Shown here: piece after piece, positions 1 to 64,000 of the stretch
Numbering within the stretch: position 1 is the first letter of the stretch
How the letters are laid out: each line of letters begins with the position of its first letter
NCBI GenBank assembly: GCA_963737265.1
Contig: CAVTRY010000022.1
Location: 32,001 to 96,000 of the forward strand
Source: an uncultured delta proteobacterium
GTDB taxonomy: Bacteria; Myxococcota_A; Polyangia; Fen-1088
Reading direction: 5' to 3'
Length of the DNA: 64,000 nucleotides
Notes under the pieces: model-generated
Told to the model about the DNA's origin: nothing
Seen by the model: only the letters and a program-made list of their open reading frames with translations
Database searches by the model: none
Translations under genes and position numbers: made by a program

Positions 1-478
1 CGACACTCTCGTGCAGTCTGCTGAACTCCACGTTGATGATTCGATTGCGCTCGCCTTCGCGGATGAGCACTTGGCGTTGCTCGGGTGCAAGGCCCGGGAC
101 GTTGAAGGTGAAGGCGTGGAGGCCTGGATCGACCGGGATGGCCTTGCCGTCAAGGATCCCTGTGAGCGTCTTGTCGTCACATAGGACTTCAACCTCCGTC
201 AGGTCCTTCCCGTCTTCGCGCACCGAGAAGACGACGGTGGGCAAGGCGCTTTCGGTCTGGTCCATCCAGCGCAAGCAATCCTCGCGAATGAACACGGCGC
301 AGCTTGGATCGATGCAACTCTTGAGGTGCTCGATGGCGGCGTTGAGGCGCCCGGCCGTCTTCTCTTCTTGCGCCTTCTCGTAAGCTTGGGGGCAGGTCAG
401 GGGTTCTTCCGCCGCGCGGGCCGCTCCAAGCCACAAGGTGCCCACCAGTGTCGCAGCCAGCATTGCGTACCATCTCAT
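1..478 (-). CDS. Secreted PEGA-like myxobacterial protein, partial (runs off window start)
   Basis: Not in the ORF track. Read manually from ATG at 478: MRWYAMLAATLVGTLWLGAARAAEEPLTCPQAYEKAQEEKTAGRL...DGKAIPVDPGLHAFTF. Signal peptide; lies directly downstream of a kinase gene. Confidence 0.7.
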   Translation of the reverse strand, partial: MRWYAMLAATLVGTLWLGAARAAEEPLTCPQAYEKAQEEKTAGRLNAAIEHLKSCIDPSCAVFIREDCLRWMDQTESALPTVVFSVREDGKDLTEVEVLCDDKTLTGILDGKAIPVDPGLHAFTFNVPGLAPEQRQVLIREGERNRIINVEFSRLHESV

Positions 479-505
479 CTCAGCTCTCCATCGGCGTCAT
501 GGCGC

Positions 506-2104
506 TCAAAGGCATTGCGGCTTCACCCGTCGGATGCCCTGCCCGTCGACGTAGAAGGGTGGGTTGCAGTCCTTCTTCTTCCGCCGATGGGTCGTCGACT
601 GTGCGGTGGTGCTTTGGGGGGACGCGCGACGAGGGATGGAGGGCGCACGCTGTTTCGATTCTACGGGCGCGGTCACGACAGGGGCGGGGTCGGGCTGAGA
701 CTTCACCAACTCGGGTAGAGCGATCACTTCGACGAGGGGCTTGACCCGAGCGTTGGCCTCGTCGGCGGCCTTGACTTCGCTTTGGTGCGAAGCACGGATG
801 ATGACGCCGCCGATCGCCACCACCAGAAGGGCCGCGCCAACCGTCATCGGCCAAGGCCTGCGCGTCCAAGAAAGCCACCGCAAAAACAACGTCGGGCGCG
901 ACGCCGTCCGTGTCTCGTCGAGATTCGTGCTCAACGCATCTTTGCCGGCTTCTTCGCCGTCTCCTTTGCTGCCTTGAAGAAGTTCCGTGCTAATAGCGTC
1001 GACGTCGCTGTAGGTGCCCGGTCGCTTGGGGATACGAAGCGGCGGGCAGGCCGCGCGCTGCGATCGCTGTTCCTGGAAGGGATCGCCAGACGGATCCGCA
1101 TCGAGCGGTGAGCTCTCAATGGCCGTCAGCCTCTCCGAGCTCTTGGCCAGGCCTTCACCTCCCAGGTAAACCACCCATTCGCCCACCTTGCGCGCCGTAG
1201 AGACGGCGATTTCTTCTTCGATGGCCTCGGCGAAGTCGCGGGCGGTCTGAAATCGAAGGCTGACGTCCCGCTCGAGGGCCTTCAGCACAACGCGATCCAG
1301 ACCAGGCGATACCCTGGGGTTGCTGGCGCTGGGACGATCGACGGGTGCCATCAGAACCTTGGCAATAGCTCCGCTGGGGTCGTCCGCTTCAAAGAGGCGC
1401 CGCAGCGTGAGCGCTTCCCAGAAGACGATGCCAGCCGCGAAAATGTCCGCGCGGCGATCAACGGAACCCCCACCCATCTGCTCGGGCGCCATGTAAGAAA
1501 GCTTGCCCTTGAGTTGCCCTTGCCGGGTCGACTGGCTACGCGAAACAGCCTTGGCAACGCCGAAGTCGAGCACGCGCGGCACGCCGTCCGTCCCCACCAT
1601 GATGTTGTGTGGCGATACGTCGCGATGAACGATGTTGAGGGGAGAGCCGAGCTCGTCCATTGCTTCATGCGCGGCGTGGAGGCCGTGGAGGGCGCCACTC
1701 ATGATGGCCGCGCTGATGGCAGGGGGCACGGCGGCGTTCATGGTAAACGCGCCTTTCAGCATGCGCGCCAGGGTTTCGCCGTGGATGTATTCCATCACCA
1801 AGAAGATCTCTTCGCTGTCCTCTAGCAGGACCACATCCAGCGGCGCCGCGACGTTGGGGTGTTGGATGCGCGACACCAGTCGGGCCTCGTCGAGAAACAT
1901 GGCAATGAACTCGGCGTCGCGCGAAAAGTGAGGATGCAGATACTTGATGGCGACGGTGCGCGAGAATCCGACAGCACCGCGCAGCCGTCCGAAATGGACG
2001 CTGGCCATACCACCGGAGGCGATCTCGTCGTACATGACGTAACGCCCAACCACACGCGATGGTTGGGCCTTCGACGGCACGGTGGGCGACGACGCAGAGA
2101 GCAT
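506..2104 (-). CDS. Membrane Ser/Thr protein kinase (Hanks type)
   Basis: GGMASV, VAIK, HRDVSPHN, DFG, YMAPE motifs; TM helix VGAALLVVAIGGVII; Pro-rich tail ending DCNPPFYVDGQGIRRVKPQCL. Confidence 0.95.
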   Translation of the reverse strand: MLSASSPTVPSKAQPSRVVGRYVMYDEIASGGMASVHFGRLRGAVGFSRTVAIKYLHPHFSRDAEFIAMFLDEARLVSRIQHPNVAAPLDVVLLEDSEEIFLVMEYIHGETLARMLKGAFTMNAAVPPAISAAIMSGALHGLHAAHEAMDELGSPLNIVHRDVSPHNIMVGTDGVPRVLDFGVAKAVSRSQSTRQGQLKGKLSYMAPEQMGGGSVDRRADIFAAGIVFWEALTLRRLFEADDPSGAIAKVLMAPVDRPSASNPRVSPGLDRVVLKALERDVSLRFQTARDFAEAIEEEIAVSTARKVGEWVVYLGGEGLAKSSERLTAIESSPLDADPSGDPFQEQRSQRAACPPLRIPKRPGTYSDVDAISTELLQGSKGDGEEAGKDALSTNLDETRTASRPTLFLRWLSWTRRPWPMTVGAALLVVAIGGVIIRASHQSEVKAADEANARVKPLVEVIALPELVKSQPDPAPVVTAPVESKQRAPSIPRRASPQSTTAQSTTHRRKKKDCNPPFYVDGQGIRRVKPQCL

Positions 2105-2247
2105 CTAGCATCTAACATATCGGAGAGCCGCGCCCGCAAGTTGAGCCCGGACTGGCACAACGCTACGCGCTATGGCTCGCGATGCGCCAGAGTCTCTTAC
2201 AGCTGTGAGAGCGGTGGCTGTTACGGATGCCGACGCGCCAGAGCCTC

Positions 2248-3393
2248 CTAAAGCGGCGGCTTGGCGTTGCGTACGAGATCGAGGAAGTAGGACTCGAACC
2301 ATTCGCCCGCCTGCGGCGCGCCCCTGGCGCTGTCGGACGACAGGCAGGCTTCGTCAAAGCGCGGCTGCTTGGGATCGGAGGTTCCGTCCGATTCTCCGGG
2401 CGGCTTGATCCACACGAACGCGTCGACACCGGGCTCGGGTTTGGCGCGAGGACGCTCGCCCAGGCCCGCGCCCTTGATGTTGCACCAATTGCCCCACTTG
2501 GTGCGGATGCCGCCCTTGCCATTACGCGATGTGTCCACGAGGAAGCCCTTGTCCTTGATGCCGTACATGCTCAGCGTCTCGCCGAGCATCTTCACGTAGG
2601 CAAGCTCGTTGGGGCAGGGATCGGTCGGCTCCAGCACGGCACCGTCGCGATTGCGCAAATGGGTGTAGTTCGACACATTCGTCACGAAGCCGCGGATCAT
2701 CTGCGTCCCGCCCGCCTCGACTAGAACCTTCTTGTAGACCTTAGCGATCTTCTCGCGATTGTCGTCCCAGCCCAGCCAACCGGCGTGACCGGCGTCGAGA
2801 TAGACACTCACATTGGGCAGGGCGAATTTCTTGAGCGCGTAAACCGTCGCGTCCCGATAAACCGACCGCGCGGCGACACATGAGGGAAGGCCCATGTTGG
2901 TGGCCAAGTTGGCCAGTGAATCCGGTTCCAGGATGATCACGATGGGCTGGTCGGCGTGGGTTTGGAAGAGTCCCGCGAGCGGATCGATGAATTCGTTGCG
3001 ATAGCGAGCCTCGCCGTTTTTCTCCACCCGCAGCTCGCCCTCCGACGAGTTGGCCGCGCAATCGCGATTGGGAAGATCGTAGAGGACGAGCATGACCGCG
3101 GTCGGCCGTCCGTTCGCGATCTGCTGCCGCTTGGCTTCGTCGAGCCAACCTGGAACCTTGGCTACCTGGGCGATGGAATCCAGCCACAGTCCCGTCGGCT
3201 GGCTCGCCACCTTGCGAATCGCGTCCGCCTCGTCGGGATGCCGGCGCGCCGTCGCCTCCACCCGCTCGGCGTAGGCAGGATCGATGAAGAAGGCCGCGCC
3301 CGCGAATGGATTGGCTTGTTGGCCAGCCTGACCTCCAAGAGCCGCCGCCGGTCCCATAAGAAGTGTGAGCCCCGCCAATATCAACTTGGTCAT
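2248..3393 (-). CDS. Glycoside hydrolase family 6 (secreted cellulase/cellobiohydrolase)
   Basis: Signal peptide; GH6 motifs YDLPNRDC, ILEPDSLAN, YLDAGHAGWLGW, DTSRNG, WCN, WIKPPGESDG. Confidence 0.93.
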   Translation of the reverse strand: MTKLILAGLTLLMGPAAALGGQAGQQANPFAGAAFFIDPAYAERVEATARRHPDEADAIRKVASQPTGLWLDSIAQVAKVPGWLDEAKRQQIANGRPTAVMLVLYDLPNRDCAANSSEGELRVEKNGEARYRNEFIDPLAGLFQTHADQPIVIILEPDSLANLATNMGLPSCVAARSVYRDATVYALKKFALPNVSVYLDAGHAGWLGWDDNREKIAKVYKKVLVEAGGTQMIRGFVTNVSNYTHLRNRDGAVLEPTDPCPNELAYVKMLGETLSMYGIKDKGFLVDTSRNGKGGIRTKWGNWCNIKGAGLGERPRAKPEPGVDAFVWIKPPGESDGTSDPKQPRFDEACLSSDSARGAPQAGEWFESYFLDLVRNAKPPL

Positions 3394-3476
3394 GTCGATT
3401 GTCTTCCTTTCTCTTCTCCGTCGTGGTCCTCACCACCGCATGCCTGAATGGCAACGGCGACGAAGACCTGTCGAGA

Positions 3477-3491
3477 GCAATCGGCGTACCA
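3477..3491 (-). promoter_or_regulatory. Putative sigma54 (-24/-12) promoter of the GH6 gene
   Basis: Minus strand TGGTAC-GCCGA-TTGC fits TGGCAC-N5-TTGC, about 85 bp upstream of the start codon at 3393. Confidence 0.65.
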
Positions 3492-3647
3492 GCGCGAGGG
3501 TGGCAAGGGATCTCGCTCTTGGTGCGCATCCCGGTTTCGTGGACGTCCGCGCGACAGTCAGCGGACGTCCGCGGCTGCCCGGATTGCTTCCACTTTCAGC
3601 GCGGGATCGCAAGCAGGTCGCGTCGCTGCGGGCGACCGCGCGAAAAC

Positions 3648-6074
3648 CTACCGTGACAAAGGCGGGTTCGCGTTTTGGACGAGCCGTAAGGCCTGCTCGG
3701 GAAACCAATCGCCCGCGGCCGGGTCGACCATTCCCCACAATGGATCGAAGTGGTTTCGCGCGTCGCCGGTGATGCCCCAGGGATTGTATTTCGAATAGTC
3801 CCACGCACGCGCGCCGCCCGCGGTATCGCATGGCCCGTCCGACTCGCCCGGTGACTTGAGCCACAAGAACGCATCCAGCAGCGGCATGCCCGTGTCGGCG
3901 GTGGGCGACTGGCCGAGACCCGCGCTAGGGGGATTGCACCAGTTGGCGGCGTTGAGCTTGTCGAGAATGTCCTTGGGCTGGTTGTACGGAGCCAGCGCAT
4001 AGGGAGACGTGTCGAGAACGCCACGGCCATTCCGGCTGGTGTCGATCACGAAGTGCGCAAGGGCTGCCGGTGCGGCAGGCGGATTGGCGGCGCTGTCGAC
4101 GTTGGCCGCGTACCAGGCATCCGCGACAGCCCTGGCTCCTTCGTCGTTCGGGCTCGTGATCAGGTCCGGGCTGGCGCAGGCCGAGAAATGGCCGATGCTC
4201 TGTCGTCCATTGGCTGGATTGCTTGCGTAGTAGATGCATTTGGAAATCCAGGTGGCGAATTGGACCGACCGCGGCGTGGGCTGGAAGTTCGCGACATTGA
4301 TGGCAAATCCCCGCACCTTTTGCATGCCGGCCTTCACCAAACGGTAAGCGACTTCTCCGACGGGCAGCCAGCCGCTGTGCGTGCCATCGAGATAGACCGA
4401 AGCGTTCGGCGCCTTACCGACCACGCTGTCTGCGGCGTAGTTGAGCTGTGCATAGCGTTCGGCGGGAGTGGCCCCCGGCGCTGGGATCTGGTTACCTTGG
4501 GCATCCGTGACCGTGGGTTTGCACCAATCGGTGAGGCCCTCGATGGTGGTGTTGTTGGGAACAATTCCGGTGCTGTCGGGTTCCAGAACAACAACCGCCC
4601 TTTCGTTGCCGATTCCGCTTGCGAAGGCATCAATCCACGCCCTGTACGCGGCGCCATCGGCGGCTCCGCCCGCCCCGTATTGGGCACAATCGCGGAAGGG
4701 CAGGTTGTAGGTGACAAGGATCGGAACACGCTGTTCGCGAACCGCCCGCACAATCGTGTTTCTGACCCCGGCTTGCACCTCGTCGGGCGAGCCCCCGACA
4801 AACCAAACCGCGTGCGGCGTGGCGGTCATGGCGGTGAGCGCGCCAGCCTCTTTGAAGGCATTGGTCTTGGCGAGGCTCGCGATCTGTTGAACCACGCCGG
4901 GAGAGGCCGGCGGCGTGTAGAACTGGGTGCCGGAAGGCAGCGCGCGGTTGCTGGCGCGGCGGGACGGTCTGGAAGCGCGGTGAACAACAATCCATGCCGT
5001 CGCCGCGCACAAGACCAAAGCCGCCACAGCGCCCCATGTTCGCAACGAGTGGTGATTTCGGGTCGGCCGCACGGGATTCCCGGGCGCCGCCGCGGCGGAT
5101 GCCGCGCCCTCGTTCGCGCGCCGGAGGTCTTCGCTCGGCGTCTCGGGCCAGACCTCGCGGCGAGCGAATGGCGCCAGCGCCTCGCCGAGATCCTTGGCGG
5201 AGGCAAAGCGTTCGCAAGGATCGGGTGCGAGCGATCGATGCACGATCTCGACAATTGGCGCCGGAAGCTCGGGCAGCAGTCCTGCGAGCGGAATCGCGGG
5301 CTGCGTGGCGATGTGATGGAGAATGGCGTTGTGCGACTCTCCTGGATGGGGTCTTTGCCCGGAAAACATCTCGTAGAGCACGGCCCCAAGCCCGTACACA
5401 TCGATTCGATGATCCGCGTCCCTGTCGCCGCGCGCTTGCTCGGGCGACATGTAGAACGGAGTTCCGAGCATGGTTCCCGTGCGCGTGGCCGCGCCTTGCG
5501 TGTCGGTTGCTTCGAGCTTTGCAATGCCGAAGTCGAGAACTTTGAGCAGGTCGGTTTCGTCCTCGCGACGGCAGACGAACAGATTCTGCGGCTTGAGGTC
5601 GCGGTGAATGATGCCGGCGAGGTGGGCCGCGTGCACGCCCTTGCACGCCTGAATGCACAGGTCGGCTGCGCGCCCGACGGGCAGGTGCTGTTCGCGCGCG
5701 AGCAGTGCCGCGAGGCTTTCGCCGGTGAGATGCTCCATCACGATGAAAGGAGATCCATCACTGGTGATGCCGAAGTCCAGCGCTGCCGCGATGTGCTCGC
5801 TCTCGATGCGCCCGGCGCTCTCGGCCTCGCGCTGAAATCTCTCCAAGCTCTCCCGCTGCCGGGAGAAATCCGGGCGTAGCACCTTCACGGCGAAGCGTCG
5901 CTTGACGACGATGTGTTGCGCCTCGTACACGGCGGCCATCCCGCCCTCGGCGAGAAAGCGGACGACACGATACTTGCCCCCGAGGATCTCCCCGACCTCG
6001 CGCCCTGGTTCGGCTCGATCACGCGAAGAGCTCCCCTGGTGAGCGCGACCTTCCCTGGTAGTCCATGCGAGCAT
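3648..6074 (-). CDS. Ser/Thr kinase - transmembrane helix - GH6 fusion protein (808 aa)
   Basis: One continuous ORF. N-terminal kinase (EGGMAAVY, FAVK, HRDLKPQN, DFG, YMSPE); TM WGAVAALVLCAATAWIVV; C-terminal GH6 (YNLPFRDC, VLEPDS, YLDGTHSGWL, DTSRNG, WCNP, WLKSPGESDG). Confidence 0.93.
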   Translation of the reverse strand: MLAWTTREGRAHQGSSSRDRAEPGREVGEILGGKYRVVRFLAEGGMAAVYEAQHIVVKRRFAVKVLRPDFSRQRESLERFQREAESAGRIESEHIAAALDFGITSDGSPFIVMEHLTGESLAALLAREQHLPVGRAADLCIQACKGVHAAHLAGIIHRDLKPQNLFVCRREDETDLLKVLDFGIAKLEATDTQGAATRTGTMLGTPFYMSPEQARGDRDADHRIDVYGLGAVLYEMFSGQRPHPGESHNAILHHIATQPAIPLAGLLPELPAPIVEIVHRSLAPDPCERFASAKDLGEALAPFARREVWPETPSEDLRRANEGAASAAAAPGNPVRPTRNHHSLRTWGAVAALVLCAATAWIVVHRASRPSRRASNRALPSGTQFYTPPASPGVVQQIASLAKTNAFKEAGALTAMTATPHAVWFVGGSPDEVQAGVRNTIVRAVREQRVPILVTYNLPFRDCAQYGAGGAADGAAYRAWIDAFASGIGNERAVVVLEPDSTGIVPNNTTIEGLTDWCKPTVTDAQGNQIPAPGATPAERYAQLNYAADSVVGKAPNASVYLDGTHSGWLPVGEVAYRLVKAGMQKVRGFAINVANFQPTPRSVQFATWISKCIYYASNPANGRQSIGHFSACASPDLITSPNDEGARAVADAWYAANVDSAANPPAAPAALAHFVIDTSRNGRGVLDTSPYALAPYNQPKDILDKLNAANWCNPPSAGLGQSPTADTGMPLLDAFLWLKSPGESDGPCDTAGGARAWDYSKYNPWGITGDARNHFDPLWGMVDPAAGDWFPEQALRLVQNANPPLSR

Positions 6075-6134
6075 TCTATTTCACCATCTTCACCAATCGT
6101 CCAATGTCCTACGCGAACCCCAAGTCCCGCTAAT

Positions 6135-6711
6135 GGGTGCCTCCCTGAAACGGGGGCCCCAGCCGGGGGCTCGGTGAGGTAGCAACTTCTGGCGGAGTGC
6201 CGCCGAAAACGCAGATCTGGAACAGCGAGGAACGGAGAAACAGAGACAGGATGACTTTACTGGGCAAATTATCGCCGCCTGCATCGAAGTCCACCGTCAC
6301 CTCGGTCCCGGGCTGCTTGAGTCGGCCTACGAGCACTGCCTGGCGCGCGAGCTAGGCCTGCGTGGATTTCGCACGCAACGTCAGGTCGCGATTCCTCTGC
6401 AGTACAAAGGCATTGACCTCGACTGCGGCTATCGCCTCGACCTCATGGTGGAAGGCCGTTTGGTCGTCGAAGTCAAGGCGGTAGAGCAGTTGCTTCCTGT
6501 CCACTTGGCACAGTCATTACCTATCTCAAGCTCCTACGACTGCCGGTGGGCCTGCTCGTCAATTTCCACGTCCCCGTACTTCGCGAGGGTCTCCGCCGCC
6601 TCTCAACCCAACCCGTGATCCCTCTGGTCCTCCGTTCCTCCCTGTTTTTCCCTCCGATCCCACCTGCGCGGGGCGAGGTGAAGCCACAGCCCCCATTTCA
6701 GGGAAGCACCC
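6135..6711 (+). mobile_element. GxxExxY-carrying TIR element, copy 1 (577 bp; ORF has CTG in place of ATG and a 1-bp deletion)
   Basis: Ends GGGTGCCTCCCTGAAACGGGGGC and GCCCCCATTTCAGGGAAGCACCC; 9-bp target duplication CCCGCTAAT at 6126-6134 and 6712-6720. Confidence 0.9.
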
Positions 6712-6823
6712 CCCGCTAATGTCCCGCTGGCGCGCCGGCACGTGAAGTGTCAGCATAGCAAAATGCGTCCGTTCTCAGAGCCTGCGGGAGTGTCAAGGTT
6801 TGCGCTCTGAACCAGGTGCTGGC

Positions 6824-8230
6824 GTGGGATCCGGTGTGGGCAACACGACGGTGGTGACAACCGACGCGGGAGCGCGGAGCGTGGTCGGCCAGTCCGAGCT
6901 GTTGCTCACCTGGATGTTCCCTCAGCCGTCGCAACCGGCGATCGGTCTGCACTTGGGGGGAGCGGCCGAGCTCGTCGTCGGGCGCGACGAAGGGTGTTTG
7001 GTTCACCTGCCCGGAAACGATGTTTCGCGGCGGCACGCGGCACTGCGGAAGAACGAGGCTGGCTCCGGCGTCGAGGTCGTCGACCTGGGCAGCCGTAACG
7101 GCGTCTACGTCAACGGCCGGCGCGTCTCCTCGGCCCCGCTGCGGCGCGGGGACGTGGTCCGTCTCGGTGGCTGGGTGGGCGTGGTGACCGAGGCCGCCGG
7201 AACCTGCAAGGAAATCGCGCCTGGCTTGTTCGGGGGCGCGACGTTGCAGTCGGTGCTGGCGCCGGTGCAGCGCGCGGCTGCGAGCGATCTACCCATCATC
7301 CTCGAAGGCGAGACGGGAACCGGCAAGGAAGTGGTCACCCGCAGCGTCCACAAGTGGAGCGGGCGTTCCGGCCCGCTCGTGGCCGTCAACTGCGCGGCGT
7401 TGCCCGAGGCTCTCGCCGAGGGTGAATTGTTCGGGTACCGGCGCGGCGCCTTTACCGGCGCGGACAGGCCGAGCCCGGGTTTCTTCCGCAGCGCCGATCG
7501 CGGCACGCTGTTGCTGGACGAGGTGACGGATTTGCCGCTCGGGCTGCAGGCAAAACTGTTGCGCGTGCTCGAAGCGCACGAAGTCCAACCCCTGGGCGAG
7601 CCGCGCCCGATCCCAATCGACGTGCGCGTGGTGGTGGCGGGCCAACAATCGCTCATCGAAGCTTCGCGCCACGGGCGCTTCCGACCCGATCTGCTGGCGC
7701 GGCTCAACGGTGTCACCGTGCGTTTGCCGCCGCTGCGCAGCCGGCGCGAGGACGTGCCTCCGCTGTTCTCCCATTTCCTGGCCGAGCTGGGACAGGGCTG
7801 CGTGCCCGCGGTGGAAGGCGATTTCGTGGAGCGACTGTGCCTTCACGACTGGCCCTTCAATGTCCGCGAGCTGTTGCTGCTTGCTCGTCGACTCATGGTT
7901 CTTCACGGCGGCGAATCCACGCTGCGCACGTCGTACCTACCGGAGCGAATCGGAGATCTGTCGACGCCTCGACTGCCGCCAGGTGGCGCCGAGACGGCGC
8001 GCCCCCCGGCTACTTTCCCGGCTATGTCCGCCGTCAAAGCGAGTCCGGTCGAGCCCGTGGAGCTTCCCGCGCTGGTCGCCGCCTTGCGCACGTCCGGCGG
8101 CAACGTCGCGCGCGCAGCGGCGATTTTGGGCATCACCCGCCAGCGGGCCTACCGCTTGATGGACGGCAGCGCCGTCGATCTCGAGGCCTTGCGCAACCAA
8201 GAGCAAGGGCAAAAGGACAGCGGCCCGTGA
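6824..8230 (+). CDS. FHA-domain sigma54-dependent transcriptional activator (FHA-AAA+-Fis HTH)
   Basis: FHA (VGRDE, VSRRHA, DLGSRNG), Walker A GETGTGKE, GAFTGA loop, LLLDEV, WPFNVREL, HTH GNVARAAAILGITR. Start GTG 6824 chosen by homology to the mini-ORF at 9141 (track ORF starts at 6800). Confidence 0.93.
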   Translation: MGSGVGNTTVVTTDAGARSVVGQSELLLTWMFPQPSQPAIGLHLGGAAELVVGRDEGCLVHLPGNDVSRRHAALRKNEAGSGVEVVDLGSRNGVYVNGRRVSSAPLRRGDVVRLGGWVGVVTEAAGTCKEIAPGLFGGATLQSVLAPVQRAAASDLPIILEGETGTGKEVVTRSVHKWSGRSGPLVAVNCAALPEALAEGELFGYRRGAFTGADRPSPGFFRSADRGTLLLDEVTDLPLGLQAKLLRVLEAHEVQPLGEPRPIPIDVRVVVAGQQSLIEASRHGRFRPDLLARLNGVTVRLPPLRSRREDVPPLFSHFLAELGQGCVPAVEGDFVERLCLHDWPFNVRELLLLARRLMVLHGGESTLRTSYLPERIGDLSTPRLPPGGAETARPPATFPAMSAVKASPVEPVELPALVAALRTSGGNVARAAAILGITRQRAYRLMDGSAVDLEALRNQEQGQKDSGP

Positions 8231-8325
8231 TCGCCGTTATCCTGGGCGATGGTTCACTCGATCTGTGCCGCTTGCTCCCAAGATCCGACTGTCGTACCTT
8301 CCATGTCTCATGTCCATCCCCGCGA

Positions 8326-8902
8326 TGGTGCTTCCCTGAAATGGGGGCTGGGGCTTCACCTCGCCCCGCGCAGGTGGGATCGGAGGGAAAAACAGGGAGG
8401 AACGGAGGACCAGAGGGATCACGGGTTGGGTTGAGAGGCGGCGGAGACCCTCGCGAAGTACGGGGACGTGGAAATTGACGAGCAGGCCCACCGGCAGTCG
8501 TAGGAGCTTGAGATAGGTAATGACTGTGCCAAGTGGACAGGAAGCAACTGCTCTACCGCCTTGACTTCGACGACCAAACGGCCTTCCACCATGAGGTCGA
8601 GGCGATAGCCGCAGTCGAGGTCAATGCCTTTGTACTGCAGAGGAATCGCGACCTGACGTTGCGTGCGAAATCCACGCAGGCCTAGCTCGCGCGCCAGGCA
8701 GTGCTCGTAGGCCGACTCAAGCAGCCCGGGACCGAGGTGACGGTGGACTTCGATGCAGGCGGCGATAATTTGCCCAGTAAAGTCATCCTGTCTCTGTTTC
8801 TCCGTTCCTCGCTGTTCCATATCTGCGTTTTCGGCGGCACTCCGCCAGAAGTTGCTACCTCACCGAGCCCCCGGCTGGGGCCCCCGTTTCAGGGAGGCAC
8901 CC
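8326..8902 (-). mobile_element. GxxExxY-carrying TIR element, copy 2 (577 bp, inverted; frameshifted ORF 8419-8820)
   Basis: Same TIRs with one terminal base variant (T at 8326); 9-bp duplication TCCCCGCGA at 8317-8325 and 8903-8911. Confidence 0.9.
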
Positions 8903-9140
8903 TCCCCGCGATGGACATAACGGTGGCCTCGAGCGTCGGATCAATGCCCTACCGGTGGTCGCGAATTCGAGACTTTGGGATTGCGCGCGAAGCCCGCGCT
9001 ATATGGAATCGTGATCCCATCGGTGCTCCACGAAGCAGGATGAGCGCAAGGTCCGGCTGGCGCGCTGGCGCCCGCGGTGTCAGCATTGGCGCGTGCGTCT
9101 GCTGGGGTGTGCAACCAGGTAAGCCTAATCATGGAATAGC

Positions 9141-9284
9141 ATGGGATTCGGTGTGGCTAATACGAAGGTGGCGACCACCGTCGACCTGGGCAGCCGCGTC
9201 TACGTCAAAGGCCGGCGCTTCTCTTCGGCCCCGCTGCGGCGCGGGGACGTGGTTCGGCCGGGTGGCTGGGAGGCCGGGCCGTGA
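9141..9284 (+). pseudogene. 47-aa internally deleted relic of the FHA-sigma54 activator gene
   Basis: MGFGVANTKVATT-VDLGSRVYVKGRRFSSAPLRRGDVVRPGGW-EAGP* matches the activator N-terminus (MGSGVGNTTVVTT), its FHA segment (7079-7175) and its GP-stop end. Stop overlaps the kinase start (GTGA). Confidence 0.7.
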
Positions 9285-10702
9285 GCACCAAATTGCAGAC
9301 CAGTCGGGTCGGCGATCTCGTGGGGGAGAAATACCGCATCCTTCGTATCATCGCGGAAGGCGGAATGGGCGTCGTGTATGAGGCGCAGCACGCAGTGGTC
9401 AAGCGACGCTTCGCCATCAAGTTTCTACGCACCGATCTCGCCGACCGCCGCGATCTGCTGACCAGGTTTCATCGCGAGGCAGAGTCCGCCGGGGCGCTCG
9501 AGAGCGAGCACATCGCGGCGGCCATCGACTTTGGCATTCATGGCGATGGCACGCCCTACATCGTGATGGAATATCTCGTCGGTGAGAGCCTTGCTGCGCT
9601 GCTTGCGCGGGATGGGCGCCTGCCAGTGGGGCGCGCGGTCGACCTGTGTCTTCAGGCGTGCAAGGGCGTGCAGGCGGCGCACAGTGCGGGCATCGTCCAC
9701 CGCGACCTCAAGCCAGAGAATCTGTTTGTCACTCGACGCGAGGACGGCAGCGACGTCGTCAAGGTGCTCGACTTTGGCGTTGCGAAGCTGGAGCAGGCCG
9801 AGATCAGCCACGCGGCGACGACCACGGGAACCATTCTTGGAACGCCAGCTTACATGTCGCCCGAGCAAGCGCGCGGCGACAAGAGCATCGATCACAGAAC
9901 CGACGTTTACGGATTGGCGGCCATCTTGTTCGAGATGCTCTCGGGAAAGAAGCCTCATCCGGGGGATTCCCCCAATGCGATCCTGCACCACATTGCCACG
10001 CAACCTGCTCTGCCCCTAGCTTCGGTCGAGCCCGATCTACCGCCGCTGCTCGTGGACACGGTCGAGCGCGCTTTGTCATGCGATCGAAGCCAGCGCCACG
10101 CTTCCGCGGAAGCGCTGGGACTTGCGCTCGTGCCATTCACGAAGCGCGAGGTGTGGCCTGCGGCGAATGGTTCCGACCCGATTTCCGAGGTGGCCGCGGC
10201 ATCGCCCGTGCCGGGTTGGCGGTCGGCGGACTTCGAGAGTCCCACCGTTCCTGCTTCGGGGAAGCCGGCACGGCCTCGCCGACACCCGTGGACCATCGCC
10301 GCGGTTGGCGCCGGACTGGTCGCCCTGGCCGTCATTGCGATCTTGGTGGGAGCGAGGAGCACCCAACCTCCGAACGTGACGCAGACCGCGCCCGACAATG
10401 GCCACCGCCCCATCGTGCCTACGCCAGCCGAGCTGCCGGCGCCCGCGCCCGTGCCGGCCGAAACAGCGGTCCTTGCGCCCAACAGCGAGCAGGTGGCAAC
10501 GACCAGCGAGCCTCCGCCGTCCCACTTGGGCGACCGTCCGCGGCCCGCGCGGAGTCGCGCCGAACGTCCGATCGGACGTCCCACCGAACGTCCAGGAGAG
10601 ATTCGGGATTCCACGCCGTCGCTTTCCGCCCCACCGCCCGGTTCCTCGCAAGCGCACTCGGCGCCCGTCACTTTCGACCCGCACAATCCGTACGGAGACT
10701 GA
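9281..10702 (+). CDS. Membrane Ser/Thr protein kinase
   Basis: EGGMGVVY, HRDLKPEN, DFG, YMSPE; TM IAAVGAGLVALAVIAILVGA; Pro-rich tail ending FDPHNPYGD. Close paralog of the kinase part of 3648-6074. Confidence 0.95.
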   Translation: MSTKLQTSRVGDLVGEKYRILRIIAEGGMGVVYEAQHAVVKRRFAIKFLRTDLADRRDLLTRFHREAESAGALESEHIAAAIDFGIHGDGTPYIVMEYLVGESLAALLARDGRLPVGRAVDLCLQACKGVQAAHSAGIVHRDLKPENLFVTRREDGSDVVKVLDFGVAKLEQAEISHAATTTGTILGTPAYMSPEQARGDKSIDHRTDVYGLAAILFEMLSGKKPHPGDSPNAILHHIATQPALPLASVEPDLPPLLVDTVERALSCDRSQRHASAEALGLALVPFTKREVWPAANGSDPISEVAAASPVPGWRSADFESPTVPASGKPARPRRHPWTIAAVGAGLVALAVIAILVGARSTQPPNVTQTAPDNGHRPIVPTPAELPAPAPVPAETAVLAPNSEQVATTSEPPPSHLGDRPRPARSRAERPIGRPTERPGEIRDSTPSLSAPPPGSSQAHSAPVTFDPHNPYGD

Positions 10703-10703
10703 G

Positions 10704-11861
10704 ATGGCATACGATGTGCTGACCAATTCCCACCAGGGGCGCACGTCGCGGATTCTAATCATCATAATGGTGGTGCTCGGTTGGACAAGGACAGCACGGA
10801 CAGCCGAGCCATCACCTGAAGACGCACGTGAGGCGGCGAGACTGCACTACGCTCGTGGGCTCGAGCTGGCCGGCCAGGCCGACTACGAGGCCGCGCTGCG
10901 AGAGTTTACCGAGGCGTACGCGGTCAGCCCACACTTTGCCGTTCTCTACAACATCGGTCAGGCCGAGTTCGCGCTCGGCCGTCCCCAGGAAGCCATCGAA
11001 AGCCTATCCAGGTACCTGCGCGACGGTCAGGAGCAGATCCCGCCGACGCGGCGCCAGGACGTGCAGGCACAAATCGCACTTCTGGAGTCCCTTTTTGCCG
11101 AGCTGACGATCAACGCCGACCGTTCGGGTGTGCTGATCGCAGTCGATGGTCGCGAGATCGGCCGCACTCCCCTCTACCAGAGCATCAGGCTTGCGACCGG
11201 GACGCACAGGGTTGCCGCCACCCTGGAAGGAACGGAGACAATCAATCGAACCGTGACGCTCGTACCGGGGGATCGCCAGGTTCTGACCCTGGAGATGCCC
11301 GCTCCACCCGTGGCGGCGGCGAAGGTCGCGCAGGTTGAACCTGCGCCAGCCGTGCTTCCACCCGCAGGCGCGCCGACGGCGTTTGGGGCCGAGGCGGGCC
11401 CGAAAGCTCTACCCGAGTCGGCACTTGAGCGGCGAGTTGAGCCCGGCACACAAGCTCGGCGGCGCACGATGTCCATCTTGGGGTATTCAGCCGCTGGGGT
11501 GGGCGTGGCGCTTGGCGGCGCGGCACTTGGCGTGTACCTGTGGAATCGTGGTCGCTATCAGGATTGGCAAGACAACAACGCGGCTCTTCAGCAAGACAAG
11601 GGCGCGATCGACTTCCACGCCCGTCAGATGGCGAACAACCAGCTCGCCGACTCGCTCACGCGGGCCAACCATGTCATCGTGGGCCTGTCCATCGCTGGCG
11701 GAGTGCTCCTTGTGGGAGGTGTCGTACTCTGGGCGCGCGATCGGCTCCGGGGTGCGAACGAAGTGGAGGCTTCACCGGGCAAGACAGTTTCCGGCATCAG
11801 CATGGGATTGGCCTGGCAAGGGCGCTCGTCGGCAAACATTTCCTGGAGTGCTCCGTGGTAG
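10704..11861 (+). CDS. TPR + PEGA domain secreted/membrane protein
   Basis: Start MAYDVLT just after the kinase stop; TPR-like AARLHYARGLEL...VLYNIGQAE; PEGA IAVDGREIGRTPL; two hydrophobic helices and a terminal Trp. Confidence 0.85.
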   Translation: MAYDVLTNSHQGRTSRILIIIMVVLGWTRTARTAEPSPEDAREAARLHYARGLELAGQADYEAALREFTEAYAVSPHFAVLYNIGQAEFALGRPQEAIESLSRYLRDGQEQIPPTRRQDVQAQIALLESLFAELTINADRSGVLIAVDGREIGRTPLYQSIRLATGTHRVAATLEGTETINRTVTLVPGDRQVLTLEMPAPPVAAAKVAQVEPAPAVLPPAGAPTAFGAEAGPKALPESALERRVEPGTQARRRTMSILGYSAAGVGVALGGAALGVYLWNRGRYQDWQDNNAALQQDKGAIDFHARQMANNQLADSLTRANHVIVGLSIAGGVLLVGGVVLWARDRLRGANEVEASPGKTVSGISMGLAWQGRSSANISWSAPW

Positions 11862-11881
11862 CGGCGCTAACCGCCACACGA

Positions 11882-12577
11882 ATGCGCGGAATTGGATTTC
11901 TCCTACCTACCCTGGTACTTCAGGCCTGCTTTGACGTGCACCAGGTCGATCCAGGCAATGGACGCTTCGTCATCGACGACTTCGAAGACGGCGACCCGCT
12001 GCCCAAGGCTACGCCTCTGTTTCGCCAATGGCAGTGCTACACGTACAATCCGAACATTGGACAAGACCCGGCTCAGATTCAGACTGTGAGTTGCGACGTG
12101 AGGCCCCCCGGCGACAAAAGTGACTACGCAATGGTTACCAAGTTCGCTCTGCATAATTTACCCAATGAGGATTTGCAAGGCGGGGCTGCCTTGGTGACGA
12201 GTGCCGACCCAATGGTCGATCTCAATGGCTACCAGAACCTCGTCTTCAACTTGAGGGTCGATTTCGGCGATCTTCCTTCGACCAGCTTTGCATACGTGGC
12301 TCTCGACTGCGATTCAGTCACGGCGGAGAGTAAAAAGGTGGAAACCGACTTATTCCAAGTTGAGCAGCGGATCCCAGCCCCCAGCAATAGCTGGTCGACA
12401 ATTACACTGCCGCTGTCGAAGTTCGCCCAGCCCACATGGCAGAACAACCGCTTCGCTGACGGAACACAAGCATGTCTGGCCGTCGTCGATAGCATCAACT
12501 TTGGGGTCAACGGACAACTAGTGGGTGACCAATCGGGACATGGAGTTATCTACCTTGACGACGTCTCTTTGCAGTAG
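11882..12577 (+). CDS. Lipoprotein with CBM11/galactose-binding-like domain
   Basis: Lipobox-like LVLQAC; VIDDFEDGD, VDLNGYQNLVF, WSTITLPLSKF, IYLDDVSLQ pattern typical of CBM11/CIA30-like beta-sandwiches. Confidence 0.65.
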   Translation: MRGIGFLLPTLVLQACFDVHQVDPGNGRFVIDDFEDGDPLPKATPLFRQWQCYTYNPNIGQDPAQIQTVSCDVRPPGDKSDYAMVTKFALHNLPNEDLQGGAALVTSADPMVDLNGYQNLVFNLRVDFGDLPSTSFAYVALDCDSVTAESKKVETDLFQVEQRIPAPSNSWSTITLPLSKFAQPTWQNNRFADGTQACLAVVDSINFGVNGQLVGDQSGHGVIYLDDVSLQ

Positions 12578-12581
12578 CTTG

Positions 12582-13451
12582 ATGGCGCATCCAGGCGTGC
12601 GCCCGACAGCAGCATGGACGCTCGCGACTTGCCTTCTGTCCGGAATAGCGGCGTGCTCTGGTGGGACAGCAGGTACCAGCTATACGAAGATCGACGATAT
12701 GGAAGGCACCAGTGGTCTGATCGAGTGGATCCCCCCGACAGGCAACCCGGGCGCTTGGACCTCGTACACCGATACCCAGTGTGACCGAATCCTGCCAATG
12801 CCGGTCTATGCCGGAGGAACTTGGTCGTATGAGCCGGTGCCAGAGTACCAGACCTTCCCAGGAATCACCAGTAAAGCCGCCGCGCGCCTGCGCACCACCT
12901 CGCCGCTGATCAACCAGTTGGGTGCGGGTATCGCGTTCGATTTTGCAGACCTGACTCAGGCGCCCAATGACGCCGGGGCGTCCGCAGGTATACCCGCATG
13001 CATTCCTTTCTATCAGTACACTAAGAACACGCCATCGGTGACGGTCGATCTAACCGCCTACAGGGGCATCTCCTTCTGGGGCATGGCCAGCCCAGGCGCG
13101 GGCACCGGACGTGTCTATCTCAACGTCGTGGACAACCAGACCGATCCACGTGGGGAATTCTGCGTTCCCGACCCCACCAGCGCCCTAGGCTGTAACACCG
13201 TGTCCCGGTTTCCAGTTGATCTCACCAGCACATTTACCCAGTACACCGTCGATTTTTCCCAACTCAGGCGGGATGTAGGTTGGAGTTACCATGCTACCCC
13301 CGACGTTCTCGACCTCGAGAAAGTCTATTCCCTTTGGTTCCAAGTAGAAAACCCCGGCGGCAACTGTCCCCCTCCCTCGGTCTGCGCGGGGCAGCCACCG
13401 AGCCTCACCTTCGACTTCTGGATCGACGATCTGTACTTCGTCAACAAGTGA
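12582..13451 (+). CDS. Lipoprotein with CBM11-like domain
   Basis: Lipobox IAAC; IDDMEG, VDLTAYRGISFW, FTQYTVDFSQL, FDFWIDDLYF. Confidence 0.7.
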   Translation: MAHPGVRPTAAWTLATCLLSGIAACSGGTAGTSYTKIDDMEGTSGLIEWIPPTGNPGAWTSYTDTQCDRILPMPVYAGGTWSYEPVPEYQTFPGITSKAAARLRTTSPLINQLGAGIAFDFADLTQAPNDAGASAGIPACIPFYQYTKNTPSVTVDLTAYRGISFWGMASPGAGTGRVYLNVVDNQTDPRGEFCVPDPTSALGCNTVSRFPVDLTSTFTQYTVDFSQLRRDVGWSYHATPDVLDLEKVYSLWFQVENPGGNCPPPSVCAGQPPSLTFDFWIDDLYFVNK

Positions 13452-13486
13452 GCCAGCGAAGCATCCATGCTATCATTGATATCAAT

Positions 13487-13717
13487 ATGGCGCAGCTCAT
13501 CGTGAGGGACATTCCCCAGCAGGTGGTTAGCCGACTCAAGCAGCGAGCCGCAAGTCGCGGACATTCAGCCGAAGAAGAGCATCGCGAGATCCTCAAGCAG
13601 GCGCTGCTCCCGCCGCCAGCACCCTCGTTGAAAACGATGCTGTGCGAAATTCCCGATGTGGGGCGCGACTCCGACTTCGGACGACCGCGACGCTTGGGGC
13701 GGCGAGTTGCGTGGTGA
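13487..13717 (+). CDS. FitA-like ribbon-helix-helix antitoxin
   Basis: MAQLIVRDIPQQVVSRLKQRAASRGHSAEEEHREIL; stop overlaps the PIN gene start. Confidence 0.85.
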   Translation: MAQLIVRDIPQQVVSRLKQRAASRGHSAEEEHREILKQALLPPPAPSLKTMLCEIPDVGRDSDFGRPRRLGRRVAW

Positions 13718-14139
13718 AGGGCTTTCTGATCGATACAAACGTCCTCTCGGAACTACGCAAAGGCGCACGCGCCGATGTCAACGTTCGGCGGTGGTTCGAG
13801 GGAATTGATGAGAGCTCAATCTTCTTGAGCCTCTTGGTCACAGGCGAGATTCGGCGCGGGATCGAGTCAATCCGGAAGCGCGATCCGCGCGCTGCCTCGA
13901 CACTGGAACGCTGGCTCGACAACGTGATGGAGGCGCATTCCGAGCGCGTCCTGCCGGTCGACGCCGCGACTGCGGACGAGTGGGGGAGGCTCGACGCTCG
14001 AGGGAGCTTGCCAGTTGTAGACGGATTGCTAGCTGCGACGGCACGGGTACACGACCTGACGCTGGTCACTCGCAACGTGAAGGATGTTGTCCGAACCGGC
14101 GCCGACGTGCTCGATCCCTTCTCCGCGACAGCGCGTTAA
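13714..14139 (+). CDS. vapC: VapC/FitB-family PIN toxin
   Basis: FLIDTNVLSELRK, GEIRRGI, VDGLLAATA, LVTRNVKD PIN motifs. Confidence 0.9.
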   Translation: MKGFLIDTNVLSELRKGARADVNVRRWFEGIDESSIFLSLLVTGEIRRGIESIRKRDPRAASTLERWLDNVMEAHSERVLPVDAATADEWGRLDARGSLPVVDGLLAATARVHDLTLVTRNVKDVVRTGADVLDPFSATAR

Positions 14140-14281
14140 GTCGCGGGTGGAGTCGTCATGCCAGTGTCTCGCCTGGCTGCAAGGCAAGTCATCGGCACTC
14201 TTCTGCGCACAAAGGCACTAAACGGAGCGGACCGATAGCTCGGCAACAGGTGAGCCGCCGACATGGCCTCGGGACTCTTGT

Positions 14282-14296
14282 TGGTACGGTCGTTGC
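14282..14296 (+). promoter_or_regulatory. Putative sigma54 promoter of the clan GH-A hydrolase gene
   Basis: TGGTAC-GGTCG-TTGC, followed by an AGGAGG RBS (14310-14315) and GTG at 14325. Confidence 0.7.
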
Positions 14297-14324
14297 TTCG
14301 GCTTCGTATAGGAGGAACTAACAC

Positions 14325-16463
14325 GTGACAAAACGTCTTTTGAAACCGGCGTCGGACACCTTCGCATTAGCCGCCACCATGGCGTGCCGACTCTTGCTTC
14401 TAGCCGAGGTCGCCGCCTGCTCGAGCCAGCCCCTCGCGAGCAGCGACGGCGGAAACGGCGGAAACGCCGACGGCAGCCTTGCCGACATCGTTGCCCAGCC
14501 AGTCAGTGGCACCATCATCGTATCGGCCGCCGCGCGCAAGCCACGCACGACGACCTGGTCGGTAAATTACTGGAATTGGATGCCGAGCTACGGCGATGAC
14601 GTGACCGGGACTGAGACGGAGATCGCCGCGCTCAAGCCGGCCGTCATGCGCATCGGTGGGTACAACAACGATGCGAACACCGCCGACCCCTTCGACAATG
14701 CCCAACTCGACCGGGCTGTTGCGTACGCGCGCGCCATCGGCGCCGAGCCCCTCATCCAGGTGCCGCTCCTCGCCGACGTCGACGGCAGCCCGCCGACCGC
14801 CGCTACGGCGGCCGCCATGGTGAGGTATGCAAACGTGACGAAGGGCTACGGAATCAAGTATTTCTCCGTCGGTAACGAACCCGACCTGTACGCGACGCAA
14901 GGCTCCCTGACCGACCCGGCGCAGCCAGCTTTCCCCAACTACAAGCCATCCGACTACTGCGCGTCGGCGCGGGCCTATGTGACGGCCATGAAAGCGGCCG
15001 ATGGAACGATAGCGATAATCGGCCCCGATTTGTCCTGGCATTACATCCCTGGCAACGATTGGCTCACGCCGATCCTCCAAGGCTGCGGCGATCTCTTCGA
15101 TGTCGTCGCTATCCATCGCTACCCATTCAACTCGAAGCAGGCGACGCTCGCTGCCGCCAGCGGCGACGCGACGTCATTTGCCAGCACTCTCACGTCGGTT
15201 CGGGCGCTCATACGGGCGGCCGGCTACGGCGACAAGCCGTTGGCGATCACCGAGATGAACATCGCGTACGACTCGACGGCTTGCCAGCTCGGCGCATCGT
15301 CAGGCACGATTGGCTCGGCGCTGTGGCTGGCGGACGGGCTAGGGACGGCCATCGAAAATAGTCTCTGGACATCCGCGCTTTGGGACATTGGCGACGACGA
15401 CCTGTGGGCACTTGGCCTTATCGGTCCGCACCCGCTGCATCAGCCGCGCCCGGAGTACTACGCGTATCAACTCTATGCCGATCACTTTGGCCCAACGCTC
15501 GTCGACGTTACGCAGTCGCCAGCGAATGTCCGTGCCTACGCCAGCCGCAATCAGGCCGACGATACGACCCTACTCATCATCGTCAATTGGAGCACGTTGT
15601 CCGCGCCGCTGGCCGTTCAGGTGACGGGGCTTAGCGCGGCCCCGGCGCCGGCACTTTATACGGTGCCGGGTTTGTCGATCTCTGCGGTGGAGATTGCGGA
15701 CAACGGCGCCACCACGGCGTGGACCTACAGCGACGAGCAGCATCGGGTCGGTCAGGGGCCGGTTCCGCTTGCAGCGGGTGCGAGCACAGCAAGGGACGGT
15801 GGCCTTCCTCAGCTCACCAACGCGTGTTCCGCCGATGCGGCTTTCGTCTGCCCCAAGGTCGTGCTTTCGAGCGCGTCGATTACAACGGCGGTCGCGACCT
15901 CTGGAGACACGCTGCTCTTCGGCACCCCACCTTACCAATGGCAGTCGTACACCTACGGCTCAAACGGGCAGACCGCGCCGACCATTGGGTTGACGCCCGA
16001 CGGGAATGGCATCGTGATTGCGGGCGCGTTCGTCCCTCCGATCAGCCAAAATTGGATGGGCACGGGGCTCTACTTCAATGGTGCGAGCTGCATCGACGGA
16101 TCGACCTATACCGGCGTGTCCTTTGACTTCTCGGGCACTCTCGGCGACTGCACGCTGGCGGTCGGGGCGAACTTTAGCGGCGACTCCACCTCGACGGACG
16201 CGCCAGGACGCGGTAGCTGCCCCTTCGCCAGCGACTCGAATTGCTATCCCCCAATGGTCGTGGTGACTCCACCTTCCGCATTAGACGGCGGCCCAACCGG
16301 AACCACGACGTTCAAGGTCCCCTTCGCCTTGATGGGCAGCGGCAGTCCGACCCCCAAGATCGACCCATCCACAATCATCACCGTGCAATGGCAGCTAGGC
16401 GCGCGCAGCGGGGGTCCGGGCTGTTCGGCAAGCTTCACGGTCGAAAACGTCGCGTTTTATTAG
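14325..16463 (+). CDS. Clan GH-A glycoside hydrolase lipoprotein (GH44/GH51/GH79-like) with C-terminal CBM-like domain
   Basis: Lipobox VAAC; MRIGG, YFSVGNEPDLY (acid/base), AIHRYP, LAITEMN (nucleophile); C-terminal domain CIDGSTYTGVSF...VQWQ. Exact family not determinable by eye. Confidence 0.75.
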   Translation: MTKRLLKPASDTFALAATMACRLLLLAEVAACSSQPLASSDGGNGGNADGSLADIVAQPVSGTIIVSAAARKPRTTTWSVNYWNWMPSYGDDVTGTETEIAALKPAVMRIGGYNNDANTADPFDNAQLDRAVAYARAIGAEPLIQVPLLADVDGSPPTAATAAAMVRYANVTKGYGIKYFSVGNEPDLYATQGSLTDPAQPAFPNYKPSDYCASARAYVTAMKAADGTIAIIGPDLSWHYIPGNDWLTPILQGCGDLFDVVAIHRYPFNSKQATLAAASGDATSFASTLTSVRALIRAAGYGDKPLAITEMNIAYDSTACQLGASSGTIGSALWLADGLGTAIENSLWTSALWDIGDDDLWALGLIGPHPLHQPRPEYYAYQLYADHFGPTLVDVTQSPANVRAYASRNQADDTTLLIIVNWSTLSAPLAVQVTGLSAAPAPALYTVPGLSISAVEIADNGATTAWTYSDEQHRVGQGPVPLAAGASTARDGGLPQLTNACSADAAFVCPKVVLSSASITTAVATSGDTLLFGTPPYQWQSYTYGSNGQTAPTIGLTPDGNGIVIAGAFVPPISQNWMGTGLYFNGASCIDGSTYTGVSFDFSGTLGDCTLAVGANFSGDSTSTDAPGRGSCPFASDSNCYPPMVVVTPPSALDGGPTGTTTFKVPFALMGSGSPTPKIDPSTIITVQWQLGARSGGPGCSASFTVENVAFY

Positions 16464-16605
16464 CCCCAAAACCGACGCCAAGGTTGTTACAAAAAGTTTA
16501 CATGCCACGGCTGGCCAAACCGCGGCGTTCCTAGCATAACTCGGCTGTCACGACTTAACACCCATAGCCAATCTTAAGCCAATCTTAGGTTGTACCCTCC
16601 GAAAC

Positions 16606-16643
16606 ACAGCCATCTGCCCCTGCAATATGGGGCAGATGGCTGT
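16606..16643. repeat. Perfect 15-bp inverted repeat (hairpin or operator)
   Basis: ACAGCCATCTGCCCC-tgcaatat-GGGGCAGATGGCTGT in the intergenic region upstream of the GH6 gene at 16892. Confidence 0.8.
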
Positions 16644-16818
16644 TTGCTTGTGCGCTGCAAAAACGGACGACATGGACGTCCGGCGGACGTCCGGCCCCGT
16701 CCGGCCCGACGTCCACTTGACCCGCGCGCGGCACACGCGCAGTATCTTTCCGGCGGCCGTGAAGATAAGCGCCGCGCTCTATTGGTGCGAATCGAAATTG
16801 GGACCGCGGCATCAGTAT

Positions 16819-16833
16819 TGGTCCATGAGTTGC
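16819..16833 (+). promoter_or_regulatory. Putative sigma54 promoter of the GH6 lipoprotein gene
   Basis: TGGTCC-ATGAG-TTGC (GG-N10-GC spacing), about 60 bp upstream of ATG 16892. Confidence 0.6.
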
Positions 16834-16891
16834 AACTCGGGCAAAGCGCAACTGGACTCATCCGGAATGCACTTACAGAAAGGACGAAACT

Positions 16892-18328
16892 ATGAAGACA
16901 CGAACAATTGTAGCAATGCTGACCTTTGGCGGTTTACTTGGAGTAACGGGCTGTGACGGCGATTCGGCTGGCACCGCCACCCCCGAGGCAACCGCGAAGC
17001 TCGCAGCGGAAACGAAACCAACGCCCAGCCGTCGTCTCGATCCAGGCACGGAATTCTACGTGCCGGCGCCGGACGATGGGGCCGTGGCGCAAGCATGGGA
17101 GCTATTGAAGTCGAGGGATCTGCACGATGCGCGCAAGTTAATGGCCTTGGTCACCACGCCGCATGCGGCCTGGTTTACCAGTGGGTCGCCGGACGAGGTC
17201 AAGCGGGCCGTTCATCAAACCATGGAGGCCGCCGAGCGCGAACACCGCGTGCCGGTGCTGGTTGCCTACAATCTGCCCTATCGCGATTGCGCCCAGTACT
17301 CATCAGGTGGAGCCACGGACACCGCCGCGTACGAGGCATGGATCGACGGCTTCGCGCAAGGCATTGGCAGGAGGAAGGCGGTCGTCATCCTCGAACCTGA
17401 CGGCCTCGGCCTTATCCCCTACAACACGACAATCAATAATGTCGCCGAGTGGTGCAAACCCACGGTCACGGATTCCGCAGGCAACACGATTCCCGCGCCA
17501 GGGGCAAGCCCAGCCGACCGCTACGCGCAGATCAACTACGCCGTCGACAGTATCGAGGGCCACGCGCCACAGGCATCGGTCTATCTTGATGCCGGACACA
17601 GCGCTTGGCTAGGCGTGGGGGAGGCCGCCTACCGCCTCGCCAAGGCGGGCGTCGCGCGGGCGCAGGGATTCTTCCTCAACGTGTCGAACTACCAATTGAC
17701 GAGCGATTCGATTCAGTTTGGGACCTGGGTATCGATGGCCATCGCCGCGCCGTCGGGCGCTCCTTCGTGGGCCTTCGACAGCAGTGGCAATTTCCACTTC
17801 GATTGGCTTCCGAGTCAGTACGACCCCGCGACGAATTACACCATGGTCAACTACAGCCCGGCCTTCGCGGCGACGGTGACGGCGGGGATTCAGTCATTCA
17901 TGGGCAGCGCGGTGGCGACAACGCAATTTGTGATCGACACCGGTCGCAACGGACAGGGGCCACTCAACACCGCGCCGTACGCCCTCGCGCCCTACAATCA
18001 GTCCGCAGCTGTCATCAGCGGACTCAATTCGGGCGCTTGGTGCAATGCCTATGGCGCGGGCGTGGGACTGCGTCCGTCGGCCAATACCGGGGTTGCGCTT
18101 CTCGATGCCTATCTTTGGGTGAAGGTCCCCGGCGAGTCAGACGGCAGCTGTGACATTGCCGGTGGCGCTCGCGCCTGGGACTACACCGCATACAATCCCT
18201 GGGGGCTGACCGGCGATGCGCAAAATCATTTCGATCCACTGTGGGGCGTGGTCGACGCTCCGGCGGGCGCGTGGCTCGCCGCGCAGGCGCTGCAACTGGC
18301 GAAGAACGCAGACCCAAGCTGGCGCTAG
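16892..18328 (+). CDS. Glycoside hydrolase family 6 lipoprotein
   Basis: Lipobox VTGC; YNLPYRDC, ILEPDG, YLDAGHSAWL, DTGRNG, WCN, WVKVPGESDG. Close paralog of the GH6 part of the kinase fusion. Confidence 0.93.
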   Translation: MKTRTIVAMLTFGGLLGVTGCDGDSAGTATPEATAKLAAETKPTPSRRLDPGTEFYVPAPDDGAVAQAWELLKSRDLHDARKLMALVTTPHAAWFTSGSPDEVKRAVHQTMEAAEREHRVPVLVAYNLPYRDCAQYSSGGATDTAAYEAWIDGFAQGIGRRKAVVILEPDGLGLIPYNTTINNVAEWCKPTVTDSAGNTIPAPGASPADRYAQINYAVDSIEGHAPQASVYLDAGHSAWLGVGEAAYRLAKAGVARAQGFFLNVSNYQLTSDSIQFGTWVSMAIAAPSGAPSWAFDSSGNFHFDWLPSQYDPATNYTMVNYSPAFAATVTAGIQSFMGSAVATTQFVIDTGRNGQGPLNTAPYALAPYNQSAAVISGLNSGAWCNAYGAGVGLRPSANTGVALLDAYLWVKVPGESDGSCDIAGGARAWDYTAYNPWGLTGDAQNHFDPLWGVVDAPAGAWLAAQALQLAKNADPSWR

Positions 18329-18388
18329 CTGGCCCCGACTAGTGCGGCTCTCTCCCCTTCGTGGGCGGGAGCCGCCTTGGTTCCGCAT

Positions 18389-19135
18389 CTACAGCTTGAC
18401 CTGCGCAAGGAACTTTCCGAGCGCGACCACGACTTCGGCGGGAATTTCGTGGCCGCCGTCGAAGGGGACGAAGGTCACGGCAAGGCCGGCGGCGACCAAG
18501 TCGGCGCGCAGAGTGTCGGCCAAATCATAGGGCAGTATGGCATTGCCGCTGCCGTGGGACATGAACACCGGCAACCCCTTTCGGCGGGCCAGCAAGGGGC
18601 GCCAGGCGGCTCGTTCGATCGGCGTGCCGGAAAGAATCAGCAGCGCGGCCAGCGGTTCGTTAGACGTGAACGCCACCTGGCAGGCAACCATCGCGCCTTG
18701 CGAGAATCCGCCCAGCACAAATGGCCGGTCAGCGGAATTTCCCTCGGCAGCCAGTAGGTCGCGCACTAGCTTGGCGGCGCGTTCCAGTCCCTTGGGGTCT
18801 AAGCCGACAAGATCCACGCCGAGCCTGCCCGGTCGACGATGGGCCGCGAGGTCCAGATCCCACCAGGCTCGCCCATGCGGTGCCCCGTTTAGACGCACAA
18901 ATGTCTCTGGCGCATAGGGAAGCAGAAACCGACCCTGCGGCGGAAACGAGATCGAGTGCGTGAAGGGCAGCCATTGCTCGGCCGACGATCCGTAGCCGTG
19001 CAAAAGCACTATGGTCGGCGGCCCCGAGCCACCCGCGCGCAGCGCGGTCAGCCTCGGGTGGCCGAGACGCCAGCCGACCATCAATCCCGCCGCCACCACG
19101 GCAAGCCCCGCTGCCCACGTCCGAATGCTACGCAC
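18389..19135 (-). CDS. Phospholipase/carboxylesterase (alpha/beta hydrolase)
   Basis: LLHGYG, GGFSQG nucleophile elbow, FDGGHEI. Confidence 0.85.
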   Translation of the reverse strand: MRSIRTWAAGLAVVAAGLMVGWRLGHPRLTALRAGGSGPPTIVLLHGYGSSAEQWLPFTHSISFPPQGRFLLPYAPETFVRLNGAPHGRAWWDLDLAAHRRPGRLGVDLVGLDPKGLERAAKLVRDLLAAEGNSADRPFVLGGFSQGAMVACQVAFTSNEPLAALLILSGTPIERAAWRPLLARRKGLPVFMSHGSGNAILPYDLADTLRADLVAAGLAVTFVPFDGGHEIPAEVVVALGKFLAQVKL

Positions 19136-19142
19136 GGCAACC

Positions 19143-20717
19143 CTACGGCATTCTCGGAAATGGCCCGAAGGCGCGGTCGCGGCGTTTGAGGAAGCTGTAG
19201 TACGACGGATTCTTTCCCGGACTCGACGTGGTCGCGCGCACCCATTCGTAGCCTGCTGGCGTCCAGCCGTTGTCGACGGGGCACGCGCCGCCGAGGCAAT
19301 ACCGGTGCGTAATCAAGGTCGGCTTGCGCGACAGCATGTAGTCGTCGCTGCCCCATTTCTGATGGCCGGGGCGATTCGAAACGGTCATGCGCGGATCGTG
19401 CGCGATGGTTGCGTCGACGAGGCCGAAGACGTCGTAAGCGGGAATTTCCGAATAGTAGGGAATCACGCCCGCGCCACCCACCGTCATGAGGTCATCCGAC
19501 TGCCCATATCTCGCCAGCCATTGGCCGGCTGGAATGCGCTCCTCGGCGTATTTCTTCAAGTACGCCGGCGTGTCGATGCCGTTGTCCGCGCCGACGAAGG
19601 TGGTGGCCAGGCGCGTGGTGTGAGCACTTCCAACCACCAATCCCGCGCCGACAACCAACAAGCCAACCGCGGGAGCGAAGACTCCCAGCCTCGGGCGCAG
19701 TTGCTCGTAGAGCCGGCGAGCCGATTCGGCGAGCACCACCGCCCCAAGCGGAACGACCGGCAGGATGAAGCGGTAAAGCCCCATGAAGTCGCCGCCCACT
19801 TTCACGACGTAGGCGGCGAAAGCGAGCCACACCAACCCCGCCAGCAGACGAAGGTCGCGGCGGCGGCCGTCGTCCTTGGCGGCGCGACCGAGCAGGGCAA
19901 GCAGAAGCAGAAAGTGCACGCCGTAGTCTTCGGAAAAGCGCCGCAGATAGAAGATGCCGAGCCTCCAGGTCCCCGAGGCTCCGGAGGATTTTACGTAGAA
20001 GGTGTTGGGCAGCGGCCAGCCATAGTAGTGCCAGCGCCAGGCGAAGTAAGGACCGAACAATCCAACGAAAATCCCCACCCAGGCAAGCTCGTGTCTGCGC
20101 GGCAGCAAACGCTGTTGCCGGCGCAGATTGGTGAGCAAGCGAAACACAGCCGCCAACCCGAAGAACAGAACGCCCTCGGGCCGGGTCATGGCGGCGAAGG
20201 CAAAGGCCACGGCGCTGGCGCAGCCGGTGCCGGCGGTGACTTCGCCGAGCACGAGGCCGAAACCGAGGGTGGTCAGAAATGTGAAGAGCTGGGTTTCGAG
20301 GCCGCCAGTGCACCAACAGGCGAAGGCGCCCATGCATGCGAGCAACAAGGGCGCCACGAGGTTCCAGCGCGACGGCCGCTCGCCCGCGAGACGCAGCGAA
20401 ATACGAATCACCACCGCCAGCGTCGCCACGCCGAATGCCACGCCGAAAAAGCGCGACAAGACCACCGGACCCACGCCTAACTTGATGCCGAGGGCGAGAA
20501 GGACGGTCCAAAGAAAGTTAGTATAGCCTTCCACGCGCTCGCCCAAGTTGAAGACCAACTGACCGGAGAGGGCGAGATTGCGTGCGTAGCGGAAGGAGAT
20601 GTAGGCGTCGTCGGTGACGAAGTCGAACCGGCGCGCGTGCAGCAGGAGCATCGGCGCGGCGACAATCAGCGCGTAGTAGCGTCGCAGAAATGTTTTCATT
20701 GCGGAGCCCGCGCTCAT
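19143..20717 (-). CDS. Polytopic membrane GT-C-type glycosyltransferase
   Basis: TDDAYISFRYARN, ERVEGYTNFLW, GLET, TRPEG motifs; many TM segments. Confidence 0.8.
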   Translation of the reverse strand: MSAGSAMKTFLRRYYALIVAAPMLLLHARRFDFVTDDAYISFRYARNLALSGQLVFNLGERVEGYTNFLWTVLLALGIKLGVGPVVLSRFFGVAFGVATLAVVIRISLRLAGERPSRWNLVAPLLLACMGAFACWCTGGLETQLFTFLTTLGFGLVLGEVTAGTGCASAVAFAFAAMTRPEGVLFFGLAAVFRLLTNLRRQQRLLPRRHELAWVGIFVGLFGPYFAWRWHYYGWPLPNTFYVKSSGASGTWRLGIFYLRRFSEDYGVHFLLLLALLGRAAKDDGRRRDLRLLAGLVWLAFAAYVVKVGGDFMGLYRFILPVVPLGAVVLAESARRLYEQLRPRLGVFAPAVGLLVVGAGLVVGSAHTTRLATTFVGADNGIDTPAYLKKYAEERIPAGQWLARYGQSDDLMTVGGAGVIPYYSEIPAYDVFGLVDATIAHDPRMTVSNRPGHQKWGSDDYMLSRKPTLITHRYCLGGACPVDNGWTPAGYEWVRATTSSPGKNPSYYSFLKRRDRAFGPFPRMP

Positions 20718-20741
20718 GCCGCCCAGGCCGGATTTCCCGAC

Positions 20742-21095
20742 TCAGCCAAAGGTGCCGCCGTCGAATCCCCACAGGGCGCCGTCGGCGTTGGTGAATTCTA
20801 TGTAGATGCGGTTCCCCGGTATGGCCAACGCCTTGGCAATCGCGCCGCACAGGATCTGGGACAGGTGCTCGATCTTTTCGGCCGGCAGCTGGCCGACGTT
20901 CTTCAGCTCGGCGTAGCAGGCAGGATCGGTGCTGCCGGCAAACATCATGGTTGCGCGCGGCGCCAGGCTGACCATCACGTAGCGCTCGGGCTTGCCGAGC
21001 TCGCGCGCCAGCAGCGTCGAGAACGACTTGAGAATCGGCGCCAGCGCGGGCTCGTCGGGCGGCGGCGCAGAAGAAAATAGATGGAGAAGCGGCAT
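20742..21095 (-). CDS. MIF/phenylpyruvate tautomerase family protein
   Basis: N-terminal catalytic Pro (MPLL), LGKPERYVMV, RIYIEF, WGFDGGTF. Confidence 0.9.
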   Translation of the reverse strand: MPLLHLFSSAPPPDEPALAPILKSFSTLLARELGKPERYVMVSLAPRATMMFAGSTDPACYAELKNVGQLPAEKIEHLSQILCGAIAKALAIPGNRIYIEFTNADGALWGFDGGTFG

Positions 21096-21107
21096 GGGGA
21101 CAATCTA

Positions 21108-22148
<1,041 letters not shown>

Positions 22149-22194
22149 TATCGATCGGAATTATAGACGCAATCGTGGTCGAGGCGTGGGCGCG

Positions 22195-22536
22195 CTATTT
22201 CTCCAGCGCGGCCAAGGCTTCTTCCAGATGACTTTGCGTGTGGGCGTCGCTCCGGCGGGTGCAAGCCTCGATTCCCTTGCGGTAAATCGCACGCGCCTCA
22301 TCGATCCGGTCGAGCCCGACCAAGACCTCTCCCGCTGGGGCATAGGAGGCGATGTAATCTGGATGATCGGTCAGGACTGACTCGAACGCCGCCCACGCCT
22401 GGTCGGCGTCGCCCCGGCTTTTCAATTCCATGGCAAGCGCGTAGCGCGGGAAGGGATCCTGCGGTCGCTTCTCGGCGAAGGAGCGCAGGATTTCGAGACG
22501 CGGATTGGGAGGCGCGCTACTCAGGACACCACCCAC
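22195..22536 (-). CDS. Small TPR protein
   Basis: [31 protein letters not shown]. Confidence 0.8.
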
Positions 22537-22925
22537 GGGCGGCCCGGACCGGGAATTTCGCTGTTGGGAGCCGCCGCGACAGGGCGGTTGCTCCCGTCGA
22601 CGCGCACCACGGTCGGTTTCCAGTTCCTCGCCTCGGCCTCATCGACCCCTTCGGCGAAGGTCGCGAGAATCACCACATCGCCGGGCTGGGCATGGCGCGC
22701 CGCCGCGCCGTTGACGCAAATCACGCCCGAATCGGACTCTCCCGCGATGGCGTAGGTTTCGATGCGGCTGCCGTTGGTCGCATTCCAGATGGCGACCTTC
22801 TCGTAGGGAAGAATATCCGCGGCACGCATGAGAGTTTCGTCGATGGTGACCGAGCCTTCGTAGCTCAGGTCGGCGTGCGTGACCGTGGCGCGGTGGATTT
22901 TCGATTTGAACATTGTGCGTTTCAT
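22521..22925 (-). CDS. panD: Aspartate 1-decarboxylase
   Basis: [18 protein letters not shown] self-cleavage site, [14 protein letters not shown]. Confidence 0.97.
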
Positions 22926-23137
22926 TTGAACTCTCCGTCCCGGCCGGTGATCCGGTCCAGGCAGTATGTCCAGGCTAATCCTGTCTGAAAGCGTCGCGCT
23001 GTCAATCCCGTCTTTCGCCCAGCGCTGAGCGCAATGTCAACCGATTCCTTGCGGCGGATTCGCGTTGACCCCTTAGCTGGCGTGGCTCAAGGTGAACGGA
23101 AGGAGAAGCTCGCAACCAGCTGCAACGTGCACCGACT

Positions 23138-23959
23138 ATGGACAAGCCCTTCACGCGATTCATCGGTGTCGATCTGGGAGGCGGCAAGGGGAAAAAGACT
23201 GCCCTGGCCGTGCTTGAGCGCGTCCGTAACGGTGTCGCGGTGGCGCTTCTCTCGCCCAAGACCGGAGAAGCGCCGCTTTACGATGAGGCGCTGGTCGCGG
23301 CGCTGCTCGAGCGGGCCGAGGGCGCGCTGGTTTGCGTGGATGCCCCACTGACACTGCCGCCGTGCATCCGCTGCACGGAGCCGGTTTGTCCAGGCCAAGT
23401 GGCCTGCGTGGACACGGAAGTCGTAGCGATGCGAGCGCTGGCAAACAGCGATGCCGTGGGTGGGCGCGAGCACCGGCGCGGCAAGCCCGCCGTTACGCCC
23501 TACACCCAGCGAGCAGCCGATCTCTACTTGCGCAGACGCGGTGTCGGCTCGCGTGAAACCCTCGGTCAAGGCATGGGGCCATTGACGGCGCGCGCGGCTC
23601 ACCTCGTGCGTGCCCTCGCCGGGCAATTTCACCTGAACCACAACCTCATCGAGGTTTTCCCGCGCGCAACGCTCGAACTGCTCGGCTTTCGTGAACCGTA
23701 CAAGAAACGCATCGACCGCCGTATCGATATTCTCGCCGAGTTGCGCGACCTGAGCTTCGCACCCGGCGTCTGGCGCGAGGAGTGCCGGCACAGCGATCAC
23801 GTCTTCGACGCCGTCCTATGCGCCTACACTGGCTACCTACGCAGCCGCGATGGCTGGCAAACCACCATTCCCGTGGGCACTGCGCCCGAACGTCAGGGTT
23901 GGATCTGGGTCCCGCCCGAGGCGGACGGGACCGTCGCTGAGGTTGCTGCGCCGAAGTGA
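23138..23959 (+). CDS. DUF429 family (RNase H-like) protein
   Basis: FIGVDL, VCVDAPL, LIEVFPRA, FDAVLCAY. Confidence 0.8.
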   Translation: MDKPFTRFIGVDLGGGKGKKTALAVLERVRNGVAVALLSPKTGEAPLYDEALVAALLERAEGALVCVDAPLTLPPCIRCTEPVCPGQVACVDTEVVAMRALANSDAVGGREHRRGKPAVTPYTQRAADLYLRRRGVGSRETLGQGMGPLTARAAHLVRALAGQFHLNHNLIEVFPRATLELLGFREPYKKRIDRRIDILAELRDLSFAPGVWREECRHSDHVFDAVLCAYTGYLRSRDGWQTTIPVGTAPERQGWIWVPPEADGTVAEVAAPK

Positions 23960-23961
23960 AG

Positions 23962-24705
23962 CTAGCTGGCGACGGCGCCTTCTTCGCGCAAATCTTCGTC
24001 CTTCTCGTCGTCATCGTGCTGTTGAGGAAGCTCCTCGGACGTCCTGTCCGGGGCGGTCGATTCCGCGGACGTCCCGCCAGCCAGGCCGCCGAGCAGGGAA
24101 GTTGCCCCGCGTTCACGAATGAATTTGAGGAACACGATGACAGTGGGCATCTCCGCGGCAGGGATCTCCTCGATGAGCTCACGCGCCTGACGACGCAGAA
24201 TTTCACCGGGCGAGTCTCCCGCGGGCAGCGCATGCGCTACCTCGGCCGACTCGGGGGCCGCTGTGACCCGACCCCACGGCGGTGGCACCGCCACCTCGAT
24301 CGCCAGGTGATCGAGCCAGGTCTGGATGTGCAGGTGCAAGAGCTCGGATCGGTAGGCGAACCAACGCTCGCGTTCAGCCGGGAATGCCAGCAGAACATCC
24401 TTGAACCTGCGGAAAGCCCCCTTGCCGTCGATGGCGACAAGCAAGCGTTCGCGCAGCGGTTGGTCTTGAACCGCGCTCACGAAGCGTTCCATCCAGCGAT
24501 ACTGCTCCCGTGAGGACGCAGGATCGATGCGAAGGTATCGCTCAGGATTTTTGGCTACTCGAGCGCGGCGGGCCGGGGCGTCTGGTTCCCCCTCCCCTAT
24601 CGCAAGCAAATCCCCGTTCTCTAAGTCCAGGAAACTCTCTTGCTCAGGTGAGTTGCGCTCGAAAGCAATTTCTAGGTCGCTCCAATTGATAGTGATCGGC
24701 GCCAT
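23962..24705 (-). CDS. UPF0158 family protein
   Basis: FLDLENG, YRWMERF, AIDGKGAFRRFKDVL, ERERWF. Confidence 0.85.
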   Translation of the reverse strand: MAPITINWSDLEIAFERNSPEQESFLDLENGDLLAIGEGEPDAPARRARVAKNPERYLRIDPASSREQYRWMERFVSAVQDQPLRERLLVAIDGKGAFRRFKDVLLAFPAERERWFAYRSELLHLHIQTWLDHLAIEVAVPPPWGRVTAAPESAEVAHALPAGDSPGEILRRQARELIEEIPAAEMPTVIVFLKFIRERGATSLLGGLAGGTSAESTAPDRTSEELPQQHDDDEKDEDLREEGAVAS

Positions 24706-24815
24706 GGTTACAACTCCTCCGGCGCGTCCCCTCCCACAAGGAGCGTCGAAAAGATTAAGCGGACTTCCTCTACACTAGGATTCACAAGCGCACTTTGCAA
24801 TGCCGTAACAACCAA

Positions 24816-24830
24816 GCAACGCAAATGCCA
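24816..24830 (-). promoter_or_regulatory. Putative sigma54 promoter upstream of the UPF0158 gene
   Basis: Minus strand TGGCAT-TTGCG-TTGC. Confidence 0.55.
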
Positions 24831-24926
24831 TCGGGGTGCGTCGAAAGGCGGCCGCCCCGCTGGACGCTTGACTTTGGTGGCTTCCGACCTAATATCAGCC
24901 GTCCGCACTCTGTCCTGGAGGTCCGA

Positions 24927-25205
24927 TTGGCTCGCGTAACCGTCGAAGATTGTTTGGAGAAAGTTCCTAACCGATTCGCCCTGGTGATTCTCGGCGCCGA
25001 TCGCGCGCGCCAGCTTTCGGGCGGAGCCACGCCTCTTATCAAGTGCGACAACAAGCCCGGCGTGACCGCACTGCGCGAGATTGCGGATGGCACGGTTCGT
25101 TTCAACGAGTCGATAGAAGGCACGATCAGGCAGTACATCGCCGAGAAGCGGGCACGCGGCGCTCGCCCCGAGCGCGAACGAACCCTGTCGAGAAGGAACG
25201 AATAG
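24927..25205 (+). CDS. rpoZ: RNA polymerase omega subunit
   Basis: (M)[20 protein letters not shown]...[14 protein letters not shown]; TTG start after a GGAGG RBS. Confidence 0.95.
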
Positions 25206-25374
25206 TCGCGCCGAGTGGTCTGGTCATTCGAGAATCCGACTGCGCCCGCGCAAGCTGCGGCGCTGTGAAAGATCGCCTTCCGGGAGATCGACGATGTCCC
25301 GGACCACAATGCGACCGCCTTGAACGCGACCGTGCAGCAGCGAGTTTCCGCATCTTCTCTCCATCGAACTTCTC

Positions 25375-26190
25375 TCAGTTGATGCGCTTCCACCCGGGCT
25401 TGAAGCCAGCGCTCTTTACCGGTGGCGGGTCGTCGGCGATGATGTAGTCGGCGCGGCGGTTGCGGGGCTCGTCGGTCTGATCGGGCGTCTGCACGCGCAG
25501 CGCGGTTTCGCCGAACCCTTCGTATGCGATGGGGATGCGCACGCCGCGCTGGCGGAACCAGCGCGCCAGCGATTGCGCGCGCACCTGCGACAGCTTGAGG
25601 TTGTAACCGGCGTTTCCCACGGTGTCGGTGTGCCCAGCGACGTACAAGGTGAGGTTCTTGTGCTCGCGCGCCTTGTCCTTCGCCAGCACCTCTTGCACCT
25701 TGGTGAACGCCTCGTCGAGCTTGGGGATCTCGGTGGCATCGATGTCGGACGAGTCGGTGCGGAAATTGACATCCTCGTGCGGGATCGGGACGTACCACGA
25801 CGAGTACTCTTGGTCGATGTAGTGTTCGTCTCGATCGGACATCCTGAGCTGGATGGAGCCTACCGACTGGTCGCGCGCCTGCTCCCAACTGACGACGAGC
25901 GGCGCGCCGGCGGGCTTGCCGGTGAAGTCGTCCACGCGATCGACGATGACACTGCCGTCCTCGCTGGTGACGGTCAGCAGGACCTTGCCCGGCGGTCGCG
26001 ACATGCGAATCACCAACCGGTGTTCGTCGAGGGCGTGCGACTTATCGACCTCGACCTTCAACGCACGTACGTTGGTCTGGTTAGCTGTGGTCGACTTTTT
26101 GGCAACCGCAGGGGCCGTGGCAAGAAACCCGCAGACAGCAACACAGGGGACGGTCCAACGTGCTCGCATGATGACTCCAGAGCGGGACAT
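25375..26190 (-). CDS. OmpA-family peptidoglycan-binding protein
   Basis: Signal peptide; VNFRTDSS, AGHTDTVG, NLKLSQVRA, GFGE, NRRAD. Confidence 0.9.
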   Translation of the reverse strand: MSRSGVIMRARWTVPCVAVCGFLATAPAVAKKSTTANQTNVRALKVEVDKSHALDEHRLVIRMSRPPGKVLLTVTSEDGSVIVDRVDDFTGKPAGAPLVVSWEQARDQSVGSIQLRMSDRDEHYIDQEYSSWYVPIPHEDVNFRTDSSDIDATEIPKLDEAFTKVQEVLAKDKAREHKNLTLYVAGHTDTVGNAGYNLKLSQVRAQSLARWFRQRGVRIPIAYEGFGETALRVQTPDQTDEPRNRRADYIIADDPPPVKSAGFKPGWKRIN

Positions 26191-26302
26191 CCTGAAGTTT
26201 CAGGTCTGCGAATGCAACAGCCCCACCGAGAAAATACGAGCGACGTTCGGCTATCGGCTACGGCTCGCTTGAACTCAAGAGTCTATCAGGAAGCGGCGTG
26301 GC

Positions 26303-29300
26303 CTACCGCGGCAGAGTGCCTCGGCCAATGAGCCCACCGAGATCGGAGAAGGATCGGGCGATGGGAGGCGTCCTGGCTTCTTCTGGGACCAAGGCCACGC
26401 CGAGATCCGCGCGTAGATCGAGATAGTCCGAGGACGTTCCCCAGCGCACCAGATCCAGGATGGCCTCCTCGGGCCGCCGCCGGAACGCCCTCGCCTCCCT
26501 GACGATTTCACGCGCGCTGGCCACGATGTCGCCGCAGGCGAGCAGTCCTGCGCGATTCGCGACTTCGTCCGACACCGCTGACCAGGCGGCCAGATCGAGG
26601 CTGGCAGCGCCATCAAAGACCGGACCCACGGCCGCTGCAACCAGCGCCACTTGGGACTGCGGTAGGACCCTCTGCAGGAACGACAAGTATTGCCGAACGG
26701 CCACCGGATCCACGTTGGGCAAGTCGAACTTCGGCTGCACCAGCCTGATGGCCGCGGCGAAAACGACGCGCAGCTCGCCCAGCGTGGGCACGAGTTGCGG
26801 CCAGAGCAGGAAGTGATCGGCGCGCAAGCCTACTATTTTTTTCGTGAGAAGGAAGGCAAGCTCCTGCTGCGTGCGGCCGGCAACCAGGTCGCGGCCCAGA
26901 ACAAACGCCGGCACAGGCCGGGCATCATTCAGCAGCACCAACAGATCGATCTCGCCCGGCGCGCCCGGCGGCGCGTAGATCGCGGGCAGGGGGACCCCGA
27001 TAAGCCGGCTGACGTAGACGAGTAGGCGCGACACGAACGATGCATCCGTGTTGGGGTCGATGGCGTGATGAAGGTCGATGCCGTAGCTTGCGGCTTCCTT
27101 GGCTCGTGCCGTGATGACACCGGGAGCCACCGCCGCCATCACCTGCGATATGAGACGATTCTCGCGCGACGGACAAATGCGTCCCTGCCACAGCTTTTCG
27201 CTGAGGTAGGTCCGGGCCACGGGGATCTCGGCCGAAGCGCCGCGTTCGTAGTAGGCGCGTTCGTGGGTATTGGCCTTGGTCAAGGCACACAGCCCGGCAC
27301 AGGCGCAGAACGCCCGGTCGTGCTGGCCGTACTTGCTATACAAGAGTGCCAGCGCGCGGATCTGCCTCACCGCCGCATCGACGTTTCCGGCTGCCGCCAG
27401 CAAATGCTCGCGCGCCGCAACGGCCTGGCTGAAACCTTCCTGGCCCTGCGCCTCGCACGCCTCGGCCAGGGCTTCGCGCAGGCGAGGATCGTCTGGGGCC
27501 AGCGACACACAAACCTCGTAGGCCGCGACCGCGGCTTGACTATCGAGCAAGTGCTCTCGGCAGGTATCCGCCAGCGCCCGCCAAACCGCGAGCAGCCACA
27601 CACGGCTTTCGGACGAGGGGCTGGCACCCAAGCGCTTGATCATGCGGCGATAGGCACGGGCGAGCTCGCGCCAATCTTGCCGTTCGATGAGCAGGTGTTC
27701 GATGCGCCCGAAGGTGCGATGATCGGCGGGATCCTCGTCGAGAGCCTGATCGTAGAGCGCGACCGCTTCGTCGGGGGCATCGAGCTCGCGGTGCAGAATG
27801 CTGGCCAGGGCTGACAGGTAGCAGGCCTTGTCCCGCCCGACGGTCAAATGCACGAGCCGTTCCAGCACGTCGACCGCGCGCGACCAGTGGCGATTGGCGG
27901 TGTGGATCTCCACCAGCTCGTGCAGCACGATGATGTCGTCGGGTCGCAATTGCGCCGCCTGCAAGAAGGTTCCCAAGGCCGCCGGTTGATCGTTCAGCTC
28001 TTCGCGCTGCAGGCGACCGATCTTGCAGATGATGTCGAAGCGTTCGTCGTTCGACTGCGTGCCGTGAAGCAGGGTTCGGTACTGCTCCACCAGCACCGCG
28101 GCGTTGGCCGGTCCTCGGCCTTCCATCTTGTCCGTGGCTTCGATCAGCGCTGCGCGAGCCCCGGGCAGATCCGGCGCAAAATGCAACGCCTCGGTGAAAG
28201 CGGCGGTGCCGGCTGCGCTGTCGCGCAAAGCCATGTGCGCGCGTCCGAGCCGCATCAGGTGCGTGGCACGCTCGGCCGGAGTCATCCGGTCACCCGCCTG
28301 CGCCAGCACACGCGGCACGGTCGTCAGCACGTCCTGCCACCAGCCCTGCTCGCCCGCGAGTTGCGACCAAGTCTGGAGCGTGGGCAAATGGGTCGGCAAG
28401 ACGCCGAAGGCCCGGCGGTAGCCGCTGCGCGCCCGCTCCATCTCGCCCGTCATTTGCGCCGACCACGCGGCCTTCTGCCACAGGCTCGCCGTCTCCTCCA
28501 TGGCCAGCTTCGCCGACCCGGCCATATCTTCCAAAAGCGACGTCGCGGCGGACCAGTCCTTGCGCTGCCAGGCCGCATCGGCCAACGCCGCAACTGCCTT
28601 GGGATGCCCGGGCGACATCTCGAGAACACGCGTGTACTGCTCAACGGCGCCTTCCATGTCGTGCAGCTGGTCGCGATAGATCTCGGCGGCATCGAGGGCG
28701 AATTCTACGCTGTCGAACGGATCGACGGCATTGCCCGCGGCGCAGGTCAGGTAGGCCGCGGCCCGATGCCAATCGCCGCGCTGGCCGTGAAGCAGCACGA
28801 GCGAGCGCAACGCCGTGTAGTTGGTGGGATCGGCGGACATGGCCGCCTCGAGCGACTTCTCCGCCGCCACCGGATCGCCCAAGTCGCGCTCGTACCAACA
28901 AGCCATGGTGACCAGCAGATCGGCGCGCAGGGGCTGGGAAGCCACCTCGCCGACAAGAATCTCGCATCTGGCCAATAGCTCCTGCCAACGGTCGTGGACC
29001 GTGGCCAGGCGGGCCAGCTCCCGGGCTACCTCGTCGCTCGATGGGAGCTCCTTGAGCGCCGCCAGCAGCGCGACGAAGGCCCGATCGGCGTCGCCTAGCT
29101 TGGTCTCGAAGACCTGCGCCGCGCGCACGAGATGGCGTGCGCCCGCCGCGGCATCCCGGTTGGACCCGGCGCGCTCGACGAGCAACAGCGCCAGATCCTC
29201 CCAGCGCTCCTCGCGGACACAATCGCGCTCAAGCTCGCGAAAGGTGTCGACCGGCGGCGTGGCCGCGCTGTCGCCCATCGGATCGGCGTCCATGATGGGA

Positions 29301-29422
29301 AAGGGATACGCAAACGCGTGCGAGCCATTTTCATCGTCCGAGAAATCCAGCAGGACGTCGACTCCGTCGTCCTTCAGGCTCGTCTCGTCGATCCCCATGC
29401 GACCTGTGCTCATGATTCCCAC
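26303..29422 (-). CDS. Large myxobacterial TPR protein
   Basis: Serial helical repeats of the type AEIYRDQLHDMEGAVEQYTRVL; C-terminal ANRAGLLACGD domain seen in myxobacterial TPR proteins. Confidence 0.8.
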   Translation of the reverse strand: MGIMSTGRMGIDETSLKDDGVDVLLDFSDDENGSHAFAYPFPIMDADPMGDSAATPPVDTFRELERDCVREERWEDLALLLVERAGSNRDAAAGARHLVRAAQVFETKLGDADRAFVALLAALKELPSSDEVARELARLATVHDRWQELLARCEILVGEVASQPLRADLLVTMACWYERDLGDPVAAEKSLEAAMSADPTNYTALRSLVLLHGQRGDWHRAAAYLTCAAGNAVDPFDSVEFALDAAEIYRDQLHDMEGAVEQYTRVLEMSPGHPKAVAALADAAWQRKDWSAATSLLEDMAGSAKLAMEETASLWQKAAWSAQMTGEMERARSGYRRAFGVLPTHLPTLQTWSQLAGEQGWWQDVLTTVPRVLAQAGDRMTPAERATHLMRLGRAHMALRDSAAGTAAFTEALHFAPDLPGARAALIEATDKMEGRGPANAAVLVEQYRTLLHGTQSNDERFDIICKIGRLQREELNDQPAALGTFLQAAQLRPDDIIVLHELVEIHTANRHWSRAVDVLERLVHLTVGRDKACYLSALASILHRELDAPDEAVALYDQALDEDPADHRTFGRIEHLLIERQDWRELARAYRRMIKRLGASPSSESRVWLLAVWRALADTCREHLLDSQAAVAAYEVCVSLAPDDPRLREALAEACEAQGQEGFSQAVAAREHLLAAAGNVDAAVRQIRALALLYSKYGQHDRAFCACAGLCALTKANTHERAYYERGASAEIPVARTYLSEKLWQGRICPSRENRLISQVMAAVAPGVITARAKEAASYGIDLHHAIDPNTDASFVSRLLVYVSRLIGVPLPAIYAPPGAPGEIDLLVLLNDARPVPAFVLGRDLVAGRTQQELAFLLTKKIVGLRADHFLLWPQLVPTLGELRVVFAAAIRLVQPKFDLPNVDPVAVRQYLSFLQRVLPQSQVALVAAAVGPVFDGAASLDLAAWSAVSDEVANRAGLLACGDIVASAREIVREARAFRRRPEEAILDLVRWGTSSDYLDLRADLGVALVPEEARTPPIARSFSDLGGLIGRGTLPR

Positions 29423-29532
29423 TGCGGCACTCTGTCTTAATCCTCCATGGTCCCTCGATCAAGGCGGATGAATTGGATGAATGATTGCAGCAGACTCCTA
29501 CGGCCTCTTGCGTCAAACCGGCTCCATCAACA

Positions 29533-31098
29533 CTACTTGCTCAAATCGCGGCAGTCCCGCTCGGCACGCTGGCGTTTGTCGGCCGGGGCGGCGGGCACCT
29601 GCTGGTAGGCGGCGGCGAGACTGCAATGAACGCTCGGGTCGTAGGGGTTGATGGCGAGGGACAAAAGCAGCGGCGCGACCGCCGCCGCGGCATCGCCCTT
29701 GGCCAGGCTGGCCTGTCCGACAATGAGGTGGGGCCACGGCAATTCCGGATAGGTCGCTTCCGCGCCCCCGACGACCTTGATGGCCTGCTCGGCCTCGCCC
29801 AGAGCCAGGTAGGTGCGACCGAGCTTGACTGCGAAGATCCAGTGCGTGGTTCCCGCGATCTTGAACCCCTTTTCGTATTCCACGCTGGCCGGGCGCGGCC
29901 GGTTGCGCAGTAGCATCATGTTGCCCAGGCGCAAGAATCGATCGGCGTCGCCGGCACCCGACGAACCTTCGTCCTCACTCGGCGAGCCCTGCGCGGACGC
30001 GCCCTGCTTCTTGTACTTGGGAACCACGGGTTCCATTCCCGGCAAGGTTCGGTAGTGAAGGCCCACCATGTATTGGCGCCAGGCGCGTTCGAATTCCGCC
30101 CAAGTACCGCTGCCGCCATAGGCACGCGCCACCGCCACGCGAGCGTCGCCGCCATCACGTACCACGGCCAGGACTTCGCGCAAGGCCGCGCCGTCGCCGC
30201 GGGCGAACAGGCAGGCGATGGCGGTCGTCACCTCGGCGAAGGCCAAGCTCGCGTCCTCGGCGCGTGGCAGCTTCGCCATCGACGGGTGCATGGCATCGAA
30301 GCCGATGAGCTTGCCGTTGGCCAGCGCCTTGGCCAAAAAGTGCTGCGTCGACGGATTGAGCGACAGCCCGGCGGGCATGCGCCAGCGGTGTTCGAGAAAC
30401 TTGGCGAAGCCTTCTTGCAACCACACCGGTGCCTTGTCGTGGGTCAGCGCCGCTACCACGTAGTGAACGAATTCGTGCGACAGACTGTCCTGCCACTCGT
30501 AACCTAAGCGCATGGCGCGCGGGCTGGTCAGCATGATCCGGCTCCACTTCGATACCGCCACCGTGCCGGTCCGCTCGATCTCGTCGTCAGTCAAGGTGGT
30601 CATGGTGGCCAAGTCGGTGGCGTTGCGAAGAATGTCGACGGGAATTGGCCGCGTGGGCACGAAGCCGAGGTCGCTTCCCAGCGCAGCCACGGCTGCCTCC
30701 AGGGTTTCGAGTCCGTAGTCCGCAAGCACAGCATCCTCGACCGGGAAGCGAAAGACGAAGTGGGCCGACTTTCGCTCAAGGTAGCCGTCGACGACCTTGG
30801 CCGACCCTTCGGCAAGATCGATCATCTCTTTGAGCTGCGGCGCCGGCACACCGCCTGCTAGCGCCGCCTTGTACTTCGCGGCAGCGGCGCGGAAGTCACC
30901 TTCGAGAAAATGTTGGTAGCCTTGCGCTAGCAGCGTGCCCGCCTCGCCGGGATGGGTCTCGGCCAATGCGGCCAGCGCGCGATCCGCTTCATCGAAGCGC
31001 CACTCCGAGTAGAGCCGTTCGACGGTCGGCGGATCCACCGCGGCCGTGGCCCGCGCCGGCAGCGCGAGCAGAGCGAGACAGAATGCGGCCCCTTTCAT
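29533..31098 (-). CDS. Secreted TPR/peptidase MA-like metalloprotease
   Basis: Signal peptide from MKGAAFCL; HEFVH followed by PVWLQEGFA (gluzincin pattern); start overlaps the upstream stop. Confidence 0.8.
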   Translation of the reverse strand: MKGAAFCLALLALPARATAAVDPPTVERLYSEWRFDEADRALAALAETHPGEAGTLLAQGYQHFLEGDFRAAAAKYKAALAGGVPAPQLKEMIDLAEGSAKVVDGYLERKSAHFVFRFPVEDAVLADYGLETLEAAVAALGSDLGFVPTRPIPVDILRNATDLATMTTLTDDEIERTGTVAVSKWSRIMLTSPRAMRLGYEWQDSLSHEFVHYVVAALTHDKAPVWLQEGFAKFLEHRWRMPAGLSLNPSTQHFLAKALANGKLIGFDAMHPSMAKLPRAEDASLAFAEVTTAIACLFARGDGAALREVLAVVRDGGDARVAVARAYGGSGTWAEFERAWRQYMVGLHYRTLPGMEPVVPKYKKQGASAQGSPSEDEGSSGAGDADRFLRLGNMMLLRNRPRPASVEYEKGFKIAGTTHWIFAVKLGRTYLALGEAEQAIKVVGGAEATYPELPWPHLIVGQASLAKGDAAAAVAPLLLSLAINPYDPSVHCSLAAAYQQVPAAPADKRQRAERDCRDLSK

Positions 31099-34085
31099 TT
31101 CACCAGCTCCTCGTAGTAGCGGCGGACCTCGTCGCGGAATTTCTCGGGCGGCTTCTCGCGCATGGCCTCCATCAGCTCCTGCCGCCACTCGCGCGGGGCT
31201 TGACTTGCCTCCGCCTCGGGTATGCGCACGGGCTCGCGGCTCGGCCGGGAACCGTCGCTCGATTGGTGGCCCACACTTTGGCGTAGTTTGGCCAAGCGGG
31301 CAGCCGCGTCCTCCACGCGGCCGGCGCCCTCGTGGGCAGCGCCCTGCTGCAGATCCTGGCCCGCCTGGCGCATCTCGTCCGCGATCTCCTCCAATTCGGC
31401 GGCGGCCTTGCCCGCCTCGGGCACGGCGTCGTCGCGGCCACCTACCTCGTGGGACAGCCCGCGCGTTCGTTCCTCGATGCCGCTTTGGCGCTGCCCGAGG
31501 TTGCGCGTGCGCGAGCGCTGCTCGCCCGACATGACCTCGTCGCCGCGCGGAACCACGCGCGCCAGATCGGCGGCGAGCTCATGGGCGAGGCCAGCCGCGT
31601 CGGTCACTTGGCCATCGAAGCTCGCCAGACTCGGCGACGACGATCGGCCCTGAAAAATTTGCCGGCCGGTCATTTGTTGCAAGTGCCCAAGGCCCGCGGC
31701 CATGCGCTCGACTTCACGCTGGGACTCGTTCCACTCCCTGGCCGGCAACAATCGCCGCAACTGGCGCACGTTCTCACGCACAGCCTCGGTCGCCGTTTCG
31801 GCGCTGCTGCCAAGATCGCGCGGAACGTTGCCGGCCATCTTGCGCTGAATCTGGTCGAGCTTCTGCTTGGCCTTGGCGAGAAAGTCGGCCATTTGCGCCT
31901 CCATGCGCTTGCCGAGCTCGCCATCGACTTCCTTGGCCAAGGATCGGCTGTCGTCGCCGAGACCGCGCTCGTCGCCTTCCAGATCGCCGATCTTCCTGGC
32001 CAGCTCCGCCATGGCCCGATTCTCCTGGGGAAAGCGCGCGTTACTGAAATCGCCGGCATTCTTGTCGAGCAGGTCGCGCAAGGACGCGAGCGATTCCCCC
32101 AATTCCGACAGAGCCTGCCCGAGCGAACGCGCGTCGCCTTTGGCCAAGAGGGAATCGAGACGCGTGGCCTGCGCCATCGCCTTGCGCGCATCCGGCATGT
32201 TCATCCATTCGGGACTCACTTCGTTGCGAGCCTGGACCTCGGCGATCTTGTGCACCAGCTCGGCGACCCGCTCGCGCAGCTCGCGCACTTCGCGTTCGAT
32301 TTGTCGGCGTAGCTGCTCGTCGCCCGAGGCCTTGTACCGTTCGAGCAGGTCTTGCAGTCGCTGGTGCGCGGCCACCAGATCCTTGCCCATGCTCGCCAGA
32401 TCGTCGAGCCGCTGGCGGCCCACTAGATCGTCGAGGGCGAGCACGCCGTTTTCTAATTCGGCGATGTGGCGGACGGCGGCGGCGTGCAGCCGGGCCCATG
32501 CGGCGGCGTTGACGGTGCCGTCGCTGCCCTTGCTGCGTAGACTTGCGAGCCCCTCCTCCTCGTCGCGCACGAGCTTGCCGAGTCGGCCGGCCACGCTGGC
32601 CAACGCGCTCACCAGGACCTTGTTGAGGCCGCCCGCCCGGCGCTGCTGTTCGACGAGACGACCGAGCTGCGCCAGGCTGGCCTCCTCGCCTTCGTGCACG
32701 TCGTGCAGGCGAGCAAGGACATCCTGCGCCTCGCCTGTCTTGCCCGGCGTCTCGATCTCGATGCGATCGGCGAGCGTAGCGATGAGTTTTTCGAGGATTT
32801 CGCGCTCGCGAACCAGGTGCTCTTCGAGATCCTCGCGCGGGTTTTGGATGACGAGGTAGAGCGTGCGCGAGACGCCGGCCTTGCTACCCGAGACATCGTC
32901 GCGATCCTTGGCCTCGATGTGATAGGCCACGCGCGCGCCCGGGGTGAGCATGGCCGCGGCGGGCTCGAAGGTCGTGGTGGCGCGCACCTCGCGCGACCCC
33001 TGTGCGTTCTTGAGCAGGGCACGTTGCTCGGGTCCGTCGTTCACGCGGTAGACCAGCGAGATCTCCGTCAGTCCGAAATCGTCGTGGGCGTGGTAGGCGA
33101 TCTCGACCGGTCGTGGTGTGGCCAGCTCCAGCCTGTCGGCGGGGCCGACGATGTCGACCTCGGGCGGCCGGTCGGCCTCGACCACGATTTGGTGCGCGCG
33201 CTCCTCGCGCACTGGCCGGCCAAGGAACGGCAGAAGCCAGACCCGGTACGATCCGTTTTCCGACAACGCGAACGCCGCCCTAAGCTTGCCGTGATCCAAT
33301 TTGGCCGCGAGCGTACCGGCCTCTCCGGCGTCGCCTAGCAGCAGGCGAGCCTGGCGGGCCGAGCGCAACGGCTGCATCTCCATCTGGACGTGCGTGCCGC
33401 GCAGAGCGTGCAAGTCCCCGGTCGACCCTTCGATGACCTGGCGAGGCAGTCCGGTGTAGGCGGGAAAATCGTAGGTGATGCGCACATCGCCGACCAACGG
33501 ATCGCGGGCCACCTGCGCGCCTTCGAACAACGTCGGCGTGTGGAAAAGCGTACGCATGCCCCGGCCAACCGCGGCGGGAAACACCAAAATCGCAGCCAGA
33601 AGAACGAGGAGTGAGAGCGCCGCGACGAAAACCGCCCTCACCGCTCGGTCGAGCGGAATGAGATCTTCGACGACGATGGGCTGCGTGGCGTCCGCCACCG
33701 TCGCGCAGAAGGCGCGGGTCATCTCCGACGAGGCTTCGCGCCCGAAGGCGTGCGACGATTGCAATTGCACGGCGGAGAGAAGATCGCTCGCCAGGGGCGG
33801 CCGGCGCCGGCCCACCAGGCGCGCGACAGCCACCGGCCTACTGAGCTCGCGCGACGGCCGCAGAAAGCCGAAGGCGATGCCACCGCCAGCGCAGGCTGCG
33901 ACGGTTGCAAGGGCGACATACGGCCAGGAGGTCGCTGGACCGGAAGCCCCCGCCCAGAGAGCAAGGAGGAGAAAGGCCCCGATGAGAACCGCCAACGCGT
34001 AGCCGCCCTTGCGTATGCCCGTCTCGAACAAGGCGCGACTGCGCGCCTGGCGGAGAAAGGAGCTAATACGCTCGCGGTCGGTCAT
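31095..34085 (-). CDS. DUF4175-like membrane/coiled-coil protein
   Basis: N-terminal TMs, FPAYTGLP, DRPPEVDI, AHDDFGL, long coiled coil, C-terminal VRRYYEELVK. Confidence 0.8.
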   Translation of the reverse strand: MTDRERISSFLRQARSRALFETGIRKGGYALAVLIGAFLLLALWAGASGPATSWPYVALATVAACAGGGIAFGFLRPSRELSRPVAVARLVGRRRPPLASDLLSAVQLQSSHAFGREASSEMTRAFCATVADATQPIVVEDLIPLDRAVRAVFVAALSLLVLLAAILVFPAAVGRGMRTLFHTPTLFEGAQVARDPLVGDVRITYDFPAYTGLPRQVIEGSTGDLHALRGTHVQMEMQPLRSARQARLLLGDAGEAGTLAAKLDHGKLRAAFALSENGSYRVWLLPFLGRPVREERAHQIVVEADRPPEVDIVGPADRLELATPRPVEIAYHAHDDFGLTEISLVYRVNDGPEQRALLKNAQGSREVRATTTFEPAAAMLTPGARVAYHIEAKDRDDVSGSKAGVSRTLYLVIQNPREDLEEHLVREREILEKLIATLADRIEIETPGKTGEAQDVLARLHDVHEGEEASLAQLGRLVEQQRRAGGLNKVLVSALASVAGRLGKLVRDEEEGLASLRSKGSDGTVNAAAWARLHAAAVRHIAELENGVLALDDLVGRQRLDDLASMGKDLVAAHQRLQDLLERYKASGDEQLRRQIEREVRELRERVAELVHKIAEVQARNEVSPEWMNMPDARKAMAQATRLDSLLAKGDARSLGQALSELGESLASLRDLLDKNAGDFSNARFPQENRAMAELARKIGDLEGDERGLGDDSRSLAKEVDGELGKRMEAQMADFLAKAKQKLDQIQRKMAGNVPRDLGSSAETATEAVRENVRQLRRLLPAREWNESQREVERMAAGLGHLQQMTGRQIFQGRSSSPSLASFDGQVTDAAGLAHELAADLARVVPRGDEVMSGEQRSRTRNLGQRQSGIEERTRGLSHEVGGRDDAVPEAGKAAAELEEIADEMRQAGQDLQQGAAHEGAGRVEDAAARLAKLRQSVGHQSSDGSRPSREPVRIPEAEASQAPREWRQELMEAMREKPPEKFRDEVRRYYEELVK

Positions 34086-34216
34086 GAACGCACACAGTAT
34101 ATCCCCAGCGACCTGGGTCGAACGGGGTTACATCGACCGGCGGCATCGGTGAATCCCCTACCTGCGCATCCGTTCATCTGGAAACGGTCCCAACCTTGCA
34201 CGAGTGACATCTTGCC

Positions 34217-34942
34217 ATGCAAACAGCGGAAGAAACCTGGACCTTCCATCGCCGCCAAGCAGAACTGCCACACCTTGCAGGGGCAATAGCGCTCACAGGG
34301 GCCACCGCCGAGCCGTTCGGGCACCCGTCCATAACGCAAACCGCCTCCAGCAACGACGATGCCGCTGACTCGCTGGTGGCTCAAGCCCAGGCCGGCGACC
34401 GAGCGGCGCTGGAGGAGCTCCTGACGGCGATGCGGCCGAGAGCCATGGCGACGGCACTAAAGATTCTCCGCAACAGCGATGACGCCGAAGACGCGGTTCA
34501 GGATGCCTTCCTCAAGATTTGGCGCTGTCTAGCTCGCTTTGAGGGCCGGTCGTCCTTTCCAACTTGGATCCATCGCATCGTCATGAACGCCAGCCTGGAT
34601 CTTCTGCGCCGGAGTGCCAATCGCTCTGAGCCGGTGGATAGAAGTGACAACCAAGCGATCGACGCGACCGACCGCGAGCCTAGCCACGAGCAAACCCCCG
34701 AGACCTGCCTGGCTAGCTGCCAAATTCAAATGCTGGTCCGATCCGCCGTGGCTGCCCTTCCGACAGCTCACCGCCAGGCGGTTGAGCTGCGCGAGTTCGA
34801 GGACTGCTCGTATCAAGAGATGGCCGACATCATTCAGTGTCCCATGGGAACCGTGATGTCCCGCCTCCATCATGCCCGAAACAAGTTGGCCGACGACCTG
34901 CGCGCGCCGATCGGGGACACGCGCGAATTGTTCGCCGCCTGA
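34217..34942 (+). CDS. ECF sigma-70 factor
   Basis: DAEDAVQDAF, FPTWIHRI, SYQEMADII, GTVMSRLHHAR. Confidence 0.92.
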   Translation: MQTAEETWTFHRRQAELPHLAGAIALTGATAEPFGHPSITQTASSNDDAADSLVAQAQAGDRAALEELLTAMRPRAMATALKILRNSDDAEDAVQDAFLKIWRCLARFEGRSSFPTWIHRIVMNASLDLLRRSANRSEPVDRSDNQAIDATDREPSHEQTPETCLASCQIQMLVRSAVAALPTAHRQAVELREFEDCSYQEMADIIQCPMGTVMSRLHHARNKLADDLRAPIGDTRELFAA

Positions 34943-35016
34943 AGCGCCAAGTCAGAGCCTGCGAAAACTGCGGTTAGCGCATTCGCTGACTGTAGGTACA
35001 ATGGCGCTCCTTTGCC

Positions 35017-37251
35017 ATGCCGCGCGGAGACGGCTTGATCGAACGCCTAAAATCCCTGCTCGTCAACAAACGGGTCTGGTGTCTCGTCGCGCTCGCTGTC
35101 GTGGCCGGGACGTATCCATTCTCGTGTGGCGTCCTCGGCGGACGGCTCGTCACGTCCAAGTTGGCGGCCAAGCTCGGCGTTCCGGTCGAGTACCACAAGG
35201 CTCGCGCGGGATGGGGAACGCTGCGCATTTCGGATCTCACCATCGGTGCCAAGGATCGCCCGCTCCTGACCGTCGCGCTGGCGGATATCTCATTCGCAGC
35301 CGCCTGGGGCGCAGGGACCATCACCCTGCAATCGCCAAGCATGGACATCCAGCGGGGTGGTGAACGCGACAACGCCAGTACGCTCCTCGATCGCTTGCGC
35401 AGGCCCGGCGCACGCGGCGGAAGCGAAAAAGTGCGACCTTTCCCGGTTATAGTCGTCAACCAGGGGAGCCTTCACATCCAGGATGCGAAGTCCGATGTGT
35501 CCGTGTCCGTCGCCCGCTTCGACGCAACCTGGGAGCCTTCGCGGCGGTTCTCCATCGCGGCCAGCGATGTCGATGGCCGGCTGAGTGCGCGAGGCAACGA
35601 CAATGCCCCGGCGTTCGGCGCGGCAACCGTGACCATCGAAGGTCCTCTGTCCGGGATGCGACCTCATGGCTTTCCAGAAATCTCCGTCAAGGAAGGTCGC
35701 GTTCGCCTCTTGACCACGCTGCCCCTGACGGGTATCACGGGCAGCTTGCGGCCCGTTCAGGCCGGCGAAGACGCCATCGACGTTCTCTTCGCCGGCAGCT
35801 ATGCCGGTGCAAAACGTTCGCTGTGGACCGCGACCGGAAAGGTGAAGCCGGCGGTTGACTGGTCGAGCGTGGATGGGGAAGTTGCCCTGCGCGCCGAGCG
35901 TTTTTCGCTCGACAAGATCGCCGAGGTCCTCCCGGCCTCGGTGTTGGATCCGGAAAACACCGAAATCGACGCCGCAATCGAGGCTCATTTCAGCGGCCGC
36001 CGCGTGACCCTGTCGACCAAGCTCGACGTGGCGGGATTGAGCATCCTGCACGAGAAGCTAGCCGCCGTGCCGGTCGAGGATGCGAGCTTCTCGCTGCGCT
36101 TCGATGCCACCATCGACCGCGACCGAAGGCGACTCGACCTCTCTCTTTTGGAAGGGAAGATTGGCAGTTTGCTGGTGCGTATTTCGGGATCGATCGAAAT
36201 CCCGGCGGGCACTTTCCGGTTCAAGGACGGCCACGAGCTCAAGGTCGTTCCCAAGATCGACCTGTCGCTGCGCGTACCGCGAACGGCGTGCGCTAAGATT
36301 CTGACCAGCATTCCGGCGCCCCTCGTACCGAAGTTGCAAGGGTTTGCCTTGCAAGGATTGTTCGAGGCCGATCTTCACACCAAGATCGATTTTGGCAATT
36401 TGGACGCGCTCGAGATCGGCGGCAAGGTGGGTATCGATGGCTGCCAGGTGACCCGGGCGCCCGAGGAAGTCACGGCGCTCGTCGGGCCCGAATCGATCCT
36501 CGAGACCGTCGAGGTTCCTCCGCTTCCAAACGGCGGCAACGCCAACGAGACGCTCACGCTTGTGGTGGGGCCCGACAACATGGACTTCGTGCCCTACGAC
36601 AAGATTTCGCCGTACCTCACCGCCGCCATCATGACCACCGAGGACTCCGGCTTCTTCAAGCACCGTGGCTGGGTTTCGTCCGAATTCAAGACCGCGCTCA
36701 GACGCAACATCGCGGGTGGCGGCTTCCGCCTCGGCGCCTCATCCATCACCATGCAGATGGTGAAGAACGTCTTGCTCAGTCGCGAGAAGACCCTTTCGCG
36801 CAAGTTTCAGGAGCTCTTCTTGGTCTGGTACATCGAGCAGATTCTCACCAAGCAGCGCATTCTCGAGCTCTATTTCAATGCCATCGAATTCGGACCGCGC
36901 CTTTACGGTATTGGTCCCGCGGCCCGGCACTACTTCGGCAAAAATGCGTCCGACCTCTCGCCCAACGAAGCCGCGTTTTTCTCGTCCATACTTCCCAGCC
37001 CGAAGCGGCGCTACGTGCAGTACTGCCACGGCTCGCTGAGTCCGCAGTGGGAACGCTATGTGCACAAGATTCTCAACAAGATGCACGAGCGCGGCCGCCT
37101 CAATGAAGACGAGTTCACGACCGCGATGGCATCCACGCTGGTGTTCGACAAGACCGAAATGACCATGACCGAAAAGCAGTGCAACGACTGGGTCCGCAAG
37201 ATCACGGCCAAACCAGAGCCCGAGCCCGAGCTCGAGACGGACGGACAATAG
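35017..37251 (+). CDS. Peptidoglycan transglycosylase (GT51) domain protein
   Basis: EDSGFFKHRG, GASSITMQMVKN, RKFQE, KQRILELYFN; N-terminal TM; no transpeptidase domain. Confidence 0.88.
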   Translation: MPRGDGLIERLKSLLVNKRVWCLVALAVVAGTYPFSCGVLGGRLVTSKLAAKLGVPVEYHKARAGWGTLRISDLTIGAKDRPLLTVALADISFAAAWGAGTITLQSPSMDIQRGGERDNASTLLDRLRRPGARGGSEKVRPFPVIVVNQGSLHIQDAKSDVSVSVARFDATWEPSRRFSIAASDVDGRLSARGNDNAPAFGAATVTIEGPLSGMRPHGFPEISVKEGRVRLLTTLPLTGITGSLRPVQAGEDAIDVLFAGSYAGAKRSLWTATGKVKPAVDWSSVDGEVALRAERFSLDKIAEVLPASVLDPENTEIDAAIEAHFSGRRVTLSTKLDVAGLSILHEKLAAVPVEDASFSLRFDATIDRDRRRLDLSLLEGKIGSLLVRISGSIEIPAGTFRFKDGHELKVVPKIDLSLRVPRTACAKILTSIPAPLVPKLQGFALQGLFEADLHTKIDFGNLDALEIGGKVGIDGCQVTRAPEEVTALVGPESILETVEVPPLPNGGNANETLTLVVGPDNMDFVPYDKISPYLTAAIMTTEDSGFFKHRGWVSSEFKTALRRNIAGGGFRLGASSITMQMVKNVLLSREKTLSRKFQELFLVWYIEQILTKQRILELYFNAIEFGPRLYGIGPAARHYFGKNASDLSPNEAAFFSSILPSPKRRYVQYCHGSLSPQWERYVHKILNKMHERGRLNEDEFTTAMASTLVFDKTEMTMTEKQCNDWVRKITAKPEPEPELETDGQ

Positions 37252-37256
37252 GCGCA

Positions 37257-39656
37257 ATGGCCCGACGAAGCGCGCGCGACTCCGGACGTCGAGAGACTTC
37301 GCCAACCGCACGCGGCAAGCGGTTGCGCGAACGCTCTATCTTCGCCCGCCTATTTCTGTGGTCGCTCGTTCTCCTAATTCCGCTGCTCGCCGGGGCATTC
37401 GCCATGGCCGGACTCTTCTATTACTACGGCAGCGATCCCAACTTGCCAAGCCTGAGCGGCATCGGCGACTACCGCCCGCCGCAAATCACCAAGGTGCTCG
37501 ACCGCGACGGAAAGGTCATCGGCGAGCTCGGCACCATCCACCGTACCGTGGTGCCATATGCAAAGATCCCCAAGGTGATGATCCAGGCCCTGCTGGCCGC
37601 CGAGGACGCCGAGTTCTTCGAGCACGAAGGCATCGACTACAAGGGCATGGTGCGCGCCTTCGTCGAAAACGTCATCCGGCGCAAATTTGCCCAAGGCGCT
37701 TCGACCATCACCCAGCAAGTGGTCAAGCAGATGCTACTCACGTCGGAAAAAAGCCTGCGGCGCAAGGTACAGGAAATCATTCTCGCTCGCCGGCTGTCGC
37801 AGCGTTTTTCCAAGGAGGACGTTCTTTCGATCTATCTCAACCAGATGTACTTCGGACACGGTCGTTACGGCGTGGAAGAGGCTGCTCGCTATCTCTTCGG
37901 CAAGTCCATCGCCGACGTCGACGTCGGCGAAGCGGCGCTGCTGGCGGGCCTCGTGCAGTCGCCCGAGCGCCTGTCGCCCTACAAACATCCCGACGCAGCC
38001 AAGAAGCGGCAAACCTACGTGCTCGGGCAGATGGCCAAGCTCGATTACATCTACGAGGATGTCGCCAGGAAGATCGCGGCCGCGCCGATTGCCGTCATTC
38101 CCGAAGGATCGTCGGCGCCCTCGACGGCACCCGAGGCCGTCGATTCGATTCGCAAAATGCTTGAAGCAAAATTCGGCGCCGACAAGCTGCCGAGCCTCGG
38201 ACTTGAGGTCAAAACTACCATCGACTCGAAACTACAAGCGCTGGCGCGACAGGCGCTCGAACGCGGCCTGGAGGAAGTGGACCAACGCCACGGCTTTCGC
38301 GGCCCGCTGGCGCATTTGTCGGGCAAGCAGCTCGACAAGCGGCGCGCGGAGCTGAAGGCCGAGCGCAAGAAGCCCATTACCGAAAACGACGTCGTCGAGG
38401 GCATCGTCGAACGCGTGGAGAACGGCACGGAAGGACCCAAGCAGGTCAATCTGACAGTCTTTCTCGGCAACGCCACTGGCGTCGTGGATCTGGCGGCCGA
38501 GCCTCGCTACAACCTCGGCAACAAACCTCCGCTCGCCGAGCGTTTTCGCGTCGGCGACGTCGTCCGCGTGCGCCTTGCGCCCGAGCGCAAGCGCGACAGC
38601 AGCGGCGACATCGCGCTGGCCTTGGAGCTGGGGCCGCAGGCCGCCATGGTGGTTCTCGATCCGCTACGGCGGGACGTCTTGGCCTTGGTGGGCGGCTACG
38701 GTTTTCGCTTGGGTGGCTTCGACCGCAGTCAGCGTGCCCATCGCCAACCGGGCTCGGCCTTCAAGCCGTTCGTGTACGCAGCCGCCATCGATTCCAAACG
38801 TTACACCGCTGCTTCGGTGGTGAACGACAGCCCCGAAGTCTTCAAGCTGTGGAAGCCGCAGAACCATGAGAAGGACAACTTCCGCGGTCCGGTGCGCCTG
38901 CGCGTGGCGCTGGCGAATTCGATCAACACCGTCGCCATCAAACTGTTGTCCGATGTCGGCATCCTGGCCGTGCGCGAGATGGCTTCGCGCGCCGGCATCG
39001 TGTCGCCGCTGCCGGAAACGCTGGACCTTTCCCTGGCGCTCGGTACCGCCACCGTCACACCCATCGAGCTTGCCAACGCCTACGCCACCTTCGCGTCCGC
39101 CGGCCAGTCGGCCGACACGCGGCTGGCAACGGCCTTCGGCGCCGAACAGATCCCCGCGCCCGCCCTCGAACAAACCATTCGTCCCGAAACCGCCTACGTC
39201 ATGGTGTCGCTCATGCGCAGCGTGATCGAGGCCGGCACCGCCCGCAGCGCCGCTGCCAAATTGCAACGCCCAGCCGCCGGCAAGACCGGAACCTCGGACG
39301 ACGTGCGCGACGCCTGGTTCGTCGGCTTCACTCCCGAGCTGCTCGCGGCCGTCTGGGTCGGCTTCGACGAGCGCCGCGTGCTCGGCCAGGGCGAAGAAGG
39401 CGCGCGAACCGCGCTGCCCATCTGGACCGACTTCATGACCAAGGCGCTGGCCGGCAAGCCCGTCACCGACTTCCCCCAGCCCGCCGGTGTGGTCGTCGCG
39501 CGCATCGATCCCGCAACCGGCCTATTGCCCGCGCCCGGCGGCGAGGGCATCGAAGAAGTCTTCCTCGACGGCACCGCACCCACCGAGAGCGCCGCCGCAC
39601 CCGGCGAAGAAGCCAATCCTGACCAGATGCTGCTCGAAGGACACGGCGGACCGTAG
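37257..39656 (+). CDS. mrcA: Penicillin-binding protein 1A
   Basis: AEDAEFFEHEG, GASTITQQ, RKVQE, QPGSAFKP (SxxK), SIN (SxN), GKTGT. Confidence 0.93.
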   Translation: MARRSARDSGRRETSPTARGKRLRERSIFARLFLWSLVLLIPLLAGAFAMAGLFYYYGSDPNLPSLSGIGDYRPPQITKVLDRDGKVIGELGTIHRTVVPYAKIPKVMIQALLAAEDAEFFEHEGIDYKGMVRAFVENVIRRKFAQGASTITQQVVKQMLLTSEKSLRRKVQEIILARRLSQRFSKEDVLSIYLNQMYFGHGRYGVEEAARYLFGKSIADVDVGEAALLAGLVQSPERLSPYKHPDAAKKRQTYVLGQMAKLDYIYEDVARKIAAAPIAVIPEGSSAPSTAPEAVDSIRKMLEAKFGADKLPSLGLEVKTTIDSKLQALARQALERGLEEVDQRHGFRGPLAHLSGKQLDKRRAELKAERKKPITENDVVEGIVERVENGTEGPKQVNLTVFLGNATGVVDLAAEPRYNLGNKPPLAERFRVGDVVRVRLAPERKRDSSGDIALALELGPQAAMVVLDPLRRDVLALVGGYGFRLGGFDRSQRAHRQPGSAFKPFVYAAAIDSKRYTAASVVNDSPEVFKLWKPQNHEKDNFRGPVRLRVALANSINTVAIKLLSDVGILAVREMASRAGIVSPLPETLDLSLALGTATVTPIELANAYATFASAGQSADTRLATAFGAEQIPAPALEQTIRPETAYVMVSLMRSVIEAGTARSAAAKLQRPAAGKTGTSDDVRDAWFVGFTPELLAAVWVGFDERRVLGQGEEGARTALPIWTDFMTKALAGKPVTDFPQPAGVVVARIDPATGLLPAPGGEGIEEVFLDGTAPTESAAAPGEEANPDQMLLEGHGGP

Positions 39657-39727
39657 GGCTGACATAGCTGCCCCGATCGTGTCGTCTTCGCCGGCTGTCG
39701 GTGCTTGAATCCAGGGAGATCTTGTGT

Positions 39728-39742
39728 TGGCGAGGTATTTGC
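39728..39742 (+). promoter_or_regulatory. Putative sigma54 promoter
   Basis: TGGCGA-GGTAT-TTGC, 55 bp upstream of ATG 39797. Confidence 0.55.
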
Positions 39743-39796
39743 AGGTCGACGAGGTCGTGGTCAAACGTCGGGTACCTGCACAAGGTGAGGATAGCC

Positions 39797-40786
39797 ATGA
39801 AGAATACATCTGTTCTATTGCTTGGGGTTTCGGTGTTGGCGGGCGCCGCAGGGTTCGTGCTCTTGGCGCGATCCGGGGCTAAAGCCGGCCCCCTTCGCGG
39901 CACGGCGGCGCCGGGCTGCGCTGACGAGGATGGCGATGGCTTTGGCGTTGGGTGTGCTGCCGGTCCTGACTGCAACGATCGCGATCCGGCAATGCACCCG
40001 GGGGCAATCGAGACTTGCAATTTCAAGGACGATGACTGCAATGGTCTGGTCGACGATGGGCCCGGCTGCGCAGCGCCGGCTCTGGATCCCAGCCCGGTGC
40101 ATGTGCCCGCGGGATCGTTCTTGATGGGCAGCGACGCGGGGGCGGCGGACGAGAAGCCGGTACACAGGGTGGATGGCTCGGCGTTTGTCATCGATCGCTA
40201 CGAGGTCACCAATGCGCGCTATCAGGTCTGCCTGAACGCGGCCGCTTGTACCGCGCCGGCGCTGCCGAGCTCCACTGCGCGCGCCCACTACTTCGATGAC
40301 GCCGCCTTTGCGGATTATCCGGTGATCCACGTGTCCTGGATGCAAGCCACCCAGTTCTGCGCTTTTGCGGGCGGCCGGTTGCCCACGGAAGCGGAATGGG
40401 AGCGCGCCGCGGCCGGCAGCGATGCCCCGCGCACCTATCCCTGGGGCGCTAGCCCACCGGACTGCACCAAGGCCAATTTCGCCGGCTGTGTGGGCGACAC
40501 GGATCGCGTAGGTCGCCGGGTGGCGGGCCAAAGCCCGTACGGCGCATTCGATATGGCCGGCAACGTCTGGGAATGGACAGCGGATTGGTACGATGCGGGT
40601 TATTACAGCCACAGTCCCAGCCGGGATCCAATGGGGCCCGAAAGTGGCGCGCTCAAAGTCATGCGCGGCGGCTGCTGGGTAAGCGGGGAGAGCTCATTGC
40701 GCACGACCTGCCGCAAGGCCGAATTGCCCGGTCTGTGGGCACCCAACGTGGGATTCCGCTGTGTCTATGCCGAGGGCTCGAAGTAA
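39797..40786 (+). CDS. FGE-sulfatase (SUMF1) domain protein with Cys/Asp-rich metal-binding repeat
   Basis: DEDGDGFG...DCND...DDDCNGLVDD repeat; EVTNARY, RLPTEAEWE, DMAGNVWEW, GFRC. Confidence 0.88.
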   Translation: MKNTSVLLLGVSVLAGAAGFVLLARSGAKAGPLRGTAAPGCADEDGDGFGVGCAAGPDCNDRDPAMHPGAIETCNFKDDDCNGLVDDGPGCAAPALDPSPVHVPAGSFLMGSDAGAADEKPVHRVDGSAFVIDRYEVTNARYQVCLNAAACTAPALPSSTARAHYFDDAAFADYPVIHVSWMQATQFCAFAGGRLPTEAEWERAAAGSDAPRTYPWGASPPDCTKANFAGCVGDTDRVGRRVAGQSPYGAFDMAGNVWEWTADWYDAGYYSHSPSRDPMGPESGALKVMRGGCWVSGESSLRTTCRKAELPGLWAPNVGFRCVYAEGSK

Positions 40787-40808
40787 GCGGCGGAAAAGGA
40801 GACAAGTC

Positions 40809-42119
40809 ATGAAAAAGAAACTCGCGCTCGCCGCCGTTGTTGTCGGAATTCTCGCCGCCCCCTCGGTATTTCCGTGTGGCGCGCCGTTTGGCTCGGGCAT
40901 CTCGGTCAATCCGCAGCAGGACATCATCGTCGCCTACAAGAGCGGCGTGGAGACCTACGTGTTCCAGCCCACGTTTTGCGGCACGGCCAGCAGCTTTGGA
41001 TTGATCCTTCCCATCGCCTCGACGCTCACGGCTTCCCCGGCCTTGTCCGATGAGCTGGCCTTCGCCACCGTCGATAGCCTGTCGCAACCGAAGTACGTGA
41101 CCGTCACTGCCTGTGCTGGGCGGAACGGCGGTGGGAGCGGCACGGCGGGGTCGGCGCCATCGCTGGTGGACGCCGGCACCACCGTGGTATCGAGCGGTCG
41201 GGTCGGGTTTCTCGATTGGGCTCAGCTCAAGGCCGATTCCGTGGCGTCGTTCACGGATTGGCTGACCACCAACGGATATCCCTATTCCGACGCGGCCTCT
41301 AGCGTGTTTTCCTACTACGTGCAGAAGGGCTGGTATTTCGTGGCTTTCAGGATCAGCAGGTCGGTGGTGGATGCGGGGAACACCACCCTGTGCAGCGCCT
41401 TGGGTCCGGTCAAGCTGTCGTTCGCCACGCCCGCGCCCGTCGTGCCCTCGCGTATGGCGAGTGCCGCCGTCGCGCCGGCGACCTTCTACCCGATCGGTTT
41501 TTCGTGGCGAATTTTCGGCATTACCACGGGCGACCAACAGCTGGCCTTTGCCGACGGCGCGAATGCCGATCGCGTGCTTGGCTACTCGGGAGCTCTTGGC
41601 GCCCTCGATGTTACCTCGCTGGCCGGTCTGGCCCAGGCAGGCGACCGTCTGACCAAATTGACCCTGACCTTCGCCTACGGATCGACGGATCCGGATGTGG
41701 GACTGTCCTTGGCCCACGCCAGCGACTACCGCGAGATTCGCTACACCACCCAGTATGTCCTGTGCGCAGATGCCGGCGCGGATGCCGCCGTCGACGCAGG
41801 TCCTATCGGGCCGATGGACGCGGTCGCTTCCGGCCCGGATGCCGAACCGGTCGCCGACACGGCTGTTTACACGCTTGTCGACGCGGGCACCAGGGCGGAC
41901 ACGGCGCCGCAGATCTTCCCGGACGCAGCAACGAGGCCCGACGCGGGCACCAGCGCCGCGAGGGACGCCGCAGGCACGCCGGCCTCCGATAGTTCTGCCA
42001 GGGGCTGGGGCTGTTCCGTGGCGGGACGACCGACCGTCGACGGTTGCGCCGTCCTCGCATTGCTGGCGCTGACGCTAGCTGGCCAGAAGCGCAGGCGACG
42101 AGGAGGCTGTCGCCGCTAG
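40809..42119 (+). CDS. DUF2330-like secreted protein with MYXO-CTERM-like anchor
   Basis: Signal peptide; FGLILP, WLTTNGY, YVQKGWYFVA; DAG-rich linker; GCSV-hydrophobic-RRRR C-terminus. Confidence 0.75.
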   Translation: MKKKLALAAVVVGILAAPSVFPCGAPFGSGISVNPQQDIIVAYKSGVETYVFQPTFCGTASSFGLILPIASTLTASPALSDELAFATVDSLSQPKYVTVTACAGRNGGGSGTAGSAPSLVDAGTTVVSSGRVGFLDWAQLKADSVASFTDWLTTNGYPYSDAASSVFSYYVQKGWYFVAFRISRSVVDAGNTTLCSALGPVKLSFATPAPVVPSRMASAAVAPATFYPIGFSWRIFGITTGDQQLAFADGANADRVLGYSGALGALDVTSLAGLAQAGDRLTKLTLTFAYGSTDPDVGLSLAHASDYREIRYTTQYVLCADAGADAAVDAGPIGPMDAVASGPDAEPVADTAVYTLVDAGTRADTAPQIFPDAATRPDAGTSAARDAAGTPASDSSARGWGCSVAGRPTVDGCAVLALLALTLAGQKRRRRGGCRR

Positions 42120-42299
42120 CGGCGGCCTCGACGCCCCGCAGTTTCTCTTGCACGGCACCGCGCGCGTTCTTCATCGGGCGGCTTGGGCGAAGACACGCGC
42201 GCCCCACGACGATCCGTCCCACGAAGTCCGACGTGAACGGGTATCATGCGCGCGCCATGAGCGCCGTTTCTCCACGCAACACAAGAATGGATCGAGATC

Positions 42300-43232
42300 G
42301 TGAAGTCGGGTAGCCGTCTCGAACGAATCCTCGAGAGTGGTCAGTTCGCCGTCACCGCCGAAGCCGGACCTCCGAGGGGCAGCTCGGCGGAGGTCATGAT
42401 TAAGAAGGGCGAGCTGCTCAAGGACTTTTGCGACGCCGTGAACGTCACCGACAACCAGATCGCCATGGTGCGCATGTCGAGCCTGGCCGGATGCGTACTG
42501 CTCAAGCAGACCGGCGCAGAGCCGGTCTTGCAAATGGTGGTGCGCGACCGCAACCGCCTCGCCTTGCAGAGCGACCTGCTCGGTGCGGCGGCGCTCGGAA
42601 TTCGCAACGTCCTTTGCCTGGCCGGCGACCACACACGCATGGGCAATCATCCCTCCGCCATGGGGGTTTACGACATCGACCCGATCCATCTTGTCCAGAT
42701 GATCAAGACCTTGCGGGACGAGCGCCAGCTCATGAATGGCCAGCGTATCTCCGGCGAGGTCCCGGCATACATCGGCGCCGTCACCAATCCCCTGGTCGAT
42801 TCCACCGGGCTCGCTCTCCTCGGCATGCGCAAGAAAGTCTTTGCCGGTGCGGACTTCATCCAGACCCAAGCCGTCTTCGATGTCGTGAGCTTCCGCGCCT
42901 GGATGGAACAGGTAAGAAGGCTGGGGCTCCACGAGAGAACGCACATTCTTGCCAGCGTCTTGCCCATCAAGTCCGTCGAGATGGCCCACCGCATGCGCGA
43001 GGGCATTCCCGGTCTGCGCATCCCCGCCCAGTTGGTGGAACGGCTAGAGAAGGCCGAGGATGCCAAAGAGGATGCCAAAGAGGTCGGCGCCAAGATCAGC
43101 GTCGAGTTGATCGAGGAGATCCGGGCCGTGCCCGGCGTGCATGGCATCCACATCATGGCCGTGGCCTGCGAAGAGGCTGTGCCTCGCATCGTCCAGGAGG
43201 CGGGCCTGTGGCCGCGCCCGCCAGTACTTTAG
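42300..43232 (+). CDS. metF: Methylenetetrahydrofolate reductase
   Basis: NVTDNQ, RDRNRLALQSDLLGA, LCLAGD, GADFIQTQ, GIHIM. Confidence 0.88.
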   Translation: MKSGSRLERILESGQFAVTAEAGPPRGSSAEVMIKKGELLKDFCDAVNVTDNQIAMVRMSSLAGCVLLKQTGAEPVLQMVVRDRNRLALQSDLLGAAALGIRNVLCLAGDHTRMGNHPSAMGVYDIDPIHLVQMIKTLRDERQLMNGQRISGEVPAYIGAVTNPLVDSTGLALLGMRKKVFAGADFIQTQAVFDVVSFRAWMEQVRRLGLHERTHILASVLPIKSVEMAHRMREGIPGLRIPAQLVERLEKAEDAKEDAKEVGAKISVELIEEIRAVPGVHGIHIMAVACEEAVPRIVQEAGLWPRPPVL

Positions 43233-43377
43233 GCTCCAGGCTCAGGCTGTGATCCAGGCTTATGGTGCAGGCCGATCGGCATGGGTATCGGTTGCGCACG
43301 ATGCACACCGCAGATCGCGACCTCCCTGCCGGTCTCGACCAGACAACCTGAAGCCTGGTATTGAAGCCTGAAGCGAG

Positions 43378-43946
43378 GGGTGCATCCCTGAAACGGGGGC
43401 CCAGCCGGCGGCTCGGTGAGGTAGCAACTTCTGGCGGAGTGCCGCCGAAAACGCAGATATGGAACAGGGAGGAACGGAGAATCAGAGACAGCATAACTTT
43501 ACTGGGCAAATTATCGCCGCCTGCATCGAAGTCCACCGTCACCCTCGGTCCGGGGCTGCTTGAGTCGGCCTACGAGCACTGCCTGGCGCGCGAGCTAGGC
43601 CTGCGTGGATTTCGCACTCAACACCAGGTCGCGATTCCTCTGCAGTACAAAGGACTTGACCTTGACTGCGGCTATCGCCTCGACCTCGTGGTGGAAGGCC
43701 GTTTGGTGGTCGAAGTCAAGGCAGTAGAACGGTTGCTTCCTGTCCACTTGGCACAGGTCATTACCTATCTCAAGCTCCTACGACTGCCGGTTGGCCTGCT
43801 CGTCAATTTCCACGTCCCCGTACTTCGCGAGGGTCTCCGCCGCCTCGTGAACCCAACCCTTGATCCCTCTGATCCTCCGTTCCTCCCTGTCTTTCCTTCC
43901 GATCCCAGCGAGGTGAAGCCCCAGCCCCCATTTCAGGGAAGCACCC
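43378..43946 (+). mobile_element. GxxExxY-carrying TIR element, copy 3 (569 bp, most diverged; +1 frameshift near 43543)
   Basis: Ends GGGTGCATCCCTGAAACGGGGGC and GCCCCCATTTCAGGGAAGCACCC; 9-bp duplication TGAAGCGAG at 43369-43377 and 43947-43955. Confidence 0.9.
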
Positions 43947-44133
43947 TGAAGCGAGCCTTGGCTTGCGGGCAAAGCCCGCGCCATGAGAGAGTAAGTCCGT
44001 TCATTCCTGACACAGATCCTATGAAGCTCCAGCGGTTGCGGATACATTAGCCGTTGAGAATGCATTTTTGCCTGCGGCGATTGGTGCGCGCGGACGGACT
44101 TCGGGCTCTTCACCTATGACGGGAGACGTTGAA

Positions 44134-46722
44134 ATGAGAGAAAAGACAAAACGCAGTCACTCCGCCGCCGGTTTCGCTGCCATGGGTTTGATTGCGTTTT
44201 CAGCGTGTTCGCTGCAGCCGAAGCAGCCCAGTCTCGACGCGGCCGCAGGGGGCGGGAGCACCACTTCGGGCGGCGGCCAGGGCGGGACGTCGATCGGGGA
44301 GCAGGGTGGCACCACCGGAAGCAGTGCTGGCAGCCTGGCAGGGGGCAACCCCGCGGCCGGCAACGGCAGCGCAGGAGGCAACCCCATGGCGGGTAGCCCC
44401 GCAGGCGGCGGCGCCGGGGGCGGAGGCCCGATAGGCGGCACCTCGACCGGCGCGACCGCGGCAGGCGGGACCCGCACGGGCGGCAATTCTTCCGCTGGCG
44501 CTGGCCCCGCCGCGGGCGGAAGCCCAGCGGGTGGCGGTCTTGCTGGCGGGACTTCCGCGGGCGGGAGCGCAGCGGGTGGCAGTGTCGCCCCGGATGACCC
44601 GACCTGTTCCGCGTATACCGTTACCAGGGTCGTCAAACTGACACCGCAGGATCCGGGGGCCGCGGCGAAGCTGGCGCTAATGTCCCAGAACGACAAGATC
44701 ACCATGCTATCCGGCGACAAAGTCACCGATTGGAATGGCGATACCGCATTCCGCTCCTTCGGCGTTGCCAGCGCAGGCGTCACGATTTTCCCCATGCGCG
44801 ACGGACCGCGCGGCGTGCGCAATATCGATGGCGAGGTCGGCACCACCTGGGCCGTCGCCGAGGCGCGCGCGGCTTCTTTCGATCTGGACCTCGAATACCA
44901 GGTCGGCAAGTACCAAGGGCTGGACATGCGCGCGGCGAAGGACGATCTGGCTCTCGCGCCCACCGTCAACCTGCTTCGCCACCCGCGCTGGGCGCGCGCC
45001 CAGGAAACCTATGGCGAGGATCCCGTATTGCAAGGCGAGATGGGCGCTGCCTTTGTGCGAGGAATGCAGATAGAGGGCAACACCGCCGCTTGTCCCAAGC
45101 ACTTCGTCGGCAACGACACCGACAATAATCGCGGCACCGCCGACCCCATCTACGACGAACAGACCCTGCGCGAGAACTACACGCGGGTATTCGAGATCGT
45201 GGTCAAGAAGGGAGATCCGGCGTGCATCATGGCGGCCTACAACCTGGTCAACGACACGCACTGCACGGAAAACAAGCATATCCTGACCGATATTCTGCGC
45301 ACCGACTGGGGCTGGGCCGGTTTTGTGGTGAGCGACTGGGATGCGACGGTGGTCGGTCACGGCGCCGCGTCAATAAACGCGGGCCTCGACCTTGAAATGC
45401 CGAATCCCGCAGCCTTCACCACCCTCGCTGGCGACCTGGCCTCGGGAAACACCACCACCGCCACGCTCAACCAGGCCGTCACGCGCATCCTCAACGCGCG
45501 CATCAAACTCAATGACTTCGATCCCACCTACGTGTCGGCCGCAAAAGGCAATGGCCATGCCTCCGACACCGCGAACGTCAATCTCGCGGCGCAGACCGAG
45601 TTGGAGGGCGCGGTTCTGCTCAAGAACGATGGCATTCTCCCGCTCGGAGCCACGGCGACGGTGGTCGGCAGCGGGACTCCCAACGTCAAGACCATCGCCA
45701 TCGTCGGCCCGGACAACAACCTGCCCGTGATGCCGCAAAATGGTGTTGCCGGATCGGTTTCGGGGCTGGGCGATCGCGGAAGCAGTCAGACCACGCCGCC
45801 GCATGTGGTTTCCTATTTCCAGGGCTTGAAGGACCACGGTGGTGGCCTCACGATCAACCAAAGCGCGGACTCCTCGGCAGCGGTGGGAGCGGATGTCGTC
45901 ATCATCCCGGTCTCCATGGCCCACGAAGACGAGGGCGAGGCTTACGGCGGCGGCGCGGACCGGCAAAACATGACCCTGGATGGACCGCATCCCATCCACT
46001 GGACGACGAAGCCCGCCGCTTTCATCGCGCAAGTGGCGAAGGTGAACCCGAACATTATCGTGTTGCTCAACGTGGGCAGCGCCATCATCGTCGAAGACTG
46101 GATGGCCAGCGCAAAGGCGATCGTCCAGACCTTCTACCCCGGCCAGGAAGGCGGCGACGCCCTGGCGAAGCTGCTCTTCGGGGACGTCAACTTCTCGGGC
46201 AAGCTGCCCTTCACGGTTGGCCAGAACGAGGCCGACTATCCGGCCTTCGGCAACAGCGGCGGCGCTCGCTTCAATGTCGGCTACCTGCATGGCTACCGCC
46301 TTTTCGAGAAGAACGCCAAGCCGGTCCGCTACTGGTTCGGGTATGGACAAAGCTACACGACCTTCAAGTACAGCAACCTCCAGGTGCTTTGCTCCAAGGT
46401 TTCGTCAACGGGCCGCCTGAACGCGCAAGTGACGGTCCAGAACACGGGAAAGGTTGCCGGGACCGAGGTTGTTGAAGTTTACATTGGCTATCCCAATACG
46501 AAGGCTCCTCAACGGCCGGTCAAGGAGCTGAAGGCTTTCACGCGTGTCACGCTGGCCCCCGGCGCAAGCCAGGTCGTGCAGCTCTCCGTGCCAGCGCAAG
46601 ACATGGCCTATTGGAACACGACCACGAATGGCTGGACCGTCGAGACGGTTCAGCACACGGTTCTGGTCGGGCCGAGCGCCGACCCCACAACGCTCTTGTC
46701 AGCGCCCTTCACCATCCAGTAG
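44134..46722 (+). CDS. GH3 beta-glucosidase lipoprotein with Gly-rich linker and Fn3-like C-terminus
   Basis: Lipobox FSAC; DGPRGVR, ETYGEDP, KHF, VVSDW nucleophile, GLDLEMP, FSGKLPFT, KELKAF. Confidence 0.93.
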   Translation: MREKTKRSHSAAGFAAMGLIAFSACSLQPKQPSLDAAAGGGSTTSGGGQGGTSIGEQGGTTGSSAGSLAGGNPAAGNGSAGGNPMAGSPAGGGAGGGGPIGGTSTGATAAGGTRTGGNSSAGAGPAAGGSPAGGGLAGGTSAGGSAAGGSVAPDDPTCSAYTVTRVVKLTPQDPGAAAKLALMSQNDKITMLSGDKVTDWNGDTAFRSFGVASAGVTIFPMRDGPRGVRNIDGEVGTTWAVAEARAASFDLDLEYQVGKYQGLDMRAAKDDLALAPTVNLLRHPRWARAQETYGEDPVLQGEMGAAFVRGMQIEGNTAACPKHFVGNDTDNNRGTADPIYDEQTLRENYTRVFEIVVKKGDPACIMAAYNLVNDTHCTENKHILTDILRTDWGWAGFVVSDWDATVVGHGAASINAGLDLEMPNPAAFTTLAGDLASGNTTTATLNQAVTRILNARIKLNDFDPTYVSAAKGNGHASDTANVNLAAQTELEGAVLLKNDGILPLGATATVVGSGTPNVKTIAIVGPDNNLPVMPQNGVAGSVSGLGDRGSSQTTPPHVVSYFQGLKDHGGGLTINQSADSSAAVGADVVIIPVSMAHEDEGEAYGGGADRQNMTLDGPHPIHWTTKPAAFIAQVAKVNPNIIVLLNVGSAIIVEDWMASAKAIVQTFYPGQEGGDALAKLLFGDVNFSGKLPFTVGQNEADYPAFGNSGGARFNVGYLHGYRLFEKNAKPVRYWFGYGQSYTTFKYSNLQVLCSKVSSTGRLNAQVTVQNTGKVAGTEVVEVYIGYPNTKAPQRPVKELKAFTRVTLAPGASQVVQLSVPAQDMAYWNTTTNGWTVETVQHTVLVGPSADPTTLLSAPFTIQ

Positions 46723-46770
46723 AACAGCCGCCAACGTCGTTCGTCAACGCACGAATTCTAGGAGAATCCT

Positions 46771-48210
46771 ATGGATGGATGGAAGTCTTGCGGTCGAGTA
46801 CTATCAGGACCGCTTCTGCTCATTGCGGTCGGGCTTCTTGCCCCGACGGCCCAAGCTGCCCCTGTCGAATCCACGCCGAGCGACGCAGACTCCGCGCCTA
46901 AGTCCCGCCCCGAGCCAGCTCCATCGCCGGAGCCCCGCTCCGGGTCGGCTCCCGAGGCAACTCTGCCCGCTGCCGTGCCCACGGAGAGATCTTGGAGCCC
47001 GTTCGTGGAGGGCACTGGCGCCGCTCCCGAAGCCGGCGTGCCTGGTTGGCTCCTGTATCAATTCAAATACACATCGGGCTTCGAGTGGCACGGCAACATC
47101 GAAATGGATGTAGGCCAGGTTCGGTATTCGTACAGCGATCCCACCCTACAACCGGAAAAGGTTTACGATTGGCGCGGCCGTTTCGTCTTCGGGCCGATGC
47201 TGACCCACGACCTGGGGAGCCGCCTTTTCGTGCGCGTCACCGGGCAAGCCGTGGCCTGGGTTCGCGAGAACTACAATACCTATCAAATCAACGTCGACGA
47301 CGCCTACGTTCAAATTGGCGACCGGAACGGCCTGTGGGACCTGATGGCGGGACGTTTTCTCACCTGGCGGGTATTTCGCAAAGGGCTTGGCTTCGACCTC
47401 TACACCCTCGAGGACACGGGCGCGCGCTTCGCACAGAACTTCACGGATACGTCTGGATTCTTCCAGCACGCGTACGAGGTCAACACCATCTTCTTGCGCG
47501 ACAGTAACAACGTCCCACCGGGGAGAGCGGCGTTCCACCTCTATCCAACCTCGTGGTCGGGTATCGAGGCGGTGGGCACCTACGGCAGATTGGACAGCGG
47601 CGGCAACGTCCTCGGCGGTCGGTTGTCCGCCGGTGTCAACATTCTCTCCTTCGTCAACCTGCTCGGAGGCGCGGAATATGTGGCCTGGCGGCCGGCTTTT
47701 GCGCTTCCGGATCCCAACGCCGCCCCGGGGGGAGCCTTCGTCCCCTGCGACACCTGTGGCAACATCAACATCTATGGCTTGGGCGGCAGCGCCGCCCTGA
47801 CTCCCTTTCGAGGGCTGGAAATCGTCGGAGACTACGCCTATCGCCAGAGCAAGGCCTGGGACGCTCAAAAGAACGTTCTCACAACCGCCACGACAAAGAG
47901 CGGGGGCGGGTATGTGCAAATCGACCCCCTTTACCTTGCCACGCATGAATACTCGTTGATCGTGGGCGGGGGATGGTTTCATACCGAGTACCTGAGCAAC
48001 GACAATCCCCTCACTACCAATGACCAGACCTATCAGCGCCACGACCAGTATGCCGCCTATTTGGTCTACCCGCTCGGCTTCAACAACGCGGTGGTGAAAC
48101 TGGTCTACTCGCGAGCCAGCGGGCACCAGGAACATGGCGACCCCGCCACCCTAACTACCCTCGATGGCACCATGAACGCCCTGCGCCTCCGCTTCGCCTT
48201 CTACTACTAG
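46771..48210 (+). CDS. Probable outer-membrane beta-barrel (porin-like) protein
   Basis: Signal peptide, Pro-rich N-terminus, aromatic-rich amphipathic strands (DDAYVQIG, LMAGRF), C-terminal beta-signal LRLRFAFYY. Confidence 0.65.
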   Translation: MDGWKSCGRVLSGPLLLIAVGLLAPTAQAAPVESTPSDADSAPKSRPEPAPSPEPRSGSAPEATLPAAVPTERSWSPFVEGTGAAPEAGVPGWLLYQFKYTSGFEWHGNIEMDVGQVRYSYSDPTLQPEKVYDWRGRFVFGPMLTHDLGSRLFVRVTGQAVAWVRENYNTYQINVDDAYVQIGDRNGLWDLMAGRFLTWRVFRKGLGFDLYTLEDTGARFAQNFTDTSGFFQHAYEVNTIFLRDSNNVPPGRAAFHLYPTSWSGIEAVGTYGRLDSGGNVLGGRLSAGVNILSFVNLLGGAEYVAWRPAFALPDPNAAPGGAFVPCDTCGNINIYGLGGSAALTPFRGLEIVGDYAYRQSKAWDAQKNVLTTATTKSGGGYVQIDPLYLATHEYSLIVGGGWFHTEYLSNDNPLTTNDQTYQRHDQYAAYLVYPLGFNNAVVKLVYSRASGHQEHGDPATLTTLDGTMNALRLRFAFYY

Positions 48211-48620
48211 GCAATTTTCACACCAACCCCGCCATCGCCGCGTAGGCGCGCCGGTGGCTGGCCCATGGAAAGCGCGAAGCCATGCTGCGCGCCCCGATTC
48301 AGGCATACGAGTCCTCGCGCCGAAGGCTCACGCCACCCGTGGGCCATTGCGCGCCTGGTAGAACGAAGTCGGCCCAAGACGGGGCCGAAGGGTTTCGGGG
48401 TAACCGTTTCATCCAGGACGGCCACGACGCGATGGGAGCCGCTCGGCATGTCGGATGGGACATCCACCACAAGCTGATGGGCTGGCGTCACGATTCCCTG
48501 TCGTTTGCGGTGCTTTCATGGCGGTCCCCTTGCTTGGAATTGTAACCGGGACAGAATCAAAGGTGAGTCGGGAATGGTTTCACTCCGCCCACCAATGGTG
48601 CGTCCCCGGCGCCCACGTCG

Positions 48621-50403
48621 GGGTGGGTTGCACGGGTCCGGGTTTCATGACTGGGCGGCCTGGGCTTGGGTGTGAGGCCAGAGGGCGAGCCAGGCCCCCG
48701 GGTTGTAGAAGGCAACCCTGAGCGCGACCATGGCTTCAAGGCCGACCTCGCTCCAGAGCATGCCGCCTTGCTTGCAGCGCCGGCCGACGAGGCGCTTGTT
48801 GGTGCTTTCGATGGCGGCACTGGCCAGCGGATAGCCGGCAGCGTGGTATGCGGGGTAGTCCATCATGTACTTGTGGCGGCTCAGGTAGCCGGTCAAGTCG
48901 TCGAGGGCTTTGACCGCTTGGCTGCCGGTGGAGCGCTGCCGCTCTTGGGCGAGGCCCGAGAGCACCTGGTCGACCTTGCCGTCCATGATGGCCTCGGTAC
49001 GTGGCAAGACCCAAGATGGCACTGCTTTCTTGTCCGGCACGACCTTGTGACCTGCCTCCCAGACATGCTGCTTGGCGTGCTGGCAGTCGAGGATGCCAAG
49101 CAACGGCTGGTCGCAGAAGATCTCGTCGCTGTGCTCGATGAAGTAAGCGCCACCGTCGGAGACACGGACTACCTTCTGGCGAGACAGCACGCCCTGGGTC
49201 GTGGCGGCGGCGTGCAGCTTGTGCCAAAAGCCGTCTCGGTCGTTGAGTGTTGCGACGTAGCGCCGGTCCAGCAAGACGCCTCGGCCGGGGCTCTCCTCGC
49301 AGGCGTGTTCCCCGAGGTAGGTCAGTCCCATGCACACCTCGCGGCCGGCGACCCGTGGTGAGCGCCCGGTGGGCCCCATGGGCGAGCCAGCGACCTCGGA
49401 CAGGGTACTCGGCGCCTGATGGCGAAGGGCACGTTCGCCGGTCTCGCTGACCGCTGCCGACTGTGTGGCGTTCGGGACCGCAGACGGCGCCTTCGCCTCG
49501 TCGGTCGCTTTGCGCCGTGGCTCTTGTCCTGGTTTCCAGGTCAGGACGTGAACACCGTCAACCTCGATCACGCCGAAGCCCTCTGTACGCTTGGGCGCAC
49601 ACAGGTCACCGCGAGCCTGGGCGTGCCACCTGTTGGTCGTACTTGCTCCAATGGGCTTCGGCATCGGCCTGGGCGGCCTGGGCGGCACGCGTTCCATCTT
49701 CGGTCACCCATCGCTTGGCGGTGCTCCCGTCGGGAGCCACGGCCCACAGGTAACGGAGTTCCTCGACGGCCTCGTCGAAGCTGCCCATCCGGCAGGCCAG
49801 CCTTTCGGTCGCCTCGCGCACATCGTCGGCGTATTCGCCCGCAGGAAGGCCCCAAGCCTCGTCAAAGGCAAACCAGCTGCGGCCGCAAACACACTCGTTG
49901 CGTCGACGATCGGCTTCCACCCGACCGAATCTCGCCACGAACGTCGTTCTCTCAAATCCTCTGGATTTGGCTTGCTTTCCACAGGTGCAGACTTGTCCAG
50001 GTCCATGAGCCCGCGCGGCCTGTTGGATGACCAGTTCCATGGCTCTTCGGCCCACAGTCGACAACGTCGTCGCCAGCGCAGCCCCCAGCGTCGCCACGGA
50101 CATGCCATCGCCGCGCAGCGCTTGTTGTTCGAGCTCGTTCAATTTCTGGACGAGCGGTTCCAGAGCCTGCAAAGTCAATCCTGCGACATTGGGTCGTCTC
50201 ATGGCGGTGCCTCCTTCTTGGATAGCTGAAGGCATCGCCATGAATCTCCTTCCTACGCAAATTCCTTCCATTTTGGGAACCACGCCAGGGCCCGTATTCC
50301 GAGCGCGCCACCCACCAACTCGCCCTCGAATCAACGTCCCGTAGCGCGCTCGGAAAACGGGCCCTTCAGCCGCCACCAGAACCCGGGCCCGTGCAACCCA
50401 CCC
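48621..50403 (-). mobile_element. ISKra4/ISLre2-like (Mutator-type DDE) insertion sequence, 1783 bp
   Basis: 24-bp TIRs GGGTGGGTTGCACGGG(T/C)CCGGGTT; 9-bp duplication CCCACGTCG at 48612-48620 and 50404-50412; subterminal 22-bp inverted repeat at 50287-50308 and 50344-50365. Confidence 0.9.
48645..50240 (-). pseudogene. Frameshifted transposase (ORFs 49606-50376 and 48645-49697)
   Basis: N-part with Cys motifs and PAGEYADDV; C-part with EVDGV, VSDGGAY, ILDCQHA, ASAAIESTNK, RCKQGGMLWS. +1 frame change near 49620-49640 with no obvious slippery site. Start position approximate. Confidence 0.8.
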
Positions 50404-50471
50404 CCCACGTCGCGGAGGTGTAGGCAGCCGAGAAGTTGTCTGGTAGTATTCCGACCCTGGTGGGGAAGAGA

Positions 50472-51242
50472 ATGCAGAAAGTACTTGGCTTGCTTATATG
50501 TTGCCTGGCCGTGGGGCGCGTCGCTCGGGCCGAGGATGCGGGCCAGGACTCACGCGTGGGCGAGGCGAAAGCAGCTTGTGTGGCGGGCGACGTCCAGAAG
50601 GGCGTTCGACTTTTGGCCGAGCTGTACATGGCGTCGGGCGACTCGATCTGGATCTTCAACCAGGGACGTTGCTATCACCAGAACGCTCAGCCTGCCCTCG
50701 CCTTATCCAGATTCAAGGAATTTTTGCGCAAGAGTCAAGGCGCTCTCGATGAAGATATCACGGACGCGAAGAAATACATCGCTGAAATCGAAGCCGATCA
50801 GCAACGGGAGCAGCCGGCTAGCGGGGCCGCGTCGACCGCGACAGCACCAGTGCCCGGCACCTCTGCGCAGGCCATCCCGCGCGAGCCCCGACGCGGCCTG
50901 CGCAACACCGGACTCGGAGTTGGCATTTTCGGGGGCGCGGCCTTGGTCACCGGGGCCGTGTTCACGCTGCTCGTGAAGCAGACGGCAAGCGACGTCGAGA
51001 ATCAGACCAAGAACGATGTGGTCGCGGCGTCCGCGGTCAGCGGAAAGCTCGCGGACGGTCGTCGTTACGAGACCCTGCAGTGGATTTCGTATGGGGTGGG
51101 CGCAGCGGCTGTTGCCGCTGGAGGCGTGCTTTACTGGATGGGATCGACATCCACCGCGCACAAACCTCAGGCAACATCGACGTATGCCTTTCCCGTCTTC
51201 ATGGCCAACGGCGCGGGCGCCGGTCTGAACATGGCTTTCTAG
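50472..51242 (+). CDS. Secreted TPR-like protein with C-terminal membrane segments
   Basis: Signal peptide; IFNQGRCY TPR; two hydrophobic helices; terminal GAGLNMAF. Same architecture class as 10704-11861 but without PEGA. Confidence 0.75.
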   Translation: MQKVLGLLICCLAVGRVARAEDAGQDSRVGEAKAACVAGDVQKGVRLLAELYMASGDSIWIFNQGRCYHQNAQPALALSRFKEFLRKSQGALDEDITDAKKYIAEIEADQQREQPASGAASTATAPVPGTSAQAIPREPRRGLRNTGLGVGIFGGAALVTGAVFTLLVKQTASDVENQTKNDVVAASAVSGKLADGRRYETLQWISYGVGAAAVAAGGVLYWMGSTSTAHKPQATSTYAFPVFMANGAGAGLNMAF

Positions 51243-51254
51243 TCGCGTTTTCCC

Positions 51255-54200
51255 ATGAGGATGACCATGCCCAGATTTCAGGTTCGCTGGCTGGCGTTCG
51301 CGGGCTTCGCGTACGCTCTTGCCGGTTGCAGCTTTTCGCCAAACATTCCGAATGGCCACATCAGCTGCCAAACACAGGCTGATTGTCCATCCGGCTACAC
51401 CTGTGAGCAGGTCCAGTTTCCGAAGACTGTTGCGCAGCCTCCATTGGTCAGAGTGTGCTGCAAGGGTACGGCCTGTGGGGCCAACCTCCCTCAGGACGTA
51501 ATCTCGAAGCTTCTATCTCTCGACGGTGGCAACGATGGTCCGACGACCACCGACGTCGCTCGCGCCGGGGACGGCAGCTCCGATGCCATCGGCAATGCCC
51601 GTCCGGACGCACGTTCAATTGACGAGGCAGTCGATGTTCCGCAGACTCAAATTCCAGATGCGCCCTATGCCGGCGAGGTTACCACTTCCAACGGAGGCCA
51701 AGGTGGGACCTCGGTCGGAGCCCAAGGGGGCAACACGACGGGCGGCGCAGGAATCTCAGCGGGCGGGAGTTCTGTGGGCGGCGGGCCTCAGGGTGGCACA
51801 ACCGGCGCAGGCGGTTTCCCAGCGGTGGGCAATCCAGCAGGGGGCAATTCGCTCGCTGGCAGCCTTGCCGGCGCAAACCCGGCCGGTGGCAATCCGGCGG
51901 CGGGAAATCCCGCGGCTGGTGGTTCTGCCGGCGGCGGGCCTCAGGGTGGCATTACCGGCGCGGGCGGTTCCCCGGGAGCGGGCAATTCAGCAGGAGGCAA
52001 TTCGCTCGCGGGCAGTCTTGCCGGCGGAAACCCAGCTGGTGGCAACCCGACGGCGGGAAATCCCGCGGCTGGCGGCTCTGCCGGCGGCAGCCCCGCGGGT
52101 GGGATCCCAGATGGTGGCGCTAGTGGCGGAACCACTGGCGGCGGAGCCGGAGGGGCCACGGTCGTCATCGATGACCCCACCTGCTCCTCCTTCACCGTTC
52201 CAAGGACCGTCAAACTGACACCGCAGGATCCGGGGGCCGCGACGAAGCTGGTGCTAATGTCCCAGAACGACAAGATCACCATGTTGTCTGGCGACAAGGT
52301 CGTCAATTGGAGTGGCGACACCGCATTCCGCTCCCTCGGCGTTGCTAGCGCAGGCGTCACGGACTTCCCCATGCGCGATGGACCGCGCGGCGTGCGCAAT
52401 ATCAATGGCGAGATCGGCACCACGTGGGCCGTTGCCGAGGCGCGCGCGGCTTCCTTCGATCTGGACCTCGAATACCAGGTCGGCAAGTACCAGGGGCTGG
52501 ACATGCGCGCGGCGAAAGACGATCTCGCGCTCGCGCCTACGGTCAACCTGCTTCGCCACCCGCGCTGGGCGCGCGCCCAGGAAACCTATGGCGAGGATCC
52601 CGTATTGCAAGGCGAGATGGGTGCTGCCTACGTGCGAGGAATGCAGCAGGAGGGCAACACCGCCGCTTGCCCCAAGCACTTCGTTGGCAACGACACCGAC
52701 AATAATCGCGGCACCGCCGACCCCATTTACGACGAACAGACCCTGCGCGAGAACTACACGCGGCCTTTCGAGATCGTGGTCAAGAAGGGAGATCCGGCGT
52801 GCATCATGGCGGCCTATAACCTGGTCAACGACACGCACTGCACGGAAAACAAGCATATCCTGACCGATATTCTGCGTACCGACTGGGGCTGGGCCGGTTT
52901 CGTGGTGAGCGACTGGGATGCGACGGTGGTCGGCCACGGCGCCGCGTCGATAAACGCGGGCCTCGATCTCGAAATGCCGAATCCCCAGGCGTTCACCACC
53001 CTCGCTGGCGACTTGGCCGCAGGAAACACTACCACCGCCACGCTCAACCAGTCCGTCCTGCGCATTCTCAACGCGCGCATCAAGCTCAATGACTTCGATC
53101 CCGCCTACGAGGCCGCCACGAAGACGTCCGGCCATGCCTCCGACACGGCGAACGTCAATCTCGCGGAACGAACCGAGCTGGAGGGCGCGGTTCTGCTCAA
53201 GAACGACGGCATTCTCCCGCTCGGAGCCACGGCGACCGTGGTCGGCAGCGGGACTCCTAACGTCAAGACCATCGCCATCGTCGGCCCCGACAACAACCTG
53301 CCCGTCATGCCGCAAAACGGCGTTGCCGGATCGGTCTCGGGGCTGGGTGATCGCGGAACCAGTCAGACCTCGCCGCCGCACGTGGTTTCCTACTACCAGG
53401 GCTTGACGAACCACGGTGGCGTCGTGATCAACCAAAGCGCGGACTCCTCCGCGGCGGCAGGGGCGGACGTGGTCATCATTCCGGTCTCGATGGCTCACGA
53501 GGATGAGGGCGAGGCTTACGGTGGGGGCGCCGACCGCCAGAACATGAACTTGACCACGATCCACCCCCTGCACTGGACCACGAAACCGACAGCCTTCATC
53601 GCGAGCGTCGCCGCCATCAACCCGAACGTCATCGTGCTGCTCAACGTGGGTAGCGCCGTCATCGTCGAGGACTGGATGGCCAGCGCCAAGGCTATCATCC
53701 AGACCTTCTATCCCGGGCAGGAAGGCGGAACCGCCCTGGCGACGCTGCTGTTTGGCGACACCAATTTCTCGGGCAAGCTCCCCTTCACGGTCGGACAGAA
53801 CGAAGCCGACTATCCGCAGTTCCAGAACAGCGGCGGGGCAGCGACGACCATCGACTACTACCACGGCTACCGCTTGTTCGAAAAGAACGCCAAGCCGGTG
53901 CGCTACTGGTTCGGCTACGGCATGAGCTACACGACCTACAAGTACAGCAATCTACAGGTGCAGTGCTCGAAGGTTTCGCCAAACGGTCGCCTCAATGTTC
54001 AGGTCACGGTCCAGAACACCGGCGCGGTTGCCGGGGACGAGATCGTTCAGCTCTACATCGGCTATCCGAACAGCAAGGCGCCCAAGCGGCCGGTCAAGGA
54101 GCTCAAAGCCTTCACGCGGGTTACGCTCGCTCCTGGCGCGAGCCAGAACGTCCAGCTCTCCGTGCCCGCGACGGACACAGCCTATTGGGATGTAACCAAG

Positions 54201-54296
54201 AATGCCTGGACGGTCGAGTCGGTGGCACACACGGTTCTGGTGGGGCCGAGCGCCGATCCAACTCAGCTTTTGTCAGCATCCTTCACGATCCAGTAG
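51255..54296 (+). CDS. GH3 beta-glucosidase lipoprotein (paralog 2) with Cys-rich N-domain and repeated Gly-rich linker
   Basis: Lipobox LAGC; CQTQADCPSGYTC; catalytic part nearly identical to 44134-46722. Confidence 0.93.
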   Translation: MRMTMPRFQVRWLAFAGFAYALAGCSFSPNIPNGHISCQTQADCPSGYTCEQVQFPKTVAQPPLVRVCCKGTACGANLPQDVISKLLSLDGGNDGPTTTDVARAGDGSSDAIGNARPDARSIDEAVDVPQTQIPDAPYAGEVTTSNGGQGGTSVGAQGGNTTGGAGISAGGSSVGGGPQGGTTGAGGFPAVGNPAGGNSLAGSLAGANPAGGNPAAGNPAAGGSAGGGPQGGITGAGGSPGAGNSAGGNSLAGSLAGGNPAGGNPTAGNPAAGGSAGGSPAGGIPDGGASGGTTGGGAGGATVVIDDPTCSSFTVPRTVKLTPQDPGAATKLVLMSQNDKITMLSGDKVVNWSGDTAFRSLGVASAGVTDFPMRDGPRGVRNINGEIGTTWAVAEARAASFDLDLEYQVGKYQGLDMRAAKDDLALAPTVNLLRHPRWARAQETYGEDPVLQGEMGAAYVRGMQQEGNTAACPKHFVGNDTDNNRGTADPIYDEQTLRENYTRPFEIVVKKGDPACIMAAYNLVNDTHCTENKHILTDILRTDWGWAGFVVSDWDATVVGHGAASINAGLDLEMPNPQAFTTLAGDLAAGNTTTATLNQSVLRILNARIKLNDFDPAYEAATKTSGHASDTANVNLAERTELEGAVLLKNDGILPLGATATVVGSGTPNVKTIAIVGPDNNLPVMPQNGVAGSVSGLGDRGTSQTSPPHVVSYYQGLTNHGGVVINQSADSSAAAGADVVIIPVSMAHEDEGEAYGGGADRQNMNLTTIHPLHWTTKPTAFIASVAAINPNVIVLLNVGSAVIVEDWMASAKAIIQTFYPGQEGGTALATLLFGDTNFSGKLPFTVGQNEADYPQFQNSGGAATTIDYYHGYRLFEKNAKPVRYWFGYGMSYTTYKYSNLQVQCSKVSPNGRLNVQVTVQNTGAVAGDEIVQLYIGYPNSKAPKRPVKELKAFTRVTLAPGASQNVQLSVPATDTAYWDVTKNAWTVESVAHTVLVGPSADPTQLLSASFTIQ
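51777..52085 (+). repeat. Two 153-bp in-frame tandem units in the Gly-rich linker
   Basis: GGGPQGG.TGAGG.P..GN.AGGNSLAGSLAG.NPAGGNP.AGNPAAGGSA starts at 51777 and again at 51930. Confidence 0.8.
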
Positions 54297-54346
54297 AAGG
54301 CCCGTCCCGCGCCAAGGTGCGGAAGTGGTGCACGAGTGCTGTCAGG

Positions 54347-54397
54347 TTGGAAGGCGGCGACCGCCAAGCTGAGAGGATCGGCTGCTGGCGGGCTGCC
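54347..54397. repeat. 51-bp perfect direct repeat of 56484-56534
   Basis: TTGGAAGGCGGCGACCGCCAAGCTGAGAGGATCGGCTGCTGGCGGGCTGCC occurs at both sites. Confidence 0.9.
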
Positions 54398-54468
54398 ATG
54401 GGCAGCTCGGCCTGCGTGGGCGATGCACATCAGTTAGCTGGAAGCCCACAGTCGGCGACAAAATTCCG

Positions 54469-54825
54469 CTAAACGTGTTCCAACGCTTCAACGACGAAAT
54501 GATTCAAGCTTTCGCCTCTAGCCATCGCCTTCAGCGCTAGTTTCCTGTGCGTTGCGGGTGCGATCCTGACCACGAATTTGCCACTGTATTCCCGGCCTAG
54601 CTGACTCGCTGGTTCGGGCATCTTCTTGTCGAGCACATCTTGCGCGAGGTCTTCGACGATGGTCGCCAGTTGCGCGGCCACTTCCATCTCGGTATCCCCG
54701 TGACAGCACTGGCCGACCAGAGGCGGAGCGCTGCCCACGTAGCAGCGATCTTCCTCGCTCCACTCGATGATGCGAGGGTAGCGCGCCACCAGACGACGGA
54801 TCTCCTCTTTACGCTTCGTGCTCAT
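54469..54825 (-). CDS. hicB: HicB-family antitoxin
   Basis: IEWSEEDRCYVG, CCHGDT, YSGKFVVRI, ESLN; start overlaps the hicA stop. Confidence 0.9.
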   Translation of the reverse strand: MSTKRKEEIRRLVARYPRIIEWSEEDRCYVGSAPPLVGQCCHGDTEMEVAAQLATIVEDLAQDVLDKKMPEPASQLGREYSGKFVVRIAPATHRKLALKAMARGESLNHFVVEALEHV

Positions 54826-55019
54826 TTTTGCCCCTTCTTGATGATGCTGCGGACCTGCTTTTCTTGATACCGTCGGGCGTCGTCGCCGTCCTGTCCCGAG
54901 AGAATCACCGTGGCACCATCCTTCGGATGCCGAAACTTGCGATGACTTCCACGCGCGGTTTCCTGGAGGAAACCGGCGCGCTTCAGCTCGGCTATCAGCT
55001 CCCGAAGTTTCCGCGGCAC
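54822..55019 (-). CDS. hicA: HicA-family mRNA interferase toxin
   Basis: MPRKLRELIAELKRAGF...RGSHRKFRHP...YQEKQV. Confidence 0.92.
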   Translation of the reverse strand: MPRKLRELIAELKRAGFLQETARGSHRKFRHPKDGATVILSGQDGDDARRYQEKQVRSIIKKGQK

Positions 55020-55026
55020 AAATTGA

Positions 55027-55057
55027 TAGTATCACAAATAGTATCACACTGATACTA
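55027..55057. promoter_or_regulatory. Putative hicAB operator
   Basis: TAGTATCA-caaa-TAGTATCA-cac-TGATACTA (direct plus inverted octamers) immediately upstream of hicA. Confidence 0.6.
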
Positions 55058-55103
55058 CAATTTCAAGGCGCAACGACCACCAGAAGCGCGGGCTGCCGGC
55101 TAC

Positions 55104-55681
55104 GGGTGCCTCCCTGAAACGGGGGCCCCAGCCGGGGGCTCGGTGAGGTAGCAACTTCTGGCGGAGTGCCGCCGAAAACGCAGATATGGAACAGCGAGGA
55201 ACGGAGAAACAGAGACAGGATGACTTTACTGGGCAAATTATCGCCGCCTGCATCGAAGTCCACCGTCACCTCGGTCCCGGGCTGCTTGAGTCGGCCTACG
55301 AGCACTGCCTGGCGCGCGAGCTAGGCCTGCGTGGATTTCGCACGCAACGTCAGGTCGCGATTCCTCCGCAGTACAAAGGCATTGACCTCGACTGCGGCTA
55401 TCGCCTCGACCTCATGGTGGAAGGCCGTTTGGTCGTCGAAGTCAAGGCGGTAGAGCAGTTGCTTCCTGTCCACTTGGCACAGGTCATTACCTATCTCAAG
55501 CTCCTACGACTGCCGGTGGGCCTGCTCGTCAATTTCCACGTCCCCGTACTTCGCGAGGGTCTCCGCCGCCTCTCAACCCAACCCGTGATCCCTCTGGTCC
55601 TCCGTTCCTCCCTGTTTTTCCCTCCGATCCCACCTGCGCGGGGCGAGGTGAAGCCCCAGCCCCCATTTCAGGGAAGCACCC
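55104..55681 (+). mobile_element. GxxExxY-carrying TIR element, copy 4 (578 bp)
   Basis: Same TIRs; 9-bp duplication GCCGGCTAC at 55095-55103 and 55682-55690. Confidence 0.92.
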
Positions 55682-55701
55682 GCCGGCTACCAGGAGATTG
55701 A
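55186..55701 (+). CDS. GxxExxY protein (PD-(D/E)XK nuclease fold); only copy with an uninterrupted core
   Basis: IEVHRHLGPGLLESAYE, GYRLDLMVE, VVEVKAV, AQVITYLK, GLLVNF; ORF reads through the right TIR. Confidence 0.88.
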   Translation: MEQRGTEKQRQDDFTGQIIAACIEVHRHLGPGLLESAYEHCLARELGLRGFRTQRQVAIPPQYKGIDLDCGYRLDLMVEGRLVVEVKAVEQLLPVHLAQVITYLKLLRLPVGLLVNFHVPVLREGLRRLSTQPVIPLVLRSSLFFPPIPPARGEVKPQPPFQGSTRRLPGD

Positions 55702-55732
55702 CCTTCGAGGTAGGAAAGACTACTCTCAAGGT

Positions 55733-55972
55733 ATGAAATCCGCGATTTCGGAGAAAGGCCAGGTTACCATCCCGAAGTCGGTGCGGGATCGTCTGGGTCT
55801 CCGTCCGGGAACCTTGATCGAGTTTCGAGCCGAGAACGGCCGACTGGTTGGGGCCAAGTCCGTTCCCGAGGACGCTTTCCGCAAGTGGCGAGGCCGAGGT
55901 CACTTGCCTGGCGGAATGACCGTCGACACGTACCTTGCTCGGGCGAGGGGCACGGGTGCGCACGGCGGTTGA
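55733..55972 (+). CDS. AbrB/MazE-family antitoxin
   Basis: ISEKGQVTIPKSVRDRLGLRPG. Confidence 0.9.
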   Translation: MKSAISEKGQVTIPKSVRDRLGLRPGTLIEFRAENGRLVGAKSVPEDAFRKWRGRGHLPGGMTVDTYLARARGTGAHGG

Positions 55973-56369
55973 CAGCAGTGTTCTCCTCGATGTCCTGATC
56001 GCCGATCCACGCTTCGTGGAGTCATCCGAGCAGAGCCTGCGGCATGCTGCGGGCGAAGGCGCGCTGTTGCTGTGCGAATGCGTGCTGGCCGAGATCACGC
56101 CCGTGGTGGGAGCACCCGCCATCGACGAATTCCTGGCAGACTGGAACCTTGCCTTCGTACCGTCCACCATCGAGAGCGCTAAGCTTGCGGGCGACATGTA
56201 CCACAGCTACTTGCGACGCAGCACCCGACCGGCCCAGCGGGTGGTTCCGGACTTTCTCATCGGTGCCCACGCCGTGTGCCTGGCCGATCGGCTGCTGGCC
56301 AGGGATCGCGGCTACTACCGAGACTATTTCAAACGGCTCCGCGTGGTCGAACCCCAGGTGCGGCGCTAG
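55956..56369 (+). CDS. vapC: VapC-family PIN toxin
   Basis: TAVDSSVLLDV, VLAEI, VPDFLIGAHA, LLARDRGYY. Confidence 0.88.
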   Translation: MRTAVDSSVLLDVLIADPRFVESSEQSLRHAAGEGALLLCECVLAEITPVVGAPAIDEFLADWNLAFVPSTIESAKLAGDMYHSYLRRSTRPAQRVVPDFLIGAHAVCLADRLLARDRGYYRDYFKRLRVVEPQVRR

Positions 56370-56402
56370 CGCGCACCTGCTGGCTGCGGCTTTCGTCGCC
56401 CG

Positions 56403-57128
56403 TCAGGTACCGCCGTGAGCCTCGATTAGCTTGCAGCGCGTATCGTCGTCGATCACTCCGGTGACCTCCAAGCCCATGTCTTCTTGGAAGGCGGCGACCG
56501 CCAAGCTGAGAGGATCGGCTGCTGGCGGGCTGCCGTCATCGGCCCCGTTAGCACCCGTTGCATCCGTTGCGGCGTCTTCGCCCTGGCCGGCGTGGTAGCC
56601 GAGATTGGTGAGGCGCTGGCGCACGCCTTCGTCGGTTTCGGGTGCGAACAGGGCGCCGAGATCGAGATCCCAGACGTTGCGAATTCCCGTCTTGTCGCCA
56701 GCGTCCCAGATAACCAGTTGTGCCGCGGTTAATTTCACGGGAATTTTGCACTCGACGCGGCCGTCGCCAGTGGTGCTTCCTTCAATGGGCGTATCGAGGC
56801 TGGGCGCACGCAGCTCGAAGGTCTTGCCGGCCAAGGGCTCGCCCTCGCCGTCCTTGACCACGATGTTCAACTTGGAACGCGGCCGAGGAATGACGATGCG
56901 GTGTCGCTTGCCTGTTTCAAGCACGAACACCCTTTGCGCAATCTCGGGAATTGCCACCACGTCGCCGGGGAAAATCGCGCTGGGATGCTTGCGTTTCTGG
57001 CGCAGGTCGGCGTTGTCGGCGTGGTTGTAGATGGCCGCCCAGTCCTCGAACCGGTACTTGGTCGCGATTTGCGACGGGGACTCGCCAGGTTGTACGACGT
57101 GTTTTCCTGCCATCGCCGGTGGTTTCAA
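56403..57128 (-). CDS. LysM + peptidoglycan-binding domain protein
   Basis: HVVQPGESPSQIA...IFPGD (LysM-like); GVRQRLTNLGY...AVAAFQEDMGLEVTG (PG_binding_1). Confidence 0.85.
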   Translation of the reverse strand: MKPPAMAGKHVVQPGESPSQIATKYRFEDWAAIYNHADNADLRQKRKHPSAIFPGDVVAIPEIAQRVFVLETGKRHRIVIPRPRSKLNIVVKDGEGEPLAGKTFELRAPSLDTPIEGSTTGDGRVECKIPVKLTAAQLVIWDAGDKTGIRNVWDLDLGALFAPETDEGVRQRLTNLGYHAGQGEDAATDATGANGADDGSPPAADPLSLAVAAFQEDMGLEVTGVIDDDTRCKLIEAHGGT

Positions 57129-57329
57129 GCGTAATCAATGGGTGGGCGCGCGACAATGGATTTCGCGGCCGGAATTTCGCGGCCATTTCCAATCACCCGT
57201 CCCCGTTTTGCTGTCCCTGTTTTGCTTTCCCCGTTTCGCTTTCCGTTTTGCGCCGTCTTCGTTTAGGCTTCCGGTCTTATGGGCGACTCGGCCACTTTGC
57301 CTTCCACCTTGTCTTCTACCTTTCCTGCG

Positions 57330-57716
57330 GCGTCCTTGCTCGTGGTGCCACGCGATCATGGCGGAACCGTCAGCGGCGTACTGGTCGCGCGCGACAGCGG
57401 CTACCTGGCGGTCGAAGTTTAGTTCCATGGCGATACCGTTGCCGGGCTCGAGGTTCAGTTCTATTTCGCCGACGACGACGGCAAACGCGGTGATGCCATC
57501 GGCGACGTGGTGCTCACCGACGACGACGGCATCGCTCGCGCCGCGCGCGTCGTGCCCGCGGGTCTGTACGTGTGCGCGGTGGAAAACCAGGACGACCTGG
57601 TGGTGCCCACGGTCGCTGATTTCGCCGATGCCTATCCGGTCGTGCTTCCGGTGGGGCGGTCGTACGTCGACCTGAACGACGGCGTCGAGTTCGGTAGCCA
57701 GGACGAGAACGAGGAT
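57330..57716 (+). pseudogene. Disrupted hypothetical gene
   Basis: Frame of ORF 57507-57785 continues upstream (SLLVVPRDHGG...YLAVEV*FHGDTVAGLEVQF) through an in-frame TAG near 57420. Boundaries approximate. Confidence 0.45.
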
Positions 57717-58311
57717 GAATCTATCGTTCTACTTCCTCGCCAACTGGTCACCGCGGCCGGCTCCTGTCAGCAAGGGCACGCGTGAGGAACGTGTGCGCGG
57801 CAACGACCGCTACATGGTGTACGTCCACTCGAAGTTCATGATCGTCGACGACCGCTACTTCATCCTGGGCAGCGCGAACCTGAACGAGCGCAGCCAAAAC
57901 GGCGGTCGCGACAGCGAGATCGCGTGCGGGGTGTGGCCCGGGTACAGCCACGACATCGTGGCCTTGAAGACCATTCGGGACTTTCGGCTCGGTATCTGGA
58001 AGGCCCATTTCGGCCCAGGCATCGCCTCGTCGAACAATCCCGAGTCCGCTGTCTGCGTGTCCTCCGTGCAGGCTATCGGCGACCAGAACTACATGGCCTT
58101 TCGCACGCTAGCCGCGCCCCCGAACGGCCACGCCTGCCGCTGGCCGTACAAGCTCGATGGAAAAGAGCTGACGGTCGCTCCGAGCAGATCATATGGCGTA
58201 TTCGACGGACCTAAGCTGTTGCCCGACAGTCCGACCTTTGGGAAGGGGTGGCAGTGGAATTCACCGGGATCGTGGTTTGTCGAGTTGTTGTTCAGCAGCA
58301 AGGCCGAGTAA
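57715..58311 (+). pseudogene. C-terminal half of a eukaryote-type phospholipase D
   Basis: YVHSKFMIVDD (HxKxxxxD), GSANLNERS, RDSEIA; only one HKD motif, N-terminal half absent. Confidence 0.75.
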
Positions 58312-59544
58312 CTACTTGGAAGCGGGTAGGGGCCTGGGGTGGTATCGCGTCGAGAGCTTCACGAGCCGGCTATCCCTCACGTCGTCTTCCGCGCCCCGAT
58401 TGATGGGCATGTCGGCGAGCCTTTGGCTCGATATCGTCGTATCCCCGGGACGGAAGTAGGGCCGATAGTCTGGCGAAGCGTGGCCAATCACGGCGCCGCT
58501 GATTTGCGTTGCGCCAATCGAGAAGATCATCGTTCTGCGCCCCGTGAACTGCTTTTCGGCGAGCAGCCTTGCCAGTCCGTTGACCCATGCCTGCGCACGC
58601 GCATCGACGGATGCCTTCGCTGGGGCCGGAACTTGCAAGGGAAGAACCGTGTCTCTTGGCATTTTCTCCACGATGTCATTGGCCGTGAGGTAGGCGTCAC
58701 TGTCCGTCTCATCCTTGGCCGTTTTCGGATCCTTTCCGCGGATCACATCCGTCTCCGCGAAAAGAAGCAGGTCTCCGGCGACGGCCAAACTATCGATATC
58801 ATCCGTCGCACGCTCGTCGTAATCGGTTCCACTCGGCCCCCGCGCGAGCTCCGGCGTTCCATCTCCGCCGGGTGTTGTCGTGTGATAGTGCGTCGCCGCC
58901 GGGTCCGTGATGGCCTGAAACCGTTTGTAGGCATGGGCGACTCGGAACAGGGTGCTCACCTTCTCGCGGCCTTCGTTCTTGGCGATGAACATGGCCTGCT
59001 CGCCTGCATCAACGAAAACGGAATTGGCCCAGTACTTGTCGAAGATGAGCGGACTCGGCAGGGTCAGCTCCGGGGTTTTCATCTCGACGCCCTCCACCCA
59101 CAACAAGTCCATCTTGATGAGCGGGGCCGGCTCGCGCTGAGGTCCGCCCAGGCGTTCTTCCACCGCCGCCATCATGCCCAGAATCTGCTCCACCGGCAGA
59201 TCGCTCTTGAACGCCACCGCCTCGGCAAGGAAATCGCGCTTGCGTTCTTGATCGTGATACCACTCGATATCGGACCCGCCGCCGCCGTAGTCGATGACCC
59301 CCGCTGCGGTCAGCAGATCCCTGGCGGCGTTGAGCAGCGCCACGCGGCTGCCCGAGTAGGAACGAAACGCGATAACGAAAGGACGTTGACCCATCTTGTT
59401 CACCGTCTCCATGTGTTTCTGGGCCGAGCCGCAGCCCACTCCAGAGCAGCAGCTTGTCAGCGCCAGCAGTACTTGCATCCCCACCAAAGCCGGGAGGGAC
59501 GACCGGTTTGGTTGGTTCGGAGCGAGCTCACCGCCTCGACGCAT
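58312..59544 (-). CDS. Putative lipoprotein with degenerate HPPK/FolK-like segment
   Basis: Hydrophobic N-region with Cys (LLALTSCCSGVGC); AVEERLG...IKMDLLW...TPELTLPSP recalls the HPPK C-terminal signature. Start uncertain. Confidence 0.5.
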   Translation of the reverse strand: MRRGGELAPNQPNRSSLPALVGMQVLLALTSCCSGVGCGSAQKHMETVNKMGQRPFVIAFRSYSGSRVALLNAARDLLTAAGVIDYGGGGSDIEWYHDQERKRDFLAEAVAFKSDLPVEQILGMMAAVEERLGGPQREPAPLIKMDLLWVEGVEMKTPELTLPSPLIFDKYWANSVFVDAGEQAMFIAKNEGREKVSTLFRVAHAYKRFQAITDPAATHYHTTTPGGDGTPELARGPSGTDYDERATDDIDSLAVAGDLLLFAETDVIRGKDPKTAKDETDSDAYLTANDIVEKMPRDTVLPLQVPAPAKASVDARAQAWVNGLARLLAEKQFTGRRTMIFSIGATQISGAVIGHASPDYRPYFRPGDTTISSQRLADMPINRGAEDDVRDSRLVKLSTRYHPRPLPASK

Positions 59545-59587
59545 GCCCGGACAGTAGCATGCACAAAAGCCTTGTCGATCGACTCGG

Positions 59588-60502
59588 CTACTCTGCCACG
59601 CCCTCGTCCGGGGACGTAACCGCCGGGTCTTTGCTCGGAACCTTCACCGTGACCTTTCCCGGCTCGATCTCTTCCAGGCTGTACGCGCCGTCTGCCGGCC
59701 ACCCCACGGATTGCTGGGTCCCGCTGCTCAGGATCATATCGACGGAACCGGGCCAGGGCACGTCCTCGTCGTCGACAATCTCGACGGCGATCCAGGTGAG
59801 CGCGGCTTTGCGCAACTGCGATGGCGTCAGGGCCGGCCCCGTGTCCTTCTCCGGCGCGCGCTCAACCGGCACGCGGCGAAGAAGGATGAGTCCGTCGGGC
59901 TCGGTGAGCGCGTGCCAGTCGCGCGAGAGCTGGTCGCGCGCCTTGACGACAAGCTCGGCCAATTCCGTCGACGTGCCAGGTTGCTTGGCCAGCGCGTCCA
60001 GGATCTGCTTGGCCTCGTCCTGGCGGACCACGTGGTAGTAGTTGCGCTCGGGAAATTTCTCGAAGTCGATGTCGCGGATCAGGCGATAGCGCCGGCCGGA
60101 CTCGGTCAGTTTCCCGCCCGTCTTAGCTTCGATCTCGCGAATCAGACGTCGCTTCGCCACCGCGGGATCGACGGGCCGCGCCGCCAGCACGGCCGGGTCG
60201 ACCTTCAGGATGGCGGCCAAATCGCCGCGCCTTATGCCTTCCTTGATCAGCTGGTTCACCTCGTACTCGTCCAGGGACGACAGCGGGAAGCGCGACAGCC
60301 GGGCGTCGTCGACGAAGCGCCGTATTGCCCATCGGTTCCTCGGCCACAGGCGGCCATACTCCCACAGCGCGTGGAGGGGACTGAGAGCCTCGTACTCACC
60401 CTCGCGACACAGCCGACTGGCATCGAGCCTGCCGACCAAGATGGCCTTGTTCTCAAGCTGCCAAAACGGCGCAATGGTAAGCGAGGGTCCAATCAAATAC
60501 AC
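59588..60502 (-). CDS. Hypothetical protein (C-terminal Ig-like segment)
   Basis: 304-aa ORF with plausible composition; TWIAVEIVDDEDVPW...LEEIEPG motif. Confidence 0.6.
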   Translation of the reverse strand: MYLIGPSLTIAPFWQLENKAILVGRLDASRLCREGEYEALSPLHALWEYGRLWPRNRWAIRRFVDDARLSRFPLSSLDEYEVNQLIKEGIRRGDLAAILKVDPAVLAARPVDPAVAKRRLIREIEAKTGGKLTESGRRYRLIRDIDFEKFPERNYYHVVRQDEAKQILDALAKQPGTSTELAELVVKARDQLSRDWHALTEPDGLILLRRVPVERAPEKDTGPALTPSQLRKAALTWIAVEIVDDEDVPWPGSVDMILSSGTQQSVGWPADGAYSLEEIEPGKVTVKVPSKDPAVTSPDEGVAE

Positions 60503-60648
60503 GGCGCTATTTTAGGGCTCGTCCGAAAATAGTCGATACGATTTCGCCGCCGATCCATCCCGACCGGTGCGCGTGCCTTGCCGGTTTCGGCGGGAACCCG
60601 ATGAGGTAGACTGCGCCTCGTGGTCCAAATTGCCCTTTTGCCACGCGA

Positions 60649-61007
60649 CGGAGGCGGTGCCAGCGTTTTCTTGGAAGGCGGAAAGACAGGCGGAGGCGCG
60701 GAGGCAGGCGCGGAGGCGGTGCCAGCGTTTTCTTGGAAGGCGGCGCCGCGGAGGCGCGGAGGCGGTGCCAGCGTTTTCTTGGAAGGCGGAAAGACAGGCG
60801 CGGAGGCGGTGCCAGCGTTTTCTTGGAAGGCGGAAAGACAGGCGCGGAGGCGGTGCCAGCGTTTTCTTGGAAGGCGGAAAGACAGGCGGAGGCGCGGAGG
60901 CGCCGGCGCGCGGAGGCGGAGGCGGTGCCAGCGTTTTCTTGGAAGGCGGAAAGACAGGCGCGGAGGCGCGGAGGCGGTGCCAGCGTTTTCTTGGAAGGCG
61001 GAAAGAC
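60649..61007 (+). repeat. Irregular tandem array, 7 copies of GGCGGTGCCAGCGTTTTCTTGGAAGGCGG plus GCGGAGG sub-repeats
   Basis: Cores at about 60653, 60715, 60761, 60805, 60849, 60921 and 60973; no unique spacers. Confidence 0.9.
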
Positions 61008-61219
61008 GGCGTCGGCGATCCCTGAAAGCGAGCAGATGGCGGAGGGCGGGGACGACCAGAACATTGGTTTCGTCGTGAAACCTGTCGCCGTAGGCCAGGC
61101 TGGGGCCACGATCAGGAAAGTGGAGTTGCAGATTTGCCGTCGGTGACGAACGTCAGGCAGATCGTTCCCCTAACCACGTGCCGGGCGGGCTCGTCAGCGC
61201 TGTGGTGCTGGGGCCCGGG

Positions 61220-62143
61220 TCAGGCTGTTTCGTTGAAGGGCAGCTGCGGTGGGAATGCCCACAGCGGGAACATGTCCCTGATCTCCCGTGCTCGCTCGCG
61301 CAGGCGCAGGGCACCGGCGCGGAAGGCGTCGACGAAGGCGCGGTAGGCGACGCGAAACTGTTGTTCGGTAGAATCGTCGGTGGCGTGGACGAAAGGCGCC
61401 GGGCTGCGGTCGGTGGTGGCGGGCTTGCTGTGCGGATCCTGGGCGAGGATAGCTTCGACGGTCATGGGCGCGCGCCCCTTCTCTTTGTTGTCGGCCTCGG
61501 CCTTGGCCTGGATCTCGCCAACGACGCGGCGGTAGTGGGCCTGGCGCTGGTCTTCGGTCATGTCGAGAAGACCGGGCAAGGGCGTGAGCTTGACGTCGAA
61601 GGTGGTAGCGAACTGCGTGGGCAGGGTGTGCTCGCCGCACTGGCGGGCAAGGAACTCTTTGCTGCGGTCGAACCATGTGCCGCGGAGGATAGCGCCGGTG
61701 GTGAGGGCGGCGACGCAGTTGGGGCCTGGCCAAGAGGCAGAGCTCGCCAAGAGGCCCTCTTTCGCGCCGTGGGCTAAAATGTAACGCATGCGCGCGTGTG
61801 CCGCTTCCTCGTCGGCGACGACGATGGAGCGGTAGCGGCGCGACCACAGGCGCTCGCGCCAGAAGTGAAGGCGTCCGGCCTCCTTGGCGACGTTGGCATT
61901 CACGAACTGCATGAACAGTGCAAGTTGGCCAGGGCTGGCGGGTGACAGCAAGAAATGCGCGTGGGTGCTCAAGAACACGAAGGCATGGATGGTCATGCCG
62001 TAGAGCACCTGGGCCTTGCCGATGATGCCGAGGATGATGTCGGTGAGCTCGGGCGACGGCTTGAGCAGCAGCCTGCCTTGCAGGGTGCGGGTGGTGATTT
62101 CGACGAGGGACTGTTCGGGGATGAGGCGGAGAGGGCGTGGCAT
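61220..62143 (-). CDS. REP-associated tyrosine transposase (RAYT-like, HUH/Y1)
   Basis: MPRPLR N-terminus, ITTRT, AFVFLSTHAHFLL (HUH), RLWSRRYRS, catalytic-Tyr candidate RYILAH, WP. Confidence 0.85.
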   Translation of the reverse strand: MPRPLRLIPEQSLVEITTRTLQGRLLLKPSPELTDIILGIIGKAQVLYGMTIHAFVFLSTHAHFLLSPASPGQLALFMQFVNANVAKEAGRLHFWRERLWSRRYRSIVVADEEAAHARMRYILAHGAKEGLLASSASWPGPNCVAALTTGAILRGTWFDRSKEFLARQCGEHTLPTQFATTFDVKLTPLPGLLDMTEDQRQAHYRRVVGEIQAKAEADNKEKGRAPMTVEAILAQDPHSKPATTDRSPAPFVHATDDSTEQQFRVAYRAFVDAFRAGALRLRERAREIRDMFPLWAFPPQLPFNETA

Positions 62144-62165
62144 ACGGGACTATCGGCAAGGGCGG

Positions 62166-62531
62166 CAAGAAGTTGCTTGTGCTTCCCCAGAAAACTCTGG
62201 CACCTCCCCAGGCGGGCAGAAAACTCTGGCACCTCCCCAGGCGGGCAAGAAGTTGCTTGTGCTTCCCCAGAAAACTCTGGCACCTCCCCAGGGCACCTCC
62301 CCAGGCGGGCGGCTTCCAAGAAGTTGCTTGTGCTTCCCCAGAAAACTCTGGCACCTCCCCAGGGGCACCTCCCCAGGGCACCTCCCCAGGCGGGCGGCTT
62401 CCAAGAAGTTGCTTGTGCTTCCCCAGAAAACTCTGCCACCTCCCCAGGGGAGCACCTCCCCAGGGGAAAACTCTGGCACCTCCCCAGGGGCACCTCCCCA
62501 GGGCACCTCCCCAGGCACCTCCCCAGGCGGG
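62166..62531 (-). repeat. Irregular tandem array, 6 copies of GAAAACTCTG(G/C)CACCTCCCCAGG (plus strand) with longer and shorter nested variants
   Basis: Four units extend to CAAGAAGTTGCTTGTGCTTCCCCA; many short GCACCTCCCCAGG units. Reverse complement resembles the left-array core. Confidence 0.9.
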
Positions 62532-62539
62532 AGGTGTTA

Positions 62540-62675
62540 TTGGGCCTGTCCTGCTCGACGGGTGTGGCGGGCGAGGGCTGGGCGGGCGAGGGAACGACCT
62601 CGCTGCGCGAGGCAGCGTGTGGCGAGAGTACGCCAAAATATCTGGTGAAATGCCGCTTTGGAGAAGGCGACGGGC
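62540..62675 (-). pseudogene. C-terminal fragment of an IS91-like (Y2) transposase
   Basis: PSPKRHFTRYFGVLSPHAASRSEVVPSP matches the P.PR.HL.RYHGVLAP.A..R..VVP signature. Boundaries approximate. Confidence 0.6.
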
Positions 62676-62864
62676 GCGGCTTCTTGAGCCCCAGCTTCGC
62701 GTTTCCATCGTCGAGGATTCTGAGCCTGTCCTTGGCGAGTGGCGGGCGCAGGATGCTAGGGCCTACCCGCCCAACCCCTGCCCCACGCGCCTCGCGCGCG
62801 CCCGTCTCCACAGGGTCACTCGGCCTTGCTTGTCGTTGGCGGCAACCTTGGTAGCAGCCGTCCG

Positions 62865-64000
62865 TCAGACGTGGCCGGCGCGGCGGCGCAAGGTCCACTC
62901 GGCCGCGAGGAGCGCAATTGCCAGGAGAAGAAGCGCCGGGCTTGACCAGATTTCGATGGTGCGCAGGCTGCCCACGCGCACCTTGCGCGGCGGACGCACG
63001 CTGGGATTGCCGAGCGAGCCATCGCGAAACTCGCCGCCGCTCACTGCTGCGATCTCGCGCAGGACATCCGCGCGTGCGATGACGTCGTTGAGCTCGTGTC
63101 CTTCGGGCCGAATCACGAACGTGGTCCTCTCCTCTGCGGCGCGGCCGTCCATGGTGGCCCGCGCGACCATGCGGTAGGCACCAGGATCGAGACCGTCCAG
63201 GTCGAAATGGGCATCGCCCTCGCCGCCGGTGGTTACTTTCAGGGCGCGCGCGGCGGGAGCAGATTCCGCCGCCTCGGCCGGGCGCAGCTCCAGCCCAACA
63301 TCCACCGCGGCCGCCGGCGTGTAATCGGCGCGCAAGGTGCGCACGCGTCCCGACACGGCCTGGCCGCGCCGGTATTCGGCCTTGTCGAGATCGATGCGCA
63401 GCAAGGTCAGCGCGGGATCGCGCACCAGCCAGCGAATGGCGCTCTCCCAGAAACGCTGAAAGGTGCGGCCGTCGTCCCCCATTCCAGCCGCCTCGAAGCC
63501 CCAGTTCCAGGCCGTGTCGGTCAGCAGCGCCAGCGTGCGCCCCTTGCCAACGTCGGCCGTGGCCAGCACCGGGGCCGGCCTGCCGTCAGCGCTCTTTTGC
63601 GATGGATGCACGAGCAGGGCGTGCGCGCCCGGCCGCAGGCCGGCCACGCGGTTGATGCCCACCAGCGGCGGCAGGGCAGCCCAGCGCGCTTCGTTGGTTT
63701 TCTCGTCGAGACTGAGCGAGGTCACTGGGTGGGTGCGTCCCTCGGAGGTGAGCCGCGGCCGGAAGGTGTCGCTGGTGAACGCCGACGGTCCATCGCGAGG
63801 GATCCCGGAAAGATCCACGGGAAGCACTTCGTGCAGGGCGCTCTCGCCATAGAGGCCGCTGGCGAAGGAAAGGTCGCCGCCCACCATCGCCAGGGCGCCG
63901 CCTGCCTCGATGTAGGCCCGCACGCCCGGCAGGTAGGGCTCGACCCAATAGGGCTTGAAGTTGAAGTTGTCGAAGATGAGGAGATCGAACGACTTGAGTT
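62865..64000 (-). CDS. Glutamine amidotransferase-like membrane protein, partial (N-terminus beyond window)
   Basis: GGALAMVGGDLSF, VLPV, GKGRTLAL, FWESAIRWL, C-terminal TM ending AEWTLRRRAG. Confidence 0.8.
   Translation of the reverse strand, partial: LKSFDLLIFDNFNFKPYWVEPYLPGVRAYIEAGGALAMVGGDLSFASGLYGESALHEVLPVDLSGIPRDGPSAFTSDTFRPRLTSEGRTHPVTSLSLDEKTNEARWAALPPLVGINRVAGLRPGAHALLVHPSQKSADGRPAPVLATADVGKGRTLALLTDTAWNWGFEAAGMGDDGRTFQRFWESAIRWLVRDPALTLLRIDLDKAEYRRGQAVSGRVRTLRADYTPAAAVDVGLELRPAEAAESAPAARALKVTTGGEGDAHFDLDGLDPGAYRMVARATMDGRAAEERTTFVIRPEGHELNDVIARADVLREIAAVSGGEFRDGSLGNPSVRPPRKVRVGSLRTIEIWSSPALLLLAIALLAAEWTLRRRAGHV

What the first reader, a model, noticed from the sequence alone, without database searches (positions are those of the whole stretch)
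3648..6074. Receptor kinase with a GH6 cellulase as its extracytoplasmic domain
Seen: one uninterrupted ORF joins an intact Hanks kinase, a TM helix and a full GH6 domain that keeps the RDC, EPD and GESDG aspartate motifs. Both halves have close paralogs in this window: the kinase at 9281 (shared to the REVWP motif) and the GH6 lipoprotein at 16892 (shared WCKPTVTD.GN.IPAPGA and GGARAWDY..YNPWG segments), which suggests local domain shuffling. Established: GH/CBM modules act as polysaccharide sensors on clostridial RsgI anti-sigma factors, and PASTA domains do so on PknB-type kinases. I do not know a characterised kinase-GH6 receptor. Inference: a periplasmic cellodextrin/cellulose sensor that may also hydrolyse its own ligand. 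Caveat: basic residues flank the TM on both sides, so topology is not proven.
Basis: partly seen in the sequence, partly recalled or inferred. Interest (0 to 1): 0.88.

Follow-up and report, generated by a model that had tools for sequence, protein, structure and literature searches.

The report
Membrane kinase with cellulase-fold sensor domain
A soil myxobacterium carries a membrane signalling kinase whose outer part is a cellulase-type domain, most likely a sugar-chain sensor that switches on neighbouring cellulase genes, an arrangement conserved in its uncultured relatives but not described in the papers searched.

Summary
Window 3648-6074 (-) is one 808-aa ORF: Hanks kinase (35-291), one TM helix (~346-367), GH6 domain (380-808) with all catalytic Asp.

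The fusion is not an assembly artefact. All 120 listed clusters carry Pkinase+GH6. It occurs in at least 15 other genomes of one uncultured Polyangia family.

New points:
1. The fused GH6 domains form one clade. Kinase catalytic residues are essentially invariant. The GH6 acid Asp is kept in 78 of 120 and the base Asp in 91 of 120, against 113 of 113 in the unfused sister clade. This argues for binding rather than hydrolysis.
2. An FHA-sigma54 activator gene lies directly upstream in 14 of 15 other loci.
3. Neighbouring GH6 genes carry a sigma54-like promoter preceded by GGACGTCC repeats. This holds in 6 of 6 loci where a GH6 gene follows. Three of the five composite sites in the genome lie in this locus.

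"Local domain shuffling" is not supported. The kinase at 9281 is a second fused paralogue with an in-frame GH6 deletion.

Best reading: a periplasmic beta-1,4-glucan sensor kinase acting through the FHA activator and sigma54 on GH6 genes. All function is inferred. No paper describing it was found. I rate it a new variant of a known kind.

The parts
3648..6074 (-). Kinase-TM-GH6 gene (P0001, 808 aa)
   Evidence: Single ORF with both Pfam domains. Full-length homologues at 47-89% identity in 119 other clusters.
5202..5972 (-). Hanks-type Ser/Thr kinase domain, residues 35-291
   Evidence: Pkinase 134 bits. N164, D181-F182-G183 and E212 are kept in 120 of 120, D159 in 119 of 120, and K64 and E83 in 117 of 120 with 3 gaps. 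pLDDT is mostly above 85.
4983..5039 (-). Single transmembrane segment, residues 346-364
   Evidence: Kyte-Doolittle peak of 2.03. There is one peak in 113 of 120 family members and two in 7. AF2 helix 347-367.
3651..4937 (-). Extracytoplasmic GH6-fold domain, residues 380-808. Catalytic-type residues: D462 (4689-4691), D500 (4575-4577), D746 (3837-3839).
   Evidence: Pfam GH6. AF2 model pLDDT 91. Best fold matches are M. tuberculosis Cel6 1up0 (TM 0.86 on target) and T. fusca Cel6A. Best sequence match in PDB is 1up0.
6800..8230 (+). FHA - sigma54 AAA+ - HTH_8 enhancer-binding protein, the proposed downstream partner
   Evidence: Pfam: FHA 59-123, Sigma54_activat 148-307, AAA_lid_14, HTH_8. 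FHA residues G61, R62, S76, R77, H79, N100, G101, the Walker A motif and GAFTGA are invariant in 15 of 15 orthologues. It lies directly upstream of the fused kinase in 14 of 15 other loci.
2248..3393 (-). Canonical secreted GH6 (381 aa), proposed target gene
   Evidence: GH6 341 bits. An orthologue follows the fused kinase in L082, L083 and L084.
3477..3491 (-). sigma54-like -24/-12 element TGGTACGCCGATTGC, 83 nt before the GH6 start
   Evidence: 9 of 10 consensus positions with GG and GC kept. Expected 0.013 per 400 nt. A near-identical element sits in L001/L084, L082 and L083.
3541..3570 (.). Two GGACGTCC palindromes, candidate enhancer
   Evidence: One of only 4 such pairs (60 nt apart or less) in the 6.55-Mb genome. 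Conserved in L082, L083 and L084.
16892..18328 (+). GH6 lipoprotein (P0003) of the unfused sister clade, proposed target gene
   Evidence: GH6 224 bits, 51% identical to the sensor domain. Lipoprotein-type signal ending in GVTGC (my reading of the motif). All four Asp are kept in 113 of 113 clade members.
16674..16833 (+). GGACGTCC repeats (16674-16692) and sigma54-like element TGGTCCATGAGTTGC (16819-16833)
   Evidence: The same layout occurs in L090, L091 and L092, and in 4 of 10 stand-alone lipoprotein loci.
9281..10702 (+). Paralogous kinase (473 aa) with its GH6 domain deleted in frame
   Evidence: Its kinase domain nests inside the fused clade next to P0016 and P0013 (85% identity, supports 96 and 99). 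P0016 residues 1-399 and 846-901 align in one frame.
10562..11861 (+). Three GAACGTCC/GGACGTCC repeats (10562-10593), a sigma54-like element (10705-10719) and a TPR-PEGA gene (about 10767-11861)
   Evidence: Composite scan, sequence, Pfam TPR and PEGA. TPR-PEGA follows the fused kinase in L088 and L093/L002.
9135..9276 (+). Relic of a second FHA-activator gene just before the 9281 kinase
   Evidence: 47 aa, 66% identical to activator residues 85-125. An 81-nt direct repeat is 89% identical.
6135..6710 (.). PDDEXK_3 repeat copy inserted 61 nt upstream of the kinase-GH6 start. Its perfect inverted partner lies at 8327-8902.
   Evidence: 576-nt inverted repeat, 100% complementary. PDDEXK_3 103.6 bits. 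44 matches in the genome, 37 of them covering at least 500 of the 576 bases.

Best explanation
P0001 is a receptor-type Hanks Ser/Thr kinase. The kinase domain sits in the cytoplasm, followed by one membrane helix, and about 12 residues later a GH6-fold domain in the periplasm. The GH6 cleft most likely binds soluble beta-1,4-glucan chains (cello-oligosaccharides) released outside by the organism's many secreted cellulases. Inferred steps: ligand binding, possibly by bringing receptors together on one chain, activates autophosphorylation. Phosphothreonine is read by the FHA domain of the neighbouring sigma54 enhancer-binding protein. That protein binds tandem GGACGTCC sites and activates sigma54 promoters in front of the adjacent GH6 genes and a TPR-PEGA operon, which would give a feed-forward induction loop. 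In this protein the catalytic residues are intact, so it may also cleave and so turn over its ligand. In about a third of family members the domain appears to be a binding-only pseudoenzyme. Shown by computation: the architecture, its conservation, the pattern of residue loss, the gene linkage and the conserved DNA motifs. Inferred: topology, ligand, phosphotransfer route and regulon.
For: Architecture and fold. Conservation: all 120 listed clusters carry both domains, from JGI, ENA, NCBI and Logan assemblies. The fused gene occurs in G000 plus at least 15 of 71 other family-f1 genomes sampled, and no fused match was listed in the other families. Only 2 full-length and 1 partial representative exist among 1.84 billion 50%-identity representatives. 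Sensor rather than enzyme: kinase residues are essentially invariant, but D500 is kept in 78 of 120 and D746 in 91 of 120, and only 77 of 120 keep all four Asp. The unfused sister clade keeps all in 113 of 113. The catalytic state changes at least 8 times on the tree. Of 102 columns invariant in the unfused clade, 61 stay at 95% or more in the fused proteins, including 9 of 11 Trp. Exported location: four Cys are invariant in 120 of 120 and two more in 117 of 120, and the sister protein has a lipoprotein signal. Pathway: the FHA activator lies directly upstream on the same strand in 14 of 15 other loci, its FHA pocket residues, Walker A and GAFTGA are invariant in 15 of 15, and rpoN is present. 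Outputs: a sigma54-like element plus GGACGTCC repeats precede the GH6 gene in 6 of 6 loci where one follows the kinase. In G000 only 5 composite sites exist, and 3 of them are in this 14-kb locus. Only 4 GGACGTCC pairs exist genome-wide, and 2 precede these GH6 genes. Lifestyle: 7 GH6, 13 GH5 and 6 GH9 matches over cut-off, and no BcsB. Precedent: the RsgI6 GH10 sensor has very low activity, keeps binding and resembles its target xylanase (PMC4711584, passages).
Against: There is no expression, binding, activity or phosphorylation data. P0001's own TM flanks carry 3 (N side) versus 5 (C side) basic residues. In this genome the kinase gene is cut off from the activator gene by a repeat insertion and lies divergent to it, so its expression and coupling here are uncertain. 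The loose sigma54 pattern is not clearly enriched in the window as a whole (90 found against 74 expected; 2 of 100 shuffles reached 90). One fused locus (L091) has no activator within 1.5 kb. 4 of 10 stand-alone lipoprotein loci show neither motif. The four other GH6 genes of the genome elsewhere, and the kinase-GH6 gene itself, have no sigma54-like element within 400 nt. The GH6 subfamily carries about 130 extra residues and has no characterised member, so the ligand is a guess from family membership. No tool here links this particular activator to the GGACGTCC sites.
Confidence: 0.58

Rival explanations
1. It is chiefly a membrane-anchored periplasmic cellodextrinase or endoglucanase. Its job is hydrolysis, and the kinase domain responds to something else or merely regulates the enzyme.
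For: P0001 keeps Y456, R461, D462, D500, D563, K740 and D746. Its fold is closest to active endoglucanases. 77 of 120 family members keep all four Asp.
Against: 43 of 120 members have lost the acid and/or the base, with at least 8 changes of state on the tree, while the unfused clade never lost them. So hydrolysis is not what keeps the fusion. The kinase is the most conserved part.
Confidence: 0.15
2. It is a sensor, but for a glycan other than cellulose-derived chains, such as mixed-linkage glucan, xyloglucan, chitosan, a prey or fungal wall polymer, or the cell's own exopolysaccharide.
For: The subfamily has large insertions and no characterised member. The nearest unfused relatives outside Polyangia are in Actinoplanes, Nakamurella and Arthrobacter. 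The co-regulated neighbours include unassigned lipoproteins and a possible GH44/GH30-like protein, which are leads only.
Against: As far as I recall, characterised GH6 enzymes act on beta-1,4-glucans. The linked target genes are themselves GH6. The genome is rich in GH5, GH6 and GH9 matches and no BcsB was found.
Confidence: 0.17
3. In this genome the gene is a stranded, no longer functional copy. The repeat insertion 61 nt upstream and the rearrangement uncoupled it from its activator, much as the neighbouring module has already decayed.
For: A PDDEXK_3 repeat lies at 6135-6710, and the activator is now divergent. The second module has lost its GH6 domain and most of its activator. No sigma70-like promoter was found in 3300-6900.
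Against: The ORF is intact with every catalytic and structural residue in place. The closest relative, P0004, is 89% identical over 97% of the length. The activator gene and its putative target sites are intact next door.
Confidence: 0.08
4. The fusion is an assembly or gene-calling artefact joining a kinase gene and a GH6 gene.
For: The source is a metagenome-assembled genome with 7.6% estimated contamination. No public contig covers the junction.
Against: The same continuous frame is found in 119 other clusters from several sources and in at least 15 other genomes with no internal stops. The fused GH6 domains form their own clade.
Confidence: 0.01

Closest known systems
RsgI6 anti-sigma-I factor of Clostridium thermocellum, which has a GH10 module as its extracytoplasmic sensor
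   Same: In both, a glycoside-hydrolase catalytic fold is reused as the outside sensing module of a single-pass membrane signalling protein that controls polysaccharidase genes. According to passages of PMC4711584, the RsgI6 GH10 module has very low activity, keeps binding, and is 57% identical to a target xylanase. Here the sensor GH6 is 51% identical to a putative target GH6, and a third of the family has lost catalytic residues.
   Different: The transduction chemistry differs: a Hanks kinase with an FHA activator and sigma54 instead of an anti-sigma/sigma-I pair with regulated proteolysis. The hydrolase family differs (GH6, not GH10). The host here is a diderm, so the domain would be periplasmic and would see oligomers rather than the insoluble polymer. 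No RsgI_N domain was found.
PknB/PrkC-type receptor Ser/Thr kinases with PASTA domains
   Same: Both have an N-terminal cytoplasmic Hanks kinase, one TM helix and an extracytoplasmic glycan-binding module. Activation by ligand-promoted dimerisation is the model for these kinases (from my own knowledge).
   Different: There is no PASTA domain. The sensor is an enzyme fold of about 430 aa, and the proposed ligand is a nutrient-derived glucan rather than a muropeptide.
FHA-domain enhancer-binding proteins of Myxococcus xanthus (Jelsbak, Givskov and Kaiser 2005; only the title was seen, in the reference list of PMC12288465; content recalled)
   Same: The activator has the same FHA-AAA+-HTH architecture, which led to the proposal that Ser/Thr kinases feed sigma54 activators through phosphothreonine recognition.
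   Different: Here the kinase partner is encoded directly alongside, usually overlapping the activator gene. The kinase also has an identifiable sensor domain and candidate target promoters. The physiological setting would be carbohydrate use rather than development.
GH6 endoglucanases M. tuberculosis Cel6 (1up0) and T. fusca Cel6A (1tml/2bod)
   Same: The fold matches (TM 0.83-0.86 on target). The catalytic motifs and the Cys positions of RDC, WCNP and DG.C align.
   Different: The sensor domain has about 130 extra residues in insertions (429 aa against 286-294 aa) and is tethered to a kinase. Within its clade the catalytic residues are dispensable.

Membership tests
Hanks-type (eukaryotic-like) Ser/Thr protein kinase, Pfam PF00069 | Profile match over the curated cut-off | tested here: met
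   134.1 bits against a cut-off of 31.7, residues 35-291.
Hanks-type (eukaryotic-like) Ser/Thr protein kinase, Pfam PF00069 | Catalytic residues: Gly-rich loop, VAIK Lys, alpha-C Glu, HRD Asp, catalytic-loop Asn, DFG, (A/S)PE | tested here: met
   G44/G45, K64, E83, H157-R158-D159, N164, D181-F182-G183 and P211-E212 are all present in P0001 and kept in 110-120 of 120 family members, with gaps accounting for nearly all of the rest. The catalytic-loop Lys161 is Asn in 50 of 120 relatives but is Lys here.
Hanks-type (eukaryotic-like) Ser/Thr protein kinase, Pfam PF00069 | Phosphotransfer activity | not testable with these tools
   Needs an autophosphorylation assay.
Glycoside hydrolase family 6 (Pfam PF01341; CAZy GH6) | Profile match and GH6 fold | tested here: met
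   196.5 bits against a cut-off of 27. AF2 pLDDT 91. All of the best 50 Foldseek rows listed are GH6 structures or T. fusca Cel6A-derived scaffolds; top hit 1up0, E 6e-23.
Glycoside hydrolase family 6 (Pfam PF01341; CAZy GH6) | Catalytic Asp residues in the RDC, EPD and GESDG motifs (their roles are recalled from the GH6 literature) | tested here: met
   D462, D500 and D746 are present in P0001. In the fused family only 77 of 120 keep all, against 113 of 113 in the unfused clade.
Glycoside hydrolase family 6 (Pfam PF01341; CAZy GH6) | Hydrolysis of beta-1,4-glucan | not testable with these tools
   Needs an enzyme assay.
PknB/PrkC PASTA receptor kinases | Extracytoplasmic PASTA repeats | tested here: not met
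   No PASTA match in Pfam at E 0.01 or better. It works like these kinases but is not a member.
RsgI-type polysaccharide biosensors | N-terminal anti-sigma-I (RsgI_N) domain paired with a SigI gene | tested here: not met
   The N-terminus is a kinase, with no RsgI_N match. The neighbours are an FHA activator, kinases and GH6 genes. This is an analogue only.
sigma54 enhancer-binding protein with FHA input (neighbour at 6800-8230) | FHA phosphothreonine pocket, AAA+ domain with GAFTGA, C-terminal HTH | tested here: met
   Pfam FHA, Sigma54_activat, AAA_lid_14 and HTH_8. G61, R62, S76, R77, H79, N100, G101, GETGTGKE and GAFTGA are invariant in 15 of 15.
sigma54-dependent promoter (in front of the GH6 genes) | -24 GG and -12 GC elements at fixed spacing, an upstream activator site, and sigma54 encoded in the genome | tested here: inconclusive
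   The sequence features are present and conserved, and rpoN is present. Use of these promoters has not been shown.

The most novel reading that the evidence does not exclude
An enzyme-turned-receptor circuit: a GH6 cellulase domain fused to a Hanks kinase senses cello-oligosaccharides in the periplasm of uncultured cellulolytic Polyangia. It drives an FHA-domain enhancer-binding protein that switches on sigma54-dependent GH6 genes through GGACGTCC enhancer repeats. As far as my searches show, this would be the first Ser/Thr-kinase to FHA-activator to sigma54 pathway with a named input and named outputs. It would also offer a natural series from catalytically intact sensors (ligand turnover ends the signal) to dead, binding-only ones.
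Probability: 0.4. Interest if true: 0.75.

Novelty: new variant of a known kind. Interest (0 to 1): 0.64.

Why it matters
How Gram-negative cellulose degraders sense an insoluble substrate is poorly understood. The best-studied biosensors (RsgI/SigI) belong to Gram-positive clostridia and use a different signalling logic. FHA-domain sigma54 activators are common in myxobacteria, and as far as I recall very few, if any, have a known kinase, signal and regulon. This locus offers all three as testable predictions in one compact, conserved module. It also gives a clean evolutionary example of an enzyme fold drifting into a receptor: catalytic residues were lost at least 8 times while the rest of the domain stayed conserved. 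Practically, it points to a candidate cellodextrin-responsive switch and to a GH6 subfamily with no characterised member.

Tried and rejected
Read support for the junction. The look-up of sequencing runs found 4 soil-metagenome runs of one study. Laying them gave only short Logan contigs at depth about 3-4 on the unique parts, and none covers 4930-5160. This says nothing either way. The same call showed depth of about 60 on the 8327-8902 repeat.

Binding of the kinase (residues 20-345) to the FHA domain (residues 30-140). Complex prediction returned no verdict (scores 0.08 and 0.02, mark 0.32). This is not evidence for or against binding.

Loose sigma54 pattern over the whole window. 90 matches against 74 expected, with 2 of 100 shuffles reaching 90. 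That is not clearly enriched by itself, so I used stricter, position-specific and comparative tests instead.

Simple sigma70 promoter and terminator scan of 3300-6900. It found none.

'Local domain shuffling' is rejected on the trees and on the in-frame deletion.

'Rosetta-stone' fusion of activator and kinase. P0112 (1048 aa) starts inside the activator's lid and HTH and reads on into kinase-GH6. It lacks the FHA and AAA+ parts, so I take it as a read-through gene call that confirms adjacency, not as a true fusion.

Own cellulose as ligand. No BcsB match was found in a genome estimated 99.5% complete. This is weak evidence and rests on one family only.

The third GGACGTCC pair in the window (24037-24074) lies inside a UPF0158 ORF and was not pursued.

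Pfam found nothing at E 5 or better for orf712 and orf308, and only a sub-threshold CIA30 hit for orf345. PDB sequence search of orf712 found nothing.

Literature. Eight searches found no paper describing a kinase-GH6 protein or a sigma54/FHA-controlled cellulase. In PMC12093494 (passages via find) 'kinase' occurs 0 times.
Full report
**1. What is there**

Window 3648-6074 (-) is one uninterrupted 808-aa ORF.
- Pfam finds a protein kinase domain at residues 35-291 (134 bits) and a GH6 domain at 405-753 (196.5 bits).
- There is a single hydrophobic segment at 346-364.
- A full-length AlphaFold2 model (55-row alignment, mean pLDDT 83.8) shows a confident kinase domain, a low-confidence stretch at 323-347, one helix at 347-367, and the GH6 domain starting about a dozen residues later.
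- The GH6 domain modelled alone has pLDDT 91. Its best structural matches are the endoglucanases M. tuberculosis Cel6 and T. fusca Cel6A, with TM 0.83-0.86 on the target. About 130 residues are extra relative to those enzymes.
- Both paralogue claims are right: 59% identity to the kinase at 9281 and 51% to the GH6 lipoprotein at 16892.

**2. The fusion is real and conserved, but narrow**

- All 120 listed clusters of the 5.8-billion-protein search carry Pkinase plus GH6, at 47-89% identity. They come from JGI, ENA, NCBI and Logan assemblies. Where a source names them, it calls them only 'endoglucanase' or 'glycoside hydrolase family 6 protein [Polyangia bacterium]'.
- I searched 401 genomes of the class. 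The fused frame, without internal stops, is in the window's genome and in at least 15 others, all in one GTDB family (f1; 71 other genomes sampled). This count is a floor, because the search used a strict first look.
- Against 1.84 billion 50%-identity representatives, only two full-length matches and one fragment span both domains.
- Every named record is a metagenome-assembled genome of Polyangia or 'Myxococcales'.
- Public contigs do not cover the junction, so the support is comparative and does not come from reads.

**3. Sensor rather than enzyme**

I aligned the 120 fused proteins.
- In the kinase domain, N164, D181-F182-G183 and E212 are kept in 120 of 120. D159 is kept in 119 of 120. 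K64 and E83 are kept in 117 of 120, with 3 gaps.
- In the GH6 domain, the acid-position Asp (D500) is kept in only 78 of 120 (N 25, H 7, S 6, and others). The base-position Asp (D746) is kept in 91 of 120 (V 14, S 9, and others). Only 77 of 120 keep all four Asp.
- As a control I took the unfused sister clade, relatives of the lipoprotein P0003. Of its 120 hits, the 112 that are at least 430 aa long were used together with P0003 itself. All four Asp are kept in 113 of 113.
- On a FastTree of 238 rows rooted on five actinobacterial relatives, the fused GH6 domains form one clade (SH-like support 98). The catalytic state changes at least 8 times, and all changes lie inside that clade.
- Of 102 columns that are at least 98% invariant in the unfused clade, 61 remain at 95% or more in the fused clade. 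These include 9 of 11 Trp. The relaxed columns include Y456, R461, D500, D678, K740 and D746.

So the domain as a whole is under constraint, but catalysis is not. That is what one expects of a binding module. P0001 itself keeps every catalytic residue and may be active.

**4. Topology**

Across the family the N-side flank is richer (mean 4.4 versus 3.4; N>C in 73, equal in 26, N<C in 21 of 120).

Three other arguments carry more weight:
- A kinase needs cytoplasmic ATP and there is one TM segment. This is an inference.
- Four Cys are invariant in 120 of 120 and two more in 117 of 120. Three of them align with Cys of the secreted Mtb enzyme.
- The sister protein has a lipoprotein-type signal.

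Because myxobacteria are diderm, 'outside' means periplasm. The ligand should therefore be soluble oligomers rather than the fibre. This is an inference.

**5. A conserved partner**

Divergent from the gene lies an FHA - sigma54 AAA+ - HTH_8 activator at 6800-8230.
- In 14 of the 15 fused loci from other genomes, the orthologous activator gene lies immediately upstream on the same strand, abutting or overlapping the kinase start. One locus, L091, has none within the 1.5 kb available. L001, L002 and L004 appear to be three of the same loci, because their alignment figures are identical.
- The FHA pocket residues (G61, R62, S76, R77, H79, N100, G101), the Walker A motif and GAFTGA are invariant in 15 of 15.
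- rpoN is present in the genome.
- FHA-type sigma54 activators are a known myxobacterial theme. I saw only the title of Jelsbak et al. 2005, in a reference list; its content is recalled.

**6. Conserved candidate outputs**

- The canonical GH6 gene directly downstream (2248-3393) is preceded by TGGTACGCCGATTGC, which matches 9 of 10 consensus positions and sits 83 nt from the start codon. Two GGACGTCC palindromes lie a little further upstream, at 3541-3570.
- The GH6 lipoprotein gene has TGGTCCATGAGTTGC (8 of 10) with tandem GGACGTCC repeats about 135 nt upstream.
- Of the genome's 7 GH6 genes, only these two have such an element within 400 nt. The expectation is 0.13 per 400 nt for 8 or more matches and 0.013 for 9 or more.
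- GGACGTCC occurs 163 times in the genome, but pairs within 60 nt occur only 4 times. Two of the four are these sites.
- A composite scan asked for at least 2 repeats with at most 1 mismatch, then a sigma54-like element 30-200 nt downstream. It finds 5 sites in 13.1 Mb of both strands. Three are in this locus: the two GH6 genes and the TPR-PEGA gene at about 10767.
- The layout recurs in 6 of 6 other loci where a GH6 gene follows the fused kinase (L082, L083, L084, L090, L091, L092). It recurs fully in 4 of 10 stand-alone lipoprotein loci. Two more have a sigma54-like element without two repeats, and four have neither.
- Among the first 80 loci (1.1 Mb), only L001 and L002 hold a GGACGTCC pair.

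Nothing here shows which protein binds the repeats. The adjacent activator is the obvious candidate.

**7. Local history**

- The kinase at 9281 nests inside the fused-kinase clade beside P0016 and P0013 (85% identity, supports 96 and 99).
- P0016, a 901-aa fused protein, aligns to it over residues 1-399 and 846-901 in one frame. So this kinase is a second fused lineage with a clean in-frame loss of the GH6 domain.
- A 47-aa relic of an FHA domain sits just before it.
- The surviving activator gene is bracketed by a perfect 576-nt inverted repeat of a PDDEXK_3 element. That element gives 44 matches in the genome, 37 of them covering at least 500 of the 576 bases.
- One repeat copy ends 61 nt before the P0001 start. 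In this genome, therefore, the usual activator-kinase coupling is broken, and the orientation of the activator segment could flip by recombination.
- The two arms of the locus reproduce the gene orders seen in L001 (activator, fused kinase, canonical GH6) and in L002 (activator, fused kinase, TPR-PEGA, two lipoproteins, GH6 lipoprotein).

**8. Setting**

The 6.55-Mb genome has 7 GH6, 13 GH5 and 6 GH9 matches over cut-off, and no BcsB or LPMO10 match. This fits a cellulose or beta-glucan degrader sensing an external substrate. Of the 26 GH5/6/9 frames, only this one carries a kinase motif.

**9. Comparison and novelty**

The closest functional analogue is RsgI6 of C. thermocellum. Its GH10 module has very low activity, keeps binding and resembles a target xylanase (PMC4711584, passages). 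The transduction machinery here is different, and there are no RsgI_N or PASTA domains.

Eight full-text searches found no description of a kinase-GH6 protein or of sigma54/FHA control of cellulases. Supplements were closed.

I rate it a new variant of a known kind: a receptor Ser/Thr kinase with an enzyme-derived glycan sensor. It comes with an unusually complete predicted circuit. All functional steps remain inferences.

Noticed in passing
window 6135-6710 and 8327-8902; also about 43378-43945 and 55104-55680: A 576-nt dispersed repeat derived from a PDDEXK_3 (GxxExxY-type) gene, without a canonical start and apparently frameshifted. It gives 44 matches in the genome, 37 of them covering at least 500 of the 576 bases. 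Two copies form a 100% inverted repeat around the FHA-activator gene, so that segment could invert by recombination. Public contigs show depth of about 60 on the repeat against 3-4 on the flanks.
   Followed up: partly
window 9281-10702 (+): The paralogous kinase is a fused kinase-GH6 gene of a second lineage (P0016 type) with an in-frame deletion of about 446 residues that removes the whole GH6 domain. The TM segment and the C-terminal tail are kept.
   Followed up: yes
window 9135-9276 (+): Relic of a second FHA-activator gene (47 aa, 66% identical to residues 85-125 of the intact one) directly before the 9281 kinase.
   Followed up: partly
window 14282-16463 (+): A 712-aa lipoprotein-like ORF with NEP and TEM-type motifs (my reading) and no Pfam or PDB match. 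The protein atlas gives GH44, GH30 and CBM11 clusters as leads. A sigma54-like element (TGGTACGGTCGTTGC, 9 of 10) lies 29 nt before its start, with no GGACGTCC repeat. It sits next to the GH6 lipoprotein also in L098 and L104.
   Followed up: partly
window 11540-13451 (+): Two conserved ORFs after TPR-PEGA have lipoprotein-type signals (my reading) and no family. There is only a sub-threshold CIA30 hit for the first (E 0.023). They keep their place in L002.
   Followed up: partly
family alignment, position of P0001 K161: The catalytic-loop Lys of HRDLKPxN is Asn in 50 of 120 fused kinases (49 of them in fully Asp-retaining proteins), while all other catalytic residues stay invariant.
   Followed up: no
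P0280, P0278, P0015/P0084 (search hits): P0280, whose kinase domain is 58% identical, carries a C-terminal metallo-beta-lactamase domain instead of GH6. P0278 is a GH6 of this subfamily behind collagen repeats. Some fused proteins have C-terminal extensions of about 150 aa with no Pfam match.
   Followed up: no
window 24037-24074: A third GGACGTCC pair of the genome's four lies inside a UPF0158 ORF, with no suitably placed sigma54-like element.
   Followed up: no
window 506-2104 (-) and 21108-22148 (-): Two further Hanks kinase genes lie in the neighbourhood. The first follows the canonical GH6 gene, and its orthologue is also near the module in L001.
   Followed up: no

What the first reader, a model, noticed from the sequence alone, without database searches (positions are those of the whole stretch)
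6135..55681. Transposase-less ~575-bp mobile element carrying only a GxxExxY gene, four independent insertions within 50 kb
Seen: copies at 6135-6711, 8326-8902 (inverted), 43378-43946 and 55104-55681. Each is bounded by 23-bp TIRs (GGGTGC[C/T/A]TCCCTGAAA[C/T]GGGGGC) and has a different perfect 9-bp flanking duplication (CCCGCTAAT, TCCCCGCGA, TGAAGCGAG, GCCGGCTAC). All four are intergenic. The only cargo is a GxxExxY PD-(D/E)XK-fold ORF. Established: GxxExxY proteins have no assigned function and are often multicopy; TIR plus TSD is the hallmark of DDE transposition. Inference: a MITE/transporter-like element that could explain how GxxExxY genes spread, or an element in which this nuclease contributes to mobility or maintenance.
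Basis: seen in the sequence. Interest (0 to 1): 0.85.

Follow-up and report, generated by a model that had tools for sequence, protein, structure and literature searches.

The report
Nuclease gene cassette spread by transposon ends
A 578-base cassette carrying only a small nuclease gene has been copied about 39 times around this soil bacterium's genome by borrowing the ends of a known transposon family, and the nuclease gene keeps its own inner inverted repeats, a feature that turns out to mark this gene family in many bacterial phyla.

Summary
All four copies lie at the stated coordinates, each with 23-bp terminal inverted repeats (TIRs) and its own 9-bp target-site duplication (TSD). Genome-wide there are 39 loci; 35 keep both TIRs and 31 of those have a perfect 9-bp TSD.

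It is a non-autonomous derivative of an ISKra4-family (Mutator-type DDE) insertion sequence, that is, a mobile insertion cassette (MIC).
- Metagenome contigs hold 2.0-2.15-kb ISs with TIRs that fit the same TIR pattern, and the MIC's last 55 bp match one such IS at 93%.
- The genome itself holds one intact ISKra4 IS with 19/23-matching TIRs and a 9-bp TSD.
- A TTG (start of a -35-like box) lies 16 bp from the junction at 13 of 62 flanks, against 1.2% at random. This is the published ISKra4/TnGBS targeting habit.
- Frameshifted lineages kept spreading, so the copies were moved in trans.

The new part lies inside. The GxxExxY gene carries its own inner inverted arms built of about three heptamer sub-repeats.
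- Such arms flank 58 of 78 GxxExxY loci across phyla, against 0 of 71 controls.
- Genomes with one to five genes hold 23-76 arms of the same heptamer type, many of them paired as ORF-less hairpins.

This looks like REP/RAYT, but built on a PD-(D/E)XK nuclease. I found no paper describing it.

The parts
6135..6711 (+). MIC copy 1 (577 bp). TSD CCCGCTAAT at 6126-6134 and 6712-6720. ORF broken: start ATG>CTG, plus the shared deletions 383delG and 474delG.
8326..8902 (-). MIC copy 2 (577 bp, inverted). TSD at 8317-8325 and 8903-8911. ORF broken by 383delG and 474delG. The outermost base of one end is A instead of C.
43378..43946 (+). MIC copy 3 (569 bp), older subfamily: TIR with A at position 7 and a 10-bp deletion in the tail. 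TSD TGAAGCGAG. ORF frameshifted.
55104..55681 (+). MIC copy 4 (578 bp). TSD GCCGGCTAC at 55095-55103 and 55682-55690. The only window copy with an open core frame.
55186..55701 (+). GxxExxY / PDDEXK_3 ORF of copy 4 (171 aa). The domain covers residues 13-128. There is no stop inside the element, so the ORF reads through the right TIR into the flank.
55188..55219 (+). Inner left arm of the GxxExxY unit: about three AAC[A/G]G(C)[A/G]AG-type sub-repeats, translated as the N-terminal tail.
   Evidence: sequence; compared with relatives
55590..55621 (+). Inner right arm, the imperfect reverse complement of the left arm, translated as the C-terminal tail.
   Evidence: sequence
55628..55681 (+). IS-derived right end (element positions 526-579). 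It matches the transposase-distal end of an ISKra4-family IS on metagenome contig L146 at 92.7% over 55 bp.
55698..55703 (+). TTGACC, a -35-like box 16 bp from the right IR-genome junction of copy 4. TACTCT follows after a 17-bp spacer.

Best explanation
The repeats are a mobile insertion cassette (MIC): a non-autonomous derivative of an ISKra4-family (prokaryotic Mutator-like DDE) insertion sequence.

**Anatomy.**
- Positions 1-23: the IS left TIR.
- Positions about 24-40: a short linker.
- Positions about 41-525: a complete GxxExxY gene unit, comprising a leader, the inner left arm, the PD-(D/E)XK ORF and the inner right arm. The same unit exists without TIRs in sister species.
- Positions 526-579: the last about 55 bp of the IS, including the right TIR.

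**Mechanism.** An ISKra4-type transposase supplied in trans binds the outer TIRs and inserts the cassette with a 9-bp staggered cut. It often inserts 16 bp from a -35-like box, which keeps the copies intergenic. A recent burst produced about 39 copies, most of them 98-99.7% identical.

**Role of the cargo.** The nuclease gene is cargo for this outer movement.
- Shown: the anatomy, the TSDs, the family of the ends, the target preference, and the spread of frameshifted lineages.
- Inferred: which transposase did it. It was either the resident single-copy ISKra4 IS on contig C20, or an IS with closer-fitting TIRs that is no longer in, or was never binned into, this assembly.
For: **TSDs.** 31 of 35 two-TIR copies have a perfect 9-bp TSD, each different.

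**A resident IS with related ends.** A search for the TIR with up to 5 mismatches gives 76 hits. Of these, 73 are MIC ends. Two of the other three are the exact termini of a 2120-bp IS at C20:66979-69098, with 4 mismatches each. That IS has a 9-bp TSD, GGAAAGCGG. Its 466-aa product scores 256.9 bits on NF033572, the ISKra4 family transposase model (cut-off 205).

**Autonomous ISs with pattern-matching TIRs.** A metagenome scan for the TIR pattern found 11 contigs.
- Four hold 1999-2148-bp elements bounded by TIRs that fit the pattern.
- These encode transposases 73-74% identical to the C20 one.
- None of them holds GxxExxY.
- MIC positions 526-579 match the end of the L146 IS at 92.7% over 55 bp, E 1e-17.

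**Agreement with the published family description.** p-MULT/ISKra4 elements have 18-39-bp IRs with a terminal C and 8-9-bp DRs. Members of the ISKra4 group insert 13-17 bp upstream of sigma-A promoters (PMC3942029, passages read).

**Target preference here.**
- TTG lies at offset 16 from the junction at 7 of 31 right flanks and 6 of 31 mirrored left flanks, against 1.2% of 20,000 random sites.
- A -35/-10 score of 8 or more occurs at 7/31 right flanks, 3/31 left flanks and 34/5000 random sites.

**Trans-mobilisation.** The deletion 383delG is shared by 8 copies at different sites, 474delG by 5 copies and 370insC by 3 copies.

**Multi-copy in raw data.** Element depth is 59-98 against about 2-4 in the flanks in run X1. 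Loose ends at both TIR boundaries include the flank of another copy.

**A later insertion.** Three same-genus relatives (G001, G002, G008) have the genes flanking copy 2 abutting.

**Unit without TIRs in relatives.** G005 (91%) and G009 (82%) hold only element positions about 41-522, without the TIRs.
Against: - No IS whose TIRs fit the MIC's TIR pattern is in this 25-contig assembly. The resident C20 IS differs at 4 of 23 TIR positions at each end. Similarity beyond the TIR is not above shuffles, and tblastn finds no second close transposase.
- No empty-site or excision joint was seen in the laid contigs.
- The two metagenome IS copies with both flanks (L143, L148) show no TSD. This may be chimeric metagenome assembly.
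- Orientation relative to the -35-like box is not fixed (7 right, 6 left), whereas the paper reports a conserved orientation for TnGBS.
- ISfinder could not be queried.
- 18 of 35 copies keep an open nuclease frame, and the protein is under purifying selection between species (omega 0.13-0.22). A helper role for the nuclease is therefore not excluded.
Confidence: 0.85

Rival explanations
1. The GxxExxY nuclease itself mobilises the 578-bp element, acting as a PD-(D/E)XK transposase or homing endonuclease on the outer TIRs. On this view the ISKra4 resemblance is secondary.
For: - 18 of 35 copies keep an open core frame.
- The catalytic-type residues are conserved: E35, E85 and K87 are invariant and D75 is at least 90% conserved.
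- No transposase with closely matching TIRs is in the assembly.
Against: - The outer TIRs fit the same TIR pattern as the ends of DDE-transposase ISs that lack the nuclease, and the MIC's last 55 bp match the end of one of them at 93%.
- The 9-bp TSD and the -35-proximal targeting are ISKra4 traits (PMC3942029).
- Relatives carry the same gene without these TIRs and in low copy number.
Confidence: 0.05
2. The outer element is an ISKra4 MIC, as in the best explanation, but the cargo is not passive. The nuclease and its inner arms increase the cassette's success, for example through arm-directed breaks and gene conversion between copies, or through addiction-like maintenance.
For: - The inner arms are intact in the consensus.
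- The gene is under purifying selection between species.
- The arms and the gene are linked family-wide.
- Shared indels could also arise by gene conversion between copies.
Against: - Frameshifted and start-less copies are as widely dispersed as intact ones.
- blastn with the whole element found only the MIC loci in this genome, and no ORF-less hairpins with the MIC-type arms.
- There is no direct test.
Confidence: 0.08
3. The copies are not products of transposition. They would be segmental duplications, or a collapsed or chimeric repeat of a metagenome-assembled genome.
For: The genome is a 25-contig assembly with 7.6% estimated contamination.
Against: - There are 31 different perfect 9-bp TSDs with sharp boundaries at the TIRs.
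- Unrelated flanks appear as loose ends exactly at the TIR boundaries in independent runs' contigs.
- Two copies are themselves interrupted by another IS.
Confidence: 0.02

Closest known systems
Mobile insertion cassettes (MICs), for example the qnrS2 and qnrD MICs (PMC2600179 and PMC3913671, seen as search listings and abstracts only) and MIC231 of Bacillus cereus (recalled, from no call)
   Same: IS-type TIRs and TSDs, no transposase, one passenger gene, moved in trans.
   Different: - The ends are ISKra4-family ends.
- The copy number is MITE-like, at 39 loci.
- The passenger is not an adaptive gene. It is a nuclease unit that brings its own inverted repeats.
- The ORF has lost its stop and reads out of the element.
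ISKra4 group of prokaryotic Mutator-like (p-MULT 4) elements (PMC3942029, passages read)
   Same: - 23-bp IR ending in C, and a 9-bp DR.
- Insertion about 16 bp from a -35-like box.
- The resident C20 IS passes the NF033572 cut-off.
- The paper notes that four ISKra4 elements carry extra genes of unknown function.
   Different: - The MIC has no transposase.
- The autonomous ISs found here carry no GxxExxY gene.
- Insertion orientation is not fixed.
- I could not see the paper's supplementary tables, which list IRs, DRs and passengers.
MITEs
   Same: Non-autonomous, TIR and TSD, dozens of near-identical intergenic copies.
   Different: This element is 578 bp and coding. A strict MITE is non-coding.
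REP / REPIN-RAYT systems (PMC3337134, listing and abstract only)
   Same: This applies to the inner unit only. There is a single- or low-copy gene flanked by inverted cognate repeats, with tens of ORF-less inverted doublets of the same repeat in the same genome. The gene is kept at one locus across species of a genus.
   Different: - The protein is a PD-(D/E)XK nuclease, not a Y1/HUH transposase.
- Each arm is an array of about three heptamers, not a small palindrome.
- Hairpin loops are variable in some genomes.
- No activity has been shown.

Membership tests
Mobile insertion cassette (non-autonomous IS derivative with passenger) | TIRs equal to those of an autonomous IS | tested here: met
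   Four metagenome ISs of 2.0-2.15 kb have TIRs that fit the MIC's TIR pattern, and one right end matches the MIC at 92.7% over 55 bp. The resident C20 IS matches at 19 of 23 positions.
Mobile insertion cassette (non-autonomous IS derivative with passenger) | TSD of the length made by that IS family | tested here: met
   31 of 35 copies have a perfect 9-bp TSD. The C20 IS also has 9 bp. The family makes 8-9 bp (PMC3942029).
Mobile insertion cassette (non-autonomous IS derivative with passenger) | No transposase gene, and one or more passenger genes | tested here: met
   The only family hits are PF13366 and TIGR04256.
Mobile insertion cassette (non-autonomous IS derivative with passenger) | Mobilised in trans by the cognate transposase | not testable with these tools
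   Only indirect evidence: frameshifted lineages spread and the target preference is of the ISKra4 type.
ISKra4 family (for the ends and the partner IS) | Transposase above the NF033572 cut-off | tested here: met
   The C20 IS scores 256.9 bits against a cut-off of 205. The metagenome ISs are 73-74% identical to it.
ISKra4 family (for the ends and the partner IS) | Insertion 13-17 bp upstream of sigma-A promoters in a fixed orientation | tested here: inconclusive
   The distance criterion is met: TTG lies at offset 16 at 13 of 62 flank sides, against 1.2% at random. The orientation criterion is not: 7 right and 6 left. Most sites show no clear box.
GxxExxY / PDDEXK_3 (TIGR04256, PF13366) | Profile score above the curated cut-off | tested here: met
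   138.7 bits against a cut-off of 35, and 136.6 bits against 22.
GxxExxY / PDDEXK_3 (TIGR04256, PF13366) | PD-(D/E)XK fold with acidic and lysine core residues | tested here: met
   The model has pLDDT 92.8. The best VIA matches are restriction-endonuclease-like folds at Z 7.7 or below, with Cas4 at Z 6.0 and Hjc at Z 6.1. E35, E85 and K87 are invariant and D75 is at least 90% conserved in 47 sequences. These Z values are middling, so the fold class is supported but no specific relative is.
MITE (strict sense) | Non-coding | tested here: not met
   The element carries a 129-aa domain ORF under purifying selection between species.
REP/RAYT (REPIN) system, considered for the inner unit | Y1 (HUH) tyrosine transposase | tested here: not met
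   The protein is PD-(D/E)XK.
REP/RAYT (REPIN) system, considered for the inner unit | Gene flanked by inverted cognate repeats, with many ORF-less inverted doublets in the same genome | tested here: met
   58 of 78 loci against 0 of 71 controls. Arm hits compared with gene matches: G031 59 and 1, G032 48 and 1, G033 23 and 2, G035 76 and 5.

The most novel reading that the evidence does not exclude
GxxExxY proteins are the protein half of a widespread nuclease-plus-repeat partnership that I could not find described.

**The unit.** Each gene sits between inverted arms made of about three heptamers. The heptamer types seen are CACAGAG, CGCAGAG, CACGAAG, CACCAAG and CGCGGAG, and AAC[A/G]GAG in this window.

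**The dispersed repeats.** The same genome carries tens to more than 100 dispersed arms of the same heptamer type, many paired as ORF-less hairpins.

**The proposed function.** The nuclease recognises or cuts its cognate arms. It thereby propagates or maintains the hairpins. This would be a REPIN/RAYT-like system built on a PD-(D/E)XK fold.

**The window element on this reading.** It is a second-order event: a whole such unit captured between ISKra4 ends and amplified 39-fold, one selfish system riding another.
Probability: 0.45. Interest if true: 0.85.

Novelty: new variant of a known kind. Interest (0 to 1): 0.72.

Why it matters
**The element itself.** This is a clean, datable case of an ISKra4-family MIC with MITE-like copy number. 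It explains why this genome has 39 matches to the GxxExxY model where the other positive genomes of the phylum sample have 1-9. It also shows ISKra4-type promoter-proximal targeting in a myxobacterial genome. That targeting places dozens of outward-reading ORFs and TIRs next to promoters.

**The gene family.** GxxExxY/PF13366 has no assigned function. The 2012 PD-(D/E)XK survey lists it as unknown. The finding that the gene comes with cognate heptamer-repeat arms, and with populations of ORF-less hairpins, gives a concrete and cheap hypothesis. One can test the protein on its own arms against foreign arms. This makes the long-standing question of what these proteins do directly testable.

Tried and rejected
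**Searches that found nothing informative**
- Rfam: the hairpins and units gave only sub-threshold, generic microRNA-like hairpin hits, and no family.
- PADLOC, PHROGs and PDB by sequence: nothing for the nuclease or for ORF2 of the C20 IS.
- Foldseek against PDB: no match at E <= 0.001. VIA wide: top Z 7.7, which supports the fold class only.

**Tests that did not support an idea**
- Subterminal similarity between the MIC and the C20 IS beyond the TIR is not above shuffles.
- The second ISKra4-like IS (1783 bp, at least 10 full-length copies) shares only GGGTG with the MIC ends and is rejected as partner.
- Four-helix-bundle (PF05635) genes as alternative cargo of the same arms: there are none in this genome. 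The 3 loci found in G033 and G035 have no arms. This is a small sample.
- A solo TIR identical to the MIC's right TIR in G018 has no partner TIR and no transposase within 7 kb.
- No TSD or precise ends could be defined for the ORF-less hairpins of G035 and G036.

**Reads**
- Only Logan contigs were available, and no joint skipping the element (an empty site) was seen.
- A soil metatranscriptome run (X5) holds 90-99%-alike pieces, including one with a 221-bp internal skip. These come from relatives and may be DNA carry-over, so nothing is claimed about expression.

**Orthologous empty site for copy 2**
- The flanking genes abut in G001, G002 and G008.
- The G000 spacer holds about 470 extra bp besides the MIC, so there is no base-precise empty site.

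**Things I could not do**
- The supplementary tables of PMC3942029, which list IRs, DRs and passenger genes of ISKra4 elements, were not seen. They could show a catalogued close relative.

**Literature**
- The searches were: GxxExxY, PDDEXK_3, TIGR04256/PF13366, six arm strings, and REPIN/RAYT/MITE terms.
- None found a paper linking this family to flanking repeats.
- The library lacks most subscription journals.

Full report
**1.

Copy 3 belongs to a diverged subfamily.
- Each is bounded by the 23-bp TIR GGGTGC[C/A/T]TCCCTGAAA[C/T]GGGGGC and by its own perfect 9-bp duplication.
- The window is C22:32001-96000 of a 6.55-Mb, 25-contig assembly. Its nearest named relatives are uncultured Myxococcales/Deltaproteobacteria MAGs.
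- blastn of copy 4 against the genome gives 44 HSPs at 39 loci, most at 98-99.7% identity. Four copies at about 93% form an older subfamily.
- Thirty-five loci keep both TIRs. Of these, 31 have a perfect 9-bp TSD, one is offset by a base, two have two mismatches and one has none.
- With the element removed in silico, 32 of 35 sites interrupt no high-GC3 ORF.
- In soil-metagenome contigs the element's depth is 59-98 where the flanks have about 2-4. Unrelated flanks hang off exactly at the TIR boundaries.

**2. What the outer element is**

*The ORF.*
- The only ORF with a family hit is PF13366 / TIGR04256 GxxExxY.
- The 579-bp consensus has no in-frame stop, so the ORF runs out through the right TIR.
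- Only 18 of 35 copies keep the core frame, 17 of them with ATG. In the window only copy 4 does.
- The frameshift 383delG is shared by 8 copies at different sites, 474delG by 5 and 370insC by 3. Broken lineages therefore went on spreading, which means movement in trans (or gene conversion between copies).

*The resident IS.*
- A fuzzy search for the TIR found 76 hits. Of these, 73 are MIC ends.
- Two of the other three are the two termini of a 2120-bp IS at C20:66979-69098, with 4 mismatches each. About 0.1 such hits would be expected by chance under equal base frequencies (my estimate).
- That IS has a 9-bp TSD and encodes a 466-aa ISKra4-family transposase (256.9 bits, cut-off 205) and a 141-aa ORF with no family hit.
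- It is single-copy.

*ISs with TIRs that fit the MIC's pattern.*
- A metagenome scan for the TIR pattern returned 11 contigs.
- Four of them carry 1999-2148-bp elements bounded by TIRs that fit the pattern. These encode transposases 73-74% identical to the C20 one, and none has GxxExxY.
- The last 55 bp of the MIC match the transposase-distal end of the L146 IS at 92.7% (E 1e-17). The left end shares only the TIR.

*Fit to the published family.*
- Guérillot et al. (PMC3942029, passages read) describe p-MULT elements as having 18-39-bp IRs with a terminal C and 8-9-bp DRs.
- They also report that the ISKra4 group inserts 13-17 bp upstream of sigma-A promoters.
- At the 31 sites with a perfect TSD, TTG lies exactly 16 bp from the IR-genome junction at 7 right flanks and 6 mirrored left flanks. 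The random rate is 1.2%.
- A -35/-10 score of 8 or more occurs at 7/31 right flanks, 3/31 left flanks and 34/5000 random sites.
- This behavioural fingerprint, together with the ends and the TSD, places the outer element with ISKra4 and explains the intergenic bias.

*Caveats.*
- No IS whose TIRs fit the MIC's pattern is in this assembly.
- Orientation relative to the box is not fixed.
- No empty site was seen in the reads.
- ISfinder could not be queried.

**3. What was captured**

- Same-genus relatives hold the inner part only. G005 has element positions 41-513 at 91% and G009 has 47-522 at 82%, each with unrelated flanks and no TIRs.
- In those species the ORF stops 146-155 codons in, just after the inner right arm. 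The MIC has lost that stop.
- Between species the gene is under purifying selection (omega 0.13-0.22). Between the two G000 subfamilies omega is 0.39, on few changes.
- The layout is therefore TIR (1-23), a short linker, a complete GxxExxY unit (about 41-525), then the IS right end (526-579).
- In a 101-genome sample of the phylum, 13 genomes have the family. G000 has 39 matches and the others have 1-9.

**4. The inner arms are a family-wide feature**

*First sightings.*
- The ORF core in the MIC is bracketed by an imperfect inverted repeat. The left arm, GGAACAGCGAGGAACGGAGAAACAGAGACAGG, pairs with the reverse complement of a stretch that includes CTCCGTTCCTCCCTGTT.
- The one non-MIC GxxExxY gene of G000 lies at C22:198320-198787, between a gene I read by eye as comM-like and recA. 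It has a roughly 40-bp inverted repeat of CACAGAG/CGCAGAG heptamers that encodes its N- and C-terminal tails.

*Test across phyla.*
- I tested 78 usable loci of the 80 returned from many phyla.
- Local alignment of the upstream edge against the reverse complement of the downstream edge scores 30 or more at 58 of 78 loci and 40 or more at 46 loci.
- None of 71 displaced controls from the same loci reaches 30. The shuffle mean is 17.
- The arms are 25-40 bp and lie a median of 469 bp apart.
- They are typically built of three sub-repeats at 8-9-nt steps: CACAGAG, CGCAGAG, CACGAAG, CACCAAG or CGCGGAG.
- An exact 5-mer repeated three times occurs in both arms at 23 of 58 loci, against 3 of 390 control pieces.

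**5. Cognate ORF-less hairpins**

*Counts of triple-heptamer arms, CACAGAG type.*
- G031 has 59 arm hits, G032 48, G033 23 and G035 76. The backwards-read control pattern gives none.
- The same genomes have 1, 1, 2 and 5 GxxExxY matches.
- Many arms form convergent pairs 80-150 bp long without an ORF.

*Arm type follows the gene.*

| Genome | Arm type at its gene | Dispersed arms found |
|---|---|---|
| G037 | CACGAAG | 47 CACGAAG; 0 of the three other types tested |
| G039 | CGCAGAG | 30 CGCAGAG; 0 of the three other types tested |
| G032 | CACAGAG | 48 CACAGAG; 1 CGCGGAG |
| G036 | CACCAAG | 46 CACCAAG; 23 CACGAAG |
| G038 | CGCGGAG | 4 CGCGGAG; 19 CGCAGAG |

The CACAGAG pattern was run on G032 only of these five genomes.

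*Structure of the hairpins.*
- In G035 the loops are unrelated between copies. In G031 and G036 they are conserved.
- In G036 the gene-bearing unit and the hairpins share the 15-20 bp outside the arms and the last bases of the loop, as expected if hairpins are internal deletions of the unit.
- Spacers between heptamers are often unmatched between the two arms (26 of 63 nt). This fits recognition of heptamers better than a perfect stem. These hairpins were selected by exact heptamers, so this is only suggestive.

*Specificity and association.*
- Three four-helix-bundle gene loci in G033 and G035 have no such arms.
- In the phylum sample, 20 or more generic arms occur in 5 of 12 other GxxExxY-positive genomes, against 2 of 88 negative ones. 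Fisher p is 2e-4, but kin are not independent.
- The association is incomplete. Four positive genomes show 0 arms with this restricted pattern, and G080 has 35 arms and no gene.
- Rfam has no family for these hairpins.

**6. The standard unit is old and vertical**

At the comM-recA spacer the states in the genus are as follows.

| State at the locus | Genomes |
|---|---|
| Unit present | G000, G002, G003, G005, G008, G010 (part of it in G004) |
| 5'-truncated | G011 |
| Reduced to a solo right arm | G007 |
| Deleted, leaving about 14 nt of the left arm | G001 |
| Absent | G006, G012 |

- The arms differ between species; for example, there are five heptamers in one arm of G008.
- This resembles the vertical, single-copy habit reported for RAYTs (recalled, from no call). 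It is not the habit of an IS.
- It also shows that the MIC is the exception rather than the family's usual way of spreading.

**7. The protein**

- An AlphaFold model built from 47 sequences is confident (pLDDT 92.8).
- It is a minimal restriction-endonuclease-like fold. The best VIA matches are R.SwaI and a Spirosoma REase-like protein at Z 7.7, SSO0001 (Cas4) at 7.6, Hjc at 6.1 and another Cas4 at 6.0. All are middling. Foldseek finds nothing at E <= 0.001.
- E35 (of GxxExxY), E85 and K87 are invariant, and D75 is at least 90% conserved.

**8. Verdict**

The element can now be named an ISKra4-family mobile insertion cassette.
- That alone would make it a new member of a known kind.
- What raises it is the cargo. 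The cassette carries a complete nuclease-plus-arms unit of a type that recurs across phyla with populations of cognate hairpins.
- I could not find that relationship in print.
- That relationship is correlative here. Its mechanism (mobilisation, maintenance or homing into hairpins) is untested.

Noticed in passing
window 48621-50403 (-): A 1783-bp ISKra4/ISLre2-like IS with TIR GGGTGGGTTGCACGGG[T/C]CCGGGTT and 9-bp TSDs. At least 10 full-length copies at 99.6-99.8% identity are in the genome. Its transposase is read as two ORFs (256 aa and 350 aa), so it may be frameshifted. It is only 31% identical to the C20 transposase over the C-terminal half.
   Followed up: partly
L002 (G000:C20:13500-16700) and L003 (G000:C23:162000-165100): Two MIC copies are themselves interrupted, at different positions, by the same roughly 1.4-kb IS4-family IS. 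Its 438-aa transposase hits PF01609 and NF033592, the latter below its cut-off.
   Followed up: partly
G000:C17:62354-63520: Two MIC copies lie in tandem, in the same orientation, separated by 9 bp. The same 9-mer, GCGCCACGG, lies before, between and after them. This suggests two hits at one target or unequal exchange. One copy has the older-type TIR.
   Followed up: no
L007, L008, L014-L027 (G003 and G004, same genus): At least 11 copies of a roughly 310-bp element carry an internally deleted GxxExxY unit (5' about 100 nt joined to 3' about 80 nt). It sits inside a different TIR of about 33 nt, roughly GGGAACCCT..AGGGCA.CCCTTTCAAGGTGTT, seen in about half the copies. This would be a second, independent TIR vehicle for the same unit. 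TSDs and a partner element were not examined.
   Followed up: partly
L142 (G018:C51) 3064-3086: A solo 23-bp sequence identical to the MIC's right TIR occurs in a genome of another genus of the family. There is no partner TIR and no ISKra4 transposase within 7 kb.
   Followed up: partly
L028 (G005:C17) just upstream of its GxxExxY unit: A copy of the unit's 3' tail (query positions 477-531) lies directly against the 5' leader of the next unit. This is a tail-to-head junction without TIRs, as from a tandem or circular intermediate.
   Followed up: no
G000:C13:547670-548445 and G000:C20:7328-8008: These are MIC copies of 776 bp and 681 bp with extra internal DNA. The first has a roughly 190-bp insert with about 12 nt duplicated at its edges. 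The second has no TSD.
   Followed up: no
window 54469-55047 (-) and 55733-55972 (+): The small ORFs flanking copy 4 look, by eye only, like toxin-antitoxin parts: a HicA-like 65-aa ORF overlapping a HicB-like ORF, and an AbrB/SpoVT-like 79-aa ORF. They were not run against any library.
   Followed up: no
L001 2537-2962 (+): The C20 ISKra4 IS carries a second, 141-aa ORF downstream of the transposase. It has no hit in Pfam, NCBIfam, PADLOC or PHROGs.
   Followed up: partly
G080 (phylum sample): This genome has 35 CGCGAAG-type triple-heptamer arms and no TIGR04256 match, at 95% completeness. Either the arms outlived the gene or the gene was missed.
   Followed up: no
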